From Trypanosoma brucei (taxonomy: Eukaryota): a stretch of 64,000 bases of DNA. Shown piece by piece: positions 1-64,000 of the stretch (position 1 is the first letter of the stretch; every line of letters begins with the position of its first letter). The notes below the pieces were generated by a model. The model made no database searches. It worked only from the letters and a program-made list of their open reading frames with translations, and had not been told where the DNA came from. Location: contig CM000208.1 of NCBI GenBank assembly GCA_000002445.1, positions 736,001 to 800,000 on the forward strand, in the 5' to 3' direction. The position numbers and the translations under genes are program-made.

Positions 1-36
1 GGCATAGGGTGGCTTCGCCTGGTTTTTGTTTGGCTC

Positions 37-55
37 TGTGTGTGTGTGTGTGTGT
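37..55. repeat. (TG)n microsatellite
   Basis: Uninterrupted tgtgtg... run read directly in the sequence. Confidence 0.9.
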
Positions 56-187
56 TAGTGCCCAGGAAAGCACACAATTAGATTAGACTACAGGGAGGGT
101 GGGGGGACCCAAAGAAAGGGGAGTGTACAAAATCAAGAAGGGGACGCAATTTGAGACAAAAACAGTTGTATACAGGTACAGAACCCC

Positions 188-3100
188 ATGGCTGAGCCGC
201 CACCACCGCAACCACTACGTAAGGGTTTTTTTCGTGCTGATCCCCATGGCCTGCGGCCACCAGAGAGCCCTCGTGATGCTGAGGAGCCTGAAAACCATGA
301 CATTGTTGAGGATCCTCCACTCCCATCCAGTCGTAACTTGCCGCCTCCACGCTTGCGACCCATGGGTGGCGGACCACCATTGGCAGGGGCGGAAGCAGCG
401 GCAACTTCACATTCAAACAACCGGCCATCACCCGGGGAGGTCCCGCCGCTGCCGCGACCGGGGACTACGACTGCAGTCACATCGGCGCAATATAATAGTC
501 TGACTCCTCGGCAAGAACTTTTCAGCAGCCCACAAACAGCTGTCGAGGAAAATATTCCAGCTGGGTACGATAATCAAATGAACGTGACATCCAATGACTT
601 TTCTCATTCACAAGATACAGGGATAAAAAGAATCGGAGATGGTGCAACAGGCTCATCGGCGAAAACACGTTCCACGATTGCACATGCGCCAAGCGGTCGA
701 TTTTCTGAGGTAGTGCAGGAGCGACCCCCTATCGAATCTGTGGAGCAGCTATGTCAGCTCCAGACTCTAGCTCATCCAGTGGAGCGCTTTTTTGTTGAGT
801 ATCAACCCATGGCAACGCGTGGTTGCCGCAGTACCCAAGTACCCGTTGAGGAGGACGAAGCTCTGTTCAATCATCTCGCGGAGTACACGGATGATGATTC
901 TTTCTTTTCATCTGGTAGTGCTGTTCTTGAAGAAGACACACGTCGGCTCCAGAACGATCCGTTACGGGGCCGCGCTATTCGTTCTGTGTTCGAGACGCTC
1001 TCACTGCGCTCCCTCACAAAGGGTCGAATACCTTACGAATTGGAGGATCAGGAGCGCAGCAGTGCTCCCTGGTTGAAGCAAGTTCATCAACGGGCGATTG
1101 CACTTCATCATTCGTCATTCTTTATATTTCCTGCAGGTATGAAAGCTCGTGTAATTGCGTACAACATTCTACACCACTGGTTGACTGAAATGTTGCTTAT
1201 GTTAATCATCTTGGTATATTCCATGATGACAGCGGCCTGGTCCCGCGACACATGGCCCACATTGGAGAAACCGTCCTTCATGTTCTTCGCTGATGTTTTC
1301 TTCCTGTGTATCTACGCAATCGAATTTGTCGCACGGCTTTTTACTTCGGGCGCTGTTTCGCACTCCCGGGCATACTTTCGGTCGCCATGGCACTGTCTCG
1401 ACGCCGCAGTGCTTTTGCTGATGATATTGAACTGCACAAACCTCCAATCGATGTGGAATTTTTCGGCATTCCGTCTCATTCGTGTTTTGAAGTCGAGCAC
1501 ATACGTGCCTATTCCAATTAACATGAAGCTGCTGGCGAAGTCGCTTCTCCGTTCAACGTCCAATGTGGTGAAGGTGTCCACTATCCTTTTTTATGTGCTG
1601 TTGTTCTTCTCGCTCGTGGGCCTTCAGCTCTTCTCGGGAGTGCTCCAGCACCGCTGTGTTAGTCCAACCACGAAAAATGTAACAAATCAGTTGTGCCGCT
1701 TTAACCACAGTGAAAAAAATGAAAGTTATTACCACGGAGCTACGTGCCCCTCACCCCACTTATGCGTTGCCGACACATACGGAAATCCCCACCACGGCTA
1801 CCGCAGCTTTGACAGTGTGGGACACTCATTTTTATCGGCTTTCCAGATAATGACGTTTCAGGGCTGGACAAGCCTGCTGCAAGAGACATCAGACACTACA
1901 TCAGTAGCAGCTATTCTGTACTTTTTTTTGGCGATCCTGATCTGTGCGTGGATTATCCCTAGCTTATATTTGGGAGTCTTTATTGAAAAAATCGAGAAAA
2001 CGAGACGATTGTTTGTACAGAAACAACTGCAGCTATTTGACGGTATGCTACTGGAGCAGCGGCAACGATTGAATGAGGCAATCAAGCTTCGTGATTTTGT
2101 CGAACGCGATGAAAGTGGAAAATTACGCCGACATCCAATCGAACTCATCCGGTCTGCTTCACGGAGGATTCAGAGGTCGAAACTCTCGAACAGCCAAACA
2201 AGCATCGCAACTGAGTCAGAGTCGGGAGAACCCGCAGTCGTGGTGAAAAAACCCATTGGGGACACAACAAAAGGTCGATCTCGCTGGACAGACGAGCAGC
2301 GTGTTCAACTCCACCTTTCGCTCACACGACAACGTGATATTGCCAGTGGGGGTGAACGCAGACGACGTGTGGTGATCAAAAATGATGGTGAGATAAGCGG
2401 GGGAACTGCTGGCCTCCATTCGCAACGGAAGGGATCGGAGTCAATAGGGGAGCGGGCGATGATGGTGACGGGGGATTTTGCGCTTGGAGGCCGCGTTGGC
2501 GTGGTCCAGCACCATCCGCTCACTCACACTATTGGTGCAGCTCACGGCACGGACCTTCCCCTGGCAGTTCGTCTAGATAACGAGGAAGAACAGTTGAGGT
2601 TCCTCAAAGATTATCAAAACCCGATAGACAATGACATAATGAGGCGGACTAACACTTTCGAGGACACAAACGGAAACTTACATCCCTCTTTCGTGCTCAC
2701 CTCAACGCAGCGAAGGGGTGGAAGCTTCGATGAGGCATCCAACACAATTCGAACAACCACGGAAGCTGCTGGTGTCATTCCAAGCCGTCACTCAGCCACA
2801 CTGAATGGTCATAATACTAGTAGGATGGACTCCAACGGGAGTTTAGATGAACCTACATCAAAGACCCAAACCGTATCGAAACGCGGGTCCCCAATGCCGC
2901 GTTTGTCCTCCGGTCAGGTACCCGAAGTTATTATCCACGACCCCGAAGGCGGTGACTTCCGATTCGCTGAAACGCGTTCACAGAAGTGGGGAATTGTACG
3001 TAATATCTTGCACATGTTCACCGAAGGGTATCCTCGCATTATTACGCAGTATATCCGTGAACATCGTCGGATGCAGCGACGGTTTGGTCTCACACCCCTC

Positions 3101-6100
3101 AATTACGTGAATAAGTACGAAGATGACGTGCTTCGGAAACTGCGGCAGCGGCGTGTGCTTCAAGTAAAGGAACCAGGTGCACCGTCACAAACTTCGCGCG
3201 CAAGCGGTGACGAGGAACTTGTCGAAGTGAATGGAAATAAGGTTATCCTAACCGACAGCGATGATATTGGAGACCTGTCACCGATTCAAATGGCTACCAA
3301 TATTGTTAGAAATGTACCTGTAACGCCTTTCGGTGCCGTGATGCTGGTTATTGTCATCGTCAACGGCATTTTCAACGCAACGCGGTATTTTCAGCAACCA
3401 GAATATTGGGAAACTGCCCTTTTTGTCCTTGGTATTATTTTTACGTCATTTTTCGTGCTGGAGATTGTTGTCCGTGTCATAGGACTCGGGCTCGTTTCAT
3501 TTTTACTGGATTTCAACAATCTGTTGGATGTTACTGTTACAATTCTCGGGTTCGTGGAGCTCGCCTACGCACGGTCAAACGTCGTTACAGTGCTAAACTG
3601 GGTGAGGCTTCTGCGCCTATTTCGCACTTTGCCATTTGCACCTATGCGGCGGGTGTCACGAGTGCTGTTACTGGGTTTCGCAGACATGTTGTATGCGTTG
3701 TTCTTCTTCAGTATCTACATGTTTATGTGGATTCTCATCGGCATGAGTTTCTTCGGCGGTCCCAATGGCATGGTGGATCATACGTTCCAGGATTACTACA
3801 CGCGTGGAAATTTTGACACATTTTCTGGTGCTTCATTTGCTGTGTCGCAGGCATTCTCATATACTCGTGAGGAATGGGTGTACCTGACGTGGAACGGCAT
3901 GCAATCTCGTGGTGAGTACACCGTTCTTTATTTCATGGCCGTCGTCGGTGTGGCTTTTATTGCCCGCTACTTCTTCGTCGCCGTGTTCGCGTGGGCATGG
4001 CAGAGCGAGGAAGAGGAGGAAGAAAACTACGCAGCAATCGCTAAAGGTGGTTCAGGTGGCCGACGGGAAGTTACCCGACTGCGTTGGTTTGACTTTACTG
4101 TGTGGCGCTCGTTCAAGCACATACATGGAGGGTTCGAGAGGCGAGATGTTGCACCGGATGAAGTGTTTCATTTGAACGAAGATATGCGCAAACAACTTCG
4201 CATTGCGGAAGCAAAGGAACGGTTCACCAAAGAGGCCCTCGCGCAGACCGACTTGGCCATGAGTCAACGCCGGATGGGGTCTCCGATGGCCAGCCCTTCT
4301 GCAACCATGGGATATAATACAGACGGCTACGCACCGGCGGCGCAGGTTGGCACAGCTCCTAGATATGTTAACGTTGGTGGGCAACTGCAGCGTCACATAA
4401 ACCCATCAGTTGACTTTGTTGATGCGCAGGTTCCACCCCTTAACGCGCCCATATCCCAGTTTCAAGCTGAGAATGCGCAACTCCGGTTCGCCCGTCGGTA
4501 TAGCACCGTTCCCGCCTCGGTGTACACTCCTGTAATACAAGATGATGGTATTGATAGACCATCCCCTTCAGCCCGTTCAAGCCCGTCGGATGCGGGGGAG
4601 CGGAGCGGGGAGCTTGGTGGGGAAAGTCAGCAAAATGGCCAAGAGGAGGGAGACGGTCAATATTCTCCGAGGGGGGTGTCACCTAATGGAACGGGAGGGA
4701 GAGCGACTTCGACGGGCCTGCAACGAAAATCAAGTGTCCTTGGGCGTTTTCCCAGGTTGGGGTACGATCGAGCTGCAGGTAAGAAAGACGGAGGGTCAAG
4801 AAGTGTAAGCGCCTCCGCCATGCAACAGACGGGTGACGGTAACGAGTTGAGGGGAGACTACGTTAACGAGGGAGAGGTCAACGGTGGCAGCATGGTGTAC
4901 GAACACATTCTGTACCCTGGGCCGCGGTTACGCTACAAACACGTAATGCGAAACCAATACGTGCGGGTGTTTGAGCGTTGCTTAGATTGTAATACCTATC
5001 AACAGATGCCCTTGCGGGCCCCGCCGAATGTCCAACAACGAACACCGGAAGAATTACATGCTGAACACTGTCACATGGCTGCTGTGCGGAGTTCGCGTCA
5101 ACTGGTATTGAATGCCATAATGGGTTATGTTCGCTTGCAGAAAGATATTAATCAACCACCGACGCGTGATGCAGTTGAAACGGTACTTGGACAAGCTTGG
5201 AGTTGTGGAATGTTGCTGTTCGAAACAATCGAGTATCTCTCCTGTAGTGATATAGAGCAGCGGGAGTATCGAACGTGGGATCGCACACTGGAGGCGTTGC
5301 AATTGCAACAATGGTTGATAGGTCTGCATGTGGGCGAAGAACAAGTTGGTCGTGCAACCCTAGCCTACACATTGGCCCACCGAAAGAGGGAGAAACTCGC
5401 CGTGGAACACAAGTCGTTTGAGCTTTCGTGGCGTCAGCGTTCTTTCTTTTTCATATCTCCTTCGAACCCGGTGCGTCGTTTGTCAACGAGAATTATACAG
5501 TCACGATGGTTCGACATTTTTATTCTCACTGTTATATTCATTGCGTCATTTTGCCTATGTTTCCACATTCCCGGAAAGGCTAACGACCCAGAAACGGGTT
5601 TCGTTGTGCTACGTGCCTTTGACGGAATCTTCACCTGTATATTTTTGGTGGAGATGATAATGAAGTGGATCAGCATGGGTGTAATTCTCTTCAGACCGGA
5701 GGCATACTTCTGGCACTGGTGGAACGTTTTTGATTTCGTTATTGTCATTGTGTCGCTGATCGGATTGGCAGACCAACACAGCGCCCTCCGCTCCATCAAG
5801 GTTTTGCGTTGTTTTCGGATACTTATCCCTATGCGGGTGTCCAACTTCAATAGAAGTCTTTCCAAGATCTCGTCAGCCTTACTTGATTGTCTGCCGACAG
5901 TAGCGAACATTCTTCTGCTGTTTTTTATCAATTACTTTGTGTGGGCTGTGCTGGCAGTACGGCTTCTAAATGGCCTCACCCACTCTTGCAGTGATCCGTC
6001 CTTCGTCGACATTACGGCCTGCGAAGACGCCAAACATGAATGGTTGCCCAAAGTGCGTAATTTTGACTCTTTCTTCCAAAGTTTGCTGACAATGATAGAG

Positions 6101-8269
6101 GTCAGCGTGGGGTCGAAGTGGCTGGATGTTATTTACACGGGTGTAAATGGTCGAACGTCTGAACATGCGCCTATGGATGACCATTACCTTGCAAGGGGAT
6201 TCTTCTTCATCGTATACTATTATGTCTCCCACCTCATTTTGTTCTCACTGTTTACTGCGTCTATGATTTACAGCTATCTGTTAACCAAAAATGCAGCTGA
6301 GGGAGTATTGGGGATCACGTTTGAGCACCAGCTTTGGATTCGCATGCAACGTATGACACTGCAACTCAAGCCACGTGTAAAGCTTGTTCCTTTGTGCAAC
6401 CACGTGTCACAGTTTTTGCACAATGTTGTCATCCGCCCCATATTTGAGGTAGTGGGTGCGAGTGTACTTCTTCTCAACATTCTTACCATGGCATTGCACT
6501 GGTATGGCGAGACTAAATCGAAGGCAAGCGTGTTAGCTGCCTTTCAATATGTGTGGATGTTTTACTTTACCGTCGAGGCGGCCATGAAGATTGGAGCCCA
6601 CGGAATGCGGGCGTTCTCCCGGTGGGCGTTTTCTTTTGACTTCTTCGTGTTACTATTGTCCTTTATTGGGTTAATAGTGGATGCGGCAAGTAGCGAGGGT
6701 ATGCCGTTTAACGTGAACGTACTTCGTATGCTGCGGCTAGGTCGCTTCTTCTCCGCTGCAAAGGTTTTTAAGCCGATGAGGAAGCAGTTTTCATTACTGC
6801 ATGAAGTGCTGATTCGTTCGGCAGTTTCCCTTGCCAACGTGACGCTTATATTGTTTCTAGGGGTGTTCGTCTTCACGGTACTTGGTCTTCACCTCGTTGG
6901 AGGTGTTCCTGTAGGGGAAGGTGGTTACTTTGACGACCGGTACACAAATTTCAACAATTTTGGTAATTCGCTGATGATGACGTTTCGCCTCACCACTTTG
7001 GAGAACTGGAGCCCGTCGCTTCGGGAAGGTATGAATGTCACACGCAAATGCACTGAAGATGATTGCAGCGTGAACTATGGGTCGGCGTTTTACTGTCTTC
7101 TGCTACTTGTTTTCCTCGGGTTAATTGTTCTCAGTTTTTACATGGCGGTGATTGTGGATCATTACGTTACAGCTGCACGCATGAACACGAGCATAACACG
7201 TATTGAAGACCTGCGGAGGTTCCGTGATCTGTGGTCCGAGTTCGATCCCAATGGAGCACTCGTGCTGCACACACACGAACTCCCAAAACTTCTCGAATCT
7301 CTGAGACCACCCCTTGGTCTTACCTCCAGGCATAATCGTGTCGAGCTTCTTAGATTACTGCGAGAGTATGACATTCCAAATCACCGTGGGAAAGTTCACT
7401 ACCACGAGGTGCTTCTGCCGTTGGCTCGCAGGGTCCTGGCAATGGCCTTCAGCAGAGATACGATGGATTACAGGACAACGTTTGACACATTATGGCGCCA
7501 CTCCGAGAAGTCGCTCCGTGCACTGCCAACAGTGCTTGGTAAGCGCTCCCACGCAACCGCCGCGCAGCATTTTGCTGCGAGCTATGTGCAGGCGGTATGC
7601 CGAAGGAAGAAAGCTTGTCGAGAGGTGCAGAGGGTACGATCTGAACTTTGGCACGAGGGTCGTGCTGTTTGTGACGAGCTCGGTTTGCCCTATGCGGATT
7701 ACGGCTTTGGGAACCTTTTACTGGAGGGTCCGGATCCTATGCGAGATCTTGTGCCACGCAGTGCCTCTGCAGCGAGCTCTGGTGGAAAAGGCACCCGAAA
7801 AGGTGCCAGTGAAGCGGAGAACGCCGCCTCTTCCCCACTGTGGCGGGCAGGCCAGGCCGAATCGCCGTCGAGTCCAAGGAGTGAGGGAGAAACGATTGAC
7901 GGCAGGGCCCCTGCCGCCCGCCTTCCCGGCGCGTACCAACCGGCGATAGAAGAACGTGAGAAACGGTTTGGCCCCGATGTTCCGAACGCTCTTCGACGCC
8001 ACGAAACACGCTCGGAAAAACTTAGACGCAAGGATGAGGAGCGGATGCTGCAATCCACTCCCGATGATGCGGTGTCTTCACCAGTATCCAACGTGCGCTC
8101 GAATTCGCAGCGAGTTAACGTGGGCGAATACCAGCCACCACTAGGAACAGATCCCACCAGTTGGCTTGGTAGCAATGTAAACCGTGGGTCAACCGTAGGT
8201 GGACCAACGACAGAATCTCGCACGAGTAGCGTTATGCCTGCTCCACAGGGACCTACAGCACCAGAGTAG
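188..8269 (+). CDS. Voltage-gated Ca2+/cation channel-like protein of 2693 aa with four homologous 6-TM repeats. It has a long Pro-rich N-terminus and large cytoplasmic loops.
   Basis: The ORF begins with a true ATG at 188. It carries four hydrophobic repeat blocks, each with an arginine-spaced S4-like segment: RLIRVLKSS, RLLRLFRTLPFAPMRR, KVLRCFRILIPMRV and RMLRLGRFFSAAKVFKPMRK. Pore-loop motifs are TFQGWT, TREEW, IEVSVGSKW and TLENW. Its position immediately upstream of enolase matches my memory of the putative flagellar calcium channel Tb927.10.2880 in T. brucei (unverified). Confidence 0.88.
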   Translation: MAEPPPPQPLRKGFFRADPHGLRPPESPRDAEEPENHDIVEDPPLPSSRNLPPPRLRPMGGGPPLAGAEAAATSHSNNRPSPGEVPPLPRPGTTTAVTSAQYNSLTPRQELFSSPQTAVEENIPAGYDNQMNVTSNDFSHSQDTGIKRIGDGATGSSAKTRSTIAHAPSGRFSEVVQERPPIESVEQLCQLQTLAHPVERFFVEYQPMATRGCRSTQVPVEEDEALFNHLAEYTDDDSFFSSGSAVLEEDTRRLQNDPLRGRAIRSVFETLSLRSLTKGRIPYELEDQERSSAPWLKQVHQRAIALHHSSFFIFPAGMKARVIAYNILHHWLTEMLLMLIILVYSMMTAAWSRDTWPTLEKPSFMFFADVFFLCIYAIEFVARLFTSGAVSHSRAYFRSPWHCLDAAVLLLMILNCTNLQSMWNFSAFRLIRVLKSSTYVPIPINMKLLAKSLLRSTSNVVKVSTILFYVLLFFSLVGLQLFSGVLQHRCVSPTTKNVTNQLCRFNHSEKNESYYHGATCPSPHLCVADTYGNPHHGYRSFDSVGHSFLSAFQIMTFQGWTSLLQETSDTTSVAAILYFFLAILICAWIIPSLYLGVFIEKIEKTRRLFVQKQLQLFDGMLLEQRQRLNEAIKLRDFVERDESGKLRRHPIELIRSASRRIQRSKLSNSQTSIATESESGEPAVVVKKPIGDTTKGRSRWTDEQRVQLHLSLTRQRDIASGGERRRRVVIKNDGEISGGTAGLHSQRKGSESIGERAMMVTGDFALGGRVGVVQHHPLTHTIGAAHGTDLPLAVRLDNEEEQLRFLKDYQNPIDNDIMRRTNTFEDTNGNLHPSFVLTSTQRRGGSFDEASNTIRTTTEAAGVIPSRHSATLNGHNTSRMDSNGSLDEPTSKTQTVSKRGSPMPRLSSGQVPEVIIHDPEGGDFRFAETRSQKWGIVRNILHMFTEGYPRIITQYIREHRRMQRRFGLTPLNYVNKYEDDVLRKLRQRRVLQVKEPGAPSQTSRASGDEELVEVNGNKVILTDSDDIGDLSPIQMATNIVRNVPVTPFGAVMLVIVIVNGIFNATRYFQQPEYWETALFVLGIIFTSFFVLEIVVRVIGLGLVSFLLDFNNLLDVTVTILGFVELAYARSNVVTVLNWVRLLRLFRTLPFAPMRRVSRVLLLGFADMLYALFFFSIYMFMWILIGMSFFGGPNGMVDHTFQDYYTRGNFDTFSGASFAVSQAFSYTREEWVYLTWNGMQSRGEYTVLYFMAVVGVAFIARYFFVAVFAWAWQSEEEEEENYAAIAKGGSGGRREVTRLRWFDFTVWRSFKHIHGGFERRDVAPDEVFHLNEDMRKQLRIAEAKERFTKEALAQTDLAMSQRRMGSPMASPSATMGYNTDGYAPAAQVGTAPRYVNVGGQLQRHINPSVDFVDAQVPPLNAPISQFQAENAQLRFARRYSTVPASVYTPVIQDDGIDRPSPSARSSPSDAGERSGELGGESQQNGQEEGDGQYSPRGVSPNGTGGRATSTGLQRKSSVLGRFPRLGYDRAAGKKDGGSRSVSASAMQQTGDGNELRGDYVNEGEVNGGSMVYEHILYPGPRLRYKHVMRNQYVRVFERCLDCNTYQQMPLRAPPNVQQRTPEELHAEHCHMAAVRSSRQLVLNAIMGYVRLQKDINQPPTRDAVETVLGQAWSCGMLLFETIEYLSCSDIEQREYRTWDRTLEALQLQQWLIGLHVGEEQVGRATLAYTLAHRKREKLAVEHKSFELSWRQRSFFFISPSNPVRRLSTRIIQSRWFDIFILTVIFIASFCLCFHIPGKANDPETGFVVLRAFDGIFTCIFLVEMIMKWISMGVILFRPEAYFWHWWNVFDFVIVIVSLIGLADQHSALRSIKVLRCFRILIPMRVSNFNRSLSKISSALLDCLPTVANILLLFFINYFVWAVLAVRLLNGLTHSCSDPSFVDITACEDAKHEWLPKVRNFDSFFQSLLTMIEVSVGSKWLDVIYTGVNGRTSEHAPMDDHYLARGFFFIVYYYVSHLILFSLFTASMIYSYLLTKNAAEGVLGITFEHQLWIRMQRMTLQLKPRVKLVPLCNHVSQFLHNVVIRPIFEVVGASVLLLNILTMALHWYGETKSKASVLAAFQYVWMFYFTVEAAMKIGAHGMRAFSRWAFSFDFFVLLLSFIGLIVDAASSEGMPFNVNVLRMLRLGRFFSAAKVFKPMRKQFSLLHEVLIRSAVSLANVTLILFLGVFVFTVLGLHLVGGVPVGEGGYFDDRYTNFNNFGNSLMMTFRLTTLENWSPSLREGMNVTRKCTEDDCSVNYGSAFYCLLLLVFLGLIVLSFYMAVIVDHYVTAARMNTSITRIEDLRRFRDLWSEFDPNGALVLHTHELPKLLESLRPPLGLTSRHNRVELLRLLREYDIPNHRGKVHYHEVLLPLARRVLAMAFSRDTMDYRTTFDTLWRHSEKSLRALPTVLGKRSHATAAQHFAASYVQAVCRRKKACREVQRVRSELWHEGRAVCDELGLPYADYGFGNLLLEGPDPMRDLVPRSASAASSGGKGTRKGASEAENAASSPLWRAGQAESPSSPRSEGETIDGRAPAARLPGAYQPAIEEREKRFGPDVPNALRRHETRSEKLRRKDEERMLQSTPDDAVSSPVSNVRSNSQRVNVGEYQPPLGTDPTSWLGSNVNRGSTVGGPTTESRTSSVMPAPQGPTAPE

Positions 8270-9270
8270 CACCGATATTATCCAAAGCTTATGCGTGAAA
8301 AAAAAATGTGAGGTGAAGACATGCAATCTTGCTCGGGTGAAGCACCCCCATTATATATATATGCCCACATGTGTATAACCATCCGTTCACAAGCCCAGTT
8401 TCGATGTATATGTTACCCCCCATGTCACTTTTTTTTAAAATGTATACACACTCCTTGTTATGGACACAATTTACAACTAGAGGAAAACGATTTACGGGGA
8501 CCATGATAAGTGACGTTGTATAGAGTGCGATCGAAGTTGTCTCGTTACTGATGAAAACAATAATATTTGTGTGCGAGAAAACAACAAAACTATGGCGGTC
8601 AAAGCCCACATATAATAGAAAAGAATATAAAAAGCAAATGAATTCCCCTTTCCCCACCAAAAACCAAAATTGCAAGCAGAAAAATGTGGAATAACGAACT
8701 TAACAATATGTTTCTTGATGTATCGCTATGTTGTGCGGTTAGATGTCGTGTGTGATGTCACTAGTTAGAGAAATATTAAATTCTCTTCTTCTTATTTCTC
8801 GAGTTTAATAAAGTTTCTCACTATATAGGGTTTAGTCTTGTAACTGTTTTATTTGTTGAGGTGTTTTGCTTGTGAATAACATTATTATTTACTTATTAGG
8901 GGCTGGAGAGTACGGAATCGATGGATATACACTCCGTTATTTGCTTAGTTTGGGATAAATAATTCGTGTGTTCTGCACTTTTGTTTCCACTAGGCGGCAG
9001 AGGAGAGGCACACCGCTCCAGAGACTCTCTGTGAAATTTCTTTGGTGTAGCATTAGGGGAGTACCCTTTCAAATGCCCAACCGCTACGGGCGCTCGACCA
9101 CGGCTGTAGGTGACCGCTGCACACCCATCTGATCGTTTCCTACTGTCGTTTGAATGACATCGCCCGATATTTTTTAGTTTCCCACATATCTTGGTTGCAG
9201 TAAATACATTGCATAAATTTGCGAAACTGTGGTCTTTTTACGGCTATCTTATATCGTCGTTGTGGAGGTG

Positions 9271-9333
9271 CTCCGCCCTTCTGCCTGTCTTCAGCTAACA
9301 CGCGATCTTTTATAATCCTTCTTATCCTATGCC
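9271..9333 (+). promoter_or_regulatory. Polypyrimidine tract and likely trans-splice acceptor region upstream of enolase
   Basis: CT-rich run (ctccgcccttctgcctgtcttcagc ... cgatcttttataatccttcttatcctatgcc) about 90-150 nt upstream of the ATG. This is typical of trypanosomatid SL-addition signals. Confidence 0.5.
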
Positions 9334-9388
9334 ATAGATCTGCGATTTTAACTGTAAACAGCAAGCTTAACAGCACAATATTATATAA

Positions 9389-10705
<1,317 letters not shown>

Positions 10706-11530
10706 CGGTTATGGAAGCACTTCGCACTAAGTGACTCTTTTAAGCACTCCACAGGCCGTCTTGTGCACCTGCAGTATCATATATTCTATTTGCCAGGTGT
10801 CAAGTTGTAGGGGGTGAGTGGGTGCGGGAGTTTTTTCATTTGTTTGCTTGGGTGGTGAGAAAGGGAATATTATCTTTTTATCTTTTTGTTTTTTCTTCTC
10901 GTAACTTTTCATGGATACGAAGGTAAGCCCGTGAAATGTAATACAGGTAATCTGAATGTAATACGGGTCAAATGAAAAATGGATAGTGAAATAAAAGGTG
11001 ATTTACAAAAATAGGCTTTTATGTGAACGTTTTTGTAACTGATAAGGTTATGGTATTTATTGAATGTGTTGCTTGTTTTTTTTTAGTTGTCGCCAACACT
11101 TTTTTTTTGTTGCAGGTATCAGTAAGCAATAACTTTTTTCCAGTGTATTTTAATTTTATTTCCAATTTTTTTCTAAATTTGTTTAATACATCTCGTTATT
11201 GTTGTCTTCCTCTTTATATACTCGTATATTCATATATACATATATATATATACATCCCTTTTTCGTATATGTTCTGTGCTAGTAACGTGAATACCTTACG
11301 TTTCCCTCACTTTTTGATCCCTTTTTTTTGTTCGGATATTGCTATGGATTGCATAAATTTGTGAAACTGTGCTTGGGCCGGGTAGTACTTCTAGGTTTTA
11401 CTATTTTTTGTTGTTTCTGAGTCAAGGTATAACGATTATTGAGGATAGGGCCACAGGTACGTGCAGTTCCTGCTGTGAATAAAAGTTCATTTTTTAAGCG
11501 CGGGAAGAAACTGCTATAGGCGGTGGTGTG

Positions 11531-11600
11531 CTATTTATATATTTATTTTATCCATCCTGGCCGCTTGCCGATCTTCGTTATCATTTGCCCTCTTCGCTAT
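11531..11600 (+). promoter_or_regulatory. Polypyrimidine tract upstream of the importin beta gene
   Basis: Pyrimidine-rich run (ctatttatatatttattttatccatcctggccgcttgccgatcttcgttatcatttgccctcttcgc) about 200 nt upstream of the ATG at 11790. Confidence 0.45.
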
Positions 11601-11789
11601 AAAAGCAAGTGTGGTCTGTGGAAGGAATCTGAAATTATTGGCTTGTGTGCTAAGTAATTTCTCACACACAAGCATACCATTAACATTGCAACACTGCGCA
11701 GTGTGTAGTAAGACTTTAAGAGGCAGGGGGAGGGAAGCAACGACAGCAAAAACAAGTTCAGGAAATAAGAGGTAAGTTGTGGGCAACTG

Positions 11790-14390
11790 ATGAGCTCCTT
11801 GACGGAATTGTTAACTGCGTTAGGTAGCCCAGACCCCTCAGTGCGGATTCCAGCGGAAGAACAAGTGAACCGAGCCAAGCAGGGAGGTTTAGGTGGGTTC
11901 CTGTGCAGCTTGTTGGAGGAGTTTCGGGATGAGTCAAAGCCACTGTTCGCTCGAAATATGGCTGGAACTTTGCTGAAAAACGCCGTTGCGCCAAATCTTC
12001 GTGAAACGGCAGCTCGTCGCGCTCTGGAACGGGAATGGAAAAATCTCCCGGTTGCCCTTCGGACTGAGGTGAAGCAATGCGTTCTGTCGACACTTGGTTC
12101 ACCAAAAAAAGATATACAGAATGTGGCAGCAAATATTATTGGGAATCTTTCGCGCATAGAGTTACCGGCAGGGGAGTGGCCGGACCTCATGGACATACTA
12201 ATAAGTGCAACGGAGTCTCAAAGTGAATTTCACCAGGTGGCAGCTCTAACAGCAATCGGTTACGTGTGCGAAGAAGGACATGACCACGAGGACGTTGAAG
12301 CAGCGTTGATAAATTATACGGGTGGCATTCTGAACGCTGTTGTGTGTGGTATGAACAGCGGAAAGGAGGAAGTGTGTTACTGCGCAACAAATGCGCTATG
12401 TAATGCCATGGAGTTCATTCATGACAATATGCAACAACAAAACCAGAGGGATCTTCTCGTCGACACTCTCTGCCGCACTGTCGCATCAAGTCACAACTCC
12501 CGTACTCGTGAAAAAGCGATGGAGTCGTTAGTTAAAGTTGCCGACATGTACTATTCCACACTTCCTAACTACATCGATCGGTTACACGCCATCACAACCG
12601 GGGCTATCTTTGGTGAAGAAGAAGGTGTTGCATTGCAGGCGATGCTTTTTTGGATTTCCATCTGTGAAACTGAATTGGATATGAAGGAAAGCGCTGACCC
12701 GCGGTGCTTATTCTACGCCCAAAAAGGGGCTTCCATGCTAGTGAATATTTGCCTTCAAACTATTGTGCGGCAGGAGGAGGGCCAAGAAGAGGGTGACTGG
12801 AACATTGCGATAGCTGGCGGTAAACTCTTACAGAGCCTTGCTATGTGTATTCAAGATCCTGTTGTCGATCTCGTAATGCCATTTGTATATAGTAACATTG
12901 AGGGCGCAACATGGAGAGAAAAAGAGGCAGCAGTTCTGGCATTTGGTTGTATTTTGAACGGTCCTAATGCAGATAAAATTCAAGATACCGTTGCGCAAGC
13001 TGTGCCCGGACTTCTGCAGTACATTCGTCATGATCATCCCTTGGTTGCTGATACAGCTGGCTGGGTACTCGCCACTGTGTGCGAACTTTTTGGTGACGTG
13101 TTTCTGCTTCAGCCGTGGAACCTACAGCAATTGATCAACATCGTCACACCAATGATCGGTGAAGGAACTGAGAAAGCTATCAGGGGGTGCCACATTGTAC
13201 ATAATCTCTCGCTTACCTATGAGGAGGAGGACTGCCAACCCACTAACGAGTTATCGCGATACTTTGCCGAACTGCTAAACGTGCTGCTTTTGGCGATTGA
13301 CAAGGGTGTCGATTACACTGTGAAAAGCGTCGCTCAAGAGGCGTTGAATGCGCTTATTGATGCAGCTGCCGTTGACTGCCTTCAGTTTCTTAATCTTCTT
13401 GTGCCTGAGCTGCACAAACGCATTTACAATGTGTTGGGAGAGCGTCAACAAGGCCAAGTGGGTGAGATGGAGGCTTCCTCATTGCTTGGCTTGCTGTGTG
13501 GGTCGCTGGGAAGCACTGCCAGGAAGTTGATGCTTGCGTTTAATGAGCATCTACAACCGAGTATGGAGATTGTACTGAAGATACTCGAGAACCCTCAGGG
13601 CACCGTTCTAGAGGAGGTGCTCACGATGTTAGGGAGTTTTGCTCATGCCGTTAAGCAAGGAATGGCACCTTACCTTGATCGCATCACAGGTCATGTGGTT
13701 AAAGCATTGCAGTGTGTGGATGAACCCGATCTTGTTACAGTGGCTGTGGGTACGGTGGGTGATCTTTCGTTGGGGGTACAGAAAGATCTCGCCCCTTACG
13801 TGGAAGGTATTCTTGGCGCCTTGTACGGCAATCTGCAGAACCCCGAAGTGGATCGCTGTGTAAAGTGTATTTTCCTCAACTGCATCGGCGATATTGTGTT
13901 GAACGTAGGCGAGGCGAACTTTGCTCAGTATGTAAACATTTTTATGCCGTTTGTCCATTCCATGTTTGAGCAGAGTTGTGGAGTAAACGTAACTGATGAT
14001 CCCGATAATGAGGAGTATGTTATGTCCTTATGGGAGAGTATCTCTACTTTGTACACGAGTGTGTGCCAAAGTTTTAAGGGCAACGAAATCCCTCTGGCTC
14101 CATATTTACAAAACATGCTACAGTTTGTCCTTTACACCGCACCTCTCGCCAAGTCTCACGGCTACGTTGAGGTGTTTATAGCGATCATCACAGTTATTGG
14201 CGATATGGCATCTGTATTGAAGAGTGTTTCCTTAAAAGAGTTGAGGCAGCAGGCGCAAAGCGCTCTTCTCTCCAGCGAGGTGGTGGCCATCGTCAAAGTG
14301 GCCGCAGAATTGAATGACGGACGTGATGGTTTCAGGGAGCAAGTGCGGTGGGTGGAAAGCCAACTTCAACAACTTTCAAAGGTGGTGTAA
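11790..14390 (+). CDS. Importin beta-1 / karyopherin beta (KAP95-like), 866 aa
   Basis: N-terminal importin-beta domain: MSSLTELLTALGSPDPSVRIPAEEQVNRAKQGGLGGFLCSL...ARNMAGTLLKNAV. The rest is HEAT-repeat-like and the size is as expected. The ATG at 11790 was verified. Confidence 0.85.
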   Translation: MSSLTELLTALGSPDPSVRIPAEEQVNRAKQGGLGGFLCSLLEEFRDESKPLFARNMAGTLLKNAVAPNLRETAARRALEREWKNLPVALRTEVKQCVLSTLGSPKKDIQNVAANIIGNLSRIELPAGEWPDLMDILISATESQSEFHQVAALTAIGYVCEEGHDHEDVEAALINYTGGILNAVVCGMNSGKEEVCYCATNALCNAMEFIHDNMQQQNQRDLLVDTLCRTVASSHNSRTREKAMESLVKVADMYYSTLPNYIDRLHAITTGAIFGEEEGVALQAMLFWISICETELDMKESADPRCLFYAQKGASMLVNICLQTIVRQEEGQEEGDWNIAIAGGKLLQSLAMCIQDPVVDLVMPFVYSNIEGATWREKEAAVLAFGCILNGPNADKIQDTVAQAVPGLLQYIRHDHPLVADTAGWVLATVCELFGDVFLLQPWNLQQLINIVTPMIGEGTEKAIRGCHIVHNLSLTYEEEDCQPTNELSRYFAELLNVLLLAIDKGVDYTVKSVAQEALNALIDAAAVDCLQFLNLLVPELHKRIYNVLGERQQGQVGEMEASSLLGLLCGSLGSTARKLMLAFNEHLQPSMEIVLKILENPQGTVLEEVLTMLGSFAHAVKQGMAPYLDRITGHVVKALQCVDEPDLVTVAVGTVGDLSLGVQKDLAPYVEGILGALYGNLQNPEVDRCVKCIFLNCIGDIVLNVGEANFAQYVNIFMPFVHSMFEQSCGVNVTDDPDNEEYVMSLWESISTLYTSVCQSFKGNEIPLAPYLQNMLQFVLYTAPLAKSHGYVEVFIAIITVIGDMASVLKSVSLKELRQQAQSALLSSEVVAIVKVAAELNDGRDGFREQVRWVESQLQQLSKVV

Positions 14391-15222
14391 AGAAGGAAAG
14401 AGACAAACAAACAAAGTGAGTTGTGTAAACGTACGGGTGAAAAATAGTCGCAAGGGTGTAATCACTGTAGTTGAAACAAAAAAAAGAAGGGAGAAGGATA
14501 ACTGCTACTGCTTGTTCCTTTTTATCTCCTATATCTAACTCTGCTTTCCTTGTTTTAGCGCGTGGGAGAAGAAACTCTTTTTTTCGTGTTCGTGAGAAGA
14601 GATAATCAACGATAGTCGTACGGCCGGTTATCCAGCAGTAGGGTATTAGTACGGCAGTTGGTATAAGTGCAAGGAAGGGGAAGGAGGAGGCGGAGAAGGG
14701 GCTAGCAATTGACAGAAAAAAAAAGGAAGAGAAAAGCGACGACGGGCGGTTCCAAAGCAAGATGAGGTTTGCTTCCTGTTTATGCGTGTGGCGCGCCGCT
14801 TGGAGCAGTTTGTTATAATAATTATTAATGTCATTAGTTACCGCCCTCCCCCCTTCTCTCTCTCCCTCCTTTTCCTCCTTCTCTTTGACGTATACACCTT
14901 CGACGTGCATTACTTTTTTTTTTCTTGGGGGTGGGGAGGTGCGTCACTTTCTTTCTTCTATATCGTTAGTTTGTTTCTAACCTGTACTTTGTCAGTGTGG
15001 GAGTGTTTCGTTACGTGGCGCTATAATGACGGAAACGCACTTCAGGCATCACGGGTGCATTTCGGAAGCAGGTGAAAAATGAGGAGAAGGAAGGTGCAAA
15101 AGTTTATGAAGAGGCACATGGAGAGAACGGCAATGGAAAAGGCAAAAAAAGTGAGGAAGCAGCAAGTGTGAGGGGAGAGTGTACAGAAGCGTTTGCGGCA
15201 TGTGGTGTCGTGTATATCTGTC

Positions 15223-15242
15223 TGTGTGTGTGTGTGTGTGTG
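15223..15242. repeat. (TG)n microsatellite
   Basis: tgtgtgtgtgtgtgtgtgtg read directly in the sequence. Confidence 0.9.
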
Positions 15243-15295
15243 GAGCTCCCTTCCTTCCTCAAGGTGAGCCATGTTTGAAATAAATGATTAAGCTG

Positions 15296-15316
15296 ATAAT
15301 AATAATAATAATAATT
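15296..15316. repeat. (AAT)n microsatellite
   Basis: aataataataataataat run. Confidence 0.85.
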
Positions 15317-16434
15317 TTTATGTTAATTTTTTATTTTCGTGGTGGTCGACAGGAAACGGAAAGAAACAGGATAATGCACGATAGAAGCGCGCATCCCTGC
15401 CTATGAACTTGTTGGGGAGAAAGCGGGTAATAGAAATGAGTGGTTGTGAAGGTGCCGAAAGTGAAAACGGAGTTTCTCGTGGATAACAAGTGTGTGTGCC
15501 TCCCCATACACACACTTTTGTGTCTGTGCAATAATACGGTTAGGTGAGAAGTGAGCTGTTTGTGTTGATGGATATAAAGACATTTGGAAGCTGGTAAAGG
15601 AAAGAAGTTTGAAGTATGGAAGTTGGGACTAAGGGTGAGCGAGGATGATAGGACTTTGAATGCAACGCCATGTGGATGGGGAGGGAGAAAAAGAAAAAGG
15701 GAAAGGAAAAGAAGAGAAGGAAGCGATGAGCCAAGGATTACCACTCCCTGTAAATGTGATTTTTTTGATTTTTTGCTCCCCCTCTTCATAGTGCATTGAT
15801 GCAAAAAAAAAAAAGATAAAAATAAAAAGGATGTCATTCGATGGGCAGTGAAGTTGAAGCGCGTTGTGTGATTGATAAAACACTCATCTAGAGAGTAAGA
15901 GAGGAAGGGTGGGGTTAAGGGAAAAGCATATATATCTACTTGAACTTTACAGGTACTTGCGTTAGTGAAACCGACCGCGCCTGCGTATGTTTGCATGCGT
16001 GAGGTGATTGCGTTTTGTTCCCATTGGCCGTGCCCACATTGTCTTTTCCCGTTCTATTATTAGGACTGTCCTTCTAACTTCAGCTCACGTCTAACCCTCT
16101 TTACCTGTCACATTCCCCACCAGTTCACACATACGTACATACACACAAACTTCGCACCTTTCTGTGTGGTTTCTCACACTGCTTTTTGAGCCTTACGCAT
16201 CGTTGTCTTTTTCACGAGTAAAAAAAAAAAGAAAGAAAACGTTGTGTTTTGGAGCTCTTCGTAGCATCCATTACGTGCCCGCACGAGCAATAGCCGGCGT
16301 GTGTGCCGGAACTTCCCTCCCGTGTGCTGATGCAGTACGGTGTGGCCGAGGGGAAGGGTGTTGTTATTAAAACAACTATTTACACGTGATTAACACGACG
16401 GGAATCATTCATGCGCTTTGTTAACTAAGTACGC

Positions 16435-16454
16435 ATATATATATATATATATAT
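16435..16454. repeat. (AT)n microsatellite
   Basis: atatatatatatatatatat run. Confidence 0.9.
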
Positions 16455-17099
16455 TTATATATTTAAGGTGCAAAGGATATATGTCTGGTTACTGTGACAG
16501 ATCCTTTGAGCGCTCGTGTGGAATGGCCCGCGAGTGTGTTCAAAGGAGATGTGACGCCCACCACTTTCATTGTGTTTCATCGGTGTAAAGCACGCCCTTC
16601 TCTTATATTGTGCTTCCTTTCACTCTCTATTTTCTTTTTGTCCATTCTCCCGTTTTTTTTCCACCTTAGCGCCTTGTAGTGGGCAGGTGGTAGCGAATTC
16701 TCTTGAGATAAAGAAAGCCATGCGTACAGTGTTGTTGGCGTACCCGCAGGAGGAAATAAAGTAATACATATATATATCTTTGCTTCCAAAACAAACTGTC
16801 CTCTCTCACCTCTCTTTCATTTGAGGGAAGAAACAAAAAACTGTGGTGAAAAAACAAAAAAGACAACATCAAGAAACACAGAGAGGTAGCAGGCTAAGAG
16901 CACACGAGAAGTTTAACCCGTAACACTACTGCAGTGCCTTTCCGTCTCGCATGCCACACAACACTAACTTTATTTCTAAACATCACCATCATAACAGTTG
17001 TCGACAGTTTGGAGGCAGAACTTGAGAAACTTTCCTTTTTTTTTCATAAAGAGAAGGAATTGCTTTAGGCAAACAATAAACGGAGGGGAGGAACCGAAA

Positions 17100-18236
17100 A
17101 TGGATGCGATCCCACCTGAGTACGATAAGGACACCAAGGAGCGCATATACCGCCAAGAATGGCTCGAGTATTTTAATTACATTGGATGGGACAGAGCGGT
17201 ATCTGAACATCCAGAGCAGTATTACTCCATCTTTCCCGGGGGCCATCACCACGCATTACACAACATGAACAACGGGGGGTCGGTTATGGGCGATATAATG
17301 GGGAAACAAGAGAATATTGGTTCTATAGGCGTGTCAGCTCCTATTTTAGGTAATCAGCGGCCAGCCGGTGGTGCATCATATAGAGCTGGCATCCTTGCAC
17401 CACCGGTGATGACGACAGCCTCCGCTGCCGCAAAAATGTTTCTGGATGACGGAAGCAGTAGCGGTAGTGATGGTGACAGTCGGTACTCTTCTCGCTCTTC
17501 CTCTTCCTCTAGCGATGCATCATCACTGGACGGGAGCAAGGAACGTGATGGTGAAGTAAACCGTGGTCAAAGGCGCTATGAGCGTGCCGCGGAAGCTGGG
17601 GCGTCAGAGGCTGACACGAAAAAGAGTGCCTCCAACCGTCGGCGTCATCGGAGCGGTAGTGGCACCAAGCGCCGCTCTCGGTCCCGTCACAGGCATCGTG
17701 ATAAGTCGAGGCGACGCAGCACCAACAATGATAAAAAGTCAGGGCGAAAACGAGAGCGCAGTAAAGACGCGGAGGAAAGTCGGGCACGACGTGACGACAA
17801 ACCGCCAAGAAACGAACAAAAAACAGGTCGACGCGACGAGCGGCGGGAGCGTGACAACAAGCACCGATCGAACGACAGGGACGAGCGCCGCCACCACCAC
17901 CACCGTTCTGACAAGCCTCATGGAAGTGAACATGGGCGTAACCGCGATCGTGAACGTGATCGGGAACGGGAACGGGACCGGGATCGTGGCCGTGAGCGTG
18001 AGCGGGAGCGTGACCGGGACCGGGACTGGGACCGCCGGAAAGAGAAGGCACCAGCGGGTGGCGGTAGTTCCAATGGGAGTCGGTCGCACAAGGGACATTA
18101 TATTCTTCACGAAGGCAATGATAAGTTTCGTGGAAGGGGGGATGGATCGATATCTGCCGGGGGTGATAGGTATGATGACAGAAGGGAAGATGCTCGCCAG
18201 CGAAGGCAACGTGATGAAGGGCGATACAGGAGGTAG
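17100..18236 (+). CDS. Arginine-rich (RS/RD/RE dipeptide-repeat) protein, about 378 aa, with no recognisable RNA-binding fold seen by eye
   Basis: The track ORF starts at 16998, but its first 34 codons lie in a poly-T tract. The first ATG in the coding-looking part is at 17100 (MDAIPPEYDKD...). The C-terminal half is RRRHRSGSGTKRRSRSRHRHRDKSRRRS ... RDRERDRERERDRDRGRERERERDRDRDWDRR. Confidence 0.65.
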   Translation: MDAIPPEYDKDTKERIYRQEWLEYFNYIGWDRAVSEHPEQYYSIFPGGHHHALHNMNNGGSVMGDIMGKQENIGSIGVSAPILGNQRPAGGASYRAGILAPPVMTTASAAAKMFLDDGSSSGSDGDSRYSSRSSSSSSDASSLDGSKERDGEVNRGQRRYERAAEAGASEADTKKSASNRRRHRSGSGTKRRSRSRHRHRDKSRRRSTNNDKKSGRKRERSKDAEESRARRDDKPPRNEQKTGRRDERRERDNKHRSNDRDERRHHHHRSDKPHGSEHGRNRDRERDRERERDRDRGRERERERDRDRDWDRRKEKAPAGGGSSNGSRSHKGHYILHEGNDKFRGRGDGSISAGGDRYDDRREDARQRRQRDEGRYRR

Positions 18237-19625
18237 TGTATAATGATGCGCTACACTAAACAAAAATGTGTTTTGATTGTGTTTTGGAGCATGTGTGTGG
18301 TGAAGTGGTGTGTCACCCGCTTGCCCTTAGCAGGTGATTTGTAGACAACAGTGATGCCCCAGCCAGGAAGAAAATCGACTCGGGACGCGAGAAAAAGAAA
18401 AACGATGACAAATTACAACTTCCTGTTAATCACCACTGAGAGTTCGTTGGTTAAGCATTATTGGTTATCACCACACGCGTGTTTGGTTTTGCACCGTGTG
18501 TGGCGCAGGCTGCGTATGGTGCAGCAATTTCAAGCATACCTTATAATACGTTCCCTTATATGTTTCTTACCGTGTGTTTTTTTCTAACCACTCTCTCGGT
18601 ACCCAGCCGCCTGTTGTGCGCAACATCGTTGCTTTGTTATTTTTTTTTCTTTTGAAGCAACGTTGCTGCTTGATGTGTGGTTCTGTCAGTCCGTGTATGT
18701 TAGTGAAGGAGGGGCGGAATGCCGCCGTGACTGCTCGTGTTGTTAGAGTGTAGGGAAAGCGAATGCGTTTTTAAGCCGTTTGGTACAGTTGAATGTGGTT
18801 AAAAGGCTTCTCATTTCCCCGCAAACTAAAAAAAAAATAAATAACTCCTACTAATATACCTCACTCTCTTTCTTCTTCGGTGAACCAGCCTTTCTTGCAA
18901 CATTCAAAGATGAGGCATCACAGCAGCTTTGCTGCAGCATGTGTGTAAAGTGGATATGGCCATGCATGGGGAGGGAGTTCTAAATGGAAAAATAGGGAGA
19001 GTCTTGAGGGAAAGGAGAGGTGGCCACGGAAAAAACTTACAAGGGAAGTTGTTTATTTGTTCGTCTCCGTGTTTGCGTTTGTGTCGGGTGTGTTTGTTGT
19101 TGTTGTTGTGTTCTTACACCAGCACAAAGGAATATCGTTGGAAGTTCCGATAATGGGGATGTGCTGTAGCAATGAGAGAGTGCTTAATGAGGTAGGCAAA
19201 GTCAAACAGTTACGTGTATGGCTTGCTGCAATTGTCAATACCATTGATGGTGGACGCGCAGTAACGCGTGTCTTTTTGACCGTTTTAACTTTTTTTTCCA
19301 AAAATTCTCACACCATTATATGCGCTTGTGTTTATTTTCTTGGAAAGTTATTATTATTGTATCTTGTGTGTTCACCTTTATGCTCCATGTCTTGCACGGA
19401 CATCTCCTTCTCTTTTTTTTTACCTTTTATTCCTTTCTTGTGTAAATGGCACCGAGGGGGAGAATACAGAAAGGAACACGAAAGTGTGGGGTGTGTTATA
19501 TTCAAGCGTCCCTGTTTATATGTGTGCAAAGACCTGAGGAAAAAAACGAAGAAAAGGGTGATTAAACAAAAAAAAACCTCGCCAGACAAAATAGAAAGAA
19601 GATTACTTTTCTCATTCAGTGCAAA

Positions 19626-22600
19626 ATGACCAACCCACCCCAAGACACAAGCGGAATGAAGGAGCAAACGTGCTGGTGGAATGCTGGCTTACCTGCCACA
19701 CCCCTGTCATGTTTCGATCGTTCGCCCTCGCTGAGCAATGCAATTAGGTCTACTGTCTCCTCAACTCCACCATCCCATGGTTACGCTTTGGCAATAAATA
19801 TTGCGCCGGCCGAGACCAGGGACGGTAATAGGCTCCGTTCATGTATGTGTGCCAACCCTGACTGTAAAAACATTATATCATTTCCTCAATCGGGTTCAAC
19901 GTGTATCTATACGTGTTGCGGAAACCAATCGAAAGCTGTAGGAATGTGCGATGGGGCTATAGCTATGACACCAAGCTTCTGTCAGTCTCAAAATACATCG
20001 GACTTTGTATGCGGGAGTGTGCTTGGTTGTGGTAACAGAGTTGATGCGACGCCCTGTAACCTGCACGCACATGATAATTGGACAGGTGCACTTGGGAGTC
20101 ACCCCGCAGTCCAGGTTCCAACAGCTTCAGCCCCCGCACATACCCAAATTGGCGCGAAGAACTGTGTTGAGAGTATTGACGCCCAGAATGAAACTTGTGA
20201 AGAGGTAATGGAACCCTTTGAGTCGCGATTTCCTACTTCATCATGCGATCTTCATGCTCATGGGGAAGAGTGTGCGACACAGTCGGGGGAAAGTGACAAG
20301 AAGGTTATGATAGACTTACTTTTCCATATGTGGCGTCACGGGAAAACAGACGAATCTACTTCCGCACAAACGTGTAGGAGCAAATGTAGTGCAGTGGAGA
20401 CTCACTCATGTGCGCCCTCCAAAGTCGATCACGACTCACAGTGGGGGAAACCACTTCCTTGGCGTGCTTGTGAGAGCTCTCCCCCTTCGCATGATTGTAG
20501 CAATGCCTGCTCGCACTGCACCGTAAACAATCAACACATTAACGCATCTTCCCAGGATGCTGTGGCTGTGGGCAGGGAAGCAGATCCACATTGTTCTGCT
20601 TCTGGACGAAACCCACCTTCGACTGGCTCACGCCTGGAGCAGCACGCACTGCTAAACCACCTGAAGAAGACAGTGGAAAAGTTGCAGCAGAACTACAATG
20701 AACTTTACTGGAACTGTTTTTCGGATAGGAGCACGGACCAGAACACATCACAACCAACCTCAGGATCAGCAGGGTCGGAGAAACCTATTTGTAGTGCAGG
20801 AAAACGAAAAGAAGAGTTCGGCACCCGCACAAGCTGTCCGGTGCGTAATTTGACCGTGGAACCTGGCGACGATCATATGGGATCTGCCCCAAAAATAGAT
20901 GCTCGCAGTCGCTTATCAGGGGACTGCGTACCTCTACATACCACGAGTCGGGAAGCAGATGTGCCAAAACCCAAAGAATATGCTGCCCACATATCAGCTC
21001 CACCGGACGTAACGCCTTTCTATACGGGGCATTCACTGGCGACCTATATAGATAATGATGCCGAAGTATGCGTAGATAAAGACCAAATTTCGGCAGCACC
21101 AGGTATTGATACAGTAGATAGAATCAATAGATGTAAAGAGGCGGACATCAACGACTTGCCGTCAAGCTTCTGCCCGTTTCCTCCAGCAACACTAACCGCA
21201 TCATCACCCCCAGTCTCTGGTAGGTCAGCGAACGAAGGCGAGGTTTGTAATTACGGTACCGACAACGGGCTCCATAGCGAAAGTGCAAAAGATGAAAAAG
21301 TGTGCCGCAAGCTTGAAGAGAGATCCCCCCACGATTCGTTTGCTTCATTTCTTGTGTGTTCCCCCGACTCGAGCTTGACACGTCCCTTGTCGAATTCGAG
21401 ACCGCGTCGGAGCATTCCACTTACGTCTCCGGGTGATCCCGTAGCCACAGGTTCTGATGTCTATAACGTCTCGCCACGACTGAGCGACCGTCGTATAGTT
21501 TCGTCTGATGACTGGCGGCCACTCACACGCAACGCGGGTGCGGCGCAACGAGGCTTTGAGAGACGAATCGTATCGCCATCTCCGCGGGGTGGCACCGCGA
21601 CACGACCTCAGGGGGAGCGCATTTCATCGCATGCGAGCGTGGGTAGCGAAAGGGATCCAAGTGGATTAGTTCACACGGACAACTCTCCTCCAAGGCGGCG
21701 TACGGCTAACCTCACATTGCCAGGGAGCATCGCAACCACTTTCGCGGGCAATGACAGAAGAAGTCGATGGAGCCCTCGAAGACGTATAGCGCGGCCATCG
21801 TCACCACTCGCTGCGTCTTCGCGGTACGTAAGTCCTATACCCCACGAAGTGCGGACGGTGCTTCAACGCGACGAATCATTAACAATGTTAGATGCTCACC
21901 GGAGAAACATAGGGAAATTATCACCACAACCACCGAAGGACAACAGTATAGAGCACGTTTTTGCGAGACCGTGGACGGATGAGCAGGAAGTGACGGAGGG
22001 TGGGCGGAGGGCCCCAACATGGATACGCTATCAAAGGGGGTTTAACACCTCTTTGTCCAACATACCACCGGACACCTTTCGTCCTTCACGAGCACTGAGC
22101 TCTCGCGATTATATGTCACCTTCCACCGCTTCGTGGGACGCATCAACGTGGCGAGGCAATTATGTTGGCTCACGCAAGTGCGTTTCAGCTGAACGCCGAC
22201 CAAGGGGCATTGGCAACTCGCACGGTAGTGTCGACTTAGACAAGTACAACTTAGCGCAGAGGGACACTTACTGGCATAATTCACCAACACTTTTCTGCAA
22301 AAAAGAGAGCGAGGAAGTTCTGAGGTCGTGGAAGAAACTTGTGTCCCCCGAAGGGACTAATGAAATTGAAAGGAATGCATCGCCACCCTCGGTCCGCAGT
22401 ACCAAACAGGGACGCAATACGAAATCACCAGGCCAAAAGAGTAGTGGTCGCAGTTCCGTTGCAAGAATTAAGAATAAAGATAAGGGGAAATCTTCTGAAA
22501 AAGCAAATTGTTGCCCAGCTCCACAGAAATTAAATACGAGCACCAGGCGTTCAGTATCCAACGACGGTGCGGGAACGAAACCAGAGAGTCATGCGCTAGT

Positions 22601-22796
22601 AAGTACTGAAAAGCGCTGCAGATCACGCAGCGCCAGAAGGTACGGCATCTTAGCGGCTGCCTTGGATGTCAGCGGAGTCAGTACGGTAGAAGCCATCAAA
22701 GGCCTGAGAAGGCGCGGGAGGAGTAGGGACTCGTCCGTATCGCACCGCTTTGGGATTCGCAGAATGTCTGTTTCACCACGGAATGTCAAAAAGTAG
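19626..22796 (+). CDS. Hypothetical protein of 1056 aa. It has a Cys-rich N-terminal region and a long Ser/Pro/Arg-rich low-complexity tail.
   Basis: Long + strand ORF with a verified ATG at 19626, preceded by a CT-rich tract (19361-19442). The N-terminal about 300 aa contain many Cys plus two C(N/D)LHAH motifs. The remainder is S/P/R-rich. Confidence 0.65.
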   Translation: MTNPPQDTSGMKEQTCWWNAGLPATPLSCFDRSPSLSNAIRSTVSSTPPSHGYALAINIAPAETRDGNRLRSCMCANPDCKNIISFPQSGSTCIYTCCGNQSKAVGMCDGAIAMTPSFCQSQNTSDFVCGSVLGCGNRVDATPCNLHAHDNWTGALGSHPAVQVPTASAPAHTQIGAKNCVESIDAQNETCEEVMEPFESRFPTSSCDLHAHGEECATQSGESDKKVMIDLLFHMWRHGKTDESTSAQTCRSKCSAVETHSCAPSKVDHDSQWGKPLPWRACESSPPSHDCSNACSHCTVNNQHINASSQDAVAVGREADPHCSASGRNPPSTGSRLEQHALLNHLKKTVEKLQQNYNELYWNCFSDRSTDQNTSQPTSGSAGSEKPICSAGKRKEEFGTRTSCPVRNLTVEPGDDHMGSAPKIDARSRLSGDCVPLHTTSREADVPKPKEYAAHISAPPDVTPFYTGHSLATYIDNDAEVCVDKDQISAAPGIDTVDRINRCKEADINDLPSSFCPFPPATLTASSPPVSGRSANEGEVCNYGTDNGLHSESAKDEKVCRKLEERSPHDSFASFLVCSPDSSLTRPLSNSRPRRSIPLTSPGDPVATGSDVYNVSPRLSDRRIVSSDDWRPLTRNAGAAQRGFERRIVSPSPRGGTATRPQGERISSHASVGSERDPSGLVHTDNSPPRRRTANLTLPGSIATTFAGNDRRSRWSPRRRIARPSSPLAASSRYVSPIPHEVRTVLQRDESLTMLDAHRRNIGKLSPQPPKDNSIEHVFARPWTDEQEVTEGGRRAPTWIRYQRGFNTSLSNIPPDTFRPSRALSSRDYMSPSTASWDASTWRGNYVGSRKCVSAERRPRGIGNSHGSVDLDKYNLAQRDTYWHNSPTLFCKKESEEVLRSWKKLVSPEGTNEIERNASPPSVRSTKQGRNTKSPGQKSSGRSSVARIKNKDKGKSSEKANCCPAPQKLNTSTRRSVSNDGAGTKPESHALVSTEKRCRSRSARRYGILAAALDVSGVSTVEAIKGLRRRGRSRDSSVSHRFGIRRMSVSPRNVKK

Positions 22797-24001
22797 AGAT
22801 CGCTTAATGGACGAATTAAAGTGTGCATGTTTTACTTTGGTTTTTTTCTTTGTGTGTGTATTGTATTGTTTTTTTTTTGCGGATTCGTTTTTTTTTCCCC
22901 TTCCTTTCCTTTGTTTAACTGCGGAGGAAGAGTGGCAAGAGATTAAGGGGGCGTGCTGCCATGCGTACCCCCAGGAGAGACGTTCCATTTTTTGTCATAA
23001 CTTTACTACTGTGTGTATGCGTGTGAGAGAAGTGTCGGCTCTTTCACGCCCCCCGTTGCTTTTGTGATGGAAGTTTCCCGTGATTAATTTGTGCTTTCGT
23101 GCTTTTGTGTCCGACTCATGGTAAGTGGGAGGGAAGGAAATGTTGAGGGAAAAATATAAGTGAAGTTTAAATGTTTCATTGCGATTATATCACGGTGCTG
23201 CTACTGACTTTTTTAAATTTTTTGCCTCCCACATCTGTGAATGGACTTTCTTTATAGTTCTCGTGCTTTTTTTTTATATCTTCTTTCTTTTTTATTTGTT
23301 TTACCTCCTATATGGAAACACATGTGCTAATGAGTGCTCAATAACTATTATTGTTGTATGGTATTCCGTTTCATCCACGCCAAATATTAAAAAAAAAAAT
23401 TCGCATGCGCAACTATTTGTGGCACTGTTTCTTTTCTTTTTCCTTTTTTTTCTTCATCTCCCGTTTGGCCAGTCTCAACATTGTGTGCATCTGTGCATTT
23501 CGGTAAGTAACAATAACAATAATAATAATTCAACAGGCACACGTGCTTTCCAACTCTTCATCCGAGGCATATATATATTTAGTTAGAGGGCGGTACGAAG
23601 GGAAGGAGGGGAAAAGGGAAACGGGAGCAAATACCACAATTTTGTCCATCGAAGTCGTGGACAAAAAAAAGGAAAAAGAAAAGAGACAGTACCACAAGGT
23701 GTTAAAACAAATTTGATCAAAAAAAGGAAAGGAAAGGAAAATTTGAAATATATATATATATACATATATATAGAAGAAGCGAAAGTCTTGTGATCACACC
23801 AGAAATATAGCAATAGGGGTGTGCATACACACGCGGACCTGTTTATATATTTATAATAAAACTCATAGACGAGTTCGAGTGTTACAGAGCTGCAAGCAAC
23901 AGTTAATATAGTGTAGGGCGATCGCTCAATTGTTTTCGGGTTGTATCCGTGTCCAGGTACCAAATTAAAAAGGAACAAAGTCGAGCCAATAAAAAAAAGA
24001 A

Positions 24002-24021
24002 GGGAAGGAAGGAAGGAAGGA
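24002..24021. repeat. (GGAAG)n short tandem repeat
   Basis: gggaaggaaggaaggaagga read directly in the sequence. Confidence 0.8.
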
Positions 24022-24192
24022 GACCGACCCAAACACTCCGGCAGCCAGCCGGCCAACGGAGATTGCAACTCGTCGCCTCGGAATAGCAAGGAAAAGAGAA
24101 AAGGTTGTGTGGATTGCGTTTTGCTCCGCGCACAGTATTTTTCTTTTTTTTTCACTTAGTGTGCTGCTCTCGTCGTGTGTAGTAATTAACAA

Positions 24193-26442
24193 ATGGGGAA
24201 TTGCTTGTGCTGCAGGGATAAACACAAACATGAACCGGAGCCGGAAGTCGTGATGGATGTAATGGATGTGAAAGAAAAGCAGGAAATAGGTCATCATAAT
24301 AAAACACAAGTCTCAACACCGCCTACATGTCAAAGTGATTATCCACCACCTTCTGGACTTCCAACCAGCCCCCCTGATGATACGCAGTCGAGTGTTTCTC
24401 CACGTGATAATGTCCAATTTGCAACCGCTCCACCGGACGATTCATCAAATGCGGCGTCACCTCGATATGACGAACAGCCTGTCACCACTCTGTCTCATGA
24501 TGTGGTTTCTTCAACTCCTCCTCGGGTTGAGACTCCACCAACTTCTTCCCCACGTGAAGAAGTCACTGATGTGGTCCCTGCCATCGAAGAGTTTACTCCT
24601 GCCGTTTCTCTTGGAGAAGAAGTGGTTGTATCTGAGGCTTCTCCTGCCGAAAACCCATTCACCGCTTCCCCACACGACGACACTACAGCGACGGGTTCCC
24701 GCGGCGACAATCCATTTACTGCCTCTCGAGACAACGCGGAATATGATTTCTCTCCCCGTGAAGACGTTAATCATCCTCCACAGGATAAGCCCGAAGTCGT
24801 CCTGGCATATGATTTCAGCGCCCCCGTTGCAAGTGTCTATAAGAATGCGGCAGTGTGGACATTTACCGCGCCCAAAGAGGAGAAAAGCGGCAACCGTGTG
24901 GTCGGTTTTGCCTCTGCAGAGCGGGGGCCCCGTGGTGATGTACCACCGTCAACTGAAAGAGTCTCAGAGAAGCCAAGTGGACGGGCTGATGAGGATTTTG
25001 ACACGGATGAAACGACTACAGGGAGGTCGAGCAAACCAGTGGATGCCGCTGATGATAGAGCCCCTAAGCTGCGGGCGCCATTGCTGGCCCCACCAGTGGA
25101 TGATACCGTAATGGAAAGTGAGGAGGCCGCTGAGGAGAGGGAGGCCCAAGTTTTCACAGAAGCAGCAAAGGAAGGAAATGAGTCTGTGGGTAAGGAACCC
25201 CCCGGTGGGGAAGGTGACACTTATCAGGTTAGTGATGCAGTTGAACTCGGGGACGCAATGGAAAGTACTAACGAGCCTGAGGTAAAGGAGATTGGCCAAG
25301 CGGATGTTGAGAAATTGAAGGGTGCGGGTACACCCGAAAAAGCTGATGATGAGGAGGAAAGCCCTCGCACATCGGGACGGCGTGACAACAACGTTTTGAG
25401 CCCGCTACTCGAAGATAAAGCCCCTGCTGTGCTTGCTGTGGCGGGCGAAAACAACGATGAAACTAACGCCTTCGTACACTCAGCGGAAAGGGCATTGGAA
25501 CAAAGTAAAGTTGGTAAGGATAGCGAGGAAAATAGTGAACTGGAAGGTGAGCATCCCAGTGAAGAGGGGTTGGGGGATGTTTCATATGCCAATACAGCAG
25601 GCGACCTCCCGGAGTCGGTTGCGTACACTACTCACAGTAGTGCTGAACTGCAGACGCGCAAGACAGAAGGGAGTCATGCGATAACCGATGGTGAAACAGT
25701 GAGGAAAAGTGACAGTAATGACAACGCTCTTGCAGGCATCATTCGCAGGCAGCGGGATATGGAGAGGCGAAGCAGTACGGGAGTGCTTCTTCCAACCCAG
25801 TCAGACGCCCTGGGTTTCTTGGAGACACACAGCAGCGGGGTTGCAGAACATGATTTAGTGAACACTGGAGTGGAAGGTGAAGATAATACCGATGGCAAAA
25901 TGCAATACCTGCAAGGTGAACTTTCACTTGACTTTGGGGGACTCGAGACTTTTAACGCAGATAATATGTCGGAGAACCGAGTGCACAGCTGGAGTAGTGT
26001 TGAATCTAATGGGGGCGCCGAAGATAGAGGAGAACGAGGTGCCAGCGGCTTAAATAATGAGGGAAATGACCGCACTGTAGGTGGCTGTGTTGACAGCGGG
26101 AGCAGCGATGGCGGAAGTGAACGCCGACGGCTCGCTGACATTGTTCAACCAAAGGATTGGGGGCGAGAAATACATGAGGAAGAGGAGGTAACTGAGAAGT
26201 ATTCGGTAGAGGAGGTAGTCGCTGACAAGGAAAAATCTGCTGAAGATCGTGTTAGCTACAATGAAGACTTTGGCGTTAATCGTTCTAACGAACTCTTCAA
26301 CGGAAGGGAGGCGTTTTTTCAAGATGAAAAAACGGAAAGTAAAAGCAGGTCAACCTCTGTCCCCTATCGTACCATCCCAATCATTTCCCCACCTCTGGCG
26401 ACACCTCAAAACAGAGAAGATGGTGACGAAAGTTTGATGTAA
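24193..26442 (+). CDS. Acidic hypothetical protein of 749 aa with an N-terminal MGNCLCC motif and degenerate SPR/SPx-containing repeats
   Basis: Verified ATG at 24193, preceded by a poly-T tract (24131-24182). The protein begins MGNCLCCRDK. The N-terminal third has reiterated approximately 20-aa units: SVSPRDNV..., SPRYDEQP..., PPRVETPP..., SPREEVTD..., SPAENPFTA, SPHDD...NPFTA, SPREDVN.... The rest is D/E-rich. Confidence 0.7.
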   Translation: MGNCLCCRDKHKHEPEPEVVMDVMDVKEKQEIGHHNKTQVSTPPTCQSDYPPPSGLPTSPPDDTQSSVSPRDNVQFATAPPDDSSNAASPRYDEQPVTTLSHDVVSSTPPRVETPPTSSPREEVTDVVPAIEEFTPAVSLGEEVVVSEASPAENPFTASPHDDTTATGSRGDNPFTASRDNAEYDFSPREDVNHPPQDKPEVVLAYDFSAPVASVYKNAAVWTFTAPKEEKSGNRVVGFASAERGPRGDVPPSTERVSEKPSGRADEDFDTDETTTGRSSKPVDAADDRAPKLRAPLLAPPVDDTVMESEEAAEEREAQVFTEAAKEGNESVGKEPPGGEGDTYQVSDAVELGDAMESTNEPEVKEIGQADVEKLKGAGTPEKADDEEESPRTSGRRDNNVLSPLLEDKAPAVLAVAGENNDETNAFVHSAERALEQSKVGKDSEENSELEGEHPSEEGLGDVSYANTAGDLPESVAYTTHSSAELQTRKTEGSHAITDGETVRKSDSNDNALAGIIRRQRDMERRSSTGVLLPTQSDALGFLETHSSGVAEHDLVNTGVEGEDNTDGKMQYLQGELSLDFGGLETFNADNMSENRVHSWSSVESNGGAEDRGERGASGLNNEGNDRTVGGCVDSGSSDGGSERRRLADIVQPKDWGREIHEEEEVTEKYSVEEVVADKEKSAEDRVSYNEDFGVNRSNELFNGREAFFQDEKTESKSRSTSVPYRTIPIISPPLATPQNREDGDESLM

Positions 26443-27617
26443 CTGTCACTGAAAATGAAAAAGGGATTATTTTTTTTTAATGGTGAGCGTGTGCGTGTGT
26501 GTGCTCTTCTGGACTTGTCACCAGTATTTGCTTCAAATTGATTGTTCTATAGGTGGAGATCTGTGGATACTGTTATGCTATATTATATGTCTGTTTTATT
26601 TGCACATAGAAATTAACCGATACGGCGCCTTATCTCATTTTTTTTCCGGATCACTGTTGATACTGAGTTTCCTCCTTACTCAATATGTGTTCTTTTTTTT
26701 TTTGTCATGCCCTCCTTCACCTTTTATGTGTGGAAGGAGCCGGTTTTTTTGTTGCACTATTGAAGGAAAAAGGAGAAGGCGAAGCTTACGGCCACACAGT
26801 CCTTCGTTTTTTTTTTTTGTTTTCTTCTTCTAACGCCATGTGGATTTGGCTATTACCCTCCATTTCTTCCCTCTCATTTTTAAAAAAAAAAGAAATTGCC
26901 TTTGGTTTTACTTTTAATTGTGCTCCACTACCTCGCGACACCACAGACTTCTTTCTTTCTTTCTTCCATTTTTTCTTAGTGTTTTTTTTGTAAAGATCTT
27001 TGTTCTCGTGGTGATGAGGCACATTTCACACACCGGTGAATGTCGATGATGCCGGTGAAGAAAAAAAAGGGGAATTCGATTAGAAAGGCAAAAAAAAAAG
27101 GAATGAACGCGGCAGTTGTGATTCTTTTTTTGTGTGTATGTGTGTGTAGGGGAGAGAGAGGAGACATCAGGAATCGCCATTCTGCTATGGATGGGATGCG
27201 GAGAAGCACCACCGCAGTAATTGACAGTAAAATGAATAAATAAACTGAAGAATGGAGGGGGGAAAGAAAGGAGCATGTGTGACGGATGTATTTTGTCCGT
27301 GTGAACAAGTAGCACTGTCTTATATTATTGCTATCCGCTACAATATTATCGATTCTGCACCCAAGCATACGTTACTAACAAATGTCTTTTCCCGTTATTT
27401 TTCTTTCTTCCTCGCCTTATAACACCCAATGTGCTGTCTGCCACGGACTTTTGCATTGGTTATGCATAAAAACGCCATTGTTCTTCTATTTTTACTGTTA
27501 TTGCTGCTATTCACCACTCCGTTGTCATGGTTTTATAATTATAATTATGTGATGTATCCTACCCTTTCCCGGGTTTGTTGGTGCTGATGGTGGTGAAGCC
27601 ACAGAAGGGCGGTCTCA

Positions 27618-27641
27618 ATATATATATATATATATATATAT
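27618..27641. repeat. (TA)n microsatellite
   Basis: tatatatatatatatatatatata run. Confidence 0.9.
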
Positions 27642-28585
27642 TTGAGACGAAGCGGCAAAGTACTGTGTGCTTCTTAGCTGCTAATGGCGTGTATGTTCCC
27701 TCACACACCACACACACACGCGTGTGTACACATGCGTCTCTTCTTCTTTTTTTTTTTTAATCGCATTTTAATTTTAACTTGTTATCTTTGTTTGTTCTTT
27801 TACTCTAAAATAAAAAGAATAGGGAGGAAATGTGGTGGTATTTGGTTAGACAGTACAACAGGTAGTAGTGTGTACGTCACGTATCGTTTCTTGTTTTTAT
27901 TTTTCTTTATTTCCTTCTAGTGCATTGTGGTCGAAGGGGTGCATAAAGTGCGTGGAGAGTAGCGACACTATTTCTCTTACTATTACCATTATTATTGTTA
28001 TTATTATTATTATTAAATTTGGTTGTTTATTTTGATGATAGTTTAGTAATTTGCGTATGTGAGAGGTTGTGTAAGGGGAGGGGGAATTTGTCCACAATTA
28101 CAGGGGCAACACTGATACAGAATTAAATGCTTCTTTACCGGCACTATTATTTAACACCGAATACACATTTTTGTCATTTTTCACTGTTTTTTTTTTTACT
28201 TGACCTTTTTTTTTTGTGTTTGTGTGTGTGCACAAGGTTCACCAGCTTCCCGGGACCACACAACGTTTCTGAGTTGGTGATAATGAAATGATTACTGCAC
28301 AGTCAAACGCATACATAATGGTTTGTTTTCGTTTTTCGTCCATGCTATAGCCCATCGTTGTGAGGCAATGTAAATGTATGTAGTTGTGTGTATATTTAAA
28401 TATTCATTTATTTAACATGGTCAATCAATATTATTGTTTCTTATCCTCTTTTCTTTATGTTTTTTTTTGTTGTTGTTGTGATGTTGTTTGAGAAGCGGGA
28501 AACTGCTCTCTCTCTATCGGATTTGGCCAACATTGTAGGTTAGGTTTTTGATACGCTGCCCTTATTACTGTTGCCGTAGGAATCA

Positions 28586-28610
28586 GCTTTCTTTTTTTTT
28601 TTCTTCTTCA
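28586..28610 (+). promoter_or_regulatory. Poly-T/pyrimidine tract upstream of the gamma-SNAP gene
   Basis: gctttcttttttttttcttcttcaacg about 70 nt upstream of the ATG at 28682. Confidence 0.5.
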
Positions 28611-28681
28611 ACGAGGTAAGACGGTTTTGGGGGGTTGTTGCTTTTCCTGCGCCGAGGAAAAGGTGTCAGTTACATTATCTA

Positions 28682-29746
28682 ATGTCAACCGGAGCATTTA
28701 CTGAGGCCGATAGCCTTATGGCAAGTGCAAAAAAACATCTTAAAACTGGTTTGTTTAAACGCAAACCCGATTGGGGCTCTGCAGCGGACGACTACGAGAG
28801 AGCTGGTGGGCTCTACGTAAGTGATGGGAATGTGGAGAAGGCATGTGAAGCATATAATAGCGCGTGTGAAGCATATGAAAAGGTGGGTAGCCTTGTGTCA
28901 GCATCACTTATAAAATCCAAACTTGCTCAGTTCCTCGCTGAGCAGGCCCGGAAAGGATGTGGTGGGAAGAGTTTAGACAAAAAACTGATGGATAGCGCCG
29001 TGGAATCCTATCGTGGAGCCGCCAGGTATTATGCATTAGATGGAAAGTTTGACAGGATGGCAGAGACACTCGTTAAGGCGGCGGAATTAATTGACCCGAC
29101 AACACACTGTGCTTTCGCCTCTCCCCTCGCTGCAAAGTCAAATGTGGAAGGAGACCGGGAAAAAGTGAAGCAAGTGTGTGCACTTCTGGAGGAAGCAGCA
29201 GATGCAATAGAGGAGAATGAGGACAATAACAACAGCTACATCATTCGTCTACCTGATATATATCGTAAGTGGATGCTTGCCTGTTTGCGTAGTGGTGATG
29301 TGCTAAGAGCAATTGCTGTACTAGAGCGTCAGCTTGGTATCACGAATGGTTCAGGCGATGGCACCAGCAAAATAAAGGGAAAATGTGCAGGGGGGTTTTA
29401 TGCGAGACTTAATCAACCACACAATGTGGCTAAAACGGGGCTCGAAATTATTGTGCTGTGTTTGTCACTTGGGGACCTCGTACTGGCACGCATGAAGCTG
29501 GATGGGCTGCGCGGCATTTCTGGATTTGCAAACACAAAGGAAGAATCAACCGTGCGATCGCTTCTCGAAGCATTTGGTGAGCGTGACACAGAAATGCTAC
29601 AAGAAACATTGAAAGATTCAACTCTGATGTTCATCACGAATGACATCTCGAGGATGGCAAAAAAATTAGTGATTAGGTCCACCGAAGCAAAGCCGGACAC
29701 ATGTGAAGGAGGTGAGGTTATTGACGGTGAGGAAGACTTGCGATAA
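28682..29746 (+). CDS. Gamma-soluble NSF attachment protein (gamma-SNAP; SNAP/Sec17 family), 354 aa
   Basis: The N-terminus ASAKKHLKTGLFKRKPDWGSAADDYERAG aligns closely with the human gamma-SNAP AKAEKYLKTGFLKWKPDYDSAASEYGKAA, as I recall it. The rest is TPR-like helical-repeat character with an acidic C-terminus. The ATG at 28682 was verified. Confidence 0.8.
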   Translation: MSTGAFTEADSLMASAKKHLKTGLFKRKPDWGSAADDYERAGGLYVSDGNVEKACEAYNSACEAYEKVGSLVSASLIKSKLAQFLAEQARKGCGGKSLDKKLMDSAVESYRGAARYYALDGKFDRMAETLVKAAELIDPTTHCAFASPLAAKSNVEGDREKVKQVCALLEEAADAIEENEDNNNSYIIRLPDIYRKWMLACLRSGDVLRAIAVLERQLGITNGSGDGTSKIKGKCAGGFYARLNQPHNVAKTGLEIIVLCLSLGDLVLARMKLDGLRGISGFANTKEESTVRSLLEAFGERDTEMLQETLKDSTLMFITNDISRMAKKLVIRSTEAKPDTCEGGEVIDGEEDLR

Positions 29747-30129
29747 AAAAAAAAGATAAAAGTAGAAGTGACAACAGCTTTGTAGTACGGGTTCCTTTGA
29801 TCAACTTGTCGGACACACGGAGCGACCAACGGCTCCCCCGGGTGCTCCTTCCGTTGCTTTCCTCAGTGTGAGAAGTTTTCCCTGCGTATATGTTTAAAGC
29901 CATTGCTTCTGGAAAATCTGATGCTGTATGGTATTGCCGATGCTTTAATGCTTTCATTTTCTTTCTTTTTTTTCCTCACCTTCAAACGAAATATTGCTCG
30001 TTTCACATCCCCTGCATGCGCTATGCTAAATTTTTTTTTAAATCTATGTTCGTTTTCTTCTACGCAAATCGCTTGCTTCACACACACACGAGGTCGAAGG
30101 AAAAAAAAAGAAGAAAAGATTTGTGGTCA

Positions 30130-33100
30130 ATGGGCGACGCAGACGTCGCGACTGATCAGCAACAACAACGCTTGAAACAGGTACCAAACAGGGGAGATGC
30201 TATTAACGCAAATGCTGCCAACAGTTTTGACGATGAGGATGGTAACCAATGCCTTTGGCATCGCCGATCTCGTGAGGTACACGCACATTTGAAACGGCGG
30301 GTGGCGGGCATTCTTACGCAGATACGGTGCACGAGCAGTGCTAACCACTTTGATCGTCACAGAGTTGAGGTGGACGAGCTGTTGCGCTGCGACGCCCCCA
30401 TGGGGTTCACCCCTTCGATGATCCTTGCAGGTGTGCCTGATATTATCCACCTACTTACTGACGCTGTGAGGGATCGCAGGGTACTGGAGGTTGGTAGGGA
30501 AAATCGACAGGCCATATCGGCGCTCACCCCAATATGCCAAAGTTCGAATTTCCTTATAACTCCGAACCCTTTCTTCGTGAAGGAAATTGCATCGTCCATC
30601 TGGAGGGACTCGAGTAAATTCAAGGGAGACCGCGGAAATAACACACCTAGTAATGCGATGAGTTCAGTAGGCTCAAATGGTGCAAAGGGTGATAATATAG
30701 ATTGCTTTTTACCACCACTTGTTCGCCATGCAAAAGGTTCAGCACCGCAGGAGTATCCCCATACGACGAGTGCCTCACCCACTCGAGAAGGCAAACGGCT
30801 GGTGGCGAGAATAGGGAAGTCAAATGAGGTAACAACTGCAGCGGGGACGGCTGCGGGATCGAGGAAATGCGTGCGTGACGGAAGCAGTTCACCGCTTGAC
30901 AAATCGGGGCCGACATTACCGCGAATAGACGCTAACCGGCAGTCGGCGAATCGGCATGTGAACGGAACCGGGCAGGGAAACCAGCCACTACAGCAACAAT
31001 CAAACGGATTTCCCTCAGCGTGCGCGGTCTCGGATGCCGCCAACGCCAAGTGCGCTCCCCTTCTTTGCGATATCCCGTCTACTGTCGAGGCAATGATGTA
31101 CCACTGTGCCTTCCCGCTTGTGTGTATCACCCCGGAAGACTACGAAAGCCGTGCAAGTGCTACACACATACTGGTATCCACCCTTTCCTCAATAATTAGA
31201 AAAACTTCCGACAATAACCTTCATACTGAGTGCGAAGGGATTTCGGGGGTTGACAATGTCGCGAGCCAAAGCACTTCTGATGATGGTAAACCCGGAAGCA
31301 ATATCAACGGGGATTACAACTGTAATGCTCCTCGGCCGACGAATGCCGAACAAAAAAACTGTGATTTGGAGCATAAAAACATGCTTTACCGACTGCGTCG
31401 CGCGGCACTTCATACGCTCCACGCCCTCCTCTCCATCATGGATTCGGAGAATGCGAGTTTGGTAAACAAGCATTTTGCGGAGCGCGATCGTCAACTGTAC
31501 GATGCGTTTGGTGACATCAACTTCTCTACAGATAATACAATAATGGATATGTGCAGCCCTATGGATGAGACAAGGGAAAATGACAATGAAAGGGTCGAAA
31601 GCGTGAGCGTGAAAGTCCTCAGCGGGGGAACAATGGGCTCCCCGAGAGCGGTATCTCCCCGCCGTCGTCTGTCCACCGCATGCGTGAAAGTCATGCAGAG
31701 GACACAAAGAAATATGTTGGTTCGCCGTGTCGCGCCACTGAGTGTATATAACAACGCCGTTGATGTCAACGTACTTATCCCTTTGCTGGAGCGATGGACA
31801 TTCATCTTGGATAAAGGCACGGGGAGCAACGGAGTGCTGGATTCTGCACGTTTTCTGACTCAGCGTCCAGGGGCGTGGGAAGTAGAGGAAAGGAGCAACA
31901 AAATGGCAAATAAGAAATTGGCGATGGCATCCATCACCCGCTGTGGGCAAGAGGGTCATCATGTCATACCGGCAGAAATGCACAGTGAGAAAATTACAAC
32001 AGGGGGTGGGAGAGATGAAACCGTGGGTGCGGTTGTTCGTATGTGTGAAAAGGACGTGGAGGAGATCTACTTGCTCCTTCGTATCTGCCTTCAGCTGTCC
32101 CTGTACAAACATCACCTAAACGTTTCAGCTCGTATGGCAGACACTTTTGGAGGCACTGGTAATAATACCTTCAAAAGTATTCCCGTACTGGTTTGCCTGA
32201 CAATGGCCCGGTGCATGGAAGGAGATAGGCATCTTCCCTTGTGTGTGGAGTGCTTGTGGAATATGCTCGACGTAATCCCCGAGGAGGCTGCAAAGGAAAT
32301 ACTCCACCACACCGGAGATGAAAGCGGCGCCCACTTCCAACAGGAAGGAAAAAAACAGAGTGAGTACGCGACCACTAACTCTCCGTTATCCAGATTGTCT
32401 GCCACTGAAGCCCTTCTACATTGTCTTTTGCAGTTTCTTGTCTCGGGGCACCGGCTTGAATACCGTGAGCTACGCAATGACATCATTGTGTTGATGCTCA
32501 TTGTTCTCCGTACCCATACAGCAGGGCTCAGGCAGCAGGAAGAAACATTGCTGTATAATTCTGAGTTGGAGCACCCAGCCTTACCCCCGGGATCAACTAT
32601 CGAGGCTATTACAACCATGGCTAAGACAGTATTCGATCTGGTCTGCGGACCAGAGTTGCAGGTTTTTGGGACAACTGCAGAACTCACACTAGAATCTCCG
32701 GAGTTATTCAGGCGGTATCATACTGTGCTCTCCCCCACTACACGAAGAGAAAATTTGCAATTTAAGGTACTTGGTTGGCGCTTTTTGGAAGCCTTTCATG
32801 AATGGCAAAACGTCCGGCTCACGTTGGAACTACGTTGCCGCCCACACATGTCACGCACAACGTTGAGCACGCGTGCCCCCGCCCCATCGGGATATGTCTT
32901 TGACACAAGCAATACTGTCTTTGATGTGTGCGGTGCCGGATTTGTAGACCTCCTTCTTATGTATGTAGATACGGAGTGCAGTAACGAGCTAGTTCTCGCA
33001 TGGTCAAGAGAAGATTTGCTTACTCTACAGGAGGAGTCATGGAGGGTTATTTTGGCCATGGTTGAGCCCCACGCAGAGCATTCTGTCACTAAGGCCTTTG

Positions 33101-35493
33101 AGGGTGTTGGTGCGGATCACACATGGCAAAATGGAAAGGAGGTTAATTTGTTTAGCGGAAACCCCGGTGGAGGTTTGTGGGTTGAGGGTGTTGGGGAAGA
33201 ATGGCCGTTGTTGCAGGCAGATTTGGCCTTTGTTGGAACCAACGGTATCGCATGCGCCATGCGTTACATCCAAGAAACGTGTAACGGCGACACAGAAATG
33301 ATAGGGTACTTAGCAATTCACGTGCTGTCGGTACTCAGTCGCTTTCCCATCCATCGCGAAGCGCTACTCGCCTTGCGGACTCCGGCGCCAACCACAGGTG
33401 AGCCCGTGCCTTTGTTACTCGCGACGACAGTTCAGGTGATTCAGCGGCTGTTTAATCAAGTTGAAAACAGCGCGAAAATAAATAGTAACTCCAACGGGAC
33501 ACGGGGTATGCCAAAGCCCGACGGAATATCAAGGGCAGAATCAGTGCAGCATGTCGTGAGGGATGCCACTGTCTCTAAGGGCAATTATGGGAGCAGCGTG
33601 CGGTGGCAAAAAGACTCAGAGGGAAGGAAGAAAACGCTTAAGGAGTCACAAAGTGTGCAAACGCGACCTGTTCATAAGGGGTCTAGTTTGTTTGCCTTTT
33701 CGAATGCAGGGTGTTCAAGTACACAGAGAACCTACGGCATGTTACAACTCTCAAATACCCATGTATACTTTCCCGCGCAGACAATCAGTGTTTTTCTAAA
33801 GTGTCTTTCGCTATTACACAACGTTGCCGATGGAAGTAGGGATGAGGTGGTCGCAACGCAGAGGGCCTTCATACTAATGGATGGCATAACCCACATTTTG
33901 AGGCTAGTGTGGAACTCACTCACGCCATCGACATCAAACTCGAAGTTTTCTCGATTTCAAGTTGAAGAGAGAAATAAGGAGTTGCTCGCCGCCGCGCTAA
34001 ATTGTGTTCGGGTGTTCCTTATTGGAAATGAGGCGGGTCAAGCCCAGTTTGTCCGTGGAGACGGTGTGAACACGTTACTAACTGTCATTGAGGCCCATTT
34101 GGGGGAAGATTCAGGCCAACTCTTCGATACTGTGGAAGGTGGCCATCCCCCTGCTTTACATCTCACGTTGACCATTTTAGCAGACTTGTTGCGTGAGAAC
34201 GCGGAAGCCCGCGATGCGTTCTTAAAGTGGTTTAACTACACTTCACAAGTAGTGGAAAAAGCAGACGATGGGAAAGTGAATGCTGTGCAGTTGCTGCTCC
34301 GCTTGTGGAATGAAGGTGCTCCTAGCAGTGAAACTCATGACGGTTCACAGCGGGTGGAATCAGGATGCGATGTTTCTTCAGTTGCGACGACTGTGGGTCG
34401 CGAACCGAGGTTACGGAAGCGAGATTTCGATTATCTAAAAATCTCAACAACCTCCACTACACTTACGAAAACATACGATGTGTGTGATGAAGATATCGAT
34501 GATGCTTCGGCTGGACGACCCGCCGTTGCGACCGAGTTACGTCCGAGTTCGTGGGGGCTAAATTCACTTGGTTTGCAGGGTCGTGAGCTTGTCACTGCAG
34601 CTCTGTGGAGGAGATACGCCGATCTGGAGCGGATGGATCGATTCAACACTGAGGCAAGCTCATCTGGGGAGCTTGCTTCTCCGAGAGGTTTCCGGGAACT
34701 GCTTTCAGCGCCCATATGCAAAGTGCTGGGGTTACGCGTAGGTGTGTACGCCTGTTTGGCTGCACTTGGATTCGAGCGCATTTCGGAAGTGAAGGCAAGT
34801 CCCAGTGAGCGGGTGAAGTTGCTACACATTGCTGCTCTAGAGGCATTGTGTAAAGATGAAGTGTGGGGCGCGATTGCGGAATCTGTTGACTTGGCCGGTC
34901 GTGTGGTAATACGCGCAGAGAAGAGGCCATGTACAAGTACTATGGGTTCCTTCTATGGAGGAAAACATCGAAATTCCGTCAGTTTTAGGAATTCCACTTT
35001 GTTAGTTCCCATCATACCTGACGCCGATAAACTCGTGAGTGTACTGGCGGACGTCGACACACGCGCACGGGAGATGAAACGCTTTGAAGCGGTGACATTG
35101 GATATGCAAGGCGTGCACAATTTCGAAGACCTACATCGCTCTTTACTTGCATTTGTGCGACACGACGACAAGGTCCCTGCTTGCACAATTGCTGAGCAGT
35201 TTAGGAATGGGTGCAAAAAGGCAAGCGCGGTGCGCTTAATCTCCCCTCCCTTAACTGTTCATACGGGAAGTGAAGGTGCCGAAGCTATGAACGATCTGGT
35301 CACCATCGACCAGTATCCCACTTTGTCGGGAAACAATGCTCCAACAACACCAATGGGAAGCTGGCGTCCGTACCTTACCATGCCTACGGGATTTTCCGAG
35401 AAGAAAAGGAAGAAAGAAGCTATGATAAAGAACAGCTTCAAGAGCAGCAAGGCACAATGTAAGAAGTCAATGACGTCTACATGTCACATGTAA
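30130..35493 (+). CDS. Large hypothetical protein of about 1787 aa
   Basis: The continuous + strand ORF runs 29890-35493. Its first 80 codons run through a pyrimidine-rich tract typical of UTR, so the first ATG after that tract, at 30130 (MGDADVATDQQ...), is taken as the start. I recognised no domain by eye. Confidence 0.65.
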   Translation: MGDADVATDQQQQRLKQVPNRGDAINANAANSFDDEDGNQCLWHRRSREVHAHLKRRVAGILTQIRCTSSANHFDRHRVEVDELLRCDAPMGFTPSMILAGVPDIIHLLTDAVRDRRVLEVGRENRQAISALTPICQSSNFLITPNPFFVKEIASSIWRDSSKFKGDRGNNTPSNAMSSVGSNGAKGDNIDCFLPPLVRHAKGSAPQEYPHTTSASPTREGKRLVARIGKSNEVTTAAGTAAGSRKCVRDGSSSPLDKSGPTLPRIDANRQSANRHVNGTGQGNQPLQQQSNGFPSACAVSDAANAKCAPLLCDIPSTVEAMMYHCAFPLVCITPEDYESRASATHILVSTLSSIIRKTSDNNLHTECEGISGVDNVASQSTSDDGKPGSNINGDYNCNAPRPTNAEQKNCDLEHKNMLYRLRRAALHTLHALLSIMDSENASLVNKHFAERDRQLYDAFGDINFSTDNTIMDMCSPMDETRENDNERVESVSVKVLSGGTMGSPRAVSPRRRLSTACVKVMQRTQRNMLVRRVAPLSVYNNAVDVNVLIPLLERWTFILDKGTGSNGVLDSARFLTQRPGAWEVEERSNKMANKKLAMASITRCGQEGHHVIPAEMHSEKITTGGGRDETVGAVVRMCEKDVEEIYLLLRICLQLSLYKHHLNVSARMADTFGGTGNNTFKSIPVLVCLTMARCMEGDRHLPLCVECLWNMLDVIPEEAAKEILHHTGDESGAHFQQEGKKQSEYATTNSPLSRLSATEALLHCLLQFLVSGHRLEYRELRNDIIVLMLIVLRTHTAGLRQQEETLLYNSELEHPALPPGSTIEAITTMAKTVFDLVCGPELQVFGTTAELTLESPELFRRYHTVLSPTTRRENLQFKVLGWRFLEAFHEWQNVRLTLELRCRPHMSRTTLSTRAPAPSGYVFDTSNTVFDVCGAGFVDLLLMYVDTECSNELVLAWSREDLLTLQEESWRVILAMVEPHAEHSVTKAFEGVGADHTWQNGKEVNLFSGNPGGGLWVEGVGEEWPLLQADLAFVGTNGIACAMRYIQETCNGDTEMIGYLAIHVLSVLSRFPIHREALLALRTPAPTTGEPVPLLLATTVQVIQRLFNQVENSAKINSNSNGTRGMPKPDGISRAESVQHVVRDATVSKGNYGSSVRWQKDSEGRKKTLKESQSVQTRPVHKGSSLFAFSNAGCSSTQRTYGMLQLSNTHVYFPAQTISVFLKCLSLLHNVADGSRDEVVATQRAFILMDGITHILRLVWNSLTPSTSNSKFSRFQVEERNKELLAAALNCVRVFLIGNEAGQAQFVRGDGVNTLLTVIEAHLGEDSGQLFDTVEGGHPPALHLTLTILADLLRENAEARDAFLKWFNYTSQVVEKADDGKVNAVQLLLRLWNEGAPSSETHDGSQRVESGCDVSSVATTVGREPRLRKRDFDYLKISTTSTTLTKTYDVCDEDIDDASAGRPAVATELRPSSWGLNSLGLQGRELVTAALWRRYADLERMDRFNTEASSSGELASPRGFRELLSAPICKVLGLRVGVYACLAALGFERISEVKASPSERVKLLHIAALEALCKDEVWGAIAESVDLAGRVVIRAEKRPCTSTMGSFYGGKHRNSVSFRNSTLLVPIIPDADKLVSVLADVDTRAREMKRFEAVTLDMQGVHNFEDLHRSLLAFVRHDDKVPACTIAEQFRNGCKKASAVRLISPPLTVHTGSEGAEAMNDLVTIDQYPTLSGNNAPTTPMGSWRPYLTMPTGFSEKKRKKEAMIKNSFKSSKAQCKKSMTSTCHM

Positions 35494-36090
35494 ATATCTA
35501 ACTATCTATATATTATAAAATTATTGTATGAGATCAAACAATAGATGATCCATCTACAGCGTCGCCTTGATATCGCAGCAGTTTCCACATGTAGATCCGG
35601 AAACGAAGGGGGATGTGGTGCCCCAACGTTTCTCAATATTGTAATACTTTATTTGTAAGCTCTGCAACAGAAGAAGGAGGGAAGAATGACACCGACGTCC
35701 GTCATCAGCCTATTCACCGCTGTACGCCCAGCCTATGCTTCACTTTCTGGATATCAGAAGGTGTTTGTTCTGCATAATTTTTTTTGAAATCCTCTATTGA
35801 TTCTTTTGTGTTATCTAAACTCTTTTCTGTTCATTTCGGATATTGTGTTTAGAGCATACAAACACGCACATACGCGGTCGTGGTGATTGTTCACTGTGAG
35901 AACTCTTTTTAGGAAGGGGGGCAAGTAGAAACGAGCGTGGTGAGCCCCGGTGGTAGACGCCTGTATGAGGTTATGGAATAGATTCTCTCGTCTTGGAAAC
36001 CTTTTGTGTGCGTGTGCTGCATGTGGTTGTTCGTTTACACCATGGCGTTGTTCATCGTCTCCATTATTATCGTCTTTCAGTGCATACAAC

Positions 36091-38271
36091 ATGAGTAGTG
36101 GGAACAGGGTGACGAGCTCTGTGGGCGGCAGCAGCGGTGCAACTGAGGTATGTCCTTCACATACACCTTTATCGTCTTCGACATTACTCAGATATACCAT
36201 TGCACCATCAGAACCAACTATGGGCTCGCCTTGGCAAACCAGTGAGGAAAGTGCTTCTCGTCGACTGGCTGCTCTCACATCCTACCCACCATCTAACATT
36301 CGCAACGTCGCCGTTGTGGCACACGTAGACCACGGGAAGACAACATTAAGTGATGTTTTGCTCAGGCGAACCGGCGTGCTAAAGGGCTCTGTCAACGCAG
36401 GAGCTTATACTGATAGGCTGCTTGTTGAGCGGGAGCGCGGCATCACAGTGAAGTCACAAACATGTTCCATGTTTCTGAAGTACGGCGGCTCAGAGTTCTT
36501 GCTCAACTTGATTGACACGCCAGGTCATGTGGATTTCCAGTATGAAGTGTCACGTAGTGTGCGAGCGGCACAGGCTGTGCTTCTGCTCGTTGATGTGGCA
36601 CAGGGGATTGAGGCGCAAACGATGTCCCATTTCCACATGGCATTGGATCAAGGATTGGCCATAATCCCCGTTTTCACCAAAATGGATTGCGTGCTCAACG
36701 ACACAACGGTTGATGCTGCGCTACAACAACTCGAAGACTCCACAGGTCTACTGCGAAGTGAAGTGGTCTTTACCAGTGCAAAGGAGCAACTGGGGGTGGA
36801 GGCACTGTTGCAAGCTATCATTGAGCGCGTGCCTTCACCAAGTGGTGCAATAGGGCTGTCGGACGTGTGCCAACTTCCTCCTCTTTTACCAGGCAGCACA
36901 GCCCGCGTGGCAATGGAGGCTGAGATGGTGCCACTGCGAGCCATCTTACTTGACTCGTGGACGAGGGAATGCGGTGGTGGACTCTATCGTCCGCCCTCAA
37001 AAACGAGCAGCGCCTTAAGCGGGAATGTAAAGATCGATGAAGATAAGGACACCGTCACATGTCTCGTATCTGTCATTGATGGAACTCTCACCGCGCGTAC
37101 TAACATACTGCTGTATCATTCACAGAAACGCTACGAAGCTCGAGAAGTTGGAGTAATACATCCCGAACTTCGGCCCACTGGTGCCCTAACTGTTGGAATG
37201 GTTGGCTACGTTGTGTTTACTCGCGTCCAGCGCGAGGACTTTTCGGTTGGAGAAACACTTTACACACTTCCCACGCGAAAGTTCACGCGGGGAGGCATAG
37301 CACCTGTTCCCGGCTTCAGGCGCGTGCACCCTGTTGTGTTTGCGGGGTTTTACCCAGACGAGGGAGAATACGTTACACAGTTGCGTGAAGCGGTGGAGAA
37401 GCTTCGAATGAATGATCCTGCTGTTACCGTTGAACCCCTCGAGTGCCAGGCACTTGGCTCTGGCCTACAGTTGGGTTTTCTCGGTGTGTTGCATATGCAA
37501 ATCTTTCAGGAACGCCTACTCTCCGAATTCGGGCAGCGTGTTCTCGTAACGCCACCTGTTGTTCAGTACAAGTACCGCGAAGCTGCCGGTGGCGATGACC
37601 AGCCGCCCAAACCCCTCTCGGTCCACACGTGGCGGTGGCTCCACGAGGGAGTGTCATGTTACATGGAACCTCACGTTACTGCCACAGTAGTCACACCGAG
37701 TGAGTATGCACAAATCATCGATGGCGAAGCGCAGAGGCACTATCGCGGGAAGCAGTTGGATATGCGAGTGATGGATGATGCCCGTGTCCTCCTGCGCTAC
37801 AAAATGCCCCTCGCGGATATGGTGCGGGGTTTCTTTACTTTTGTGAAGAGTCAGTCCCACGGCTATGCGTCACTGGAGTACGATGAACTGGTGTATGAAG
37901 AAGCGGATTTGGTACGCGTAGACATCGTGGTGCAGAAGGCCCGTATCTCTGCGCTTGCCGTTATCTGTCCACGACACGAGGCACCATCGGTAGGAAAGCG
38001 TATAGTAGCGAGCCTAAAGTCCAATCTCACACGCACTGCTGTGGACATCCCCCTACAGGCACTAGTTGGGAGCAAGGTAGTTGCGAGGGAAACGGTTAGG
38101 GCGTACCGCAAGGATGTGACAGCAAAAATACACGCGGGTGACATCTCACGCAAACAGAAAAAGTGGAACGACCAGAAAAAGGGGAAGGAACGCATGGCGC
38201 GGCGCACGGTTGGAGGCGTAACACTTGATCAGTCGGTCCTCGCCGCAGCAATGGGTGCCACTGCATTGTGA
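36091..38271 (+). CDS. GUF1: Translation factor GUF1 (mitochondrial LepA/EF4 homologue), about 726 aa
   Basis: G1-G4 GTPase motifs are present: [27 protein letters not shown] and the TKMD box. The LepA-specific C-terminus is present ([31 protein letters not shown]). The first ATG after a CT-rich tract is at 36091. The track ORF begins upstream at a non-ATG codon. Confidence 0.88.
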
Positions 38272-39229
38272 CAATAAAATTATGAGGAGAGAACCGTTTG
38301 TAGAAACGGGGGAAGAGAAGTCAAGGAACATGTATGCGAGTATCTGTGGGGTTGCCGGTGAAAAGATTATGGGATCACATGAGGAAACGTCAGTCGTGGC
38401 CCCATCCCACTGACACTTGCAGGGAGCGGCAGTTAAAGGATTTCTCATTGTTTTTTCCCCTCTCCTGTTCCTTATATTCGTTGATGTCTTAGCGCTGCAC
38501 TGCGGCATTTAATACCATTGTTATTGCTGCCAGTGGTCACATTAGGTGTCATCGTAATCTCCTTTTTCTATGTTTTACCTCGCTTCGTCTCTACTTTCTG
38601 TTTTGCAATCATTCGTCTAACAAAAATAAGAAATAAGACCGAAAAAGCAACACCACTCTATCGTAGAAACAGTTTCATATCGCATCATTATTATTATTAT
38701 TAGCACTCAATTACTATTAGTGATAACCAAGGGGAGATAGAAGGGAGGTATATATATTTTTTTATTTATTTATTTATAGGTCTTGTGGATTCCAACTAGT
38801 GTATCGGTTTTAATTTTCGGCTAGGAACGATAGGATTAGGGGAAAAGACACGTTTTCAGGAGTAGGGGCTGCAACGAGTGAAAACAAAGTGGGGAATAGG
38901 TGATACCCTTTTTTTTCTCCGATAGTAACTTGCTTATTTTTATTATTACTTTCTCTTGTAAAGAAGCTTTATCGGCAAAGGAAGGTAATATTTGCAATAT
39001 TATCTCATTTTGCCTATATTTGAGGGAAAAAGTGAGGGTGGGAAACGCACAACACAAACAAACAAGCAGTTAGTCTGTTGCAATTCAACTTCCTTCAAAG
39101 GAAGATAACATAGCGTACAAGAAACCGAGAGAGAAAAAATCACGAAGAAGGAACGAAAAACATATATAGTATATAGTATACAGTGTATATTTATTTCTAA
39201 TAAAACGGATAAAGTGAAGGAGAGGTTCC

Positions 39230-39577
39230 ATGCTGCCCCTCCGTGTACTACCATTCATCGCTGCAGGCGGTTACGCCTCCCAATTACGCTTCTACAGCGA
39301 GGGGAAGCCAACTGAAGGACACAGAAAGATCAACCTGGACGATGATGAGAGGTGGATCGAGGCGGAGTTCGACGAAAAACTTCGGTCTCCAGAAGAACGA
39401 TATGCACTCGAACGACAGCGCGAGACAATGAAGGGACTCATCAAGAAAATACGCAACGAACACAAACAGCACATGCACGAATCTGTACGCGAGAGGGACG
39501 CTCAAATTGACAACCTCAAAGAGCAAATACAGACAATGGAAAAGAAACTACAGCAGTTAACGAACGAGAAGCAATAG
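39230..39577 (+). CDS. IF1: Mitochondrial F1-ATPase inhibitor protein IF1 (TbIF1-like), 115 aa
   Basis: N-terminal amphipathic presequence-like segment (MLPLRVLPFIAAGGYASQLRF), then a coiled-coil. Its EERYALERQRETMKGLIKK stretch resembles the bovine IF1 inhibitory region EERYFRARAKEQLAALKK. Its position, eight genes downstream of enolase, fits my recollection of TbIF1 as Tb927.10.2970. Confidence 0.75.
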   Translation: MLPLRVLPFIAAGGYASQLRFYSEGKPTEGHRKINLDDDERWIEAEFDEKLRSPEERYALERQRETMKGLIKKIRNEHKQHMHESVRERDAQIDNLKEQIQTMEKKLQQLTNEKQ

Positions 39578-39638
39578 GAAGGAGCAGGCGTCATTCGCAA
39601 GAGCTCTACCACAATGTTAACAAACATGTAAAACCGCC

Positions 39639-39662
39639 ATTATATATATATATATATATATA
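39639..39662. repeat. (TA)n microsatellite
   Basis: tatatatatatatatatatata run. Confidence 0.9.
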
Positions 39663-39759
39663 AGCAACGAGCGTAACGTTTTTTCTTTAGCTAAAATGGT
39701 CTCAATTTCCTATAAAACGTTTCTTTTTTTTTTTTCACCTCCAAAATATTATCACTACT

Positions 39760-40893
39760 GTGACAAATCATGAAAACTGCTATTATTGTTATTTTTTATT
39801 TATTACTTCTTCATTTCCACTCAAAATAATATTTTTTCATGCACTTTCCATCAGTTGCAACCCTTCCTCACCATGTCACACCAAAACGGCCACCACTCCA
39901 ACAAGGTTTTCTATTCGGGTCACTGTGGAACTACGAATCCGACACAACTGGGGCAGCACGTGGCAGGACCAAGTGAAAGGCAACGCGTGCATTGAAACAG
40001 TGCTTGATGTGGGCCTCTTGATATTTGTCTGCAGAGTTTTGTCTTTGTTCACACTTCGGTGGTGTTGCCTTCATGTGCATGTTCCCCGCATTTGTTACTT
40101 ACTCTCGTCTATTGCCTCTCTTTGGTTTTTAACAATAAGGCAATATCATCAAATACTGTGCAGGGATGGACATAAAAAGGAAACTGAATTTGACCTCGTT
40201 GGGGTGTGGGTTTCATTTGAGAGGGACTGTAGAAGTCTCTCGGTAAGTCAAGGTTGGATCGCACTGCTACGGTACTACCTGCAAGTAACGGAACTCATCC
40301 TGTGCAACCTGCAGAAGGATAAAGAAATTTGGGATAATGCCCACACGTTGTTAAATACTGCATTTACTTTTGTGCAGCTGCGGGAGTACTATGAGTCGAG
40401 ACATAGAAGTGACGAAGGTGCACTCGCTGCTGATATACGAAAGTTCTGCCGGAACAACCTAAACAATTTGGTTCCTAATATACGACGGCTCTCACAGTCC
40501 TTTCCATCCGCACAGGATAGCACGGAGGTTAGGAAGCTGTCCCAACGAGTTGAGTGGAGAGACCTTCTACACAAACTCCCAGAGTCAATTAATTCTGTGT
40601 ATTTTGAAGCAGAAGTGAGGGAAGCCAAGGAGTTTGCCAAAAGGGGCGTCGAGGGCAGTGAAAAGGCTCGGGCAGAGTCATTGAAGAAGCATCTCGAACA
40701 AATTGACAATATGTCGACCGAGGACACTTTGAGGAATATCAATAAAACCATCAACCTCTCTGGTGGGTGCTGGTATAAATGCCCTAAAAGACACCTTTAT
40801 GTTGTCGGAGAGTGTGGCAGCCCTGCAGGGGAAGGAATAGGTGGGGTGGGCCACATCTCATTCCCTGGCAATACATCTGTTGGGAGGTTTTAG
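39760..40893 (+). CDS. Stop-free ORF of uncertain coding status. Its C-terminus is conserved in copy 2 (…GGCWYKCPKRHLYVVGECGSPAGEGIGGVGHISFPGN).
   Basis: 377 codons without a stop on the coding strand, but the track start is a GTG. The only in-frame ATG lies about 60 codons from the end. The 5' part runs through a poly-T tract. Confidence 0.3.
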   Translation: MTNHENCYYCYFLFITSSFPLKIIFFHALSISCNPSSPCHTKTATTPTRFSIRVTVELRIRHNWGSTWQDQVKGNACIETVLDVGLLIFVCRVLSLFTLRWCCLHVHVPRICYLLSSIASLWFLTIRQYHQILCRDGHKKETEFDLVGVWVSFERDCRSLSVSQGWIALLRYYLQVTELILCNLQKDKEIWDNAHTLLNTAFTFVQLREYYESRHRSDEGALAADIRKFCRNNLNNLVPNIRRLSQSFPSAQDSTEVRKLSQRVEWRDLLHKLPESINSVYFEAEVREAKEFAKRGVEGSEKARAESLKKHLEQIDNMSTEDTLRNINKTINLSGGCWYKCPKRHLYVVGECGSPAGEGIGGVGHISFPGNTSVGRF

Positions 40894-41100
40894 GAACCGG
40901 GAGGGTGTCATAGTGGACGAACTATTTCCTGTTGTAATGATAAGTGGAATGGAATATAATGTAATATGTGATGATGTGAAGTATGGAGCATAATTTGAAT
41001 GGAACTAATGATGGAATGGGGTTTTTGTGGATAGGAGTGCATCTCCTGTTGATCATGCAATCCATATCCCTTAATGAGGGCACAGCACTCCTTATTAGTA

Positions 41101-41153
41101 CTTTTACTTTTACTTTGCTTTTGCTTTTTCTTTTTTTGCTTTTGCTTTTGCTT
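41101..41153. repeat. (CTTTTG)n-like pyrimidine microsatellite inside repeat copy 1; identical unit at 57344-57396 in copy 2
   Basis: cttttacttttactttgcttttgctttttctttttttgcttttgcttttgcttg. It lies upstream of Rpn11 and probably doubles as a poly-Y splice signal. Confidence 0.8.
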
Positions 41154-41373
41154 GTTCTGTGAATGCTATCATTGGGTGTCTTATGCCCTTGCTTCTGTCG
41201 TTTGGCTGCTTTTGTTACTTTGTCAGCCACTTACTATATTACCATCCTTTACCTTAATTCTACCTCTCTTGCACACATACCACAACTGGGATACTAAAAG
41301 GGGGGTTATTGAACGGTAACAAACAAAATAACTCGTGCTCTGATTAATTGCATCGCAACGTGGTGGTTTCGAG

Positions 41374-42291
41374 ATGTTCCATCCCCAATTGGTGGCGGGT
41401 GGTGCCAATCGCGCTGCACCGGCAGAGGAGCTACGCGACACAGCCGAGACGGTGCAGATATCGTCTTTGGCATTGCTCAAAATGCTGATGCACGGGCGCG
41501 CTGGGGTGCCGCTCGAGGTAATGGGTTTGATGATTGGTGAGTTGATTGACGACTATACGGTCCGTGTATCTGATGTCTTCTCCATGCCTCAAACGGCCAC
41601 GGGTCAATCCGTTGAAGCTGTGGACCCAGAGTATCAAGTTCATATGTTAGACAAACTCTCCGTGGTGGGTCGACCGGAAAAAGTTGTTGGGTGGTACCAC
41701 AGTCACCCTGGTTTCGGCTGCTGGCTTTCTGGTGAGGATGTAATGACGGCGAGCAGCTATGAGCAACTGACGCCGCGCAGCGTGTCGGTAGTGATCGACC
41801 CTATCCAATCGGTCCGCGGCAAAGTAGTAATTGACGCCTTCCGCACCACGAAGGACCCGCATACGGGGCCGCGAATCATGTTCCAAGAGCCACGACAGAC
41901 AACAAGCAACATCGGGTGGCTGACGCGACCTTCTCCTATTGCTCTCACCCGTGGGTTGGATCGTGACTATTACAGTCTTCCCATTACCTTCCGCAAGAAA
42001 AACCACGAACTTGCGCTACTCCTCAACGTCTACAAGAAGGGTTGGCAGGAGGGTTTCCGATTAGAAAACATGACACGTTTTGATCGCAATACGGTGCGAG
42101 AGAAGATGCGTGCGCTGGCGTCGCTTGCCGTCCAGTCGGAGCGATTCATTGTTCAGGGTCTCGATGAAGATGATGTAGGCAATGTCGGTCGAGCAAATCC
42201 CATTGCGCATCTCCAATCCGAATCGGAGGGCCTAATCAACGCGAGTCTTAACCAATCCATAGGAGCGATGATTAATGGGGTTGTCTTCTGA
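41374..42291 (+). CDS. RPN11: 26S proteasome regulatory subunit Rpn11 / PSMD14 (JAMM/MPN+ deubiquitinase), copy 1, 305 aa
   Basis: Close match to human PSMD14 across the protein: ISSLALLKMLMHGRAGVPLEVMGLM, JAMM motif GWYHSHPGFGCWLSGEDV, VVIDPIQSVRGKVVIDAFR, EPRQTTSNIGWL. The ATG at 41374 was verified. Confidence 0.94.
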   Translation: MFHPQLVAGGANRAAPAEELRDTAETVQISSLALLKMLMHGRAGVPLEVMGLMIGELIDDYTVRVSDVFSMPQTATGQSVEAVDPEYQVHMLDKLSVVGRPEKVVGWYHSHPGFGCWLSGEDVMTASSYEQLTPRSVSVVIDPIQSVRGKVVIDAFRTTKDPHTGPRIMFQEPRQTTSNIGWLTRPSPIALTRGLDRDYYSLPITFRKKNHELALLLNVYKKGWQEGFRLENMTRFDRNTVREKMRALASLAVQSERFIVQGLDEDDVGNVGRANPIAHLQSESEGLINASLNQSIGAMINGVVF

Positions 42292-42749
42292 GGAAACAGG
42301 GTACATTGCGTGTGCTCCAGCTATTACTGACCATACTTTTTATATGCGCTACCGTATTGATTTTTTATCACCCTCTCTATAACGTTTACGGGGTGTTATG
42401 CTCCTTTTCTGCACTCCCGTTTCTGTGACAATGTGGCGTGATTACAATCAGCACAGGATGGCATTTGCTAGTGATGTGGTGTCATCTTCGTGAATGGCAT
42501 GTCATTTGTTTGTGGTGGGGTAATTACTCGTCCTGAATTTCCTAGTGATTCTACAAACATATCTCTGCAATACCTCACTTCCATATTCCTTTAATTGCTC
42601 TAATCCCGGTGATTGCTCGTTGCGATCCCAGTGTCGTGTGCCCAACGCACTTAGTGACACTCAGGACAAGTGGTGAAGGGGGCGAAAAGCTTTTATTCTA
42701 CCGTCTCCGATTGGGTGAAGCAGGGTATCGAAACTATCGTCTACTGCAT

Positions 42750-45700
42750 ATGTATGCAATGCCCGGTAATAGTGGTGATCTACAGTGTGATGATGGTAAG
42801 AAAAGACATATACCGCCATTGTCACTGTTGCTGTCGGGCTACGGGAGCAGTGAAGGCAGGGAACTGGACACATCGTATACACCAAAGCAGTGGCTGTGGT
42901 TCCTCTATGTGACATCATGGGCTCGACCGTTTTTTACTTATGCATCATCTGGTGGTGCGTCCGAAGCGACGGAGGGCAGCAGTGATAACAGAAGTGGGAG
43001 CGCATATTGGGGCAGGTTATCATTTGACGAGCTGTTGAAGTTGTCGGGGTCCCCCATTCCTCCCGCCATGGTGTCGCTTTGGATGGGGCTTTGCATGCCG
43101 ACAGATGACGTCGTGCAAGAGCTGCGAATAATGACGGAGGGGAAGGCAGAAGGTCGGCAGCGCATATATCCTTTCCTGCCTCGTGTTGCAGAGTCAACAT
43201 TTGGTCGTGCTCTGCGATCGTTGGCCGTGCGACAGCATATATCCTCCTGGATGCCTTCTCATGCCGGTGACGTGTGTGCCGCCCTTGACGTTCTGGTGCG
43301 AGACACACTTGAAGTTATTCAGAACTCTGCCGATGTGCGGAAGACTGCGAGAGTACGGTGTGAGGAAAGAGATGCGTCAGGGGAGGAAGCACTTGAGGGG
43401 GCTTTCCGGAGCATGCTTTCTGCATCTACTACCGCACCGAAGGTGGTGGAAGCGACAACTTACCGTCCTCTGTTCGATGTGAAGGCATCCATACCCGAGG
43501 GTGGAACTGCGCAAGTCCTTATCAGGGTGGCTAATGCTGCACGTTTGTTTGCCGCCCTTTCGGTGGAGGCATTTGGTCGTGTCAAATCTGAATGCGCCGT
43601 CCTACTTCTTGCTCATATCAATCAGCGCGATGCACCAGAGCATGTGGATGCCCGTGCGTACGGTGTGGTGACTGGCGTTGTGGAGTATGCTATGGCTTAT
43701 CGGTATTGCAGGGATGATGGTACGGGACGGTGCCCACTGACGTGCGCTGCTTTGCTGTTGCATCGTCTCGTTGAGCTGCAGGGAATTGTGGAAAAGGATA
43801 CTGCTGCTGGTGACAGGTGTATGGGGATGGCTGTATCAGCTTCTCGGTTCGCAAACATGACTGTGGCGTGTATACAGGAACTGCTCTTCTGTGTGGTGGC
43901 AGGTGATACAGTAAGGTGGCACAGGGAACACCAGCCCGATGGTGTCTCTGTCTGTCCCACCGCTGCACGTACCTTAACGCTGCATGAAACAGATTGTCTA
44001 CTACAAGTCTTCATCCCGGCACTGCTCCAGCAGGTGGGGTTTGAGTGGCCCTGGTCAGAGTCACTCCGGCATGCCAAGATGCTTGATCGGGCACGAACGC
44101 AACATATTGTGATGGAAGATGGTGTCAGGTTGGATAGCCGATCGGTGTTTGAGGAGCTTTTGGTCTCAGTTGCGCGACGAACGTACGGACTGCGCCTTCG
44201 AGCCATTCTCCCTCAGAGCTTCGACGTCATTGCGGAAAATATTTTTGTTTCGATCCACGATGTGCCGAATGAGGGTAAAAGCAGTGGAGGGAATCCTGAG
44301 AAGGTGGCTGATAATTCGTCTTCTCGCTTCGCACTACCTCTGTATTACCGTACTGCCGGTGAGGTCTTGCTAGAATATTTTGATCGCTGCGGTCCAAGTG
44401 GAATAACAGCGGAGGAAACAGAGCGGGTGTTGAGACGGGCCACCGATGTGCAGCCTATGGTTGTGCAATTGCAGGCACTGGGAGGGGACACAAACGGTGG
44501 CATTACTGATTGTGTCAGCTACTGTGGTGAGCTTTCTCGCACAGTATATTTTTCCGCGCGTGAGAAGGAGCGTTTACTGCAGAGGTACCGCTGTGAAGTG
44601 CTGCTGGCCTCCCTCGTGGTGTACACGCAACTGAGAACGGTGAGTGTCGTGCAACAGCTCACGCGGCAACTCGCCCCATTGTTTGAGCAGCTGCTTCTGC
44701 CGCTTGCGCATGAGCGTACCCTCAGTCGTTGTCCTGTGATTGCATCCAGGAAGGGGGACGGGGTTGATGACAACGGCACACCGTTGGTGGACTTAACACC
44801 GGAATTCAAGATGCTGGTAGACGAAATTCATTATGAGTTCTACCCTCTGGAATGGGTACCCGAAGCCGTTGATGCCCATATTCGGCAAGAGTGTGGTGTC
44901 CGGGAAAAAGAAGGAGCACCGTACCACGAAGGCGGGAATGGTCCCCCCTGTTTTGCCCAATACTCTCTATTTGCAGCTATTGCTCATCAGTTTGGCCTCG
45001 TTCTGGAGGGGAACCCGCGTGGATTCCGTGGTGGCGACGGCAGCAGCAGTGAAGTACGCACGAAGGCATACCGTTTCTTCACACTGATGTTGCTCAACAA
45101 TCTCGGGGATGCAGTATCTTCCTCATGTGAGTTAGATGGGGCTGCAGCGCTGGCCGCAACGCGGCGTGTTAAGGATTGTCAGGACGGTAGCGAAAATTGT
45201 AAACAACGGCAAGCGGCTGTGAGGCAACGCGGCGGCGCATCGTTTCACAGTGTGGTGAGCGCGTGCGATGTTGTGGTTACTATGACACAGTGCTTACTTC
45301 CCGCACACTTATCATCACACCCACGTATGGCAACCACTGGTTCTATGAGCAACGAGTGGATGCGCCGGGTTGGGGAGTGGACACGATCGGCGTACTCGAA
45401 GTACACCGCGTATCAGCAGCAGGTGCATGGTTTGGATCTTCCTGTGCCGCTCATCTCTCTCTATAATAGTCTCACCTTTGACTCCGTTCCCCTTGCTCGT
45501 GAAACCATCCGCGCCGTACGGAGCCGCCTCCTTGAGAAGATGAGTGTGGTGACTGCGTCGCCGCCAGGGGATGTAGAAACTGCGGGTAAACAGCTCCTGG
45601 AGCAGCACCTTTCCAGCCTAACCGTAACACTCACAGCTGTTGGGCTTCTGCCGCTCTGTGTGCGTGGGGGAAGCCATGTACCCTGCGCAACTCAACTATT

Positions 45701-45764
45701 GTGGGCATCCCCATTTTTCTCCCACGAACTGCTGCACTGCGGTCGATACGAAGTAAGTGTATAG
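42750..45764 (+). CDS. Hypothetical protein of about 1004 aa
   Basis: Long + strand ORF. The track start at 42609 is GTG. The first ATGs are at 42750 and 42759 (MYAMPGNSG...). No domain recognised. Confidence 0.6.
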   Translation: MYAMPGNSGDLQCDDGKKRHIPPLSLLLSGYGSSEGRELDTSYTPKQWLWFLYVTSWARPFFTYASSGGASEATEGSSDNRSGSAYWGRLSFDELLKLSGSPIPPAMVSLWMGLCMPTDDVVQELRIMTEGKAEGRQRIYPFLPRVAESTFGRALRSLAVRQHISSWMPSHAGDVCAALDVLVRDTLEVIQNSADVRKTARVRCEERDASGEEALEGAFRSMLSASTTAPKVVEATTYRPLFDVKASIPEGGTAQVLIRVANAARLFAALSVEAFGRVKSECAVLLLAHINQRDAPEHVDARAYGVVTGVVEYAMAYRYCRDDGTGRCPLTCAALLLHRLVELQGIVEKDTAAGDRCMGMAVSASRFANMTVACIQELLFCVVAGDTVRWHREHQPDGVSVCPTAARTLTLHETDCLLQVFIPALLQQVGFEWPWSESLRHAKMLDRARTQHIVMEDGVRLDSRSVFEELLVSVARRTYGLRLRAILPQSFDVIAENIFVSIHDVPNEGKSSGGNPEKVADNSSSRFALPLYYRTAGEVLLEYFDRCGPSGITAEETERVLRRATDVQPMVVQLQALGGDTNGGITDCVSYCGELSRTVYFSAREKERLLQRYRCEVLLASLVVYTQLRTVSVVQQLTRQLAPLFEQLLLPLAHERTLSRCPVIASRKGDGVDDNGTPLVDLTPEFKMLVDEIHYEFYPLEWVPEAVDAHIRQECGVREKEGAPYHEGGNGPPCFAQYSLFAAIAHQFGLVLEGNPRGFRGGDGSSSEVRTKAYRFFTLMLLNNLGDAVSSSCELDGAAALAATRRVKDCQDGSENCKQRQAAVRQRGGASFHSVVSACDVVVTMTQCLLPAHLSSHPRMATTGSMSNEWMRRVGEWTRSAYSKYTAYQQQVHGLDLPVPLISLYNSLTFDSVPLARETIRAVRSRLLEKMSVVTASPPGDVETAGKQLLEQHLSSLTVTLTAVGLLPLCVRGGSHVPCATQLLWASPFFSHELLHCGRYEVSV

Positions 45765-46121
45765 GAAACACTCCGGAAAGCTTTGCCCGAAGAAACGCTG
45801 TCGTTGCTTTGCTGCTTCTTTAATGAGGGGGTTTACCTGTACAGATCACCTCTCCAGTGGTTCCCTTGCTTCTTTCGTATGCGATTTTGTTGGTGTCGGA
45901 GGTGACGCTCCTGTAATTGTAAACATTTTATTTATCATCATCACCACCCAATGCTGAAATGGTTGCGAGGTAAATTCTACTTACACACCCCTAACCAAAT
46001 TTGCTCCGCTCCACACCCTACCAATAAATGTACGCATATACCCTTTGATCCGTAGCACCAGGCAAGTGATATAGCAGTAAAGTACCTGGATTTCTTTACA
46101 GACGCTTTCTGATCCATTACC

Positions 46122-48479
46122 ATGAACAGTTTCGTGTCTCATTCCTCTCCTCCCCTTTCCGCTGGAATAAATGAGATGTCACTGGCGGAATTGCGGTTAG
46201 GTATTCACGAATTCCTTCGGTCAAGCGGAGCTTTGGGTTCTCTCAAAACACAACTACGTGGTGTCATTACATCAGAGTTGTTAAAGCGGAGACGGACAAA
46301 GGATATTACCGCCGGTGAATGCAACAGTCGGGAGCTGGACGCGGGGGCTGATGTTAGTAATAAGGATGGAGAAGGCGAAAGCGCATGGATACAGCGTCTC
46401 GCCGATGCTATAGTGGAGCAGCATCTGCGGCAAACGGGGCGTGCCTTTTCGTTGGCGATTTTCAGTAGTGAGGCAGATGTAAGCTTCAGAGCAACTGGGG
46501 ACGATGCCCTCGCAGTACTCCTCCATCTTGACAACCCCGTATTGACTACGGCGGGTTGGCGTGCGGGACCGGACTCGACTCCTGCCAATGCGAAGGTTGC
46601 ACATCACCGGAGTAGCAGTTTTTTACAGATTCTTACAGCTGCACACTTGAGGCATGTGGGTGATAGTCGAGGACAGCGACCTAGATACGCTGTCGGTACT
46701 CAAACTGATAGTGACTTTGGTAGTGAGTTTTCGGGGGAATCCGCGAAGCCACCGGTTGAGGTTCGCCTTGCAGCTGTGGATGCAAAGTATGCTCTTTGCT
46801 TCGCCCGTATGGAACATTCGACACGCGAGGAACTGGACCGGCACATGGAAACTTACAGAGAGGAATTGAAGCTGCAGATGGAACAAACATACCAGCAGCG
46901 GCTTCGTGCTTTCGAGCAGCAAAAGCTTTTGGAGGTGCGGCGGGAGGCGGAAGAGCATTTCAGACTACTACTTCAACACAAGATGGAGGAGCAACGGGAA
47001 ATAGAAAGGCTAAGTGCTCAACGTGTGGAGGCTGAACGCGTCCGGCTCTCGCAGGCACGTGAAGATATACAACTACAGCGTGTTGAATTGGAGCGACGGC
47101 AGCGTGAAATACAGCTCCTGTTGGACGAGCGTGATAAGGCGACGGTCGAGATGGAAGGCCGCTTGCACGACGCGAAGCAGCAAATACGCGTCTTAACATC
47201 ACAACTGCAACAGTTTGAGGAGCTCTGTGCCTCCCGACTCGCTGAGGCTGAAGCAGCACGTGACCGTGAGATGCGGCGGGTGGGAGATATTCGGCGGCTT
47301 CAAGCAGAGCATGTGGCAGAGTTACAACTAAAGGATGAGGAAATTTGTCGTTTGCGTTTCCGACTTAAATCACTGGCAGCTTCCAACACCGGCGGCAGTT
47401 GGCATCACAACGCCCTGAACACCACGGAGAATGGGGTTATTATGGTGCACGAAGTTCCCTCAGGAGCGACCCGACAACATAAGCAAGGAAGCCGACAGCA
47501 GGCGTCCCATGAAGCAACGTACCTTGCGTCAACACCTGTTCCGCGTGAGGCAGCATGGCAGTCCATTTGGCACTCAACTGATGTTGTGGGACCCACAGAA
47601 GTCGTAACAGCACCGTGGAGGGGGGAAGAGGGAGTAGTTGAACGGCGCTCACATTTGGTGGATCCTTCCTTGCATTCCAGTGATGTTCACCGGCAGGGAA
47701 AGCGTGGTAGTAGGGACACTAACGATGCGGCCATCGAAAGTCAAGAAAGGAGCATGAGCATTCAACCTCGAAGAGCCGCAACCACGGAAAGTGGCAGCAC
47801 TGTAACCACCACTAGCTCCAGAGTGGGGTCTCGCGTGCTTCTTGCTGATGCTGCTGTCGCCAAGTCAGCACACGAATCTGCAACTGCGGAAAAGCAGGAA
47901 ACTCCGGTGCCGCAGGAGTGCGGATCTTCAGAGAGATCAGGCCGGGCAGGAAATGATGAGAAGGATGAGGTGGCGCATAGCAAGAGCTCGTCAGGCAGCA
48001 CCAAGGTGACCAGGAGCAACACAACGGGAGAAATTAACGGTGAAGTGGACCGTTCGCACCCACCTGTCGTGCAGGGGTCGCACTCGGAGGGTCCCCTCTC
48101 CCTTAATGCATCTGAGGGCAATACCGCCATTGCTTCCTCTTCCAAAATGTCATCTGTGCGTTCACACAAGAGCCAGTCTGTCACAACGCCACGTGCAGCC
48201 GCGTCCCACGCGCTAAGTGATTTGGTGGGACGAATTAACGCTGAGGAGGAGGACAAACGGAAAGAAATTGAGAAAGAGGAAGAGACGAACCGAGGTGGCA
48301 TTAAGTGGGCCGCCACCTCTCAGCACAACTTGCTGGTGCAACGCCAAACAGCGATGGAAGAGTTTTCTGGGCGTGAGGAGAGTAATGTGGTTTTGTTGGA
48401 CCGCACGACCATATCCGATGATGGCAGTGAGGATGATATTTTATATCGAAAAGGAGATGACAGTGATGACTCCATATGA
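46122..48479 (+). CDS. Coiled-coil protein of 785 aa with an N-terminal FOP-dimerisation/LisH-like motif
   Basis: Verified ATG at 46122. MSLAELRLGIHEFLRSSGALGSLKTQLRGVI resembles, by eye, the FOP N-terminal dimerisation pattern LRDLLVQTLENSGVLNRIKAELRAAVF. A long heptad-rich segment follows (residues about 230-420: EELDRHMETYREELKLQMEQTYQQRLRAFEQQKLLEVRREAEEH...), then a Ser/Thr-rich tail. Confidence 0.6.
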   Translation: MNSFVSHSSPPLSAGINEMSLAELRLGIHEFLRSSGALGSLKTQLRGVITSELLKRRRTKDITAGECNSRELDAGADVSNKDGEGESAWIQRLADAIVEQHLRQTGRAFSLAIFSSEADVSFRATGDDALAVLLHLDNPVLTTAGWRAGPDSTPANAKVAHHRSSSFLQILTAAHLRHVGDSRGQRPRYAVGTQTDSDFGSEFSGESAKPPVEVRLAAVDAKYALCFARMEHSTREELDRHMETYREELKLQMEQTYQQRLRAFEQQKLLEVRREAEEHFRLLLQHKMEEQREIERLSAQRVEAERVRLSQAREDIQLQRVELERRQREIQLLLDERDKATVEMEGRLHDAKQQIRVLTSQLQQFEELCASRLAEAEAARDREMRRVGDIRRLQAEHVAELQLKDEEICRLRFRLKSLAASNTGGSWHHNALNTTENGVIMVHEVPSGATRQHKQGSRQQASHEATYLASTPVPREAAWQSIWHSTDVVGPTEVVTAPWRGEEGVVERRSHLVDPSLHSSDVHRQGKRGSRDTNDAAIESQERSMSIQPRRAATTESGSTVTTTSSRVGSRVLLADAAVAKSAHESATAEKQETPVPQECGSSERSGRAGNDEKDEVAHSKSSSGSTKVTRSNTTGEINGEVDRSHPPVVQGSHSEGPLSLNASEGNTAIASSSKMSSVRSHKSQSVTTPRAAASHALSDLVGRINAEEEDKRKEIEKEEETNRGGIKWAATSQHNLLVQRQTAMEEFSGREESNVVLLDRTTISDDGSEDDILYRKGDDSDDSI

Positions 48480-49440
48480 TCTATAGAAATGAGATTTTGT
48501 TGCTACATTATCTGATGTTCGGAAGCGAACGTTTCACGACCGCCCGCTCTCTTGAGCAACCGATAAGGTGGTGGTGTGTTTGGGGGGTACCCTCGGTGCT
48601 GCCTCCAGAAACTCGATTGAAGACCCCCCCCCCTACCCGCCATATCATCTCAATCACCTAGTGAAGCATTGAAGATACTGTCGGAAGACTCGCCTTTAAG
48701 TTACACGTAGCTTCCAATACTGATGAGTGACGTTTCTTCTGCGAGTAACCTTGCTGTCTCCTCTATTAATCTTCATGCCTACTGTTGTTGGGGTTGGTTG
48801 CCACCGTATAGACGGGCACTGGTGTCTTTGTCCACTAACTGTGGTAGAGTGCGTGGTGTGTCGTACTACACCTTTACATGGCAGCTGCCACACCGACACA
48901 AGCGAAGTTGTTGTGTGTAATACATAAAGCGACGGTGGTTTGCATGTGTTTGGTCCTTTCACATCAATGAAACGGGTAAGAGTGACACATCCGGCACATT
49001 GTGAGCGAGGTCGTGAGAGTGGGAACCGTTTCCCGGTTATGTCAACCGATACGCGCAAGCGGAAACAAAAAAAAATACGGGTGTCGAGGTGAAGGGGCGC
49101 GTAGGTAAATGATGTTGGGCCTTTTGCAATCTCAAGCTAGTGACCGAAAAACTATTTTACTGACTGATGTGCTAGTTTATAATAGATGCTTCCACCCTAC
49201 TGAGGTGTGTCACGTTGTTGGTGGGGGTCACACGCGTCTGTGCAATTCCCTTCCTCCTTCCCCCCACTATTTGCCCGTTTCTCGCTTACGGTAGGTCACC
49301 GTCATACACTAAGGTTCATCTCTATTTTATCTCTTTCCCCTATTCATCCTGCTTTGCGTGTACGTGGTGTGGCGGCAGCGAAGCGGTGGCGGCAGCTGAC
49401 TGCGGCCTCCATCAAGTTTGAAAAATTAACCACACGAATA

Positions 49441-52400
49441 ATGCCATTACCATCCACGCTACCTTCACCAGCACCTCCCTCACCACCAGTAGCGACATCA
49501 AAACTTGATCTTGACATCAACGGGCTTCAGAAGATTTTGCAGCAGATCGACGAATCGTTTCATGCTAGTGACGACGACGTAGACCGCAGACTGCGGCTTC
49601 AGCATCTGGAACGGCAGCAGGTGGCACTGCAACAACTCTGTGACGCGGCGCTACAGCAGCAAGACGGTCAAGCAGTCCCTCCGGCATTGGATAATAGCAC
49701 GGATGTACGACCCATCACCTACAAGGTTCTTGATACCGATGTTGTCTCAACACCGCGGTCCATAGATGCATTTAATCCCTCTCACAACACCCGAGAGACA
49801 CTCCAGTCCATTGCACGCAAGACTGAAACCTGTCTACGTTCTCCTCATGCCCCCTTGGTCGCGCCACCTCGGTTGCTTTCTCCGTCACGAGTCACATCGA
49901 TGCCTCACATGGGGGCGGGCACCACCGCCCAGGGAGAAGTAAAAACTCCAGACCATGCTGGCGTAGCAACCGCGAAGATATTTCCCCTTCGGTCACCTGA
50001 GTTGCCACCAACATATCATGACGGTGCCGCAGTTCAGGAAGACCGTGATCTTGTTGAATCATTCCTCGGTGATGGGCGGGCCAAAGCGCAACACCCGTAC
50101 GCTGTGGAAGAAGGCGGTGTCCATAGGGTGCGGGGGTCGACAGGTGGATGGCAGCAGCGTGGGATTCATACCCTGCGAGGTGTGCGTTCTTGTCGTCTTA
50201 TGGCTCCTCGGATGTCATCCGGGACCGACCGCACTGCCTCGCCGGAGCACTTTGACATTGGTGAGGATGAGAAGTTAATCCGGCAGCTTATTGGAAGGAA
50301 TGAGACACGTGTCAAGGGGTCCACAAACAGGAATAATCACTGCTTTCAAACGGCTCCCACGAAAGGGGAGAATGTTGCCGCCCATTCGTGTGGTACCGAG
50401 GGCCAAATACACAGACATTCCACAGTGCCATCTGCTAGTGGGAGGCAACCTGCCCAAGGCGATGCCCACCCTACTAGCACAAGCATGGCTCACAACCCAC
50501 ATAAGGAGGATTGTGCTGCGAGAAATGGACACTGGGTGCGGGGCAAAAGTGTTAAGGAGCTAACGCAGAAAATGGAGTGCCTGGCGCGACACCTCGTTAA
50601 GTGCATGCGGGACCGGCTTCAGTTGCAGTACCGTGTTGACCGCCTTGAGGGAATGCTAGATGTTGCTAACACAGAGGTTGGGAGACTGAGGAGAACTCTG
50701 GAGCAAAGGGAGGAGGGTACATTGACGGAGTCTGCGTGGCGAGCGACCATAAATGCGAAGGAGCGCGAATTACGGGTTTGTGAAGATGAAATCCGACGTC
50801 TTCGTATCCTCGTGGAGCAGCAGGTGACACGGCAGGGATGCGGCCTGGCACGTCAGAATGAGGCTGCGGCACTGCAGCAAGCGAAGGCCGATCTGGAGTG
50901 TATGATGCAGGAGCTCGGTGTTGCACATATGCGTCGGAGGGAAATGGAAGAGGAGTTTGAGCGCACAAAGCAAGCGCTCGATGCAGCAGAGTCACACATA
51001 CAAATGCTAGACAAACGACTGGCGCAAGCGGAACGAGCTGCTGCACTGGCGCGAGTGTGGGACGTTAGTGGTGACCTGAATGTACAAGTGGGTGATGTTC
51101 CTTCTGCCCCGGCGTCAACCGCACTCCAAAAAGGGCTCCCAGAGGCAAAGTTGAAGCTGCAAGCAAATGTTGGGAACGTAGACAGCTGGACACATGATGC
51201 ACAACGTGAGATCGCTCGGCTCACCGCTCATATTGAAAATCTAGCACTGAAGCACGCAGAAAGTGATCGCCACGCTGAACTGCGATTGTCGAATGCTCGC
51301 AAGGAGAGCGATGTCCTCCGCAGGCAGTGCAATGAACTTAGAGTGGAAGTGAGGTCACACGAGGTGCAGATTGAAACCCTGCGGAGGGACCGTGTTGCGG
51401 TTGGTTTGAGAGAAGGACAACTGAGGCAACAACTCCTGGATCTTCGCGACGATGCCGTTTTACTTGCTGATCTCCTGCAAGCCACCACCAAAAACGCGAA
51501 AGGGATGCTGCAGATACTGGGAACGGATGACGTGGAGCATCGCCAGTCGAAAGCAGCTGTTGAGCGGTTTGTTGCAGGTGTGCTGTGCGACTTCGATGCG
51601 TTGGGGCGTTTCTTTGGAGCATTACAGTGCATAGATATAGGCGAGTCACGGTGTCAGATGGAAGAAAGGGTGTCGGTGTCTGAAGCCACAGCGGCGAGAA
51701 GGGACTTCGTATTGAAGGCTGTAGAAGATGCCATGGAACGTCCTTCGCAGGGATTTGGACCCGCCACGTTGTCCAGCAGCAAGCCGCCGTGTGTTGAAAC
51801 TTTGCAAGCCGCACACGAGTCGCACCGTCCGTCTGTTGCGGCTGACTGCATCCTTGCCACAGGCACGCGCCCACCGGAAGATCGGAAACCGCCAACAACG
51901 TCGTCGACCCCCTCCCCCGCACACCCCGTACTTCGGTGGGTGGCAGATCAAAACATTAGTCTCGAAGGCGTAACAGCACCCGACGAGGGTAACCAACCGC
52001 AGAATGGCGCAAAGATGGCTGAGTCACGTGCCTCGGTTATGGAAGGTTGTACCGGGAGAAATTTGGAACAGCAGAGCAGTAATGACTTTTACGCCTTGTC
52101 TGGCACGAACACCGACACTGAGCCAAAGATATCGTTGTTTCCCACTACCTCATGGCCCTCACCGCAGGGTGCGCGGAGGGGTAGCCCGCCTTCTCGCCTA
52201 TCAGATCAAGCAGAGTCGCACGTGTTGATACAGGATAGCGCCCGCAGCCGCATTTCCACCGGCATTTCATTTCTTTCTAAGGCACCTGACGGTAGCGGCA
52301 CCGTGGCTAGTGAGGGTATTCCTCACCTACAACAACCACTTTCACACTCAATGGTATCGTCACAGAGTCATATGGTGGAGGAAACTAGTGATGAGAGATC

Positions 52401-53112
52401 CTCGGGCCCCATGCTGTCGGTTGTCGCTGCCACCACCCGTCACGTTGATACACTGAGCGCGCAGGCGGTGGCAAATAGGGTGGACGATGTTGATTTAAAG
52501 GGAGTGACACTTGAATTATTGCGAGCTGAGGACAGGACTAGTGTCAAAGTGCACCCCGCCGTAAGCTGGAACACTGGGGCAGAAAACAGTGCCGAGAAGG
52601 ATGGTGTTGGAGGCGAACAAACTGATTTAAACGATGTACCTGTCACTGAGGTCATGCGTCACCTGCAGCCGAGAGATGACAGTCCGGAGAACAGGAAACA
52701 AACACCTCCTCGTCTCATGCCGCACTATGTGGTGACCCACGCATCCAGCACGGCTACTGCAACCCGAGAGGAGCGGTCGGGTGCCCCGGTGGGTAGGCGA
52801 CCAGCGGTTCAACAAGCTGCTGATCCTGCGCCCCTGCGACGGGCAGTGGTGGGAGGAGGGAGAGATGGAAGAGGTAGAGGTAGAGCAGTTGCTTTGGCTG
52901 AACCACAGCGTCCTACCGCTGCGCGACCAGGGGCGGCACTGCTGCCAAGTGTGAATGATGTGGGACCGGAACCACGAAACAATACAGTCACAGCGACAAT
53001 GGTGTCAGGAGAAGCGGGTACCGCACATCGCCATCATCTCCCAGTAGGCACAGAATTCCTGTCCCTGCGGCAACCGGCACTCGCCAATGCCCAGTCTAAA
53101 CCGAAAGACTAA
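49441..53112 (+). CDS. Coiled-coil hypothetical protein of about 1223 aa
   Basis: The track ORF starts at a GTG (49207). The first ATG after the pyrimidine-rich leader is at 49441 (MPLPSTLPSPAPPSPP...). An extended coiled-coil region follows (LQYRVDRLEGMLDVANTEVGRLRRTLEQREEG...KQALDAAESHIQMLDKRLAQAERAAALA). Confidence 0.6.
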   Translation: MPLPSTLPSPAPPSPPVATSKLDLDINGLQKILQQIDESFHASDDDVDRRLRLQHLERQQVALQQLCDAALQQQDGQAVPPALDNSTDVRPITYKVLDTDVVSTPRSIDAFNPSHNTRETLQSIARKTETCLRSPHAPLVAPPRLLSPSRVTSMPHMGAGTTAQGEVKTPDHAGVATAKIFPLRSPELPPTYHDGAAVQEDRDLVESFLGDGRAKAQHPYAVEEGGVHRVRGSTGGWQQRGIHTLRGVRSCRLMAPRMSSGTDRTASPEHFDIGEDEKLIRQLIGRNETRVKGSTNRNNHCFQTAPTKGENVAAHSCGTEGQIHRHSTVPSASGRQPAQGDAHPTSTSMAHNPHKEDCAARNGHWVRGKSVKELTQKMECLARHLVKCMRDRLQLQYRVDRLEGMLDVANTEVGRLRRTLEQREEGTLTESAWRATINAKERELRVCEDEIRRLRILVEQQVTRQGCGLARQNEAAALQQAKADLECMMQELGVAHMRRREMEEEFERTKQALDAAESHIQMLDKRLAQAERAAALARVWDVSGDLNVQVGDVPSAPASTALQKGLPEAKLKLQANVGNVDSWTHDAQREIARLTAHIENLALKHAESDRHAELRLSNARKESDVLRRQCNELRVEVRSHEVQIETLRRDRVAVGLREGQLRQQLLDLRDDAVLLADLLQATTKNAKGMLQILGTDDVEHRQSKAAVERFVAGVLCDFDALGRFFGALQCIDIGESRCQMEERVSVSEATAARRDFVLKAVEDAMERPSQGFGPATLSSSKPPCVETLQAAHESHRPSVAADCILATGTRPPEDRKPPTTSSTPSPAHPVLRWVADQNISLEGVTAPDEGNQPQNGAKMAESRASVMEGCTGRNLEQQSSNDFYALSGTNTDTEPKISLFPTTSWPSPQGARRGSPPSRLSDQAESHVLIQDSARSRISTGISFLSKAPDGSGTVASEGIPHLQQPLSHSMVSSQSHMVEETSDERSSGPMLSVVAATTRHVDTLSAQAVANRVDDVDLKGVTLELLRAEDRTSVKVHPAVSWNTGAENSAEKDGVGGEQTDLNDVPVTEVMRHLQPRDDSPENRKQTPPRLMPHYVVTHASSTATATREERSGAPVGRRPAVQQAADPAPLRRAVVGGGRDGRGRGRAVALAEPQRPTAARPGAALLPSVNDVGPEPRNNTVTATMVSGEAGTAHRHHLPVGTEFLSLRQPALANAQSKPKD

Positions 53113-53474
53113 AGTAGCCGTGTAGCGCTCGCTGTATTCGGTGTGTTTCCGTGGGCAATGCCATCCGGGTATGTATGGCCAAGAGAATAGAGTTGTTATC
53201 CGGACAGTCACCTATATTTTTATGTTCCGTTTATCATAACACTGTTTTCTGTTATTGCTTGCGTACTCGTTAGTCCGCTGTGTGCGGTCCCTGCAAACCG
53301 TGTACGTGTTGAAGTGGAGCAAGGAAGGGAGCTGGTCTCATTTCCATGCGGCACGGCGGGCGAAACAGAGTTTATTCCACTGCTACCATCTGTGTTTTTT
53401 CTTCATGTATTCAAATTCTTGTTCTTTAAAGGTGAGACCTTCGCAGTGGCAGCTGGCTGTGCAAGGCGCACTCC

Positions 53475-55796
53475 ATGTCGGGTCGGCGTGTCACAGTGGA
53501 GAACACGGCATCACCATCGCCTCATTCGAGTGCAAGCCAACAACCACTGCAAGATATCATATCATCACCGGAGCGGCAATGCCACTCATTTCATGGATAT
53601 TATGGTGTGGGAGGTCAGTGTGGTACGCACTATCCATTGGTGGAGGCGACGGCGATGAACTTTAGTGCCGCGTTAGGTGAAGGTACTTCTAGCAGCAATG
53701 CCGTCTCCCCCGAGCAGGACCCACTACTAGAGGGACTGCGTGAGAAGGAAAGGCAGTTCGACGCTCGAGTTGCCGCACTGGACAAAATGTTGATATGCGC
53801 ACAACAGGGCTGCACCCAGCGGGATAGTCTGATTGACAGATTGAACACTGAAGTGGGTCGATTGCGGAAGCAACTTCAGGAATCGAAGGGCACAGGAAGT
53901 AAGCCCAAGGAGATGCGGGGAAGTGCCCTCGAAGGAGACACTACAGCTCTCGAGGAGGCTCGGGCAAAAATTGAGGAGATGAGTAACAGGTTGCGTGAAA
54001 AGAGCCGCCGCTTAATGGCACTGGAAAGGCAATTGGGGTCGCGTGGCGTCGACACCGAAGAGGGTGCAGTGGTTGGAAGAACGGCACCACGAAAGAACCT
54101 AGTCGAAGAGCAAGGACAGCAGAAGCGAGCTCGCTACGCCGCCACTCTACGGTCGTTGCAAAAGGAAGTTGGTCTGTTGGAACAGAAGTATCGTGTGATG
54201 ATGAAGGAGAAAGAGTCTCTCGCGGAGGAGAACCAAAGCCTTCGCCGGAGGGTTGATCGCATTCAGGAGGACGCAGAGGCGGAGCTAGTGGGAGCTGTGA
54301 GAGCGACACACAAGGCGTTGGGTGAAAAAAAAGATCTTGAAACACAGGTCATGGCGACGCGGTTGAGTATGGCGAGACTCCTGCATGTTCTCAGCGAGGT
54401 TCCAGAGATGAGCCGGTATCTGCGCGTTGACGGAGTGACCGGAGACCTCTTGTTCATCGGTTACGCGGCTTTACCGTTGAAAGAGACTGCAGATGGAAGT
54501 GAAGTTGGACGATCTCACCGTGGCGGCTTATCCTTGTCTGCCATGGGCACTGGTGTTGACGACGGAATTTACGGGGGAAGCGCAAAAGCGCAGTCGCACA
54601 ACATTTATCTGAACGGGAAGTGGTGCAACCGTCTACGCGAGATCGTTGACGATGAGAATTGTTTCTTTCGCCGTGCAAAGGTTCATACAGGGGAATTGGA
54701 GGATGTGACGCACTCTCTTGTGGGTGAAAGTGTTCCACGAGTACCGCTCCCAAGCGATGTGCTACAAGGGCGTCAACGCGACAGGGACTTCTGGATTCCG
54801 TATGGTGTTTTCGTGGAAGCGCAGAAGTTCAAAAATCGCTATTTTCCTTCCATGAATGTCGAGTGTTTCTATCCGTTTCTCTTTTCCATCAATGTTCTAT
54901 GGAACAAGCGTATGATGCAGCGGGTGACAACCGCAACAAAGCGCGTTAGTGAGCAACAGGAGAGGCGGCGGAAGCAAATGCTGAGATGTATGAAAAGGGG
55001 AGGGGAACACTATCTTGGATCTCTCTCTCCCTCTACTGGCAGTTTCTCCCCATCCCCGTCAGTAGTGGCACTGCGACGCCAGTTGCAACTTCTGCGTCGT
55101 GAGGTACAGCGGCGCGTTATAGGGCGAAGCAGTTTAGACTTGTTTCACCGTTACGACCTGCTGGTAAGACGCACTCTGCAATGCTTGGAGAAAACGCACA
55201 GGGGTTATATTACACCCTTGAACCAAGCACAACAGAGTGGCACAGCTGGGTCCGTGTCCTCAGACACTGACTTTACTGGTGAACATGTCAATGTGTCGCC
55301 GCTGTGGCGTGACGAATCACCCGAAGAAATGAAGATGAATAACGGCAGCGATGTCAGTGGAAGTAAAGAAAGTCATTACCGCTGTTCCCCATCGATACCA
55401 TTGGCGGGGTTGCTGAACATCAGCCAGCGTGCGTCAACCCATGTCCTTGCATCTTGCAGGCACTTGCGAGAACTCCTCGAGGCCCTGCGCAAGAAACACC
55501 GGTGGTTCTCCCTCAGTGACCATCACTATGAAGGAGATGAGGGTGTGCGGTTAGCCTGTGGGGCAGAACGCACATGCGTGCCCGTATCTACCCTTCACCA
55601 CCTTATTGAAGGTGTGGTAGACTTTGTGGGGGAGGTACAGCAAGAGGTACTGAAAGCGCACAATGCTGTGGAAAAATACTGCACCCACCAGAGGGATGGA
55701 AATGACGTGGTGCTTTCTGCACTCAACAACCAAAGAGCTTCCCGTATTATCGAAGGAGTTTGGAACGACATTCCGTGTGAGGGGGTCAGTGAGTAG
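53475..55796 (+). CDS. Coiled-coil hypothetical protein of 773 aa
   Basis: Verified ATG at 53475. The N-terminal half is heptad-rich (DARVAALDKMLICAQQG...LIDRLNTEVGRLRKQLQESKG...EEARAKIEEMSNRLREKSRRLMALERQLG...LQKEVGLLEQKYRVMMKEKESLAEENQSLRRRVDRIQED). Confidence 0.6.
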   Translation: MSGRRVTVENTASPSPHSSASQQPLQDIISSPERQCHSFHGYYGVGGQCGTHYPLVEATAMNFSAALGEGTSSSNAVSPEQDPLLEGLREKERQFDARVAALDKMLICAQQGCTQRDSLIDRLNTEVGRLRKQLQESKGTGSKPKEMRGSALEGDTTALEEARAKIEEMSNRLREKSRRLMALERQLGSRGVDTEEGAVVGRTAPRKNLVEEQGQQKRARYAATLRSLQKEVGLLEQKYRVMMKEKESLAEENQSLRRRVDRIQEDAEAELVGAVRATHKALGEKKDLETQVMATRLSMARLLHVLSEVPEMSRYLRVDGVTGDLLFIGYAALPLKETADGSEVGRSHRGGLSLSAMGTGVDDGIYGGSAKAQSHNIYLNGKWCNRLREIVDDENCFFRRAKVHTGELEDVTHSLVGESVPRVPLPSDVLQGRQRDRDFWIPYGVFVEAQKFKNRYFPSMNVECFYPFLFSINVLWNKRMMQRVTTATKRVSEQQERRRKQMLRCMKRGGEHYLGSLSPSTGSFSPSPSVVALRRQLQLLRREVQRRVIGRSSLDLFHRYDLLVRRTLQCLEKTHRGYITPLNQAQQSGTAGSVSSDTDFTGEHVNVSPLWRDESPEEMKMNNGSDVSGSKESHYRCSPSIPLAGLLNISQRASTHVLASCRHLRELLEALRKKHRWFSLSDHHYEGDEGVRLACGAERTCVPVSTLHHLIEGVVDFVGEVQQEVLKAHNAVEKYCTHQRDGNDVVLSALNNQRASRIIEGVWNDIPCEGVSE

Positions 55797-56080
55797 CACC
55801 AATGGAGTCGGAACCGCATTTGGCGGTGGTATATCCTGAAGTGATATTGTGGTGCATGGATGAAATGGTGATGAGGACATTGCGTGCCCCAGCGTTCTCC
55901 CTCCGGCACCATTTTCAGTTTTACAGTAAACACATACACCTCTATTGTATTTTCCTCTACGTTGGAACAAGCATGAGTGCTCAGACCATGCACCATCAGC
56001 TGCGGCGTTGCCTGAATCCCACGCGGCCTTCATGAGGTAAATCCTCACATTATGGAGGACGTATCGAGAAAACGAGCTAA

Positions 56081-57136
56081 GTGTCATTTTCCATCAGTTG
56101 CAACCCTTCCTCACCATGTCACACCAAAACGGCCACCACTCCAACAAGGTTTTCTATTCGGGTCACTGTGGAACTACGAATCCGACACAACTGGGGCAGC
56201 ACGTGGCAGGACCAAGTGAAAGGCAACGCGTGCATTGAAACAGTGCTTGATGTGGGCCTCTTGATATTTGTCTGCAGAGTTTTGTCTTTGTTCACACTTC
56301 GGTGGTGTTGCCTTCATGTGCATGTTCCCCGCATTTGTTACTTACTCTCGTCTATTGCCTCTCTTTGGTTTTTAACAATAAGGCAATATCATCAAATACT
56401 GTGCAGGGATGGACATAAAAAGGAAACTGAATTTGACCTCGTTGGGGTGTGGGTTTCATTTGAGAGGGACTGTAGAAGTCTCTCGGTAAGTCAAGGTTGG
56501 ATCGCACTGCTACGGTACTACCTGCAAGTAACGGAACTCATCCTGTGCAACCTGCAGAAGGATAAAGAAATTTGGGATAATGCCCACACGTTGTTAAATA
56601 CTGCATTTACTTTTGTGCAGCTGCGGGAGTACTATGAGTCGAGACATAGAAGTGACGAAGGTGCACTCGCTGCTGATATACGAAAGTTCTGCCGGAACAA
56701 CCTAAACAATTTGGTTCCTAATATACGACGGCTCTCACAGTCCTTTCCATCCGCACAGGATAGCACGGAGGTTAGGAAGCTGTCCCAACGAGTTGAGTGG
56801 AGAGACCTTCTACACAAACTCCCAGAGTCAATTAATTCTGTGTATTTTGAAGCAGAAGTGAGGGAAACCAAGGAGTTTGCCAAAAGGGGCGTCGAGGGCA
56901 GTGAAAAGGCTCGGGCAGAGTCATTGAAGAAGCATCTCGAACAAATTGACAATATGTCGACCGAGGACACTTTGAGGAATATCAATAAAACCATCAACTT
57001 CTCTGGTGGGTGCTGGTATAAATGCCCTAAAAGACACTTTTATGTTGTCGGAGAGTGTGGCAGCCCTGCAGGGGAAGGAATAGGTGGGGTGGGCCACATC
57101 TCATTCCCTGGCAATACATCTGTTGGGAGGTTTTAG
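56081..57136 (+). CDS. Copy 2 of the stop-free ORF of uncertain coding status (see 39760-40893)
   Basis: Same ORF as copy 1 with three amino-acid differences. The track start is GTG and the same ATG problem applies. Confidence 0.3.
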   Translation: MSFSISCNPSSPCHTKTATTPTRFSIRVTVELRIRHNWGSTWQDQVKGNACIETVLDVGLLIFVCRVLSLFTLRWCCLHVHVPRICYLLSSIASLWFLTIRQYHQILCRDGHKKETEFDLVGVWVSFERDCRSLSVSQGWIALLRYYLQVTELILCNLQKDKEIWDNAHTLLNTAFTFVQLREYYESRHRSDEGALAADIRKFCRNNLNNLVPNIRRLSQSFPSAQDSTEVRKLSQRVEWRDLLHKLPESINSVYFEAEVRETKEFAKRGVEGSEKARAESLKKHLEQIDNMSTEDTLRNINKTINFSGGCWYKCPKRHFYVVGECGSPAGEGIGGVGHISFPGNTSVGRF

Positions 57137-58827
57137 GAACCGGGAGGGTGTCATAGTGGACGAACTATTTCCTGTTGTAATGATAAGTGGAATGGAATAT
57201 AATGTAATATGTGATGATGTGAAGTATGGAGCATAATTTGAATGGAACTAATGATGGAATGGGGTTTTTGTGGATAGGAGTGCATCTCCTGTTGATCATG
57301 CAATCCATATCCCTTAATGAGGGCACAGCACTCCTTATTAGTACTTTTACTTTTACTTTGCTTTTGCTTTTTCTTTTTTTGCTTTTGCTTTTGCTTGTTC
57401 TGTGAATGCTATCATTGGGTGTCTTATGCCCTTGCTTCTGTCGTTTGGCTGCTTTTGTTACTTTGTCAGCCACTTACTATATTACCATCCTTTACCTTAA
57501 TTCTACCTCTCTTGCACACATACCACAACTGGGATACTAAAAGGGGGGTTATTGAACGGTAACAAACAAAATAACTCGTGCTCTGATTAATTGCATCGCA
57601 ACGTGGTGGTTTCGAGATGTTCCATCCCCAATTGGTGGCGGGTGGTGCCAATCGCGCTGCACCGGCAGAGGAGCTACGCGACACAGCCGAGACGGTGCAG
57701 ATATCGTCTTTGGCATTGCTCAAAATGCTGATGCACGGGCGCGCTGGGGTGCCGCTCGAGGTAATGGGTTTGATGATTGGTGAGTTGATTGACGACTATA
57801 CGGTCCGTGTATCTGATGTCTTCTCCATGCCTCAAACGGCCACGGGTCAATCCGTTGAAGCTGTGGACCCAGAGTATCAAGTTCATATGTTAGACAAACT
57901 CTCCGTGGTGGGTCGACCGGAAAAAGTTGTTGGGTGGTACCACAGTCACCCTGGTTTCGGCTGCTGGCTTTCTGGTGAGGATGTAATGACGGCGAGCAGC
58001 TATGAGCAACTGACGCCGCGCAGCGTGTCGGTAGTGATCGACCCTATCCAATCGGTCCGCGGCAAAGTAGTAATTGACGCCTTCCGCACCACGAAGGACC
58101 CGCATACGGGGCCGCGAATCATGTTCCAAGAGCCACGACAGACAACAAGCAACATCGGGTGGCTGACGCGACCTTCTCCTATTGCTCTCACCCGTGGGTT
58201 GGATCGTGACTATTACAGTCTTCCCATTACCTTCCGCAAGAAAAACCACGAACTTGCGCTACTCCTCAACGTCTACAAGAAGGGTTGGCAGGAGGGTTTC
58301 CGATTAGAAAACATGACACGTTTTGACCGCAATACGGTGCGAGAGAAGATGCGTGCGCTGGCGTCGCTTGCCGTCCAGTCGGAGCGATTCATTGTTCAGG
58401 GTCTCGATGAAGATGATGTAGGCAATGTCGGTCGAGCAAATCCCATTGCGCATCTCCAATCCGAATCGGAGGGCCTAATCAACGCGAGTCTTAACCAATC
58501 CATAGGAGCGATGATTAATGGGGTTGTCTTCTGAGGAAACAGGGTACATTGCGTGTGCTCCAGCTATTACTGACCATACTTTTTATATGCGCTACCGTGT
58601 TGATTTTTTATCACCCTCTCTATAACGTTTACGGGGTGTTATGCTCCTTTTCTGCACTCCCGTTTCTGTGACAATGTGGCGTGATTACAATCAGCGCAGG
58701 ATGGCATTTGCTAGTGATGTGGTGTCATCTTCGTGAATGGCATGTCATTTGTTTGTGGTGGGGTAATTACTCGTCCTGAATTTCCTAGTGATTCTACAAA
58801 CATATCTCTGCAATACCCCTGTGGCTT
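56088..58827 (+). repeat. Copy 2 of the 2.74-kb direct repeat (partner at 39845-42584)
   Basis: See copy 1. Differences I noted in copy 2 include A>T and two L>F substitutions in the upstream ORF. There is one synonymous T>C in Rpn11 (58320s) and two 3'-flank SNPs (accgtGttga, cagcGcagg). Confidence 0.9.
57617..58534 (+). CDS. RPN11: 26S proteasome regulatory subunit Rpn11 / PSMD14, copy 2, 305 aa (protein identical to copy 1)
   Basis: Identical translation to 41374-42291, including the JAMM motif HSHPGFGCWLSG. I found one synonymous difference. Confidence 0.93.
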   Translation: MFHPQLVAGGANRAAPAEELRDTAETVQISSLALLKMLMHGRAGVPLEVMGLMIGELIDDYTVRVSDVFSMPQTATGQSVEAVDPEYQVHMLDKLSVVGRPEKVVGWYHSHPGFGCWLSGEDVMTASSYEQLTPRSVSVVIDPIQSVRGKVVIDAFRTTKDPHTGPRIMFQEPRQTTSNIGWLTRPSPIALTRGLDRDYYSLPITFRKKNHELALLLNVYKKGWQEGFRLENMTRFDRNTVREKMRALASLAVQSERFIVQGLDEDDVGNVGRANPIAHLQSESEGLINASLNQSIGAMINGVVF

Positions 58828-58942
58828 TGTGGAAGTAGATCGGCTGACTTTGTTTTTTCTTTATTATTGTTTTTTTTAAATATATTTAGCACATCTTTAA
58901 TTTGTTATTAACTCATTTATTGTACTAAGTTCCGCTTTCTTG

Positions 58943-59350
58943 ATGTTTTCACGAAGCTTTGTCGGACGAATGGGTAATGGCACGTATGGAGGCTGGCCGT
59001 GGCCTGTGAAGTTGCCCCTCAAACGTGGCTGGCATCACGAATTGGATCGCCATCAGAGTATCGCTGAGGAATCTCGAAGGTACATTTTATTTGGTGACGC
59101 GCTGTTGGTTTCTATTGTTTTGTACTCCGTGTATCGGCTTTATTATTTAGCCCTTTGTAGTGACGCGTATCGAACTCACCTATCTCACCTCAGTGGAGCT
59201 CCCCCCGCCATCATAGCGAACAGCTTTGACTTCGCAAACCTCGAAAATAACCGTACGGTGCCGCGGGCAGTTCTCGACGAATATCGCGAGGCTGTTGTTG
59301 ATGGAAAAGTTAAGCGCGCTCCTATTGAGAGCATCATCTTCAAGTACTAG
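58943..59350 (+). CDS. Small hypothetical protein of about 135 aa with one predicted transmembrane helix
   Basis: The ATG at 58943 is the second M of the track ORF; the first is TTG. It has a hydrophobic stretch ILFGDALLVSIVLYSVYRLYYLAL and a poly-T tract upstream (58850-58880). It is the last coding-looking + strand ORF before a 4.6-kb ORF-poor stretch. Confidence 0.35.
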   Translation: MFSRSFVGRMGNGTYGGWPWPVKLPLKRGWHHELDRHQSIAEESRRYILFGDALLVSIVLYSVYRLYYLALCSDAYRTHLSHLSGAPPAIIANSFDFANLENNRTVPRAVLDEYREAVVDGKVKRAPIESIIFKY

Positions 59351-62300
59351 GCAAATGAAGGGGGACAGGAACGCATGAGTAAACCTGAGGTGATGTAATG
59401 ACAACTGCAAAGTGTGTCGCACCTCCATCTTTCCACAGCTGTTCCTCGTCTCCCCTTTCCCATGGTCTGTAGAGCACCTGATAAGTGGGAGTCATCATGA
59501 GAGTTGTCTTTCCACAGATTCCTTTCTCTGATCGGGTTTTCGTAGCGACTCTAGTAATCCACTTACTACCATCACTTCCTTATTATTGTTCTTTTTTTCT
59601 TTTTTCTTATTTAGGTACGTGGGGAAGATGGGGAGAGGGCAAGAAAAAAAGGTGGCTGGGCCAGTGGTAATAGGGATTTGACCAGTTGAACCTTACACTA
59701 ATACGAAAAGACGACCCTTCCATTATAAAGCGCCAAGTTACGGTTGCGAAGAAAACGAAATGTACGTGCACTGACCCTTCTGCGGGCCAGAGAAAGCAAA
59801 TGCATTACACACTGTGGTTTTCCTGGCCGGCCGTTTCGTTTGTTTTTTTGTCCTTGAGTTCTGAGTTCTCGCGCTTGATATGGTGTTTCCTCCCTTTCGT
59901 CTCTTTTTTTTTCTTTTTAACTCTTTCTTTTTTTCCAAAATTTTCCTCGCGGTAACCACTGAAAATTCCACCAACCCAACAGTGTCTAAGAAAAGGGCCA
60001 AAAATGAAAACAAGTAATTGGCAACAAGAGGTACCACGCAAGTAGAGCGAAGCATGCGGATGAACGTTATTTCAATTGCCGTATGTCGTTAAACACCGGA
60101 GTCTCAACCGCGCCCACGGCCCACTGTTCCTTAAGCGAGCAAAACACGTGGGATGCCGCTGCGTATGTGTTTGTCGGGAGGGGTGAAGTTTTGCAGTTTT
60201 TTAACCCTTGGTATCTCTGAGTTAATTCGGGTGTTGTGGGGACTTTCCCACTTTCCTTACAGCATGCTCCGTCGAGGAAGCGATAGTACAAAAGTAAAAA
60301 CACAAGAAAGTATTCAATTCTGAGTGGGAAGGGGGAAAACAACAAAAGAAAGCGACGCTCAACAACAGCAGCACCGATGGGAGCGGCTCTCACGAAATCG
60401 AGAGGAGAATTCAAGAGGTAACATCGCGTATTTAACCACATCGTTTCACGAAGGGTAGACGACTTTCCCCCAAGTGCAACTCTGGAAAGTGAGAAACGAA
60501 TCTGGGGGGTTTGGGCCTGTGAAGCGGTTATTGCTCGTTGTTCCTTTTTCGTGGTTTATTTCCACAAAGTGCCATCGAAGAAACACAATTCACACCGATG
60601 GGAACACGCGTAGGAATAAATGATACTATCGCAGCAGCACTGGGCACACGCACAAACATCGCGGGGTACCATCAAAAAGAAAAAAAACTTTTAATGACTG
60701 GTTTCAAAGCGGCACAACAACATTTGCGTAGTGTAACTTCGATGGTGACGCTTTGGTTATCACCGTCGAGCAGGGTATCACACTAAGGCAACTCATGGCG
60801 TAGTCGAAGGCTCGTCGCGGCCCCTTCTTGTTTTTACTTGATTGCACCGTTTCCCACCTCTAATAATGCGGCGTCAGTCTCCAATAAGTGCGAAACATGC
60901 GGCAGTGGCCGGTTGTGGCGGCTTTCTGATTCACCTTTCCTGCTCACTAGGTGTGGGCGCACAACTTTCTTCATCCCATGTAGGAGTCATTGCGGAAAGG
61001 ATTGTCTTTCTTCCCAGTAGCACGTCGTGTCAACCATCGAATTTCAGAGCGTAGCATTATCTAAGCTATTGTTATACGAAGTTGTGCTTTCGTTTTTTGG
61101 AGGGAGAAGTATTTTCCACTAATAGCGTGCCTGTTTCGTCATTTGCTGAATAGTGCGAGGGGGGAAACCGCGGAAGCTTCACCCCGGTGCTTAGTATTCG
61201 CCCTTTCGGGTCTATCAGTCCACACCCTGCCCTTAATTCCCTCAGAGTACTGCATTCACTTGGGCGGCATGACGATCCTTCACACACTACATTTGGTTGT
61301 CGGTGGTCATGTACTTTTTTCGCGGTTGTGTGCTTTCCCTGGACGCCGTGCCAACCGACATTTATCATACCTTTTTCCATAGACTGTACGGGAGTTACCC
61401 TTTCTCCACGCTTGACCTCATGTTCCTCCTTTGCGCCCGTCCCCTGTACCCAACATTTGCGTCGGTGGAGTGACTTCCGCTTGAACAATCCACCGCAACT
61501 CACCGTGGTACGTAGGAATGCACACACTAATAATAAATCTCCCTTCAACATCCCCAGCTGTGACTGCAGTCGCTCCAATAAGTTCCCTGATGCCCAGGCC
61601 CGGTTATGAGGCGTTTCGCCGACTTAGTCTTTACATTGCCTCCTCCTCCTGCCTTCCTCCACCATCTGGGCAGCAGGTGGGGTAGAATTAAGTGGAGACA
61701 AGTTACATATCGAGCGGGCTGCGGAGCGCTAGGGACTGGCCTTCCTCGGGTCTCGGAAACTGCAACTCTCCCCACTACTTCCCCCATCTTTCTCCGCACA
61801 CATTACACGTTGTCGACGTTGAGCGCCGACTCTCGTTAATGCAACCCAAGGCACTTCAATGTGCCGGTGGGGGAACTGGGCAAGAATAGCGCCTCACGTC
61901 TACGCCATCCTCCTTCTGGCAGATGTGACAAAGCAGATTGCTGTGGTATGCATTTGGGCCTCTTTCCTTAGTCGAACCTCTAAGGTTCCTTTTCTTTCCC
62001 GACAACCCTCTCACTGCATATGCCCCTAGTGGCGGATCTGTGGCGGTTTGCTCCCTCTCTCAGCCGCCTCATTTTCGTCTGTTCCACAGTGGGGGAAACG
62101 CCGCATTAAGACGGAAGCGTTCCGCTCCATACGTCCCAGCATTGACCCCCATATGCGTCGGAAAATGCCCTCCTTCATGTTGGCTCTGTCTTTCGCGAGA
62201 GAATTGGTAATGTTGAACCTCTGAAAACGGCTGCTTCAGTCCTAACACTATCCTCTCGGAGAATTTTTTAAAGGACATCTTCCAATCCCGTTCCCCTTCC

Positions 62301-64000
62301 CTCAAAATAAAAACGCTTTCACAACCACAATAGCGTGATGATCCGCCCACCCGCTTGCGCATCTTGGTTGCCACACCCACCCTATTGAATGGAGGAGTCC
62401 CTATTGCGAGCGGTGAGCCTAAACTAACCGCACAGGTGGCCCCAAATGGGCAAAGCACGTTGTCGTATTTCCCCCTTCTTCTTAATATGTGTGTCTTTCC
62501 CTCCTTATACATGGCATTTGCTTTTGCTCACCCTGAAGGAGGGGCCCTTTTTCTTGGTCTCGCTTCTTATTGTTGTGTTTTGGTCAAATAGTGTTTTCCC
62601 GTGAGCGTACCACGTTGTAACACCATCCCTTCAAATCATTTAATCACTCATGCGTGCGATGTCCCGAAGGGCTCGATTTCTCTTCCATCACGCGGGATGA
62701 CCCTCCCCTGACCACAAGCTGAACAAAACATCCTATTGCTTATTGCACCTCAAGAGTTGATGGATCGGCCGCGCCTTCTTCAGGGTGTCGCTACCGGTCC
62801 TGCTGGACAGCCCTCCGTCTACAATGCTCCCCGTCGGACCATGTAACATTTCCATCGTGCTTTTATCATTTATGAATGTTGAGAATAACCACGGTCCGGC
62901 CTCGTAGCGCACACGCACACACACAGCTGCACCAACCCCTGATGGAATCCCCAGAATACTCATGTGACCCAGTCCGGTGAGGAAACCGCTCCTAACTTTA
63001 CCAGCATGAGCCTGGTTATTATGGACACTTCTTGCGCACATAACTCCACGACTCATACAGGCTTCGTTGTGTGGCCCGGTTACTTTGGCGCCTTCCTCGA
63101 CGCATACATCTACGGGTCACCATAAGATTTAGTGATGGACGCGTTATCCCCCGAAACAGTATGCGCCCGCTTTGGTAGTTTAAACTTCAATGAAGTCATC
63201 TTTTGATCACTAGGTATCGTGGACAGGTCCAGCCCGTGGGGTTACATTTCAGCTTCCGTCAACCCGCCTCCGTTTGCGTTAGCGTAAGGTTGCCGGCGGG
63301 GAAAAGGTTTCATATATTCTGTTTACATTGGTTAGTGACTCAGTGGATCTATCGTTCACGGCCATGAACAAAACAAAGTCGGACACCGTTTTTTTTTTGC
63401 CACACGGTACGGCTATATGGGGCCTTCCCAAAGTACTGTCGGTTTATAATGACTCTTGCTACCTTGTTGGGTGAAAGTTTCTTACCCACCACATAATTTG
63501 TAGATTAGAAAAAAACTTTCTCGGCTGCCCCGAAAATGACAACATTTCCCATGGGTTCAAACTCACGAGTGTAGAGTACGAATTTCACCGTGACGAGCAC
63601 CGTCGATTCGTACCAAGTTGCGTCTCCAATCAACTGAGTTATGGATTCTACTGACAAGGTGGGCGCAGAAACCTTTTCCTTTTGTATACGCAACCAACGG
63701 TCAACAGAATCCACAAAACTCCTTTGAAGCAACCGCTGCATTGCTTTGTAATTGGCGCAGGTGGGCGCTGTTAGTTTTTGGCGATGCCATGACAGAAGTC
63801 CCCTTGCTTTCCCATAACGCCAGTTCAATAGCTTCACACTTCCACTTTCCCAACGCTCCCCGGTATTTTCGATTCCCGTTGAGTAGTTTTTACATGTAGT
63901 TTAGCCCGTTTACCTCCATGTGCTTTAGTTGGTCTACCATACACGCCATTTTCTCCAGAAGAGGGGATTGGCGATCTTCCCGTGGCAACAATCGGCTCAA

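What the first reader, a model, noticed from the sequence alone, without database searches (positions are those of the whole stretch)
1850..7009. Cav-like four-repeat channel whose inferred selectivity-filter ring is Q/E/E/E, with an insertion in the repeat-III pore loop
I aligned the four pore loops by eye to the Cav motifs (T-x-E-x-W). They read TFQGW (repeat I; Gln codon cag at 1859-1861), TREEW (II; 3863-3877), TMIEVSVGSKW (III; 6091-6120, with about 4 extra residues between the acidic position and the Trp) and TLENW (IV; 6995-7009). The repeat-I position that is Glu in Cav (EEEE) and Asp in Nav (DEKA) therefore appears to be an uncharged Gln. The S4 segments are present but carry only 3-5 basic residues each. 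Together with the very long Pro-rich N-terminus and large cytoplasmic loops, this suggests a divergent channel. Its ion selectivity cannot be assumed from the 'calcium channel' label.
Basis: partly seen in the sequence, partly recalled or inferred. Interest (0 to 1): 0.5.

Follow-up and report, generated by a model that had tools for sequence, protein, structure and literature searches.

The report
Known trypanosome calcium channel, QESE filter

Summary
The region lies inside one 2693-aa ORF (window 188-8269, + strand). Its product is 100% identical to T. brucei TREU927 XP_822541.1 (Tb927.10.2880, FS179/TbCaV), a four-repeat Cav/Nav-type channel.

The repeat-I Gln (Q558, CAG 1859-1861) aligns with the Cav Glu and the Nav Asp in profile alignments. 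It is invariant in all 23 kinetoplastid orthologues examined, so it is not a sequencing error.

The repeat-III reading is wrong. 'LLTMIEVSVGSKW' aligns without gaps to Cav1.2 'MALFTVSTFEGW'. This places Ser1976 at the filter position and Glu1971 inside the P1 pore helix. An AlphaFold model and the absence of any length variation among orthologues agree. The ring is therefore Q/E/S/E.

This is already in the literature:
- Huang et al. 2025 state the QESE ring. They also show that TbCaV rescues yeast cch1/mid1, raises Ca2+ entry in HEK293T cells, and is essential.
- Prole & Taylor 2011 noted fewer acidic filter residues in this same protein.
- Pozdnyakov et al. 2018 included it in a survey of four-domain channels.

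One question remains open. No electrophysiological measurement of ion selectivity for the cloned channel turned up in the papers I searched. A ring with only two carboxylates predicts weaker Ca2+ selectivity.

Verdict: real feature, partly misread, already known.

The parts
188..8269 (+). Complete CDS of the channel (2693 aa plus stop). Identical to T. brucei brucei TREU927 XP_822541.1 / Q38BV7 (Tb927.10.2880; FS179; TbCaV).
   Evidence: ORF. Zero differences from P0038. Pfam Ion_trans 2.9e-136 in 4 stretches.
188..1117 (+). Cytoplasmic N-terminal extension of about 310 aa, Pro-rich at its start.
   Evidence: 25% Pro in aa 1-100 against 5.3% for the whole protein. Repeat I begins near aa 311 in the PDB alignments.
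1118..2020 (+). Repeat I (S1-S6), approximate limits aa 311-611.
   Evidence: phmmer alignment to Cav2.3 repeat I. Profile A2 against Cav1.2 and NALCN repeat I.
1472..1492 (+). S4 of repeat I, RLIRVLK (3 basic residues).
   Evidence: Same segment as listed for Trypab1 in Pozdnyakov 2018 Table S2.
1859..1861 (+). Repeat-I filter residue Gln558 (CAG), in TFQGW.
   Evidence: Aligned to Glu of Cav2.3, Cav3.2 and Cav1.2 and to Asp of Nav1.4. Invariant in 23/23 orthologues and in 5 T. brucei-group sequences.
3254..4015 (+). Repeat II, approximate limits aa 1023-1276. It is followed by an EEEEEE run at nt 4007-4024.
3869..3871 (+). Repeat-II filter residue Glu1228 (GAG), in TREEW. Glu1229 (3872-3874) is at n+1.
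   Evidence: Aligned to Glu of Cav3.2 repeat II 'TQEDW'. It is E or D in 22/23 orthologues and Q in T. rangeli.
5441..6277 (+). Repeat III, approximate limits aa 1752-2030.
6071..6109 (+). Pore helix P1 of repeat III (FFQSLLTMIEVSV, aa 1962-1974).
   Evidence: AF2 secondary structure, helix 214-226 of the model. Glu1971 aligns to Thr of Cav1.2 'FTVST'. It is invariant in kinetoplastids. In other protist channels it coexists with a canonical filter Glu ('FEISTTEGW' in P0034, 'FEICTTEGW' in P0035).
6113..6115 (+). Repeat-III filter residue Ser1976 (TCG), the middle of the 3-residue P1-P2 turn G-S-K. Lys1977 (6116-6118) is at n+1.
   Evidence: Ungapped alignment to Glu of Cav1.2/Cav2.3 'T(F/G)EGW', Asp of Cav3 'KDGW' and Lys of Nav1.4 'TFKGW'. 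The AF2 turn is aa 1975-1977. It is S in 7/7 Trypanosoma and A in the other 16 orthologues, with no length variation.
6380..7186 (+). Repeat IV, approximate limits aa 2065-2333.
7001..7003 (+). Repeat-IV filter residue Glu2272 (GAG), in TLENW.
   Evidence: Aligned to Asp of Cav3 'TGDNW' and Ala of Nav1.4 'TSAGW'. It lies in the AF2 P1-P2 turn, aa 2270-2273. It is E in Trypanosoma and Q in most Leishmaniinae.
7217..7621 (+). C-terminal regulatory region: GPHH (Cav IQ-associated) match aa 2344-2380, pre-IQ-like VLLPLARRV (7409-7435) and IQ-like VQAVCRRKKACR (7586-7621).
   Evidence: Pfam GPHH 27.9 bits against a cut-off of 26.8. Motif positions. The same motifs are listed for Trypab1 in Pozdnyakov 2018.

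Best explanation
The region is the pore-forming part of TbCaV (FS179, Tb927.10.2880). This is the single-subunit, four-repeat, Cav/Nav-type cation channel of the Trypanosoma brucei flagellar membrane.

Its selectivity ring is Gln558 / Glu1228 / Ser1976 / Glu2272 (QESE), with all four pore loops of normal length. The ring therefore holds two carboxylates rather than the four of animal Cav channels. They sit on repeats II and IV, which should lie opposite each other across the pore. Polar uncharged residues occupy I and III. A further Glu (1229) and a Lys (1977) occupy the next positions outward.

Shown by others: the channel lets Ca2+ into cells and is essential to the parasite.

Inferred: with half the usual ring charge it should bind Ca2+ less tightly than an EEEE channel and may discriminate less well against monovalent cations. 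Gating may not be classically voltage-driven in this clade.
For: Identity: the ORF is 100% identical to XP_822541.1. Its neighbours (enolase, importin-beta, CBP110) all lie on one strand, as in kinetoplastid polycistrons.

Family: four Ion_trans stretches plus GPHH. Top PDB matches are Cav2.3 4.8e-101, Cav3.2 3e-100 and Nav1.5 1e-97, with NALCN only about 2e-37. The fold search returns Nav and Cav structures.

Filter placement:
- Pairwise phmmer alignments.
- Kinetoplastid repeat-III and repeat-I profiles against Cav1.2, all ungapped at the loop.
- Four repeat profiles against an EEDD Cav3 and a DEKA Nav1.4.
- AF2 model with the P1 helix at aa 1962-1974, the turn G1975-S1976-K1977 and the P2 helix at 1978-1986.

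Conservation: Q at repeat I in 23/23 orthologues. The ring is QESE or QDSE in Trypanosoma.

Literature:
- 'QESE' stated for TbCaV; AID absent; pre-IQ/IQ kept (PMC12172032).
- Rescue of yeast cch1/mid1.
- 74% more Ca2+ entry in transfected HEK293T cells.
- RNAi lethal, and Ca2+ entry lost.
Against: - No coordinates of the model could be inspected, so ring geometry (II opposite IV, side chains facing the pore) is inferred from the known Cav/Nav architecture.
- AF2 confidence around the repeat-III turn is only moderate (block means about 65-75).
- The published functional tests (growth halo, fura-2) show Ca2+ entry but do not measure selectivity, conductance or voltage dependence of the cloned channel.
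- A 2022 review says the native T. cruzi current is not voltage-activated and that no molecular link to the gene had then been made.
Confidence: 0.88

Rival explanations
1. One reading: the ring is Q/E/E/E, with Glu1971 as the repeat-III filter residue followed by a roughly 4-residue insertion before the Trp.
For: Only the by-eye match of T-x-E in 'TMIE' to the Cav T-x-E-x-W motif (sequence).
Against: - All pairwise and profile alignments are ungapped from the P1 helix to the Trp and put Ser1976 at the Cav Glu column.
- No orthologue shows any length difference in this loop.
- AF2 places Glu1971 inside the P1 helix and leaves a normal 3-residue turn.
- Other protist channels carry both the helix Glu and a canonical T-x-E-G-W Glu ('FEISTTEGW' in P0034, 'FEICTTEGW' in P0035).
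- The published ring is QESE.
Confidence: 0.02
2. Gln558 is a sequencing error or a strain-specific change (CAG in place of GAG).
For: A single-base difference separates the Gln and Glu codons.
Against: - Gln is present in all five T. brucei-group sequences: TREU927, T. b. gambiense, T. equiperdum and two read-archive assemblies. No difference falls at 558, 1228, 1976 or 2272.
- Gln is present in 23/23 kinetoplastid orthologues down to 34-38% identity.
Confidence: 0.01
3. The protein is in practice a poorly selective cation channel. Na+ or K+ would pass as readily as Ca2+, as in NALCN-like leak behaviour, or it might be gated by lipid rather than voltage. Ca2+ entry would then be one component of its current rather than the result of Cav-like selectivity. 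This overlaps with, and does not exclude, the best explanation.
For: - Only two ring carboxylates, and a Lys at n+1 of repeat III.
- Leishmaniinae orthologues have only one ring carboxylate (QDAQ or QEAQ).
- Prole & Taylor 2011 raised this possibility.
- Native T. cruzi currents are reported to be sphingosine-activated and voltage-independent.
- From my own knowledge: single Glu-to-Gln changes in Cav1.2 lower Ca2+ affinity by one to two orders of magnitude (Yang et al. 1993; Ellinor et al. 1995).
Against: - TbCaV rescues a yeast high-affinity Ca2+ influx mutant and raises Ca2+ entry in HEK293T cells.
- The native T. cruzi current is said to have an L-type-like permeability sequence.
- Fungal Cch1 works as a Ca2+ channel with three acidic residues.
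- The ring does not match DEKA or EEKE.
Confidence: 0.35
4. The protein acts mainly as a structural component of the flagellum attachment zone, and ion conduction is secondary.
For: Three papers mention FS179 together with flagellar attachment or the flagellar membrane.
Against: - Knock-down abolishes Ca2+ entry in both life stages.
- Heterologous expression confers Ca2+ influx in yeast and HEK293T cells.
- All four pore modules and S4 segments are conserved across kinetoplastids.
Confidence: 0.05

Closest known systems
TbCaV / FS179 (Tb927.10.2880, XP_822541.1) of Trypanosoma brucei, and its kinetoplastid orthologues (clade 'WSC XXXIII' of Pozdnyakov et al. 2018)
   Same: It is the same protein: 2693 aa with 0 differences. 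The QESE ring, absent AID and retained pre-IQ/IQ motifs are as published.
   Different: Nothing differs. The window simply contains this gene.
Animal high-voltage-activated Cav1/Cav2 alpha-1 subunits (EEEE ring)
   Same: - Four 6-TM repeats, S4 with spaced Arg/Lys, and P1-turn-P2 pore loops of identical length.
- A GPHH/pre-IQ/IQ-like C-terminus.
- The repeat III and I pore profiles match Cav1.2 best.
- Ca2+ entry function.
   Different: - The ring is QESE, not EEEE.
- No AID motif in the I-II linker.
- It works without alpha2delta or beta subunits.
- Much longer N-terminus and I-II and II-III loops.
- Under 30% identity.
- It sits in a separate clade in the published phylogeny.
Low-voltage-activated Cav3 (EEDD ring)
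   Same: Whole-protein similarity equal to that of Cav2.3 (3e-100). The vertebrate Cav hits returned by the big-database search were all T-type.
   Different: The ring is EEDD against QESE.
Nav1 sodium channels (DEKA ring, IFM inactivation particle)
   Same: Comparable overall similarity (1e-97) and fold. There is a basic residue near the repeat-III filter (Lys1977).
   Different: - The Lys is at n+1, not at the filter position. The ring is not DEKA.
- The III-IV linker has LGIT where Nav has IFMT.
NALCN and fungal Cch1 (EEKE/EKEE; three acidic residues in Cch1)
   Same: - Precedent for four-repeat channels with fewer than four ring carboxylates that still carry or regulate cation or Ca2+ entry.
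- TbCaV functionally replaces Cch1/Mid1 in yeast.
- The repeat-I pore profile scores NALCN almost as high as Cav1.2.
   Different: - Whole-protein similarity is far weaker (about 2e-37).
- No ring Lys.
- The published phylogeny places the NALCN/Cch group apart from the kinetoplastid clade.

Membership tests
Four-domain voltage-gated cation channel superfamily (Cav/Nav/NALCN type) | Four tandem homologous 6-TM repeats on one polypeptide | tested here: met
   Pfam Ion_trans 2.9e-136 in 4 stretches. All four repeats align to Cav and Nav repeats.
Four-domain voltage-gated cation channel superfamily (Cav/Nav/NALCN type) | S4 helices with basic residues at every third position | tested here: met
   RLIRVLK, RLLRLFR, RSIKVLRCFR and RMLRLGR plus 2 Lys, giving 3-5 per repeat.
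Four-domain voltage-gated cation channel superfamily (Cav/Nav/NALCN type) | P1 helix, short turn and P2 helix re-entrant pore loop between S5 and S6 | tested here: met
   AF2 model of repeats III-IV: P1 at 1962-1974, 3-residue turn, P2 at 1978-1986; P1 at 2258-2269, 4-residue turn, P2 at 2274-2282. Repeats I and II were checked by alignment only.
Animal Cav1/Cav2 (HVA calcium channels) | EEEE selectivity ring | tested here: not met
   The ring is Q558/E1228/S1976/E2272.
Animal Cav1/Cav2 (HVA calcium channels) | AID (beta-subunit binding motif, QQxExxLxGYxxWIxxxE) in the I-II linker | tested here: not met
   No GY..WI or related pattern in aa 596-1030. Also stated as absent in PMC12172032.
Animal Cav1/Cav2 (HVA calcium channels) | C-terminal GPHH / pre-IQ / IQ calmodulin region | tested here: met
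   GPHH 27.9 bits, just above the 26.8 cut-off. Pre-IQ-like and IQ-like motifs located and listed by Pozdnyakov 2018. Calmodulin binding itself was not tested.
Animal Cav1/Cav2 (HVA calcium channels) | Phylogenetic placement inside the HVA Cav clade | not tested
   No tree was built here. The published tree puts kinetoplastid channels in their own well-supported clade XXXIII, outside Nav, HVA Cav, LVA Cav and NALCN/Cch.
Animal Cav1/Cav2 (HVA calcium channels) | Depolarisation-activated, highly Ca2+-selective current | not testable with these tools
   Ca2+ entry is shown by yeast rescue and fura-2. I found no voltage-clamp data for the cloned channel. The native T. cruzi current is reported to be voltage-independent.
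Cav3 (LVA calcium channels) | EEDD ring | tested here: not met
   Aligned against a Cav3.2-like sequence: Q/E/S/E opposite E/E/D/D.
Nav1 sodium channels | DEKA (or DEEA/DKEA) ring | tested here: not met
   Aligned against Nav1.4: Q/E/S/E opposite D/E/K/A. Lys1977 is one position after the filter column.
Nav1 sodium channels | IFM-type hydrophobic inactivation particle in the III-IV linker | tested here: not met
   No IFM or MFM. The equivalent is LGIT, aa 2041-2044.
NALCN / fungal Cch1 | EEKE/EKEE ring (NALCN) or three-acidic ring (Cch1), and closest sequence similarity to that group | tested here: not met
   No ring Lys and only two ring acids. NALCN scores about 2e-37 against about 1e-100 for Cav and Nav.
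Kinetoplastid TbCaV/FS179 orthologue group | Sequence identity to the characterised T. brucei protein, and a shared Gln at repeat I | tested here: met
   0 differences from XP_822541.1. Gln at repeat I in 23/23 members.

The most novel reading that the evidence does not exclude
Across the whole kinetoplastid clade the canonical ring holds only one or two carboxylates. It is QESE or QDSE in Trypanosoma, QDAQ or QEAQ in Leishmaniinae, and QDAE or QDAD in three deeper, unnamed relatives. Charge has been moved to the next position outward: Glu at repeat III n+1 in all non-Trypanosoma members, and Lys, Arg or Gln there in Trypanosoma.

The evidence does not exclude that these channels use a different, low-affinity permeation mechanism. 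That could mean weakly selective cation flux through a pseudo-two-fold filter, perhaps lipid-gated rather than voltage-gated. In that case 'CaV' would be a misnomer in biophysical terms.
Probability: 0.35. Interest if true: 0.4.

Novelty: already known. Interest (0 to 1): 0.15.

Why it matters
TbCaV is an essential, drug-targetable Ca2+ entry route of the sleeping-sickness parasite. Its divergent pore is part of the case for parasite-selective inhibitors (PMC12172032).

For this scan the main value is corrective. The ring is QESE, not QEEE, and there is no pore-loop insertion. The fact is already published.

The open question is how selective a two-carboxylate ring is. It can be tested directly by patch clamp and by ring-restoring mutants. 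It would inform how Ca2+ selectivity arises in non-EEEE four-domain channels.

Tried and rejected
- Glu1971 plus an insertion as the repeat-III filter. Rejected by ungapped pairwise and profile alignments, by the absence of orthologue length variation and by the AF2 secondary structure.
- Lys1977 as a Nav-like filter Lys. Rejected as the canonical position: it aligns to the Gly after the filter residue and is Q or R in other trypanosomes. It is kept as an n+1 feature.
- Sequencing error at Gln558. Rejected.
- A full-pore structural model was not attempted. The protein exceeds the 1200-aa limit and a loop-deleted concatenate would not be a window sequence. Only repeats III-IV were modelled. Coordinates cannot be inspected, so only secondary structure and fold matches were used. 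The fold search did not discriminate Cav from Nav.
- I looked for the selectivity-filter table for 'Trypab1' in the Pozdnyakov 2018 supplement. The text held covers only accession, S4, inactivation-gate and IQ tables; the filter motifs are in a figure.
- No tree was built, and no wider search was run for Gln-at-I channels outside kinetoplastids. It would not change the verdict.
Full report
**Observation.** The flagged interval lies inside one long ORF, window 188-8269 on the + strand, 2693 codons. All four quoted pore-loop strings are there in that frame:
- TFQGW at nt 1853-1867, with the Gln codon CAG at 1859-1861 as stated.
- TREEW at 3863-3877.
- TMIEVSVGSKW at 6089-6121.
- TLENW at 6995-7009.

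The side remarks also hold.
- The first 100 residues are 25% proline, against 5.3% overall.
- About 310 residues precede repeat I.
- The I-II and II-III loops are about 411 and 475 residues.
- The S4 segments read RLIRVLK, RLLRLFR, RSIKVLRCFR and RMLRLGR followed by two Lys, so 3-5 spaced basic residues each.

**What the gene is.** Pfam finds Ion_trans in four stretches (2.9e-136) plus a marginal GPHH match: 27.9 bits against a 26.8 cut-off. Against all PDB chains the best matches are Cav2.3 (4.8e-101), Cav3.2 (3e-100), Cav2.2 and Nav1.5 (1e-97). NALCN is far behind at about 2e-37.

The protein-database search returned a 90%-identity cluster whose members include XP_822541.1 / EAN77713.1 / Q38BV7, 'calcium channel protein, putative', from T. 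brucei brucei TREU927, on a 4.05-Mb contig. The window's product differs from that entry at 0 of 2693 positions.

The neighbours are enolase, an importin-beta-like protein, a LepA-type GTPase, a JAB/MPN protein and the kinetoplastid-specific CBP110. All lie on the + strand, as expected for a trypanosome polycistron. So this is Tb927.10.2880, known as FS179 or TbCaV.

**Placing the filter residues.** Four independent lines agree.

(i) Pairwise phmmer alignments.
- 'fqimtfqgwtsll' pairs with Cav2.3 'fqcitmegwttvl' and Cav3.2 'fqvitlegwvdim'. Gln558 is opposite Glu.
- 'sytreewvyl' pairs with Cav3.2 'iltqedwnvv'. Glu1228 is opposite Glu.
- 'lltmievsvgskwldviy' pairs without a gap with Cav2.3 'lltlftvstgegwpqvl' and Cav3.2 'lmslfvlsskdgwvnimy'. 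Ser1976 is opposite Glu and Asp.

(ii) Profiles built from 13 kinetoplastid orthologues.
- The repeat-III profile 'llttfevstGaeWldviy' aligns ungapped, with top posterior marks, to Cav1.2 repeat III 'mmalftvstfegWpellY'. It also aligns in the same register to Cav1.2 loops I, II and IV.
- The repeat-I profile 'stfqimtfqgWtsll' aligns to Cav1.2 'tvfqcitmegWtdvl'.

(iii) Local hmmsearch of all four repeat profiles against an EEDD T-type channel and a DEKA Nav1.4. This gives Q opposite E and D, E opposite E, S/A opposite D and K, and E opposite D and A.

(iv) An AlphaFold2 model of aa 1749-2354 with a 22-sequence alignment (mean pLDDT 70.8, pTM 0.70).
- In repeat III, P1 is a helix over aa 1962-1974 (FFQSLLTMIEVSV), followed by a three-residue turn G1975-S1976-K1977 and P2 from W1978.
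- In repeat IV, P1 is aa 2258-2269, the turn is T-L-E-N and P2 starts at W2274.

It aligns with Thr of Cav 'FTVST'. Other protist four-domain channels carry both this helix Glu and a canonical filter Glu ('FEISTTEGW' in P0034, 'FEICTTEGW' in P0035). That alone shows the two positions are distinct.

The ring is Q558/E1228/S1976/E2272, and there is no insertion.

**Conservation.** I aligned 23 kinetoplastid orthologues. They comprise T. vivax, T. theileri, T. grayi, T. conorhini, T. cruzi, T. rangeli, Leishmania species, Porcisia, Leptomonas, Phytomonas and several unnamed read-archive assemblies, three of which are deeper-branching at 34-38% identity.
- None shows any length change in any of the four loops.
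- Gln at repeat I is invariant (23/23).
- The ring is QESE or QDSE in Trypanosoma (QQSE in T. rangeli), QDAQ or QEAQ in most Leishmaniinae, and QDAE or QDAD in the deeper sequences.
- The n+1 residue of repeat III is K, R or Q in Trypanosoma and Glu everywhere else.
- The five T. brucei-group sequences differ at 0-8 sites, none of them in the ring.

Gln558 is thus an old, fixed feature and not an error.

**Other family marks.**
- The I-II linker has no AID-like GY..WI pattern.
- The III-IV linker has LGIT where Nav has IFMT.
- Pre-IQ-like (VLLPLARRV) and IQ-like (VQAVCRRKKACR) motifs are present.
- The model's fold matches Nav and Cav structures with TM-scores of 0.54-0.67 over its length, but this does not separate the two.

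**How it works: shown and inferred.**

Shown by others for this protein (Huang et al. 2025, PMC12172032):
- Flagellar plasma-membrane location.
- RNAi is lethal in bloodstream and procyclic forms, with loss of Ca2+ entry.
- Rescue of yeast cch1 mid1 without accessory subunits.
- A 74% rise in Ca2+ entry in transfected HEK293T cells.

Inferred here:
- In the Cav/Nav architecture the repeats surround the pore in order. The two ring carboxylates (II and IV) should therefore face each other, with Gln and Ser between them, giving a pseudo-two-fold filter.
- Glu1229 and Lys1977 lie just outside the ring.
- From my own knowledge of Cav1.2 mutagenesis (Yang et al. 1993; Ellinor et al. 1995), neutralising ring glutamates lowers Ca2+ affinity stepwise. 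A QESE ring is therefore expected to pass Ca2+ but to bind it more weakly and to exclude monovalent ions less well.
- Fungal Cch1, with three acidic residues, is a precedent for Ca2+ entry through a sub-EEEE ring.

In the papers I searched I found no reversal-potential or block measurements for cloned TbCaV. The degree of selectivity is the real open point.

**Comparison and membership.** It works like a Cav-type Ca2+ entry channel and belongs to the four-domain superfamily. It fails two defining marks of animal HVA Cav (EEEE ring, AID). It also fails EEDD for Cav3, DEKA and IFM for Nav, and the ring Lys of NALCN. The published phylogeny of 277 four-domain channels includes this very accession as 'Trypab1'. 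It places kinetoplastid channels in their own well-supported clade XXXIII, outside Nav, HVA Cav, LVA Cav and NALCN/Cch. I did not build a tree.

**Novelty.**
- The reduced acidity of the ring in this accession was noted in 2011. [quoted passage not shown] They also warn that selectivity needs testing.
- The ring is given explicitly as QESE in 2025.

The finding is therefore real, partly misread and already known. What my comparison adds is only descriptive: the clade-wide pattern of ring and n+1 residues.

**Limits.** Only repeats III-IV were modelled. Model coordinates could not be inspected. Confidence at the repeat-III turn is moderate. Taxon names of several read-archive orthologues are unknown.

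**In passing.**
- The window carries a 2733-nt segmental duplication, 39842-42574 and 56085-58817, at 99.74% identity. It contains the 3' part of an RZ-finger ORF and a JAB/MPN gene.
- Several long + strand ORFs have no Pfam match.

Noticed in passing
window 39842-42574 and 56085-58817: A 2733-nt segmental duplication at 99.74% identity. It carries the 3' part of an RZ-type zinc-finger ORF and a complete 305-aa JAB/MPN gene, giving two identical copies at 41374-42291 and 57617-58534.
   Followed up: partly
window 9416-58534: Every ORF of 300 aa or more but one is on the + strand, as in a kinetoplastid polycistronic unit. They include enolase (9416-10705), an importin-beta-like protein (11790-14390), a SNAP/TPR protein (28682-29746), a LepA/GUF1 GTPase (35950-38271) and CBP110, a nuclear cap-binding subunit (42609-45764). 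Seven long ORFs have no Pfam match, for example 29890-35493 (1867 aa) and 49207-53112 (1301 aa).
   Followed up: partly
orthologues P0008-P0020 (Leishmaniinae, Phytomonas), columns of window aa 558/1228/1976/2272: Most Leishmaniinae orthologues have only one acidic ring residue (QDAQ or QEAQ). They carry Glu at n+1 of repeat III, and often Asp at n+1 of repeats I and IV, as if the acidic ring had moved one position outward.
   Followed up: partly
window 6116-6118 (Lys1977): A basic residue sits immediately after the repeat-III filter position. It is K in T. brucei, T. vivax, T. theileri and T. grayi, R in T. cruzi, Q in T. conorhini and T. rangeli, and E in all non-Trypanosoma orthologues. It is adjacent to, but not at, the site of the Nav/NALCN filter Lys.
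   Followed up: partly
window 6098-6100 (Glu1971): A Glu inside pore helix P1 of repeat III is invariant in all 23 kinetoplastid orthologues. It is also present in unrelated protist four-domain channels (motif 'FE[IV]'). Animal Cav channels have Thr at this position. Its role is unknown.
   Followed up: no
P0007 (T. rangeli orthologue), repeat II loop 'DRQEW': The T. rangeli sequence has Gln instead of Glu or Asp at the repeat-II filter position (ring QQSE). It is the only orthologue with this, seen in a single sequence and not verified.
   Followed up: no
window 4007-4024: A run of six Glu (aa 1274-1279) directly follows S6 of repeat II, at the start of the II-III loop.
   Followed up: no
window 1118-2020 (repeat I): The repeat-I pore profile scores NALCN (about 5e-29) almost as high as Cav1.2 (5e-31). 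For the whole protein NALCN is some 60 orders of magnitude weaker than Cav or Nav, and its best stretch is repeat I.
   Followed up: no

What the first reader, a model, noticed from the sequence alone, without database searches (positions are those of the whole stretch)
39845..58827. Two near-identical 2.74-kb direct repeats, each with an Rpn11 gene, bracket 13.5 kb of unique genes
Segments 39845-42584 and 56088-58827 correspond base-for-base at a constant offset of 16243 nt. I counted fewer than about 10 mismatches over 2740 nt. Each carries a full JAMM deubiquitinase gene (Rpn11/PSMD14) plus a 350-codon upstream ORF and a (CTTTTG)n tract. Rpn11 is a single essential proteasome-lid subunit in most eukaryotes, so two intact, expressed-looking copies 16 kb apart is unusual. 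The arrangement is A-X-A, not a simple tandem A-B-A-B: sequence after the second copy differs from sequence after the first. Long, highly identical direct repeats of this kind are substrates for homologous-recombination-mediated deletion or amplification of the intervening 13.5 kb. That interval holds four genes, including three coiled-coil proteins. The very high identity suggests either a recent duplication or ongoing gene conversion.
Basis: seen in the sequence. Interest (0 to 1): 0.6.

Follow-up and report, generated by a model that had tools for sequence, protein, structure and literature searches.

The report
Two converting Rpn11 copies, Trypanosoma brucei
This is a real 2.73-kb duplication of the proteasome Rpn11 gene on a Trypanosoma brucei chromosome, with both gene copies already annotated; the duplication is old but gene conversion keeps the copies near-identical, which is an ordinary kind of trypanosome genome feature.

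Summary
Windows 39845-42574 and 56088-58817 are direct repeats of 2,730 bp at an offset of 16,243 nt, with 6 mismatches.

The sequence is Trypanosoma brucei. The same A-X-A layout, with identical junctions, is present in T. b. gambiense DAL972 and in the Lister 427 assembly. GenBank already lists two RPN11 proteins per genome, so this is not an assembly artefact and not new.

Copy 2 sits at the ancestral site: T. vivax, T. theileri and T. grayi have g773-Rpn11-g135. Copy 1 was inserted between a 115-aa gene and CBP110. A T. congolense contig carries the last 44 Rpn11 codons directly upstream of CBP110, so the duplication probably predates that species split.

Within T. brucei, 24 strain-specific SNPs and indels are shared by both copies of a strain, and none is fixed between the copies. 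This is concerted evolution by gene conversion, not recent duplication.

The "350-codon ORF" is not a gene. Its last 240 codons are a decaying relic of a ZNFX1-like helicase, with 12 nonsynonymous changes to 1 synonymous, stop codons in some strains, and a broken RZ finger. The (CTTTTG)n tract is the polypyrimidine tract upstream of the Rpn11 trans-splice site.

Interest is low to moderate.

The parts
39845..42574 (+). Repeat copy 1, the derived copy, inserted between the 115-aa gene and CBP110
   Evidence: The outgroups T. theileri (L013) and T. grayi (L014) have GUF1-g115-CBP110 with no Rpn11 in between.
56088..58817 (+). Repeat copy 2, at the ancestral Rpn11 position (g773 - Rpn11 - g135)
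   Evidence: Synteny with T. theileri L011, T. vivax L009/L010 and T. grayi L016.
40174..40893 (+). Relic of the last ~240 codons of a ZNFX1-like helicase, copy 1. It has a degenerate RZ zinc finger with an 8-codon deletion that removes CPEC, and CPNGH has become CPKRH.
   Evidence: Pfam RZ finger matched only over profile positions 8-32 of 54. phmmer and tblastn to T. congolense P0134 (about 48-50% identity) and T. grayi P0135 (about 35%). 12 nonsynonymous: 1 synonymous variable sites, and a stop at 40630 in DAL972.
56417..57136 (+). The same ZNFX1-like relic, copy 2
39845..40173 (+). Left ~330 nt of the repeat (copy 2: 56088-56416). The frame is open but shows no detectable homology to ZNFX1, so the truncation junction of the helicase gene lies inside the repeat.
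   Evidence: Local alignment score 34 against a shuffle mean of 35. TGC->TGA at 40161 in T. equiperdum.
41101..41167 (+). (CTTTTG)n-like polypyrimidine tract upstream of the Rpn11 splice acceptor (copy 2: 57344-57410). Lister 427 has a 21-bp deletion here in both copies.
41299..41300 (+). AG trans-splice acceptor of Rpn11 (copy 2: 57542-57543). The 5'UTR is 41301-41373.
   Evidence: Logan contig L007 starts with the spliced-leader 3' end TACTATATTG joined to GGGGGTTATTG.
41374..42291 (+). Rpn11/PSMD14 CDS, copy 1 (305 aa)
   Evidence: Pfam JAB 8e-31. PDB PSMD14/RPN11 4.5e-92 versus CSN5 1e-33. [quoted passage not shown]
57617..58534 (+). Rpn11/PSMD14 CDS, copy 2. The protein is identical; there is one synonymous difference (42084/58327).
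42292..42574 (+). 283 nt of shared 3' flank / proximal 3'UTR (copy 2: 58535-58817)
42750..45764 (+). CBP110 (nuclear cap-binding complex subunit), first gene of the unique interval
   Evidence: Pfam PF19042, 1360 bits. 1004-aa annotated product.
46122..55796 (+). Three further unique-interval genes: 785 aa (46122-48479), 1223/1301 aa (49441 or 49207-53112) and 773 aa (53475-55796). All have E/R/Q/L-rich coiled-coil-like stretches.
   Evidence: Orthologues are present in T. congolense, T. grayi and T. theileri.
39230..39577 (+). Conserved 115-aa gene, left neighbour of copy 1
   Evidence: tblastn 50-57% to the T. grayi and T. theileri orthologues.
58943..59350 (+). Conserved 135-aa gene, right neighbour of copy 2
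   Evidence: tblastn 59-63% to T. grayi, T. theileri and T. vivax.

Best explanation
The window is Trypanosoma brucei; assignment to chromosome 10 of the TREU927 reference is inferred. A 2.73-kb cassette was copied from its ancestral place downstream of the 773-aa gene to a site 16.2 kb upstream in the same + strand gene cluster, between a 115-aa gene and CBP110. The cassette consists of about 330 nt of unidentified sequence, the dead 3' end of a ZNFX1-like helicase gene, the polypyrimidine tract and AG acceptor for trans-splicing, the Rpn11 CDS, and 283 nt of 3'UTR.

An Rpn11 copy at the new site probably already existed in the common ancestor of T. brucei and T. congolense. Since then, recurrent non-allelic gene conversion has kept the two copies almost identical, including in non-coding and pseudogene DNA. 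Purifying selection keeps the Rpn11 protein unchanged.

Shown: the duplication is real; the direction of the original move; homogenisation continued after the T. brucei strains diverged; the upstream ORF is a pseudogene relic; copy 1 is transcribed and trans-spliced.

Inferred: the benefit is doubled Rpn11 dosage in an organism without gene-specific promoters. Also inferred: the left kilobase of the repeat (the relic with its truncation junction) was spread between the copies after the helicase gene died in the T. brucei lineage.
For: 1. Real in independent assemblies. An identical Rpn11 protein occurs at two places 16.2 kb apart in DAL972 FN554973.1 and Lister 427 CM010681.1, with identical left and right junctions. 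There are two GenBank proteins per genome: EAN77723/EAN77728 and CBH15288/CBH15294. The T. equiperdum draft contigs break at the edges of copy 2.

2. The ancestral site is copy 2. T. theileri, T. vivax and T. grayi have g1301-g773-(ZNFX1)-Rpn11-g135 and have GUF1-g115-CBP110 without Rpn11.

3. Age. T. congolense contig CAEQ01002324 begins with Rpn11 codons 262-305 (42 of 44 aa identical, 74% nt identity) and a stop codon. CBP110 follows 417 nt later. The interval proteins of the two species are only 42-55% identical.

4. Concerted evolution. Differences between the two copies within a strain, inside the repeat, are 6 (window), 0 (DAL972) and 1 (Lister 427). Differences between strains are 13-22 (that range counts the boundary column 39844). 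24 variable sites or indel events, including a 21-bp and a 1-bp indel, are the same in both copies of each strain. None is fixed between copies across strains. Between-strain divergence of the repeat (0.7-0.8%) is in the range of the flanking DNA (0.26-0.55% in the unique interval, about 0.8-0.9% mismatches upstream at 36000-39844, about 1.6% in the gene-poor region downstream).

5. Selection. Rpn11 CDS has 5 synonymous: 0 nonsynonymous variable sites. The relic has 1: 12, including premature stops.

6. Expression. The SL-bearing contig L007 runs from the acceptor at 41299/41300 through Rpn11 into the copy-1-specific flank.
Against: - The T. congolense evidence is 136 nt at the end of one draft contig. 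I could not recover T. congolense copy 2.
- The T. congolense ZNFX1-like gene is followed by 2.4 kb without Rpn11.
- The relic looks recently inactivated: its frame is still open in the window, and it is not significantly faster-evolving than the T. congolense gene (25 vs 17 unique changes). Yet its truncation junction is shared by both copies. So the present left boundary cannot be as old as the T. congolense split, and an extra event is needed.
- Consensus assemblies can artificially homogenise repeats. I did not check how each assembly was built or polished, so I cannot say how exposed each one is to this.
- A dosage benefit is untested. Expression of copy 2 specifically was not shown.
Confidence: 0.8

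Rival explanations
1. The duplication is recent and confined to the T. brucei lineage. The high identity simply reflects youth, and T. congolense acquired its Rpn11 upstream of CBP110 independently.
For: Both copies share a ZNFX1 relic that seems to have been inactivated only recently, with its truncation junction inside the repeat. Identity is 99.8% even in non-coding DNA.
Against: It requires two independent insertions of Rpn11 into the same intergenic region. It does not remove the need for gene conversion: 24 strain-specific variants are present in both copies although all strains share identical junctions.
Confidence: 0.1
2. Assembly artefact: a single Rpn11 locus was falsely duplicated.
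For: None found, beyond the general risk attached to near-identical repeats.
Against: Both copies have different unique flanks on both sides. They are present in three assemblies besides the draft contig breaks. Six copy-specific differences exist in the window. The RNA contig L007 links Rpn11 to the copy-1 flank. Outgroup synteny supports the copy-2 site.
Confidence: 0.01
3. The two copies are functionally differentiated through different distal 3'UTRs or neighbouring processing signals (for example stage-specific expression), rather than being a simple dosage pair.
For: Homology stops 283 nt after the stop codon. At least some copy-1 transcripts extend beyond that point. Only one locus ID (Tb927.10.2980) appears in a polysome-enrichment list (PMC3694164).
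Against: The proteins are identical. The 5'UTR, splice signals and proximal 3'UTR are identical and are being homogenised. No expression data that distinguish the copies were available.
Confidence: 0.15

Closest known systems
Duplicated genes under concerted evolution in T. brucei tandem arrays (Jackson 2007, BMC Evol Biol 7:54, PMC1855330)
   Same: Duplicates sit inside what reads as one polycistronic unit, are homogenised by gene conversion including flanking UTR/intergenic sequence, and are interpreted as a way to raise gene dosage where individual promoters are absent.
   Different: This is a two-copy dispersed pair separated by 13.5 kb and four unrelated genes, not a head-to-tail array. 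That paper does not mention proteasome genes (0 occurrences) and reports that physically separated duplicates usually diverge and keep orthology. This pair does not.
Rpn11 / PSMD14, the JAMM deubiquitinase of the 19S proteasome lid
   Same: 305-aa MPN/JAB protein with the intact HSHPGFGCWLSGED (HxHx7Sx2D) motif, aligning end to end with human PSMD14 (E 4.5e-92) and yeast Rpn11.
   Different: The protein itself shows nothing unusual. Only the copy number differs from the other trypanosomatids examined here: one locus was seen in each of T. theileri, T. grayi and Leishmania martiniquensis.
ZNFX1 / NFX1-type SF1 helicases with a C-terminal RZ zinc finger
   Same: The upstream ORF aligns with the C-terminal 240 residues of the T. 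grayi 2095-aa protein (AAA_11/AAA_12 helicase + RZ finger). That protein occupies exactly this position, between g773 and Rpn11.
   Different: In T. brucei only the tail is left. It has no start codon, no helicase domain and no NFX1 fingers. The RZ finger lacks two zinc ligands, and the sequence evolves neutrally with stops in some strains.
Low-copy repeats that mediate non-allelic homologous recombination (segmental duplications)
   Same: Long, >99% identical direct repeats bracket unique genes. Non-allelic gene conversion between them is demonstrated here.
   Different: No deletion or amplification product of the interval was seen in the three assemblies. The interval contains CBP110, which makes homozygous deletion unlikely to survive (inference).

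Membership tests
Rpn11/PSMD14 (proteasome lid JAMM deubiquitinase) | MPN/JAB domain | tested here: met
   PF01398 JAB E 8e-31, residues 23-134.
Rpn11/PSMD14 (proteasome lid JAMM deubiquitinase) | Intact JAMM metal-binding motif HxHx7Sx2D | tested here: met
   WYHSHPGFGCWLSGED at residues ~107-122, identical to human PSMD14 in the alignment. The sequence is shown.
Rpn11/PSMD14 (proteasome lid JAMM deubiquitinase) | Closer to Rpn11 than to the paralogous MPN+ proteins (CSN5, BRCC36) | tested here: met
   PDB: PSMD14/RPN11 311 bits over residues 20-305, versus CSN5 119 bits and BRCC36 46 bits.
Rpn11/PSMD14 (proteasome lid JAMM deubiquitinase) | Incorporation into the 19S lid and deubiquitinase activity | not testable with these tools
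ZNFX1-like SF1 helicase with RZ finger (for the upstream ORF) | SF1 helicase core (AAA_11/AAA_12) | tested here: not met
   Present in T. grayi P0135. tblastn of P0135 against the window finds only residues 1847-2085.
ZNFX1-like SF1 helicase with RZ finger (for the upstream ORF) | Complete RZ zinc finger | tested here: not met
   Pfam match covers only profile positions 8-32 of 54. The alignment shows an 8-residue deletion removing SGRCPECG, and CPNGH changed to CPKRH.
ZNFX1-like SF1 helicase with RZ finger (for the upstream ORF) | Translatable gene under purifying selection | tested here: not met
   No ATG before codon ~290. 12 nonsynonymous: 1 synonymous sites. Stop at 40630 in both DAL972 copies and at 40161 in T. 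equiperdum. No homologue in the annotated-protein search.
Duplicates under concerted evolution (non-allelic gene conversion) | Paralogues within a genome are more alike than orthologous copies between genomes | tested here: met
   Within-strain differences 6, 0 and 1, against 13-22 between strains. 24 variable sites group by strain and 0 group by copy.
Duplicates under concerted evolution (non-allelic gene conversion) | The duplication predates the divergence of the genomes compared | tested here: met
   Identical junction sequences in the window, DAL972, Lister 427 and T. equiperdum. Rpn11 3' end upstream of CBP110 in T. congolense.
Duplicates under concerted evolution (non-allelic gene conversion) | Individual conversion tracts resolved statistically (GENECONV-type test) or in single molecules | not tested
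   Only 6 informative differences within the window. No read data.
Tandem gene array (sense of Jackson 2007) | Head-to-tail adjacent copies | tested here: not met
   The copies are separated by 13.5 kb holding four unrelated genes.

The most novel reading that the evidence does not exclude
The ancestral duplication may have carried only a dead 3' fragment of the neighbouring ZNFX1-like helicase gene along with Rpn11. In the T. brucei lineage, a gap-repair or template-switch event that used this partial copy as donor then overwrote the parental locus. That event copied about 330 nt of foreign flank and deleted about 5.5 kb of helicase coding sequence. On this reading a functional gene was killed by conversion from its own truncated duplicate, and the repeat grew leftwards in the same event. 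This would explain why a recently inactivated relic and its truncation junction are shared by two copies whose duplication is much older.
Probability: 0.2. Interest if true: 0.4.

Novelty: already known. Interest (0 to 1): 0.22.

Why it matters
There are three practical consequences:
- Reads from the two RPN11 loci (one is Tb927.10.2980; the other ID was not confirmed) cannot be assigned uniquely.
- RNAi or knock-out designs must target both copies.
- Short-read assemblies break or collapse here, as the T. equiperdum and T. congolense drafts do.

Biologically, it is a clean small example that non-allelic gene conversion in T. brucei can homogenise duplicates 16 kb apart across four unrelated genes, including 1.8 kb of non-coding and pseudogene DNA. 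It also records the lineage-specific death of a ZNFX1-like helicase gene. None of this changes current views of trypanosome genome evolution.

Tried and rejected
1. A word-indexed protein search with the upstream ORF found nothing. Only the exhaustive HMMER search revealed the ZNFX1-like relatives.

2. Low-stringency blastn compared the T. brucei intergenic pieces (the left 330 nt of the repeat, the g115 and g773 downstream flanks, the Rpn11 3' flank) with the corresponding regions of T. grayi, T. theileri, T. vivax and T. congolense. It gave only low-complexity noise. I therefore could not tell which copy donated the left end of the repeat.

3. I tried to fetch the end of the T. congolense interval contig through its 765-aa protein.

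4. The CBP110 homologue P0127 turned out to be an SL-bearing mRNA contig without genomic context.

5. Leishmania gave no ZNFX1 or g135 synteny.

6. Rfam and tRNA scans of the window were empty.

7. Literature searches found no paper describing the RPN11 duplication or a trypanosome ZNFX1.

8. A retroposed-mRNA origin was considered and rejected. The repeat extends 1.45 kb upstream of the spliced-leader acceptor and carries no SL or poly(A).

9. Clustering of the six within-window differences into two groups was considered as evidence for conversion tracts. It was dropped because, on a back-of-envelope estimate (no calculation was run), a largest gap of about 1.3 kb did not look unusual for six random sites.

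Full report
OBSERVATION

At a constant offset of 16,243 nt the window matches itself from 39845 to 42574 (copy 2: 56088-58817). There are six mismatches in 2,730 nt. Identity falls to background on both sides.

That overshoot accounts for six of the 12 mismatches in the stated span.

Self-BLAST finds no other long repeat in the 64 kb. Each copy holds three things:
- an identical 305-aa JAB/MPN protein;
- a (CTTTTG)n-like tract;
- a long open frame upstream.

All sizeable ORFs from 188 to 59350 are on the + strand. I read this as both copies and the interval lying in one polycistronic unit.

ORGANISM, AND WHETHER THE DUPLICATION IS REAL

- Pfam identifies the gene after copy 1 as CBP110, the kinetoplastid nuclear cap-binding subunit (1360 bits).
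- The Rpn11 protein is found, identical, at two places about 16.2 kb apart in T. b. gambiense DAL972 (FN554973.1) and T. brucei Lister 427 (CM010681.1). It is found once on a T. equiperdum contig.
- GenBank carries two accessions per genome: EAN77723/EAN77728 and CBH15288/CBH15294. [quoted passage not shown]
- One locus is cited in the literature as Tb927.10.2980 (PMC3694164).
- Left and right junction sequences are the same in all these assemblies.
- By the coordinates, the T. equiperdum 129-kb contig should end about 30 nt into copy 2. The next contig starts 32 nt before the end of copy 2. This is the usual signature of a repeat that a short-read assembly could not place.

The duplication is therefore genuine, and its two genes are already annotated.

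WHICH COPY IS THE ORIGINAL

T. theileri, T. vivax and T. grayi each show g1301-g773-...-Rpn11-g135, which is the context of copy 2. T. theileri and T. grayi show GUF1-g115-CBP110 with no Rpn11 between. T. conorhini shows none in the 625 nt before CBP110.

Copy 2 is therefore at the ancestral site, and copy 1 is the insertion.

AGE

The T. congolense contig that carries CBP110 and the three interval genes begins with the last 44 codons of Rpn11 (42 of 44 identical; 74% nucleotide identity) and its stop codon. The CBP110 start lies 417 nt further on.

So an Rpn11 copy already sat upstream of CBP110 before T. brucei and T. congolense separated. The interval proteins of these two species are only 42-55% identical, and their intergenic DNA cannot be aligned.

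The caveats are that this rests on 136 nt at a draft-contig end, and that I could not recover the second T. congolense copy.

CONCERTED EVOLUTION

I aligned seven copies: the window, DAL972 and Lister 427 (two each), and T. equiperdum copy 1.
- Inside the repeat, the copies within a strain differ at 6, 0 and 1 positions.
- Copies from different strains differ at 13-22 positions (this range counts the boundary column 39844).
- 24 variable sites or indel events are the same in both copies of each strain. They include a 21-bp deletion in the (CTTTTG)n tract of Lister 427 and a 1-bp insertion in DAL972.
- No site inside the repeat is fixed between copy 1 and copy 2 across strains.
- T. equiperdum copy 1 is closer to the window's copy 2 (4 differences) than to its copy 1 (9 differences).
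- Divergence of the repeat between strains (0.7-0.8%) is in the range of the unique DNA around it.

All strains share the same junctions, so the duplication predates them. The pattern therefore requires transfer of sequence between the copies after the strains diverged, which is non-allelic gene conversion.

One reservation is that consensus assemblies can homogenise repeats. I did not check how each assembly was built or polished. The window itself keeps six differences between its copies.

THE UPSTREAM 'ORF'

It has no ATG until about codon 290, and the word-indexed protein search found nothing. The exhaustive search found two relatives:
- a T. congolense protein (50% identity over the last 240 residues);
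- a 2,095-aa T. grayi protein (36% identity).

The T. grayi protein has SF1-helicase domains and a C-terminal RZ zinc finger. It lies exactly between g773 and Rpn11.

In T. brucei only 40174-40893 (copy 2: 56417-57136) is homologous. The 112 codons upstream score no better than shuffled sequence.

The RZ finger has lost eight residues, including the CPEC zinc ligands.

Among T. brucei-group copies:
- The relic shows 12 nonsynonymous changes to 1 synonymous. One is a GAG->TAG stop in both DAL972 copies.
- The open frame just upstream of the relic carries a TGA in T. equiperdum.
- Rpn11 shows 0 nonsynonymous to 5 synonymous.

It is a pseudogene relic, not a gene.

A relative-rate comparison (25 vs 17 unique changes, not significant) and the still-open frame suggest that it died recently. 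Its truncation junction nevertheless lies inside the repeat in both copies. So the left kilobase of the repeat must have been spread between the copies after the T. congolense split. I could not determine the direction.

EXPRESSION SIGNALS

A Logan contig (L007) begins with the last 10 nt of the spliced leader, joined immediately after the AG at 41299-41300. It continues through Rpn11 into the copy-1-specific flank up to 42965.

The (CTTTTG)n tract and the pyrimidine-rich 190 nt that follow it are therefore the polypyrimidine tract of the Rpn11 trans-splice site. Copy 1 is transcribed and trans-spliced.

The repeat includes 283 nt beyond the stop codon. Further downstream the two 3' regions differ. 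Expression of copy 2 specifically could not be shown.

MECHANISM AND COMPARISON WITH WHAT IS KNOWN

The cassette carries what a trypanosome gene needs: a splice signal, the CDS and the proximal 3'UTR. Duplication should therefore double Rpn11 output from the unit.

This follows the accepted logic for duplicated genes in T. brucei (PMC1855330). That study covers head-to-tail arrays, does not mention proteasome genes, and notes that physically separated duplicates usually diverge. Here two copies separated by four genes remain homogenised.

The protein is an orthodox Rpn11: the JAMM motif is intact, and PDB PSMD14 scores 311 bits against 119 for CSN5.

The direct repeats could in principle delete or amplify the interval. 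No such form was seen. The interval encodes CBP110, a subunit of the nuclear cap-binding complex. The title of the 2005 paper on that complex (Li & Tschudi, cited in PMC11735809) calls its novel subunits essential; I did not read the paper.

VERDICT

Gene conversion, not recency, is the cause of the identity.

The feature is real but ordinary in kind, and its genes are already annotated. What this analysis adds:
- the direction and probable age of the duplication;
- the demonstration of ongoing homogenisation;
- the identification of the ORF as a ZNFX1-like pseudogene relic.

Noticed in passing
L016:10001-16288 (T. grayi); L015:1-2304 (T. congolense); window 40174-40893: A ZNFX1-like SF1 helicase with an RZ finger sits between g773 and Rpn11 in T. 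grayi. In T. congolense its frame is open for at least 767 codons. In T. brucei it is reduced to a 240-codon relic. At this position it is absent in T. theileri and in the T. vivax contig, and tblastn finds no trace of it in the Leishmania martiniquensis locus. Loss is therefore lineage-specific and repeated.
   Followed up: partly
L015:2305-4736: The 2.4 kb downstream of the T. congolense ZNFX1-like gene contains neither Rpn11 nor g135 and has no convincing ORF. The local gene order in T. congolense may therefore differ, or an unidentified insertion is present.
   Followed up: no
L014:15704-18347 and L013:16098-18707 vs window 48480-49206: T. grayi and T. theileri have two extra genes (414/421 aa and 169/178 aa) between the g785 and g1301 orthologues. 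tblastn finds no trace of them in the T. brucei window or the T. congolense contig.
   Followed up: partly
window 59400-64000: This stretch after g135 is gene-poor: no ORF exceeds 170 aa, and there is no tRNA or Rfam hit. GC skew turns negative there. Between-strain divergence is about 2%, against 0.3-0.5% in the coding interval.
   Followed up: partly
L006:1-3006 (Logan ERR7929157): This contig joins a TCP1/Cpn60 chaperonin gene head-to-head to Rpn11, 42 nt upstream of its ATG (window 41332). It is most likely a chimeric transcriptome assembly, not a third genomic context.
   Followed up: partly
window 35950, 42609, 49207: The mechanical ORF list starts GUF1, CBP110 and the 1301-aa gene at upstream GTG codons. 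The public annotations use downstream ATGs (768, 1004 and 1223 aa), so ORF lengths in the first-stage note are overestimates.
   Followed up: yes
L012 (T. congolense CAEQ01002324, 14,349 nt): The contig begins inside Rpn11 and ends about 730 nt after the g773 orthologue. These are the positions where the two repeat copies would lie. This is suggestive, not proof, that T. congolense also has two near-identical copies that broke the assembly.
   Followed up: partly
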